22,155 nt of DNA from Macrostomum lignano (GCA_002269645.1 NIVC01001850.1:1-22155), one strand, 5' to 3'. Positions 1 through 22,155 are shown, counted from the first letter of the stretch. The notes: generated by a model from the sequence alone, not told the origin. Numbers and translations are program-made.

Positions 1-1098
1 GATCTTTCATGATCTGTTCAGAAGATCTGGTAAGAATTGACTATGTATTTCAATGGCGAAGATCTGCTGAGCTCTTGCAAGAACTTAGGGCGCAGTTCAA
101 GTCAGATCTTGTAAGAAACCCCAAGCCAATGTCATCTAGGGTTCCTACAGCAGGTCTGCAGGATGCGATTGTCTTTGCGTTGTTTTTTTGTTACTGTGTA
201 GAGAATGAATGTATGCCTAGTTCTGAGTAATTAGTCATCTTGAGTAACTTTTAAAGAGCAGTAGGATCATCTTCATAGTGTCCTAGCTTCGTAGCTTTTG
301 GAATTTCTAGGGGTACATGTCTTTACTGTACTTTTATTCCGCAAAAATGCTTTTAAAGCTACAAACTAATATTTTATATAAAACTGGAATAAATTCTGGA
401 CAACCTGGTGAAAGAATCAGCTCTTTATCTGCAAAGAAAAAAAAATGGCAGCAGTTTGAAAAATCGGCCTTCAAAAAAATTTGCACCATTTTAGAGTGTT
501 ACGTCCTTCTACTTAAGTAGTCCGTGACATGTCGTCGCACAGTGTTTCTACTGTGGATGTTGTAGGAACCTGCGTGAGTCCACCCCAGTGCCCAAACCCA
601 AAATTATTGTGGTCGTGCCCGAAAAAATAATAACGAACGACGTTATCGCTCCGCTATCCACTGTCTCTGCTACGCTACGCTTGTACAACCGAATTGACAC
701 AGGCACATGGATTATGCATTCCGCTCGATGATTTCCACATAACATTCTATTTCATATTTCAACACATTTCCATAAAAATTAAGTGGCAAGAATTTCAGCA
801 TATTTCATAATTGTAGCAAAATACGGCTTGATGGCTCCATGCATACTTTCCGTTCTCAAAGGTCTTCAGAAGGTAGAAATATACAATCGATCCAAGATAG
901 AAACTACAACCGTTTTTTCATTTCGATAGGCCCTACCAGTTGCTGAAGATGAACTTTTCAAAAAAAATTAAAGTGTGTACCCATATGTATGTATGCATCA
1001 GTAAAAAGGCAGGCTCAATATTGGTTGAGCGCTGGTACGCTAGGATACCACAATTTTGTCTTAGGCTAGGTACCTCATGAATGACACAAGATGGCCAG

Positions 1099-1462
1099 GA
1101 TGAATTCCTGACTTGTTGCTTGAAAGCATACTTCTAAGCAAATATATTCTCTGTTTCACAACTCACAACCCATGCAAATACGAGTAGAGCTCAAAAATTG
1201 AAGAGGCTTTTCTTACTGATAGCTCAGGTGTGTGAAACTTACCTCACCTTCGCCATTTTTTCTGGGTTGAGCAGCTCATTGCTTAGCAGGCTGAGCAGCT
1301 GAGCACACGATGGCACGATGAATTCTTGAGTTTTCGCTTGAAAGCCTGCTTCCAAAGCAAATAGGATCTAAACTCACCCGGGCAAGTACGAGTAGAGCTA
1401 AAAAATTGAAGAGGCTTTTCTTCCAGATAGCTCAGTTGTGTGAAACTTACCTCACCTTCACC
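1099..1462. repeat. Imperfect tandem duplication (~210-bp period) that copies the 3' end of gene A exon 4, its donor and ~150 bp of intron
   Basis: 1099-1253 resembles 1317-1462; e.g. 'tacgagtagagct.aaaaattgaagaggcttttctt...gatagctcag.tgtgtgaaacttacctcaccttc' occurs twice. Confidence 0.85.
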
Positions 1463-3148
1463 TAGGGAACTTGATCCGTTCACGCCTGCCTCGCCAAGCC
1501 TTCCTAAAGAGATAATTTGCACACAAAGCTTAGGCATTCAAAATGCGAATTTCAAAAGTGAGACTTTAAACACTACCATCTGAACTCACCATCGTATGCG
1601 AAGGACGCGCCACCACCACCGCCAGCAGCCATCAAGAGTTGATTGTTGAATGCGTCGTACGCGAAGCTGCCTCCACCGCCGCCGCCACTGTTTGACGACG
1701 AGTCTGCCGGACCGCCAGCCTGACCGACAACGATAGACAGCTCTGTTCCCGCAGTCAGGTTGACATTGCCAACGACCAGGGCTCCCCTGCCGCCGAACTT
1801 GCTGCTACTAACCAGGGTGTTGTCGCCTCCTTTTGCTCCGCTGATTTCGATGCGATAGCAGCCGGTAAAGTTTATAATTACTTGCTGGATGAACCGAACC
1901 GACCGGTGCTTGAGTCTGGAATCAGAAAAAACAGTTGAGCATTGTTGAGTCTTGCTGAACCGTAGAATCATGAGCAATTAAAACAGAAGGATGTAAAACT
2001 TTAAAACTGGTTTTGAAGCAAAATTTCCACAGATTATTAGTTTCGAGTCATTCTACTTCTGTTGTCTCTGCATGAAATTGTGAAAAACAATGAAACACTT
2101 GCTTGAAAAAACGCGAGTGAAATTGATTTTGGCTGTTGACTTGATTAGATCTTCAAAATCCGGTAGTTTCCACGCGACTGTGTCAGTCTCAGCTCCCAGG
2201 AATCTCTGCTCGTTAGTTCCAGTCGCCGATCCTGACTCCCCAGACACGGTCACCAGCTGGCAGAGACCGGCGCCCTTCCAGAACGCGCCAGCAGAGCAGC
2301 TCATCAGTCCGCATCGCATGACGCATTCCTGCACTGTCGTGACTCCGGTGACGTTCAACACTTGGCTAGAGACTGTCCCGTTGATGACTAGGACACCAGA
2401 GTGCTTGACGTAGCGAGTTGAATTACGACAAGAGCCTAACAGTTTGTAAATGAAAATTTATACATGTAAACCTGACGTCGCCAAGGACTACTTAAGTAAA
2501 AGGACAGGAAAGTACGTTTCTTGGGAAATTTTAGGAGGCAGGTTTTACTGTTAAATACGCTCGTACATTACTGAGAATATATATAAGCTTAAAAAGATTA
2601 AAAATGGATCAAGTCGACTTATTGGTTTTATGAATCTATCAAGGACAACTTTGACGGGAAATGACGGGAATTAATAAATTAGATGGGCCTCCAAATATTG
2701 TCGTTTCCTGTCACCGAGTATTGAGTAGTCTCTAGAATCTATTTTATCATTCTGTTGAACATTTTTATTTCATAGTCAGCCAAGATTTCTTATTTTCTAA
2801 CCTTAAAGGTTTATGATTATCAATTTCTGCTATAAGAAAGGCAATACATATAAAGATGAAGATCATGGGTCTGCCTCCGATCAGAGTCAATAGCAATTTT
2901 TGTTCTGAAAAAAAAAACTAAAACCGTTCTTTTTATTGTTTTTTTCGGCAAAACATGCCCCTAAAATTTTTCAACTAGCGTATTTTACCGTCTTTCTAAT
3001 TGAATAATCCTTGGACGTTATATGCACAAACAAAGCAAAATAGTAACGAAATAAAACAAAATAAAACGGATCTCTCACCCTCCATCGAGCCGATGCAGGA
3101 GCAAACGAAAGCGCAAAATATGATAATTCTAATGTGCGTTATCTTCAT
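1451..3148 (-). CDS. Gene A: secreted PAN/Apple-like + ALK/LTK-type glycine-rich protein, exons 1-4 only (3' exons not in window); carries an apparent 1-nt frameshift
   Basis: Exon 1 3148-3079 encodes the signal-peptide-like MKITHIRIIIFCAFVCSCIGSME, followed by G|GTGAG. Exon 2 2435-2103 (ttag|GCTCT...) encodes GSCRNSTRYVKHSGVLVINGTVSSQVLNVTGVTTVQECVMRCGLMSCSAGAFWKGAGLCQL...INFTRVFS; its donor at the gene-B-equivalent position is GCAAGT. Exon 3 1915-1590 (tccag|ACTCA... to GATG|GTGAGT) encodes ...GCYRIEISGAKGG...GGRGA...LSIVVGQAGG...GGGGGGSFAY...LLMAAGGGGGASFAYD; it is 326 nt, 1 nt short of a multiple of 3. Exon 4 1503-1451 (53 nt) encodes GRLGEAGVNGSSSLGEGE|GTAAGT. Intron positions and phases match gene B. 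Confidence 0.8.
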
Positions 3149-5044
3149 TTCTTTCTAATACGCTCATATAATTGAGTCTTTCTGAGGCAACTGTTCTTCT
3201 GCCGACGTAGCAGATGATTCTTTTCCAATATGCTCAGAAATCTTAGTCACTCTCAAGGCATGACTATATATATGTGTATATATAAGCTGCTCACGAAGTT
3301 CCTGTCCATTAAACCTATCGCTTTTCGTCGCAACCAATCAACGCATTTTTCGTAATTTTATCCAACCACGCTGCCATGAAGGCTTCATTTCTGACCAGAA
3401 GTAATAAAACTTGCTTGTAGCTGCCACGATGGATTCGTAAGAATAAGCTTAATGAAAAACTCGGAGGCCATTTTCAAGGTCTCAATTGGTACGCTACTTC
3501 TTTTGAGAGATCAAGTATCGCAGAGTTTTTTACGCGTCTATCTGGCAAGCTGACTAGATCAAATTTGAATTCTGATCAACCTATCTGTCCAAATAGGCTA
3601 GGCCAGTGATCCTTAGTGAACTCGTTTCTAAAATTATTTTAGAATATTATATTATCTATCTATATATTATATTATTATTATAGATAGTATATAATTAGTT
3701 ATAATATAATAGTAGCGCTAATATAATAGTTATAATACATTATATATTAGCGCGTATGTTGTAATGTAGTTTTTGCCTGGCCTTATTTAGAATATACTTT
3801 GTCTGGGGATTCTTGTGCTAGTGAGTCCCTACGAGTATTATACACCGCTTAACGTACATGTACTACGTACGTGCGTATTACAGAACTGATTACCCAGAAA
3901 ATACATATATACTGAAATATTTAATGACCTAAAATATGATGGATAGTTCTAATACAACCGCCTGTCTATCAAATATATCAATCGATAGAAGCTTCTGATT
4001 GGATGAGCTCAGGATGACTAGCGCGACTCTGATTGGCTGATCTCAAGACCTCAAAACCATCTCCACCTGGCGATCATAAATCATAAATCATAATTGAAAG
4101 TAGTTAGTTAAACGTAGGAGACAAATTGAATGTCAAAACCCTTAACTTTCTGAAGCAGACGTGACTGCAGTATATCGCAGCTCAATAAAATCAAATGTGA
4201 CAATACAATACAGTAGAAGATACTATGATGATACGAAACTGCCAGCTACGTCTTGCATAGTTATATGAGAGGCAGTGCAAACAGTATAAGAATAACTGCT
4301 GATACAGGCAATAGAATTCTACAATCAGGTGATGCTATGCACAGCAAATATGAATACTCGTAAAAATGAGAAGCAGCATTGTTCAGCTGACGTCTGCAAT
4401 GTCAACACAATTCAATAGCTTTCAGAAAAACTAACGTTCAGAAAGCTAGTTAAAAAAACTAGCTTTCAGCTTCTTAGCCAACCGCGGGCCAAAAAAGGAG
4501 CAAAAAGGAAGCCACAGGGGTGTCGACGAGGAAGCAGTCTGGCAAGAAGCAAATGTATTTGAAGCAAATATCACGATGCGATGTCACGGCGTACATGTAT
4601 AAAAGAACGGACGTGGAAGCGCCTTGCAATTTTCCGTGAACAAGCCCCAAATGAATGTGGCGAACTAGGCATCCAGATGTGTTTAAGCTGCTGTCTCCCC
4701 GCTTTTAGTATCTAAGCAATCTGTCAACAGTCGCTACAGGCTTACATGTATGTTGCTAAGGCATCAATCGATAATTTAAGCCCACATACGGAAACACACA
4801 CAGGCATCACGCAAGCCAAATAAAAAGCATAAATCGCTTCTGCTGTTAATGCACGATCTCCATCTGCGTTTCAGAAAAATGTCGGATCAGTCGTTTACTT
4901 ACTGACTACTGACTGACTCACTACTTTGTGAAACATTGTCTATTTACAGTGTATACCAAAGAGACGGACAACGTCCCATTCCGTTTGATAGTGAGTAAAA
5001 AACAAGTAGCGATATAGCATCCTTACACTTCTACTGCCATTTAG

Positions 5045-5207
5045 GAAAGCTGGGACTTATATACTAGTATAGTTGCTTCATTTAAACCGGAATTGGAGAT
5101 CTTTCTAAGTCTTCGAAATCTAAATAGCACCCCCACTCACGAGCTTCACGCGCACGGCGGCTGTTGTGCCGGCTGGCTGGGCAGAGCTGTACTTTCGAGG
5201 CTGGGTC
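5045..5207 (+). pseudogene. Remnant F: degenerate exon 4/5-type sequence of the same family, 3' part deleted
   Basis: 5156-5191 translates GGCCAGWLGRAV versus gene B GGCGAGWLGKPT. An upstream frame gives TGIG as at the start of B exon 5. 5085-5150 and 5186-5207 align with D at 17165-17225 and 17231-17253. After 5207 the sequence jumps to a homolog of ~18180 ('attgaaagag..gc'). Confidence 0.6.
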
Positions 5208-5278
5208 TTTTAATGCTTGAATTGAAAGAGGCATTGTATATCCACCTTTGCTATGTCCTAATACCTTGTTTTACGTTT

Positions 5279-5537
5279 GGGGTTGTAGCCTAGTGGTTGG
5301 AGCGTCGGACTCACGACTGAAAGTTTTCAGCCTGCTCTTAACAATTTGTGTCTTTAAGCAAGAAACTTAACTCTGCATTGCTTCAGTTCACCCAGCTGTA
5401 AAATGGGTGCCCCAGTCCTTGGACTGAACAGCCGTACGCAGCATTCAGATGCGCTGCGCAGTAGCTGCGGCTGAGCTGTCGGTTGCACATCTGGCCCAAT
5501 TGGGGCAGGTGTAATCAGTTATATTATTATTATTAAA
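5279..5537 (+). mobile_element. tRNA-derived CORE-SINE (MIR-like core), B-box degenerate
   Basis: A-box-like TAGCCTAGTGG at 5286-5296. The segment 5347-5408 'tgtgtctttaagcaagaaacttaactctgcattgcttcagttcacccagctgtaaaatggg' resembles the MIR/CORE consensus (tgtgaccttgggcaagt.acttaacctctct..gcctcagtttcctcatctgtaaaatggg, recalled from memory). (TAT)n tail at 5522-5535. Absent from the paralogous position near 18245. Confidence 0.8.
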
Positions 5538-6415
5538 ACCTTGAGCTTTGTCAAAGCTTTCGTTAAATTTAATTGAACTCACGTCTCGCTACTAAACTAT
5601 CACAGTAGTGTCGACCGTCTTTACTCGATATTTTATGGCACAAAATGTCAGAATTTAACCATCCATAACAGCTTTTATAATCACGTATACTTTTGTCTGA
5701 CTACATCAACTGCAATCAAGCAAGGACTATCTGGCACATTTACGAGCTATACTTTTGGATTGCAATTCAAACCACAGTGGTTAAGTCATAATAAATAGCC
5801 AGCAGGCAAGTTTATTTTTCTTTACGAATTATTCCCAACAAAGAATCACATTGAACTTAGCTCCGGCCTAGCTAGTTGCTTTAATAGGCACAGTGTAAAG
5901 GTAAGGTATTAGGTGATATTGTTGATATATTGTAATGAGAGATAGTAACTTTTTAAGGCATAAGAAATGCCCACAATTTTAAACGCTACAAATTGCTTTA
6001 GAAATAGTGCAGCCCCGTCACCATGCAAAACTAGCTAGCTGGCAGAGTCTATATCGTTTAACGACACTCATGTAACTTCCATGGAAATGCTCTCATTTTG
6101 GAATGTACAGTACAGCATGAAAAATGTACAGCAAAGCCTATTGCAGTGTCAAAATACATCGCCAAGATACGCCCCCTTCAACTAACTGAAGTGCTTGATG
6201 CAAGAGGACAACGACAAAGTCAAAACTCTGCATGGAAAATTCCATTGGCTAGTATTTTTTACGATGGAAAATTACTAGCATCCAGTTGCAACTGGGGAAA
6301 AACTCAATCGATTAGCTTTACCATAAAGAAGAAAAATTTCCTGCAATCTAAAATTTCTGTCCGTCAGGACTGTACGCAACTCTATAGGCATCAAGATATT
6401 AACTTCTGTTAACAG

Positions 6416-7253
6416 TAGAAAGACCCACGCTACATGTATTTTTCACTTTATGGTGAATCCATATTGGCTCAATAATCTGGGTCCATCTGTCGTCGAGGCC
6501 TTTGTTCTCAGCATCCCAGGCACCAGTATCCTCTTCATCACCGTCTGGAGCATTGACGGCGACCGTCGGGACTTTCAACGGTGTGCCACCACGCGGCCCT
6601 GACGAGCTGACACCCCGAACATCGTGATTTCTCTATCCAGGCACCAAACTAGGCATGTTTGCATATTATAAAATGGTCCTGAACCATGTTCAGCATTCAA
6701 GCTCTGTCTGGACGACCTTCGGGACCTTCAACGGAGTGCCCTGACGAGCTGGCACCACCAACATCATGCTTTTTCTATCAAGGCCGTGTGGTAGAACTCC
6801 GTTGAAGGTCCCGAAAGTCGCCTGTATATCTACAGGTCAGCCTAGAGGGTCGCCATGATTGTCCATTTCATTCACCGATTATGTATACTGACTGAATGCT
6901 GCATGCAGAAGAGGATTTGATGAAGGGGACCCTGGTGCCTGGGATGCTGAGAGCACGTCCCTGCGACTGACATGCATAGGTTGTTGAGCCGATGTGGTTT
7001 CATGATGAGATTTTGTGAGCAGAAAAATTTTGCCAATGTTGGAGGTTTTTGCCACCGGACACCCCGAGGAGAATTTTTAATATCTCGACGATGCCGATTT
7101 TTCGTTATTCTCGAAGTTGCTTCATCGAATAGAGAGGAAAATTTTAGCACGTGTTTTGGATTTTCATGGCAATTGGCTGAATATTTTTGGAGATCCACCA
7201 AAGGAAAAATGTGTGTATTTGAAATACATTTTCACATTGAAACTTGTGGTGGC
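6416..7253. mobile_element. ~840-bp copy-1-specific segment with nested inverted repeats (non-autonomous DNA element-like)
   Basis: Replaces ~70 bp at the paralogous site (19124-19187). Outer inverted repeat 6506-6540/6918-6952 includes a perfect 21-mer tctcagcatcccaggcaccag. Inner inverted repeat 6713-6737/6796-6820 includes a perfect 19-mer tcgggaccttcaacggagt. Direct repeat 6568-6630 vs 6720-6775. No TSD identified. Confidence 0.5.
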
Positions 7254-8123
7254 GAGCTTATGCATTAAATATACTTGACATCTATCATAATCTTTTAGAC
7301 AAAAACGGTTACAGTAAAACAATACCAAGATTAGGTGTATATTCCAATTTTTTAACCGCTGAATCGATTCGAATGGCTACCAGAGCAATATTCGAAGCTG
7401 ATTGACAGGTGCATGTGTACTGTGGTGGCGAACAGGCATAATCAAAGCTGGAAAATGTCAGATTTTCGTTATTTCAGTTTCGCGTGCATCAAAGAAAGTA
7501 CCTTGTTTTAGGAGCTTTTGCCTCAGCTTGCTTGTGCTAGAATATTTGTGCCTCAGTCAAATATGGCTGCATCTGATCTCGTTTGAGTACATGCTCAAAA
7601 AAGTCTTGCTCTCTCGAGACTGAGGCTATCCTTTCGTCTATGACGCCCACTCAGCCTTAAGTCTTAGGCCCAGCAAGTTGCCTGAGAAGCATGACGACTT
7701 GAAGCCTTATTATTCCAGAAAAGGTTTTACTCTGTATGAAGCGTCACCTGAGTCATGCAGTGAAGTGGGCGAGATAAAAGTCTACGAAGAGGAAGAAAAT
7801 TTAGTAGAAAAGCGAAACTGGGGAAACGCCTAAAACAAATAAAAAAACTTCTGCACAGTTGAGAAAGTCAGAAAGTCAGAGAGTAGCATCCCTCCGTGGC
7901 TGGACGTACAAAGCGAATTGAAGTGTACTGCAGAGACCGGAGTGGGACAGAGACACTGAATCTATAACCTCGCGCGCCTTGACAACGGCTCAGCAAAAAA
8001 ATCAACAGAAGGGCCTCTGAGAAAATTTTAAACAGTAAAGATTTGTGAGCGGGAAAAAGCTCCTCGTTCCAATTCGGACGCACAATTCCAGTACTGAGAG
8101 ACGGCAAACACACAACTTTCGAG

Positions 8124-11100
8124 ATGCGTCAGTCGAAGACATTGCTACTCTTTGCCATCGGTTTCTGCTGCGTCATGGTCTCCGAAGGTGTGTGATGAAG
8201 TTGATTTTTTGCTCTAAAATAGTTTATCAGCAAAATATATCCAGGTTTTCGTGGCAAAGAAGTACTTTGAATAAATAAGAACTGCTATGGCGAGGCAAGT
8301 CTTCCAGATCCGGCTTGCTTTTTTAATTTGTAGCGAGACGATATCTAAGAAGGCGATGATTAAAGATAAACGATACTTCATTTGCTTTTGCCTTTTGAAA
8401 TTATTCTTCTCAGGGCGTCTAATAACTAGAAATCCTATAGGCCTCTTGAATCCCATCTTTGCGTCTCGGGGTTGCCTAAGTTTATACTTGAAACTGTTTT
8501 ACCAATGGTCAGGTGATATGCAGAATACGACTTTGCCCCCCCCCCACTCCATGTTGCAATGTAGGCGCTTGCAACCGAACTCGCTATGTGCAACACAACG
8601 GCGTCCTTGTTGTCAACTCGACCATCAGTAGCCAAGTCCTGAATGCCTCCGGAGTGACTTCAGTTGAAGCATGCGCCATGCTGTGCGGAATGAAATCCTG
8701 CTCTGCCGCCGTGTTCTGGAAGAGCAGCGATCTGTGCCAGCTGGTGACGGTGTCTCGCGAGCCGGGATTTGCTGGAAACAACGAATGGAGACTACTGGGC
8801 TCGGAGACTGCTGAGGCGGTGGTGATGAAGCTGGAAAACTTCGAAGAACTGATGAAGCCTCGTATTATAAATGTCACTCGAGTGTTTACAAGTGAGAGTT
8901 CAGCCGCATGTAAATTTGCATAGAGTATCGCACACTTGGTGCACTTTTTCCGTCTTCTTTAAGTCGGCTCGAGCTGGCCACAAGTTCCTAATTTGCGCTA
9001 TCCCATGTTCGTTTTAAATTCAATCCATATGAGCATATTTGAGTCAGCAATAACTAATTGAAACATGCATGGATTTCAGACAATGGAACGGGTCGAATCG
9101 GCTCTGTCCAGCTGGTGACCATCGACATTGCCGGCTGCTACCGGATCCAACTCGCTGGTGCCAAGGGCGGCGACAACACGTATGTCAGTCCTGACGAACT
9201 CGGCGGCAGGGGAGCTCTGGCTGCTGGAAACGTCAGTTTGTCAGTCGGAGTTCAGCTGTCGATTGTTGTCGGCCAGGCCGGAGGTCCGTCGCAGAGCAGC
9301 GGCTACTCTAGCGGCGGCGGCGGCGGAGGCAGCTTCGTGTACCGGACATCGAACAATGAGCTGCTGATGGCCGCTGGCGGCGGCGGCGGCGCCTCGTATG
9401 GGTATTCCGGTAAGCATGCGATTTTTATTGTATCTTAACTGAGACGTTTGATAGTTGCTTTTGCCATATTGTCGTATGCAGCTATTCAATAATGTATTTG
9501 TGAAAAGTTTCAAGAAACTGAAGCCGGTAAACAGTTTAGGGAAATGGCGACTTAAGTATCTTTTATCAAGTATATTTTTAAGTAGTCCTTGAACCAGGGA
9601 CGAAACTACACTGAAGAATGCCTCAGTCTACTGGCGCATTTCTATTGTAAAATTGTGAAATCTTCATGGATCTACAGGCCAGAGTTCATTGATGGTGCAG
9701 GCTGCCAGAAATATTGCAGAATTTTTTCTGCTTCACAACACTTTAGCCGAGACAGTCTTCAATTGACGACGATCGCATGCTAAAATTCTTATGAAAGCAA
9801 AAGTTGGCACTTATATATACATTCGGAAAAGTAGAGTGAGCAGTATATGCTCGTAACAACTTTGAAAAAAACAATTTAAAGTTAAAAAGTTTTTGTTGTT
9901 GCAAAACTTTAAGGTACGCTCGTACTCAGCAACATGGTTAAATTTCCAGCCCGAAAACAGTTGTCAACTATTCTCGGATCTCAGTCTTAAGTGACGCAAT
10001 TCACAACACACCTGCGGTTCTCGTCTCAAAGCTGTGGGTGATACAGCTTAGGCTGGTGAGGGGACAGTGGAGAGTTGTGGCTTGAGCTGCATTACAGCTG
10101 CCACTTGTTAACCTCTGGTTTCGTGAAAACGTTAACATGATATCTGCGTATTTAAGGTTGGTTCAGCTATAGAAATTTCTGAGCCTTACCTTCTCCTGCA
10201 GTAGATTGGGTGAATGAGCGATCCCTGCAATGAATGAACTGACTGTAAATGAATTTCAGGTCGACCCGGAGAGGCGGGCACAGGAGGCTCAAACTCGTTC
10301 GGGACTGATGATGTAAGTTCTACAGATTGTTCGATTCGAATTAATTGTTTGCTGCAATTCAATACAGTTGACATCTCAGCAATGGCAAGTAATTAGCTAA
10401 ATAAAGCAGATTGGACACTGCAACAGCGCTTCTTTGAATTTCACTTTAGTCGATTTTTGCTGCAATATAGAGCTATGTAGATACTTTTACATCTTTTCAA
10501 CAAAACAATTTGACAATTACCTTCCGAAATTCACAATTGCAAATGAAGCCTGCATAAGTATGCGATGTGTTTTCCCGGATTTTCATTTACACTGTAAATG
10601 CTTGTCCAGCTATTTTTTAGAAATGCTATGGAATACGTAAGTTATTCGAATCGCATTAGTGTATTGTGAAGACTTCTTTCTCAGACGGTTCTGTTTTGAC
10701 AGCACGGTTGTATGTCGCAGTCCCAGCTGGTGCAGCTGTTTATTTTTATACATACGTACATAGAAACTTTTCAGGTTGAGTTATTTAGAGATTTCCGATT
10801 TTAATTGAAGTAGCTACACCTGTACATGCTTCTTAGTCTGCGCCGGCACAGATAAAAGGCTTTCGTTCCTTTTCAATCTGGAGCCGTCTAGTAGAGTAGG
10901 TGTAGTGCTGCTACCAGTCCCTTCGGGTCTCAGCCTTCACATGACAAGGGGAAAGCGGCCCACCAATGAAGCCGCTAATGACCGCTAGACAAGAGAACAA
11001 GACACCCAGGCACTAGTGCATCCACTAGTGCCGCTGCACAAAGAGCAAACCAAGAGCTGCAGGCTGAGCCAAGCTGCCCAGCGGCTGCAAATAAGAGCAC

Positions 11101-11664
11101 AAGGGAAACTGCTGACGAGTGAGACACCAAACAGTAATCCTAATGGCTCACTGCATAATCTTAGCGTCATTCCGCTTCAGTTCTACAGAAAGCAAATGGT
11201 TTCAAAAACATACTCGACATCGCTTGCAGGCAGCCCAAACTGGCATCGGAGGCGTTAACGGACAGCCGGGCAGCAACGACCAAAGCACTGCGGCTACCGA
11301 TAGAAACCCTGGAGGCTGCGGAGCCGGCTGGCTTGGCAAGCCTACCGCCGCCCGCACAAGCACCGAATACGGAGACAGAGGCGGCAGTCGCGCCGACGGC
11401 TGGGTCGGCGGCAGAGCCGGAGACACGAGTCCCGCCGACGGCGGCTTCGGCGGTGGCGGAGGCGGAGGCGCGGCCACCACCAAAGGAGCGGCAGGAGCCG
11501 GCGGAGGCTACAGCGGCGGCGGAGCTGGGGCTCGCAGCGACCACGCCGGAGGAGGCGGCGGCTCCTTCTGCGGCGGCAACGGCTGCGTGGCCACAACGAG
11601 TGGCAACACGGGCAGCGAGCACGGCTTCGTGCTGCTGCAAATGATCGGCAGCGGCTGCGCTTAG
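8124..11664 (+). CDS. Gene B: complete 5-exon gene, 402-aa secreted PAN/Apple-like + ALK/LTK-type glycine-rich protein, no TM or kinase
   Basis: Exons 8124-8187 (MRQSKTLLLFAIGFCCVMVSE), 8565-8891, 9080-9409, 10260-10312 (53 nt, GRPGEAGTGGSNSFGTDD) and 11230-11664. All introns are GT-AG with phases 1,1,1,0; 1209 nt including TAG, no internal stop. PAN-like motif: SVEACAMLCGMKSCSAAVFWKSSDLCQL. Motifs collinear with the ALK/LTK Gly-rich domain: TGRIG, GCYRIQLAGAKGG, LSIVVGQAG, GGGGGGSFV, LLMAAGGGGG, GGFGGGGGG, GGGYSGG, GGSF, HGFV. N-glycosylation sequons NRT, NST, NAS, NVT, NGT, NVS. Confidence 0.9.
10806..11133 (-). mobile_element. Short solo-LTR-like element in gene B intron 4, related to both ends of the 13534-14481 LTR
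   Basis: 10905-10942 'gtagtgctgctaccagtcccttcgggtctcagccttca' vs 13629-13666 'gtagtgctgccaccagttccttcaggtctcggccttca'. Right end 'gggaaactgctgacgagtgagacaccaaaca' vs LTR end 'gggagactgctgacaaagtgggacgcctaaca'. TG...CA termini; flanks ttaat/gtaat are a possible 5-bp TSD with one mismatch. Confidence 0.65.
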
Positions 11665-13512
11665 CCGTCGATTTTGAAACGCAACTCATCTTTTCAAGCG
11701 AAAAAATGAAGGTCAAAGGAAAAACTTACTTTCGTTTTTGAGGTTTCAGTGGTTTTAAGGATGCTCTATTGTTTGTTTTTTGGATACAACGTTTATTATT
11801 TCGAATGTACGTAGTTAGACAAAACTTTTTTTCTCCCTTTAAAAGTGGGGATGTGTGTTTGAATTTCTATCGGACTGATAATCTGTGGGTTTAAGTTAGC
11901 ACAATGCTTACATTTACTATATGATTCTAAATACAGGGGCTAGCTTGTCGTGGGATTTCTGCCCCATGAGGTCCATGAAGAACTACTCTCTAGGCACAGA
12001 GTAGCTACTTATCTCGATAATTCATGCAAATATGATTTTCTATCTGAAAGTGTTCGACATGTTTCCTTACCAATTCAACTCTAAAGCTTTTTTGATTGTT
12101 TACTTACTATTGCACTCTCTGGTTAAAGTTTTATTTTTTTCAAAAGGCAGAGCATTTTTTTGACACGTGAAAATCTTAATTCAAGTTCACAATACCCTCT
12201 ACCATATAGTTACGGAAATAGCTCCGCGGATTGAAGATTGCTCAGATGAATTGAACGATTGGCCTTGAGCCAACTACATGAACGCTCGTAGTTACATCGA
12301 TTTGAGTAGTCTTCTACAAGCGGAGCTCTGGCCTTTATGAGATGAATTTTGTATTTGCACGCCTACTTTTTAGTTGAACTGGATGCATAATGTGCAGTTT
12401 TATCCAATGTTTAGCAATTATATTGTTTCATTTTGTTTTACTGTGTGACAGTGTCAAAATTCATTGATTTGTTATACTCGTATATACAATCGCATATACG
12501 AGCCTATTTTGACGAAAAGTCACCGTCCTGAATATTGTTTGGATTACAACTTGTAGTTTTACGTTTATAGAATCTATCGGTCTGTACACTGTTTGTTATA
12601 TTCTGTCTGAATTTATTTATTCAATTTTCTATTTAAGCTTCTAAATATACCATCGCTTATTTATTCAAGTAGAGCAATTCCTTCGTGAAATATAAAAAAA
12701 CTAAAAATTTTTTTTCTGAAGTATTCTTGTAATCAGTTGTTGGAATACTATATTTAAACAGCTAATATTCAGACCTGGAATATTATTCCACCTAATTCTC
12801 AAATGCCTAGGCAACACTTTTTCCTGCGCTGTTCTTCTGATAATTGTAGTTTAGTGTTGGCTCACATTGCTCGACTTGACAACTGTATTTTGCCTTGCGA
12901 AAAGCAACAAAAATGAGTTTTTTCTGAATCATAAAAACTAATATCCGTTTAACAATTGGAAATCGATCGCTTATGCTTCTAGCAATTAATGGCTGAATTT
13001 TTTTAGAGAAATATCCATTTAGCGGCCACGCAAAAGAACAGCATGCGGGATATCAGTTGTCCTGAAGAACGAAATCGAACTGAAGAAGTTTAGGAGTTAC
13101 GTGTACGAGCCATGAAGAGGCGATGCTTCAAACTTAAAGGGCTTGCAAAGTACATGCATGTATGCAGTTCCACTGAAGCCGTTCATCCCTTGTTTTAGAC
13201 TTACACTTTAGAGTGAAATGCTGCTTTAATAGAATCCAAGCCATGCAAAGCCCTTGCAGCTTCTCCAGGCCAACTGTATGTAGACTCTGTTAGCATCTTT
13301 TTGTTTCTATTACGCTCGTAGTTGCCAAGTGATCAAGAAAATTTCTCACGATCAAACAAAAAATGTCGGCGAAATCGATTCTCCGAGCTAAAACGAGAAT
13401 GCGATAGTCACGTACTTTGTGTTGTACAGCCAAAGACTTGGGCTTCCAGTTGTAAGCGCACAGTTGCTTTTGTTGTACTTGGGGTTTTCTCGGGGTGGCC
13501 TGGTAGGTCTTT

Positions 13513-13532
13513 GAATCCCACCGCTGCCACCA
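13513..13532 (-). other. Retrotransposon primer-binding site complementary to the tRNA-Leu 3' end
   Basis: Plus strand reads GAATCCCACCGCTGCCACCA, the 3' end of eukaryotic tRNA-Leu(AAG/TAG) plus CCA. On the minus strand it reads ...TACAACA t TGGTGGCAGCGGTGGGATTC, 1 nt after the LTR terminal CA. Confidence 0.85.
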
Positions 13533-13533
13533 A

Positions 13534-14481
13534 TGTTGTACCTGTGCTTCTCCTGCTGTACAGCGCAGTGATTTGGGCTCTCCGTCTTCTCACTCGGAAG
13601 CCTTCTTAGCTCTTAGTAGCTAGCGTAGGTAGTGCTGCCACCAGTTCCTTCAGGTCTCGGCCTTCAGTGAGGTGAGCTTCCCGTCGGAACGAAATAACGA
13701 AGTCAACGAACACAGCACCAAGTGCAGATTTGCAGTTCAACGTACTAGGCGTCTCGTCAGCGGTACCTGCCGGGCTTGGTTGGTAGAGGGAGGGCTGAGT
13801 TAGCCCCTCGTAGGCTTGGGGCGCTTGAGTCGGGACTCAGTCAGACCAATAAGAACAGAACTTAACGCACACAGATGGGCTGACACTCAGAACTCGCGGT
13901 CTCGGGAAAACGACTCCTTGACGGAAACAAGGGGGAGAGGGCTCCTATTTATAGCCGGGAAACACCCACGCACAAGACCTCGTGACTCGTTCTATTTTTA
14001 GAACTGACGTCACTTGAGAGTCTTGGGCAGGGTACAAGCGTGCGGAAGACCTCGTGACTCTTTCTATTTTTAAAACTGACGTCACTTGAGGTCTCCGGCC
14101 AGAGTACACGCGGCTGTGACTCAGTTGCTATTTTAGCAACATGAGTCACTCCTCTCCTTAGAGAAGGGAGGGGTCCGAAAGCACGTGATTCTCCCGGTAA
14201 ACAGGGCCAACGAGTGCAGTAAACATGTTTACTGCACTTTAGGACTCGAAGAACGCAGAGTCTGTCATGTGACTTGCTCACATTACAGAGGAAAACGGGA
14301 CGGGAACGAAACAGAGACAGCCCACAGCAGAGAAGCTGAGGGCTGAGAACAGAGACGCAGAAGGGCAGAACAGGCCAAGGGCAGCAACAGACGGGCCAAG
14401 GGGGGCGGGAAGCTGACCAGCGGCAGACAGCAACCCAGGGCGAGGGCGAGGGAGACTGCTGACAAAGTGGGACGCCTAACA
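13534..14481 (-). mobile_element. 5' LTR (~948 bp) of a truncated LTR retrotransposon, probably gypsy-type; no gag/pol present
   Basis: On the minus strand it begins TGTTAG and ends TACAACA (TGTT...AACA) and is followed by the tRNA-Leu PBS. It contains a duplicated enhancer-like repeat and a TATA box. The right end is confirmed by homology to the 11133 terminus. No coding ORF follows the PBS. Confidence 0.78.
13946..14090 (-). promoter_or_regulatory. LTR promoter: TATAAATA plus 72-bp-period direct repeat, each unit with a CRE palindrome
   Basis: TATAAATA on minus at 13953-13946. Repeat units 13974-14018 and 14046-14090 ('aagacctcgtgactc.ttctatttttaRaactgacgtcacttgag'). TGACGTCA at 14005-14012 and 14077-14084. 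Confidence 0.65.
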
Positions 14482-15312
14482 TCAACTAGCGGATCACTAC
14501 ACTTTATTTATATTTTAGTCACACTACAAAAACTACACGATCGATATTTTAGAGCCAGAGATGTCACGTGCTCAATTATACATTATACAGATAATTTATC
14601 AACCTACTTTCATGAAAGTGGCGGGGACAAGAATAATATTAATACTGTTAGCATTTACGTTATACCATACTTATAGTAGAAATATCAGCGGAACAATTAT
14701 ATTATCGTTAAGTTAACCCCTCAATATACGATACAAAACTGTTTGAATTCGTTTTCTTTACACCCAATTTTTTCTGGTCATACAAGCTACAGTCTGCATT
14801 GGAGCGTGATAGTATAATAGAGGCCTTTATAGACATCGACGGATATTGCTTTCGCAGGCGGCATTCAAGTGAACCAACGTGCACTTCACCAATACGAGGC
14901 TCACATAATGTGGCAGTACCATTTTGCATGCAAACAAATTAAAACTATTGTTTACCATTTCAGTTATGATGTTAGAATAGCTCTCTACAATTCTCTATCG
15001 AGTGCTCAAATCAAATCAAACAAGTACGCAAATATTGCCATAAAAGCATACCTCTGAAAGCTTGGATTCATTTTTTCCAACAATTTAAGCTTTAGTTTAA
15101 GAAAAAGTCTTGAAACGAGAATTAAGCATTGCACCAAATACGGAATGCTGTAAAGAAGGATTTTACAGAAAGGTACTTGTAGCAAGATTCGTACTATTAT
15201 TGTCTTGTTCAGACTTTTGTATAATTCAAACGAACAAAGAACAACTGCTCCTTTTTGCAAGCAAGCTTCAATTAGTTCAGTATGCTGTTAGAGAAGTGAG
15301 GCCTCCTTGGTC

Positions 15313-15631
15313 TCAAGGACACGAGCCAAGATTCACCAGACTCAGCAGCACAGAGCCGTGCTTGCTGGCCGTGTTGCCGCCAGCACTGCCGGTGCAGCCG
15401 CTGCCGCCGCAGAATGAGCCGCCGCCGCCTCCGCAATGGTTGCCGTAGATACCGGCTCCGCCGCCGCTGTAACCGCCGCCAGCTCCGGCTGCGCCAACGA
15501 AAGAGCTGAAGGCCGTACCAGCACCTCCTCCACCGCCGAAGCCGCCGCAGGCGATGCTGCTGCCACCGGCGCTGCCTCCAGCCCAGCTGTCGGTTTGACT
15601 ACCGCCTCGATCGCCGTCGTAGCTGTTGTAC
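15313..15631 (-). CDS. Exon C: intact terminal exon of another family member (C-terminal half of the Gly-rich domain); 5' exons not found in window
   Basis: Acceptor aattcgcag|G, then an open frame of 105 codons: YNSYDGDRGGSQTDSWAGGSAGGSSIACGGFGGGGGAGTAFSSFVGAAGAGGGYSGGGAGIYGNHCGGGGGSFCGGSGCTGSAGGNTASKHGSVLLSLVNLGSCP-TGA, collinear with the end of gene B. It is not in the ORF track in this frame because it has no start codon. Confidence 0.8.
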
Positions 15632-16093
15632 CTGCGAATTATTGATGCTCTGTGATTTTATTGACAACTAGATCAGTGATGTGACGAAAGGAATTCAGCA
15701 CTGGACTGTCTCATAATATGAAATTTTCAGCAGTAAATAAAGCAAATTTGTTTTTCGCGTCACAAAGTTGATTTGAGAGTCAATCGAACTCATCTTTTGA
15801 TATCCAGATCCAAACATATATATGCCCAGTTCCGGAGAAAATTGCTAAACATTTTACAGGTAAATGCAAAAACCTTTATGAAATATTTTATGATGCGATT
15901 TTAGGGCCGTTTTACTGGCTCTGTAATCGGTTTTACCTGATAGGGGCCCGGTGCCTCTGCCCTCTGGGTGGGGGGGGTGCGGTGTGCGTTGTGCGTGATG
16001 TTGTCAAGGACGACTTAAGTAGAAGGGCGGGAAACCTCGTTTCTTAGAAAAGTTTTGAAGGCACTTTTTCCCGAAAAAATACACTACGGAGAT

Positions 16094-16609
16094 AGGAAGT
16101 TTTCATTTTTTCAGCACAAAAATTGTTATTCGTTTGATAGGAGGCAGATCCAAAGTTCATCTTTTGATATGTTATGCCTTTTTATTGCTCTATCGATATT
16201 TATAAAGCTTTTCGTTCAGAAAATTAGGATTCTATGTTAATTTTATTCTACGTATATTTCCTGTATCTAAAAATCACAAAAATGCATGACACAGCTCCAA
16301 TATTTGGTTTTATGAACCTATTTTATCATCTCTGTTACAAATATTTGCTACACAGTCGGGTAAGAATGATAAAATAGACTCATGAAACCAAAGAGCCGAG
16401 CCGTGGCATTCTAATGTATTTCAAGCACAAGACACGCGAAAATATACGTAGAATAAAAAATTAACATAGAATCCTAATTTTCTGAACGAAAAGCTTTATG
16501 AATATCGATTGAGCAATAAAAAAGGCACAACATATCAAAAGATGAACACTAGATCTGCCTCCTATCAAACGCAATAACAATTTTTGTGCTGAAAAAATGA
16601 AAACTTCCT
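16094..16609. repeat. ~515-bp foldback / MITE-like inverted repeat
   Basis: Outer arms 16094-16260 and 16438-16609 are near-perfect reverse complements (both shadow ORFs end SIFIKLFVQKIRILC). Inner arms 16303-16329 and 16366-16392 enclose a 36-nt loop. Related fragments occur at 2621-2640 and 2736-2756. Confidence 0.9.
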
Positions 16610-17100
16610 GCATGCTTGCATGTGTAGCTAAAGGCTGAATATCCATCAGATAAATCTGTAACGAAGCCATCAGAATATCTTTTTAAAAAACAGTAAATGA
16701 GGCCTAGCTATTGCACAAATGCAGATGCAGGAAATTACAAAATGGAATATTGTTTAGGATTATATAATGACCGCATTTACATGTAGTAGCACCATGGCAC
16801 CCAATTATGGTAATTTAGATTTAAACGATTGCGATTTGAAAAAGAGAAGAAGAGAGAAAAATATCTGATAGCAAACACTGTGACGATGATTTCTGCTAAA
16901 ACTTGAATAATAGCTTTCCACTTGAATAACAGAATTTTTCGATTGCTAATTGAAGAGAATGTCAAAAGTCCAATTTGGACACTCTTACAATTTTCATAGC
17001 TGGCAATGGAGGACCGCAGGTGGCGGTGGAGTCTTTGCCATCGTCTTGGAATAATCACGATAAATTCTATCTTATATTTTTTATGTATTGTTATATTCAG

Positions 17101-18118
17101 GAAAGCCAGGCAACGTATAGAAAATAATGGAAGAAATTAAACTGGACTCCTTAGTTGCTCCACTTCAACCAGAAATGGAGATCTTGGAGGTCTTCAACAA
17201 TCCAAATAGCTCCCCTCATAAGTTTCTTGATGCTGTGCATCCGAGGCGGGGTCAGGTCGATGGCGACCGAGGCGAAAGTGTTGCTGGATTGCTTAGCAAT
17301 TGCGGTTTCGGTGGAGGCGGTGGTGGAGGATTCGGCACAGGCTCTAGCGATTGCGGTTTCGGTGGAGGCGGTGGTGGAGGATTCGGCACAGGCTCTAGCG
17401 ATTGCGGTTTCGGTGGAGGCGGTGGTGGAGGATTCGGCACAGGCTCTAGCGATTGCGGTTTCGGTGGAGGCGGTGGTGGAGGATTCGGCACAGGCTCTAG
17501 CGATTGCGGTTTCGGTGGAGGCGGTGGTGGAGGATTCGGCACAGGCTCTAGCGATTGCGGTTTCGGTGGAGGCGGTGGTGGAGGATTCGGCACAGGCTCT
17601 AGCGATTGCGGTTTCGGTGGAGGCGGTGGTGGAGGATTCGGCACAGGCTCTAGCGATTGCGGTTTCGGTGGAGGCGGTGGTGGAGGATTCGGCACAGGCT
17701 CTAGCAATTGCGGTTTCGGTGGAGGCGGTGGTGGAGGATTCGGCACAGGCTCTAGCGATTGCGGTTTCGGTGGAGGCGGTGGTGGAGGATTCGGCACAGG
17801 ATCTAGCGATTGCGGTTTCGGTGGAGGCGGTGGTGGAGGATTCGGCACAGGATCTAGCGATTGCGGTTTCGGTGGAGGCGGTGGTGGAGGATTCGGCACA
17901 GGATCTAGCGATTGCGGTTTCGGTGGAGGCGGTGGTGGAGGATTCGGCTCAGGCTCTAGCGATTGCGGTTTCGGTGCAGATGCGGCGGTTACAACGGTGG
18001 TGGAGTCGGTCTGTGTGGCGGTCAGGCCGGTGGCGGCGGCTCGTTCTGCAGCGGAAATGTTGGTAGAGAGCAGGACCGAGTAGTTCTGCGTCTGCTGGCC
18101 GCTCACCCAAACAGGTGA
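17101..18118 (+). pseudogene. Remnant D: degenerate 3' part of a family member with a 51-bp repeat expansion
   Basis: ttcag|GAAAGCCAGGC gives GKPGN (exon-4-like) followed by an in-frame TAG. DGDRG at ~17259 and CGFGGGGGGG follow. After a 1-nt slip near 17982 the homologous frame continues GGYNGGGVGLCGGQAGGGGSFCSGNVGREQDRVVLRLLAAHPNR-TGA (18116-18118). Several deletions relative to B. A possible exon-3 end remnant (TAGGGGVFAI) lies at 17013-17042. Confidence 0.75.
17298..17975 (+). repeat. Tandem array, 13 full + 1 partial copy of a 51-bp unit encoding DCGFGGGGGGGFGTGSS
   Basis: Unit GATTGCGGTTTCGGTGGAGGCGGTGGTGGAGGATTCGGCACAGGCTCTAGC; unit starts at 17298, 17349 ... 17961. Variants: AAT in units 1 and 9; GGA for GGC in units 10-12; TCA for ACA in unit 13. 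Confidence 0.98.
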
Positions 18119-19560
18119 TGACTGCGCTACTATTTTTGCTCGATCCAAGAGTTTGTCCGTTGATTCTTGTTCAAACGTGTTCATATTGAAAGAGAGGCTT
18201 CGAAATTAATCCATGTACATATGAAATCTACTTTTACCAACTTCCTAAAACCTTTTGCCTGTTAAGAATTTGTTTTATTGACTCATTTCTCCATACTAAA
18301 CTAAAGCAGTAGTGTTGACCGTCTTTGATCGTTATATTTTGCAACGGATTGTGAGTAATTTAACCATCCATAACAGCTTTTATAGTCACGTGTACTATTG
18401 TCTGAAACTGTATCGTAACTTCTACACATAAATTGTATCTGACACATTAATATAATGATGATGATGGATTTGTAATGATCGTACATGACCGGTAATCAGT
18501 GATGACCTTTGAAAATTTAACTTCCATTACCGTACATTCCATTAGCGTACTTTAACTTTTCCGCAAAATTCTAGAACGTTCCATAGCGCAATAAAATATC
18601 TTTAAACAAATCAGATACAAAATTCATAATATAAATGCACTTCTCCTTTATTTCAGTGAAATAATGAAACTATATTTTATGTAATTGATTTGCTATTACT
18701 ACAATTTTCCCGAACATTTCCCGAACAGAATATTTTACGGCTCATCCAGTATAAATTTACAGCAGGTATTCAACGACACCAATGTAACTTTAATGGAAAA
18801 TGCCCTTATTTTGTAGTAAACAAGTGAGCCAATGAGCTAAGCTTTATATACCAAAACCCATTGCAATGTCAAAATAGCAGCCTTACATCGCCAAAGATGC
18901 GGCCCTTTCAACTAGCTGAGCGGGTGAAGTGCTTGAGACAAGAGGGTAAGGCAAATCCAGGCCCTTCATGAAAAATTGCTAGCAAGCAGTTGCAGCTGGG
19001 AAAAAGAAAAACTCAATCCGTGAGAATTACCTTAAAGAAGGAAAAGTTCCTGCAATTTAAAATTTCTATCCGTCAGGACTGTATGCAGCACTATATGCAT
19101 CATGATATTAACTTTTGTTAATAGCATTAACGGTTGGTATTTTAATTCTTTCGTTTAAAAAATTTGCATATTTAACCTTGTGACTTAGAGCTTATACATT
19201 AAATATACTTGAAATCTATTAATCTTGTAGACTAAATGGGTACAGTAAAGCAGTGCCAAACTTAGTTATGAATTCAAATTTTGTAGCTGCTACATACATA
19301 GATTCGAATATCTACCAGAACAATATTTGAAGTTTATTTACAGCTGTACATGTGCTGTGCTTGGGAGCAGAGCTGGAAAATGTCAGTGTTTCGTTACTTT
19401 AGTTTCGCATGCATCAAATAAAGTACCTTATATTAGGAGCTTTGCCTCAGCTTGCTTGTGCTACGAGCGTTAGAATATTTGTGCCTCAGTCATATATGGC
19501 TGCATCTGATCTCGTTCTGAGTTCACGCTCAAAAATAAAAAAAATCTTGCTCTCTCGAGA

Positions 19561-19763
19561 CAAGGAGTACAGAAAACTCAGGACGCAGAACTTAAACTTG
19601 GTATGACTTTTTACCATTCTAAGATCAGTTATATTGCTAACCTTGAAAAGTTATTGTTATGCTAATTAGTTAGACTTTTTACCATAGAGAATGCTTTCAT
19701 ACGCGCATTGGAAAATTTCTACAAAGTTTAAGTTCCGCGTCCTGAGTTTTACAGTAGTCCTTG
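19561..19763. mobile_element. MITE-like element 1 (~200 bp, ~39-bp terminal inverted repeats)
   Basis: 19561-19599 caaggagtacagaaaactcaggacgcagaacttaaactt vs 19724-19763 aagtttaagttccgcgtcctgagttttacagtagtccttg. Absent from the paralogous site near 7620. Confidence 0.7.
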
Positions 19764-19955
19764 GGCCGTATGCAGAAAGCCTAGTCCAGACTAGCTAGTC
19801 CGGACTTGGGTAGTTCAGTCTATAGTCTATGGTCTAGCTAGCCTAGTTCTGCTATAGTAGACTGGTCTAACTTTGTATTTCTGCATACCAAATCCAAGTC
19901 TAGACTAGCTTTTCAAGACCGGACTACCCTGGACAGAGCTTTCTGCATACGGCCC
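19763..19955. mobile_element. MITE-like element 2 (~190 bp, perfect 18-bp terminal inverted repeats)
   Basis: gggccgtatgcagaaagc ... gctttctgcatacggccc; interior rich in repeated ctag/agtcc/agact motifs. Absent near 7620. No TSD recognised. Confidence 0.7.
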
Positions 19956-20412
19956 ATAGGCTTAGCAAATAGCCCGAGAAGCATGAGGACTTGAAGACTA
20001 ATAGTTCAGAAAAGGTCTTACTATAAGAAGAAGCGTCATCGGATTCAAAAGGTGAAGTAGGACGAAAAGGAAGAAAATCTAGTAGAAAAGGGAAACTGAG
20101 GGAAAAGCCCTAACCAAACTAAAAAAACTTTTCGACAATTAGAAAGTCTGAGAGTCAGAGAAGAATCCCTCTCTGGATGGACGTAAAAATTCAGTTTAAA
20201 TGTACTGCAGAGACATGACCTGAATGGGGACTGGGGACAGAGACACTGAGTCTTACTTTGCGCACCTTGACAACGGGACAGCAAATAAAACAAGTGAAGG
20301 TCAGTTGAGAAAATGTAAAACAGTAAAGCTTTGGGAGCGGGATACAGCACCTCATTACCATTCTCACTCACAATTTCAGTACTGAGAGTCGGCAAACACA
20401 CAACTTTAGAAG

Positions 20413-21651
20413 ATGCGTCAGCCACAGGTATTGCTACTCTTCGCCATCGGTTTCTGCTGCATCATGGTCTCGGAAGGTGCGTATTGAAGTTGACTTTTTG
20501 CTCCTAACTAGTTAATTAATTGGAAAACATATCCAAGTTTTGACCTGAAAAAGAAGAACTTCAAATAGAAGAGAGAACTAATCGATATGGCGAGCTTTTC
20601 CGATTGGCTTTGCTTGTTTCATTTTTAGCAGGGGCTACCTGAGGAGGACGATATTTAACAATCAACAATTTTGGTCGTATTTGTTTCGGAGACTAAATCT
20701 CAAAGCGAAAATTATATTAAAGACATCTAACGACGAGGCCCCTTGAGTTAAACGTTTCACCGCTGGACAGGTAATAAGCTGGCCCCCTCCATAACAATTG
20801 CCATACAGGCGCTTGCAACCGAACTCGCTATGTGCAACACAACGGCGTCCTTGTTGTCAACTCGACCATCAGTAGCCAAGTCCTGAATGCCTCCGGAGTG
20901 ACTTCAGTTGAAGCATGCGCCATGCTGTGCGGAATGAAATCCTGCTCTGCCGCCGTGTTCTGGAAGAGCAGCGATCTGTGCCAGCTGGTGACGGTGTCTC
21001 GCGAGCCGGGATTTGCTGGAAACAACGAATGGAGACTACTGGGCTCGGAGACTGCTGAGGCGGTGGTGATGAAGCTGGAAAACTTCGAAGAACTGATGAA
21101 GCCTCGTATTATAAATGTCACTCGAGTGTTTACAAGTGAGAGTTCAGCCGCATGTAAATTTGCATAGAGTATCGCACACTTGGTGCACTTTTTCCGTCTT
21201 CTTTAAGTCGGCTCGAGCTGGCCACAAGTTCCTAATTTGCGCTATCCCATGTTCGTTTTAAATTCAATCCATATGAGCATATTTGAGTCAGCAATAACTA
21301 ATTGAAACATGCATGGATTTCAGACAATGGAACGGGTCGAATCGGCTCTGTCCAGCTGGTGACCATCGACATTGCCGGCTGCTACCGATCGAACTCGCTG
21401 GTGCCAAGGGCGGCGACAACACGTATGTCAGTCCTGACAAACTCGGCGGCAGGGGAGCTCTGGCTGCTGGAAACGTCAGTTTGTCAGTCGGAGTTCAGCT
21501 GTCGATTGTTGTCGGCCAGGCCGGAGGTCCGTCGCAGAGCAGCGGCTACTCTAGCGGCGGCGGCGGCGGAGGCAGCTTCGTGTACCGGACATCGGACAAT
21601 GGGCTGCTGATGGCCGCTGGCGGTGGTGGTGCGCCTCGTATGGGTATTCCG
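20413..21651 (+). CDS. Gene E: close paralog of B, exons 1-3 (rest beyond window); two 1-nt deletions in exon 3 (pseudogene or consensus error)
   Basis: Exon 1 20413-20476 (MRQPQVLLLFAIGFCCIMVSE, G|GTGCGT). Exon 2 20809-21135 reads identical to B exon 2. Exon 3 21324-21651 is 328 nt versus 330 in B, with a G missing at ~21387 (taccg-atc) and at ~21631 (ggtg-cgcc). Confidence 0.85.
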
Positions 21652-22155
21652 GTAAGCATGCGATTTTATTGTACCTTAACTGAGAAGTTTAATAGTTGCT
21701 TTTGCCATATCGTCGTATGCAGCTGTTGAATAAGGCGACTTATGTATCTTTTATCAAGTATAATTTTAAGTAGTCCTTGAACCAGGGACGAAACTACACG
21801 AAGAATGACTCAGTCTATCGACGCATTTCTATTGTAAAATTTTCAAATCTTAGTGGATATACAGGCCAGAGTTGATTGATGGTTGCTGCCAGAAATACTG
21901 CAGAATGTTTTCTGCTTTACAATACCTTAAAGTCAAGACATTCTTTAGTTAACGACGATCGCATGCTAAAATTCTTCTAATGAAAGCAAGACTTGGCATT
22001 TATACTACTGCAAACTAGAGTGAGCAGTATAACAACTTCTAAAAATAAAAAAGTTAAACATTTTTCTTGTTGCAGAACTTTAATATACTCAGCAACATGG
22101 TTAAATTTCCAGCCCGAAAACAGTTTCAACTTTCTCGGATCTCAGTCTTAAGTGA

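Follow-up and report, generated by a model that had tools for sequence, protein, structure and literature searches.

A kinase-less protein with PAN and ALK/LTK-type Gly-rich domains, predicted to be secreted and encoded in a gene cluster of a Macrostomum-like flatworm

Introduction

The Gly-rich domain of ALK and LTK, two receptors of relevance to cancer, is best known for binding their cytokines. In Pfam it is listed as PF12810 (ALK_LTK_GRD, formerly 'Gly_rich'), a family of 4,166 cluster representatives at E<=1e-3. The domain is a widespread extracellular module, and its kinase-less members number in the thousands and are uncharacterised. The Gly-rich domain (GRD) mostly lies at the extreme C-terminus of these proteins, after PAN, EGF, C-type lectin or DUF285 modules, and very long multi-GRD proteins also occur. 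We found no literature on the function, expression, localisation or binding of kinase-less GRD proteins, nor of the Macrostomum family described below.

Structures of the TNF-like/Gly-rich (TG) domains of ALK and LTK (PDB 7NX0, 7NX1, 7LRZ, 7MZY, 7N00 and 7LIR) consist of the end strands of a beta-sandwich and a long insert of Gly motifs, which follow each other in the order GGGGGxSF, AAGGGG, GFGGGGGG and GGGY.GG. A comparable module is found in phages. The tail fibre gp24 of the cyanophage Pam3 recognises the host through TNF-like and Gly-rich domains and resembles the ALK of C. elegans; tips of this type combine a conserved Gly stem with variable distal loops (PMC9608196). A PF12810 domain is also present in a nematode-killing fungus, where no function can be inferred from it (PMC4859500, the only mention of PF12810 that we found).

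Proteins that combine PAN and Gly-rich domains are already catalogued. They include the 'Apple domain-containing proteins' A0A1I8HRN4 and A0A1I8GD17 of M. lignano and proteins of the corals Porites, Pocillopora and Montipora, which carry PF00024 together with PF12810. Here, we describe a gene of this architecture and the cluster in which it lies.

Results

Six loci of one gene family

The window (the whole stretch of 22,155 nucleotides that was analysed) was searched by tblastn with the spliced protein of its gene B and with Macrostomum homologs. This revealed six family loci, in agreement with a preliminary description of the same DNA that had counted at least six pieces in 22 kb. The recognisable coding content of the window consists solely of this one family, clustered in tandem and inverted arrangement. 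tRNAs and Rfam families were absent from the window, and its seven other long ORFs gave no noteworthy Pfam match. The cluster extends from 1451 to 21651, that is, from the end of the gene A mini-exon to the end of the third exon of copy C. All ten best protein matches of B come from Macrostomum lignano (38–72% identity), and the DNA comes from the genome of a Macrostomum-like flatworm. Only gene B is demonstrably intact, while the other five loci are partial, truncated, frameshifted or degenerate.

Exon structure of gene B

Gene B (8124–11664, plus strand) consists of five exons with canonical GT/AG sites throughout and encodes 402 aa, in a splice pattern inferred from sequence and homology:

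8124..8187, plus strand: exon 1, ATG and signal peptide (MRQSKTLLLFAIGFCCVMVSE-G); phase-1 donor GAAG/gtgtgt, with the donor of the homologous exon in copy C at the same position
8565..8891, plus strand: exon 2, PAN/Apple module; 327 nt, symmetrical phase 1-1, with a poly-pyrimidine tract and AG before it
9080..9409, plus strand: exon 3, first part of the TNF-like/Gly-rich domain (TGRIGSVQ...GGGGGGSF...AAGGGGG), recognised by Pfam PF12810 and bounded by splice sites
10260..10312, plus strand: exon 4, 53-nt mini-exon (GRPGEAGTGGSNSFGTDD) between tttcag and gtaagt; matches the family motif GQPGEAGxNGxxSxG
11230..11664, plus strand: exon 5, remaining Gly-rich domain, last beta-strand, conserved C-terminal Cys and TAG at 11662–11664

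Two other models were considered. One of four exons and 401 aa was without about 20 family-conserved residues, and the mini-exon at 10260–10312 was found subsequently. The other, with an alternative junction of exons 1 and 2 (8189/8513) and a product of 420 aa, was set aside because the ag/GC acceptor at 8565, which is in phase 1 and follows a pyrimidine tract, is common to A, B and C. The length of the mini-exon, 53 nt, is the same in genes A and B.

The encoded protein runs from a signal peptide through a PAN/Apple module and a TG domain to its end at the TAG, so that the gene is complete, as had been described. The N-terminus resembles a signal peptide, with a hydrophobic core at aa 6–19 and small residues at -3/-1 before Ala23. 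Outside the conserved beta-strands, B has no second segment of transmembrane grade, and it contains six N-X-S/T sequons. These features suggest that B is secreted by way of a cleavable signal peptide and is probably N-glycosylated.

The PAN module and the Gly-rich domain

At a cut-off of 21.4 bits, the match to PAN_1 (PF00024) is borderline: the whole B protein scores 20.1 bits (1.3 under the cut-off), its PAN ORF alone 22.9 and the copy in gene A 17.5. Modelled by AF2, B's own PAN exon (pLDDT 78.6) shows a single helix in the centre and strands on either side. Nearly all of its top ~45 Foldseek matches belong to the PAN superfamily (TM 0.5, with modest E-values of 2e-3 to 1e-1), among them the HGF N-domain, plasminogen PAp, the FXI apple domain, SML-2 and Wsc1. 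The four-cysteine core of PAN domains (C-x3-C ... C ... C-x-L) is present as Cys58, 62, 67 and 79; these residues align with invariant cysteines of the paralogs and are in register with coral PAN domains. As for the outer disulfide of the Apple type, the exon has the first cysteine (Cys24) and no sixth, and the partner of Cys24 could conceivably be the conserved C-terminal Cys401.

The match to PF12810 is clearer. B reaches 32.4 bits (cut-off 24.5) over aa 166–375 of the first gene model, and single exons give 36 bits (B exon 3) and 41 bits (Gly-rich exon of gene A). Thus, of the two Pfam matches that had been expected for B, the ALK/LTK one stands and the PAN one lies at the threshold. All poly-Gly motifs of PF12810 occur in B in the family order (GGGGGGSF, AAGGGGG, GFGGGGGGG, GGGYSGGG and GGGGGSFC), and these positions vary little or not at all across 116 family members. 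B keeps every nearly invariant residue of the family, and its Cys pattern is conserved as well. Among the paralogs the Gly motifs are invariant, whereas the loops between them vary.

The family profile recognises ALK (E 8.6e-9) and C. elegans SCD-2 (E 3.9e-7) among PDB sequences. The structure was approached through the paralog P0004, a proxy 45% identical to B, whose AF2 model has a pLDDT of 85–95 across the GRD. In a Foldseek search of this model against the PDB, ALK/LTK TG domains were the sole fold matches (21 of 21 significant ones, E ~1e-10, target TM 0.5–0.61, at a high rmsd of 6–8 A). These data support the expectation that the C-terminal domain of B has, as modelled by way of this proxy, the ALK/LTK-type TG fold: a TNF-like sandwich with an inserted polyglycine lattice. 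B also shares with the receptors the order of its Gly motifs. Outside the domain the two differ: the receptors have an EGF-like module, a transmembrane helix and a kinase, none of which B has, and B has a PAN module where they have a MAM/LDLa/heparin-binding region.

With 30% Gly in its C-terminal 260 residues, B might instead be a structural or material protein, a Gly-rich secreted part of mucus, adhesive, eggshell or extracellular matrix with a mechanical role. Flatworms do secrete adhesives and mucus, and the predicted secretion, the potential for glycosylation, the multi-copy family and the long multi-GRD proteins found elsewhere would fit such a role. However, the Gly-rich part is confidently predicted as a compact globular domain and not as a low-complexity repeat, its Gly motifs are position-specific, invariant and non-repetitive, and B, at 402 aa a small protein, has in PAN a classical binding module. 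A mechanical role is, in our judgement, rather unlikely.

The stop codon of gene B

The B protein ends 13 residues past its last beta-strand, and only ...GFVLLQMIGSGCA follows the Gly-rich domain; neither an EGF-like module nor a transmembrane helix nor any part of a kinase was found after it. Some M. lignano entries of the family are automatically named 'receptor protein-tyrosine kinase' or 'protein kinase domain-containing', which would fit a larger receptor gene with B as its 5′ portion, the TAG skipped or edited and the transmembrane and kinase exons located downstream or beyond the window. Yet the entries so named have no Pfam kinase domain, P0007 being one example, and tblastn with the human ALK kinase domain found no kinase-coding sequence anywhere in the window (best E 0.32). 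The last 100 nt before the TAG contain no GT[AG]AG-type donor with which the stop could be skipped, the read-through frame beyond it closes repeatedly, and further downstream the family continues with a relic in reverse orientation and one with a frameshift. Four independent Macrostomum paralogs stop at the same point, with a conserved penultimate Cys, and coral homologs end directly after the same last strand. Because the paralogs end where B does and the window lacks kinase-coding sequence, we take the stop to be genuine, as had been supposed; a larger receptor is extremely improbable.

Relatives in Macrostomum and corals

B is identical to no database entry, and its best match reaches 64–72% over part of the length. 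A0A1I8HRN4, A0A1I8GD17 and related M. lignano proteins belong to the same lineage. Like B, they have a signal peptide, a PAN-like module and a TG domain, in this order, and the same C-terminal end with its penultimate Cys (43–72% identity). In contrast to these database models, which are fragmentary or fused, the B model is clean and full-length. Similar entries, whose existence the preliminary description had allowed for, are indeed on record, and the novelty that it implied does not hold.

The coral proteins (Porites harrisoni ABFA07_017308, Pocillopora verrucosa, Montipora foliosa and Porites lutea) share with B an N-terminal PAN_1, a C-terminal PF12810 and an end right past the last strand, at 37–44% identity across the GRD. 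They differ in having extra inserts in the GRD (e.g., the VEVKGGQST...AAxLG loop) and often EGF modules between PAN and GRD, which B lacks. The gene structures differ too: in the coral gene the whole GRD lies in one exon, with phase-0 introns, whereas in B it is spread over three exons with phase-1 introns. The PAN modules of flatworms and corals are barely alignable (a weak profile–profile match by hhalign, E 0.047), and PAN and GRD were therefore possibly combined independently in the two groups. The comparison of PAN modules and exon structures leans towards such an independent assembly rather than towards an architecture ancestral to both groups.

It had also been proposed that B could act as a soluble decoy or ligand carrier of an ALK-like pathway. 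In that case, its free TG domain would bind a flatworm ligand of the Jeb/HEN-1/ALKAL type and modulate an ALK receptor. The predicted fold is indeed that of the ligand-binding TG supradomain of ALK/LTK, and a kinase-less, apparently secreted protein would suit this role. However, B is far closer to the kinase-less GRD proteins of corals and Macrostomum (40–45% identity, E 1e-28 to 1e-77) than to ALK/LTK (21–26% identity, single-sequence E 0.013). The domain is also abundant without ALK signalling, in the fungus mentioned above (PMC4859500) as well as in phages and giant viruses, and the inter-motif loops, where the binding surface would be, are unconserved even among Macrostomum paralogs. Since kinase-less GRD proteins number thousands and extend to phage tail fibres, and since B is ~22% identical to ALK/LTK as against 40–45% to them, the ALK-decoy role is unsupported, and we regard it as highly unlikely. 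B is a member of the large, old, kinase-less branch of PF12810, outside the ALK/LTK receptor lineage. As this family is large, already catalogued and kinase-less, B is a fairly ordinary new member of it.

The other copies and the history of the cluster

The remaining loci and the palindrome between two of them are as follows:

1451..1503, minus strand: gene A mini-exon, 53 nt (GRLGEAGVNGSSSLGEGE)
1590..1915, minus strand: gene A Gly-rich exon, frame open; the nearly invariant SSTGRxGS motif is in a different frame
2099..2435, minus strand: gene A PAN exon, 59% identical to the PAN module of B
5123..5209, plus strand: relic F, a 29-aa fragment of the last exon (HAHGGCCAGWLGRAVLSR); tblastn E 6e-6, with no other family sequence flanking it
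15313..15621, minus strand: relic D, 3′ two-thirds of the last exon (YDGDRGGS...GSVLLSLVNLGSCP, then stop); tblastn E 3e-37
16094..16609, no strand assigned: palindrome, arms 16094–16329 and 16366–16609, 85% identical; centre of the D/E inverted duplication
17256..18118, plus strand: relic E, mirror copy of D with the same start point (VDGDRGES); tblastn E 2e-22
20413..20476, plus strand: copy C exon 1, signal peptide, 82% identical to that of B
20809..21135, plus strand: copy C PAN exon, 100% identical to that of B
21324..21651, plus strand: copy C Gly-rich exon, lacking 1 nt opposite B 9143 and another opposite about 9388, which leads to a premature stop at 21608–21610

Gene A is 38% identical to B (tblastn E 2e-44 for its PAN and Gly-rich exons). 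Its last exon was not found in the remaining 1,450 bases, and A is divergent and incomplete in the window. The out-of-frame SSTGRxGS motif means either that 1 nt was lost and the shift made good at the donor upstream, or that A is a pseudogene. The three exons of copy C give a tblastn E of 4e-68, and its further exons lie beyond the end of the window. B and C form a tandem duplication of 12.2 kb, and they are identical over B 8565–9142, intron included, a tract that results from gene conversion. Relics D and E arose when a last exon, already truncated, was duplicated in inverted orientation. Relic D shares 64% identity with B aa 305–399 and has a stop codon 12 codons upstream; relic E contains a 51-bp tandem repeat in 13.4 copies (17294–17976, with the GFGGGGGGG motif), and a frameshift precedes its C-terminal part (17984–18118). 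The duplications were thus followed by gene conversion, 1-nt deletions, minisatellite expansion and decay. The preliminary description had pictured an expanding cluster under birth-and-death evolution; the duplications, conversion, frameshifts and relics bear out the second part, whereas 'expanding' says too much for one intact gene among decaying copies.

Such decay, in five of the six loci, raises the question of whether none of the copies, not even B, is expressed. In a genome so rich in duplications, the cluster would then be a graveyard, and B a recent survivor whose frame is open by chance. The absence of a canonical AATAAA-type signal from the 630 bases past the B stop points the same way. 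On the other hand, all five exons of B are open and have canonical sites, the 53-nt length of the mini-exon is kept in a copy as distant as A, and the nearly invariant residues and the Cys pattern of the family are retained in B, which makes it quite unlikely that B is such a remnant.

Discussion

Taken as a whole, the results are best explained if B is an intact, secreted, kinase-less PAN–TG protein with an extracellular role in binding or recognition, and we consider this reading, which draws on analogy, probable. By analogy and from its domain context, B would act outside the cell, where its PAN module may contact a glycan or a protein. The C-terminal TG module would form a rigid polyglycine-II lattice, with the invariant Gly motifs as the scaffold and the variable loops between them as the binding surface, comparable to ALK with its cytokine and to phage tail-fibre tips with host receptors. 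Likely settings would be mucus or surface recognition, innate defence and adhesion.

The comparison with phages can be made more specific. Phage and giant-virus proteins are among the structural matches (64 viral ones; the best phage match has a TM of 0.64 and 29% identity). Tail-fibre tips, such as Pam3 gp24 and the related polyglycine adhesin gp38 of phage S16, carry a TNF-like and Gly-lattice recognition module at the C-terminus, placed as in B. Unlike B, they form trimeric, chaperone-dependent fibres and have neither a PAN module nor a signal peptide. The likeness is one of fold and motif.

B alone leaves existing knowledge unchanged, given that its architecture is already in databases and no specific new mechanism is indicated. 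The Macrostomum genus is genetically tractable, with RNAi, in situ hybridisation and transgenesis. Because of this and of the clean full-length model, B could be a convenient entry point to the role of free TG domains.

A bolder reading, which we offer as a speculation with a small chance of being right, is that kinase-less PAN–TG proteins are a fast-turnover family of secreted flatworm recognition proteins (in innate defence, surface recognition or reproduction), with diversifying loop tips on a polyglycine scaffold as in phage tail fibres. They would perhaps represent the free-standing form of a module that ALK/LTK captured later, and local duplication, conversion and decay would be the footprint of the diversification. 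The Porites locus is arranged differently from the cluster described here, with one gene in 23 kb.

Gene B encodes a secreted PAN and Gly-rich protein

Gene B encodes a secreted protein of two modules, a PAN module followed by a C-terminal TG domain, the TNF-like plus Gly-rich supradomain of ALK/LTK. The gene model was built by reading the sequence and testing splice combinations. All splice sites are GT/AG, the phases are consistent and the five exons give a product of 402 aa, exactly the length in the preliminary description.

Exons of gene B
8124-8187, + strand: exon 1, signal peptide
8565-8891, + strand: exon 2, PAN module
9080-9409, + strand: exon 3, first part of the Gly-rich domain
10260-10312, + strand: exon 4, 53-nt mini-exon (tttcag before, gtaagt after)
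11230-11664, + strand: exon 5, remaining Gly-rich domain and TAG

The junction of exons 1 and 2 was chosen because B and two further copies of the gene, A and C, have a common ag/GC acceptor in phase 1, which in B is preceded by a poly-pyrimidine tract. An alternative junction (8189/8513, 18 residues more) was set aside in favor of this acceptor. The PAN exon is symmetrical (phase 1-1), the classic form of a shuffled extracellular module. The mini-exon encodes GRPGEAGTGGSNSFGTDD and fills the family-conserved stretch GQPGEAGxNGxxSxG; copy A (38% identical) has an equally long mini-exon of 53 nt.

The N-terminus, MRQSK-TLLLFAIGFCCVMV-SEG/A, looks like a signal peptide in its charge, its hydrophobic core and the small residues at -3/-1, and the sole further hydrophobic window falls within a conserved beta-strand region. 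The mature chain carries six N-X-S/T sequons and ten Cys. Two of the latter, Cys150 (GCYR, ~9131) and Cys288 (GGCGAGW, ~11318), are found in all Macrostomum paralogs, and both positions are usually Val in coral relatives. This pattern suggests a lineage-specific disulfide between the TNF-like strand and the Gly lattice. A pairing of Cys24 with the C-terminal Cys401 would also be possible.

The stop codon of gene B and the kinase question

Thirteen residues after the last strand of B (EHGFVLLQMIG), the frame ends in TAG 11662-11664. As far as the sequence tells, this is the true end, and splicing past it to TM/kinase exons, which would have contradicted the kinase-less reading of the preliminary description, is unsupported. 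This is because the C-termini of four Macrostomum paralogs lie only a few residues from B's (each with its stop close behind a Cys), no consensus donor lies 5′ of the TAG, and the read-through frame is closed repeatedly. Moreover, a tblastn search of the whole window with the ALK kinase domain (an approximate query) returned noise, with a best E of 0.32, and kinase-named M. lignano entries of the family have no kinase domain. The coral relatives terminate directly after the strand matching B's last.

Domain assignment and predicted folds

The Pfam model ALK_LTK_GRD (PF12810, hereafter GRD) matches B at 32.4 bits (cut-off 24.5), and PAN_1 reaches 20.1 bits over the full length of B and 22.9 bits when the PAN ORF is scored by itself (cut-off 21.4). 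A profile of 116 family members recovers ALK ectodomain chains (E 8.6e-9) and C. elegans SCD-2 (3.9e-7) from the PDB; B's sequence alone reaches LTK with just E 0.013.

The fold of the Gly-rich domain was modelled on a proxy, P0004, the closest full-length paralog of like architecture (45% identical), with a 115-sequence alignment. The model has a pLDDT of 85-95 in this domain, which is predicted to have beta-strands at either end and a long middle without regular secondary structure. All 21 significant Foldseek matches to it in the PDB were ALK or LTK TG domains (E 1e-10 to 8e-7, target TM 0.39-0.61, 21-26% identity), and no other fold appeared there below E ~1.

B's own PAN exon, modelled as a contiguous translation, gave a helix packed on a sheet (pLDDT 78.6). 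Its top ~45 matches were nearly all PAN-superfamily modules, including the HGF N-domain, plasminogen PAp, a fungal oxidase PAN domain, Wsc1, the SML-2 lectin, the factor XI apple domain and leech antiplatelet protein, at modest values (E 2e-3 to 1e-1, TM ~0.5). The PAN plus ALK/LTK-type Gly-rich architecture first read from the sequence is upheld, and the resemblance to the ALK/LTK fold is borne out through the P0004 proxy.

Relatives of B

The ten best matches to the spliced B protein in a database of 5.8 billion proteins all came from Macrostomum lignano (38-72% identity), and none of these matches was identical to it. When 1.84 billion cluster representatives were searched with a profile, 4,166 proteins matched at E<=1e-3, 885 of them at E<=1e-10. 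In most full-length matches the GRD ends at most a few residues before the C-terminus; the modules N-terminal to it include PAN, EGF repeats, EGF with a C-type lectin, DUF285 or more GRD copies. As had been surmised, similar architectures are already in databases: UniProt and NCBI contain PAN+GRD proteins from M. lignano, Porites, Pocillopora and Montipora. B adds a well-modelled gene to a large, uncharacterised and already catalogued family, and its architecture is not new.

The M. lignano protein P0007, auto-named 'protein kinase domain-containing', has no Pfam kinase domain, and the 'receptor protein-tyrosine kinase' entries of this species are 223-281-aa fragments with the Gly-rich domain alone. 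Misleading names ('receptor protein-tyrosine kinase', 'PE-PGRS family protein') were seen on kinase-less GRD proteins including, besides P0007, the M. lignano entries P0008 and P0012 and several phage proteins. Such names are annotation transfers by the Gly-rich domain. In a fungus, PF12810 occurs in three copies with no function inferable (PMC4859500), the only paper naming it outside ALK that our literature search found.

The PAN modules of flatworm and coral are barely alignable (hhalign E 0.047). The PAN+GRD gene of Porites harrisoni (locus L002, JBDLLT020000386.1, 10001-13388) consists of three coding exons that meet in phase 0, one of which carries the complete 299-aa GRD, whereas the flatworm gene spreads its GRD over three exons with phase-1 boundaries. 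On these grounds, the flatworm and coral versions may each have been put together independently.

Among predicted viral structures, Foldseek found 64 significant matches (best TM 0.64, 29% identity), including virion and tail proteins of cyanophages and proteins of giant viruses named 'glycine-rich domain'. These accord with the published tail fibre of Pam3, whose TNF-like and glycine-rich tip serves in host recognition and is similar to C. elegans ALK (PMC9608196).

Possible function

We infer that B acts outside the cell in binding or recognition, because of what its modules do elsewhere, its variable loops and the partners of its domain. In other proteins, PAN modules bind either glycans or protein partners, as in HGF with heparin and in apicomplexan lectins, and B's PAN-exon matches are consistent with such a role. 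The TG module would present a binding surface on a rigid Gly lattice, as in ALK and phage fibres, the settings in which its function is known. The Macrostomum paralogs share invariant Gly motifs separated by variable loops, and the family's usual partner modules are adhesive or lectin.

The suggestion that B acts as a decoy or ligand carrier for an ALK-like pathway is not supported. B's similarity to its kinase-less relatives is roughly double that to ALK/LTK, and the GRD is frequent where ALK signalling does not exist, which makes a decoy role unlikely. B could also have a purely mechanical role, although the predicted compact globular shape would fit it less well. B is a useful entry for experiments on the kinase-less GRD family, and no surprise.

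Copies, relics and other content of the window

The gene cluster itself had been correctly observed. Copy C arose by tandem duplication of B and lies 12.24 kb 3′ of it (duplicated segment about 6057-9994 vs 18769-22155). Upstream identity is 62-88%, followed by ~580 bases (B 8565-9142, C 20809-21386), with all of intron 2 within, that are exactly 100% identical; beyond 9142 identity drops to 97-88%. The identical tract would reflect either recent gene conversion or an assembly artefact, rather than purifying selection. Two 1-nt deletions in C's third exon, each within a short G run, lead to a stop at 21608-21610; they would mark either a true pseudogene or a consensus or assembly error. C's later exons fall past the window end.

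Copy A, on the - strand, retains the PAN exon, Gly-rich exon and mini-exon; its last exon was not found in the remaining 1.45 kb of the window. A shifted donor that offsets a 1-nt deletion is all that keeps its frame open, with the result that LKHRSVRF is read in place of the nearly invariant strand SSTGRxGS. A 208-bp tandem duplication in an intron of A (1168-1254 and 1376-1462) copies the mini-exon's last bases and gtaagt donor, creating a decoy splice donor.

Relics D and E are last-exon pieces that start at the identical residue (YDGDRGGS in D, VDGDRGES in E) and point away from each other across a palindrome (16094-16609).

Palindrome arms
16094-16329 and 16366-16609: midway between D and E, 85% identity

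The common start, opposed orientation and palindrome thus identify D and E as inverted copies of a piece that had been truncated beforehand. The palindrome either marks that duplication or is a foldback element that brought about such an event. Relic E, also frameshifted, holds a minisatellite (17294-17976, 51 bp x13.4, units 99% identical) grown from the coding motif GFGGGGGGG. It preserves the reading frame (17 codons per unit) and gives rise to long ORFs, of 318 aa on the + strand from ATG 17127 and a proline-rich 310 aa on the - strand. Relic F is a 29-aa fragment (5123-5209). Duplication and decay fit the proposed birth-and-death evolution; with just one gene intact, 'expanding' does not describe the cluster.

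GC content is 33-57%, with intron-exon structure across the window. It contained no tRNA or Rfam RNA, and no credible Pfam domain in the tested long ORFs outside this one gene family. A 72-bp tandem repeat (13974-14112, 1.9 copies, 88% identity) lies between B and D in otherwise anonymous sequence. Short inverted repeats (6454-6540 / 7002-6918) and direct repeats (6560-6642 / 6713-6784) lie 5′ of gene B, all within 6454-7002, and may have been left behind by a small mobile element.
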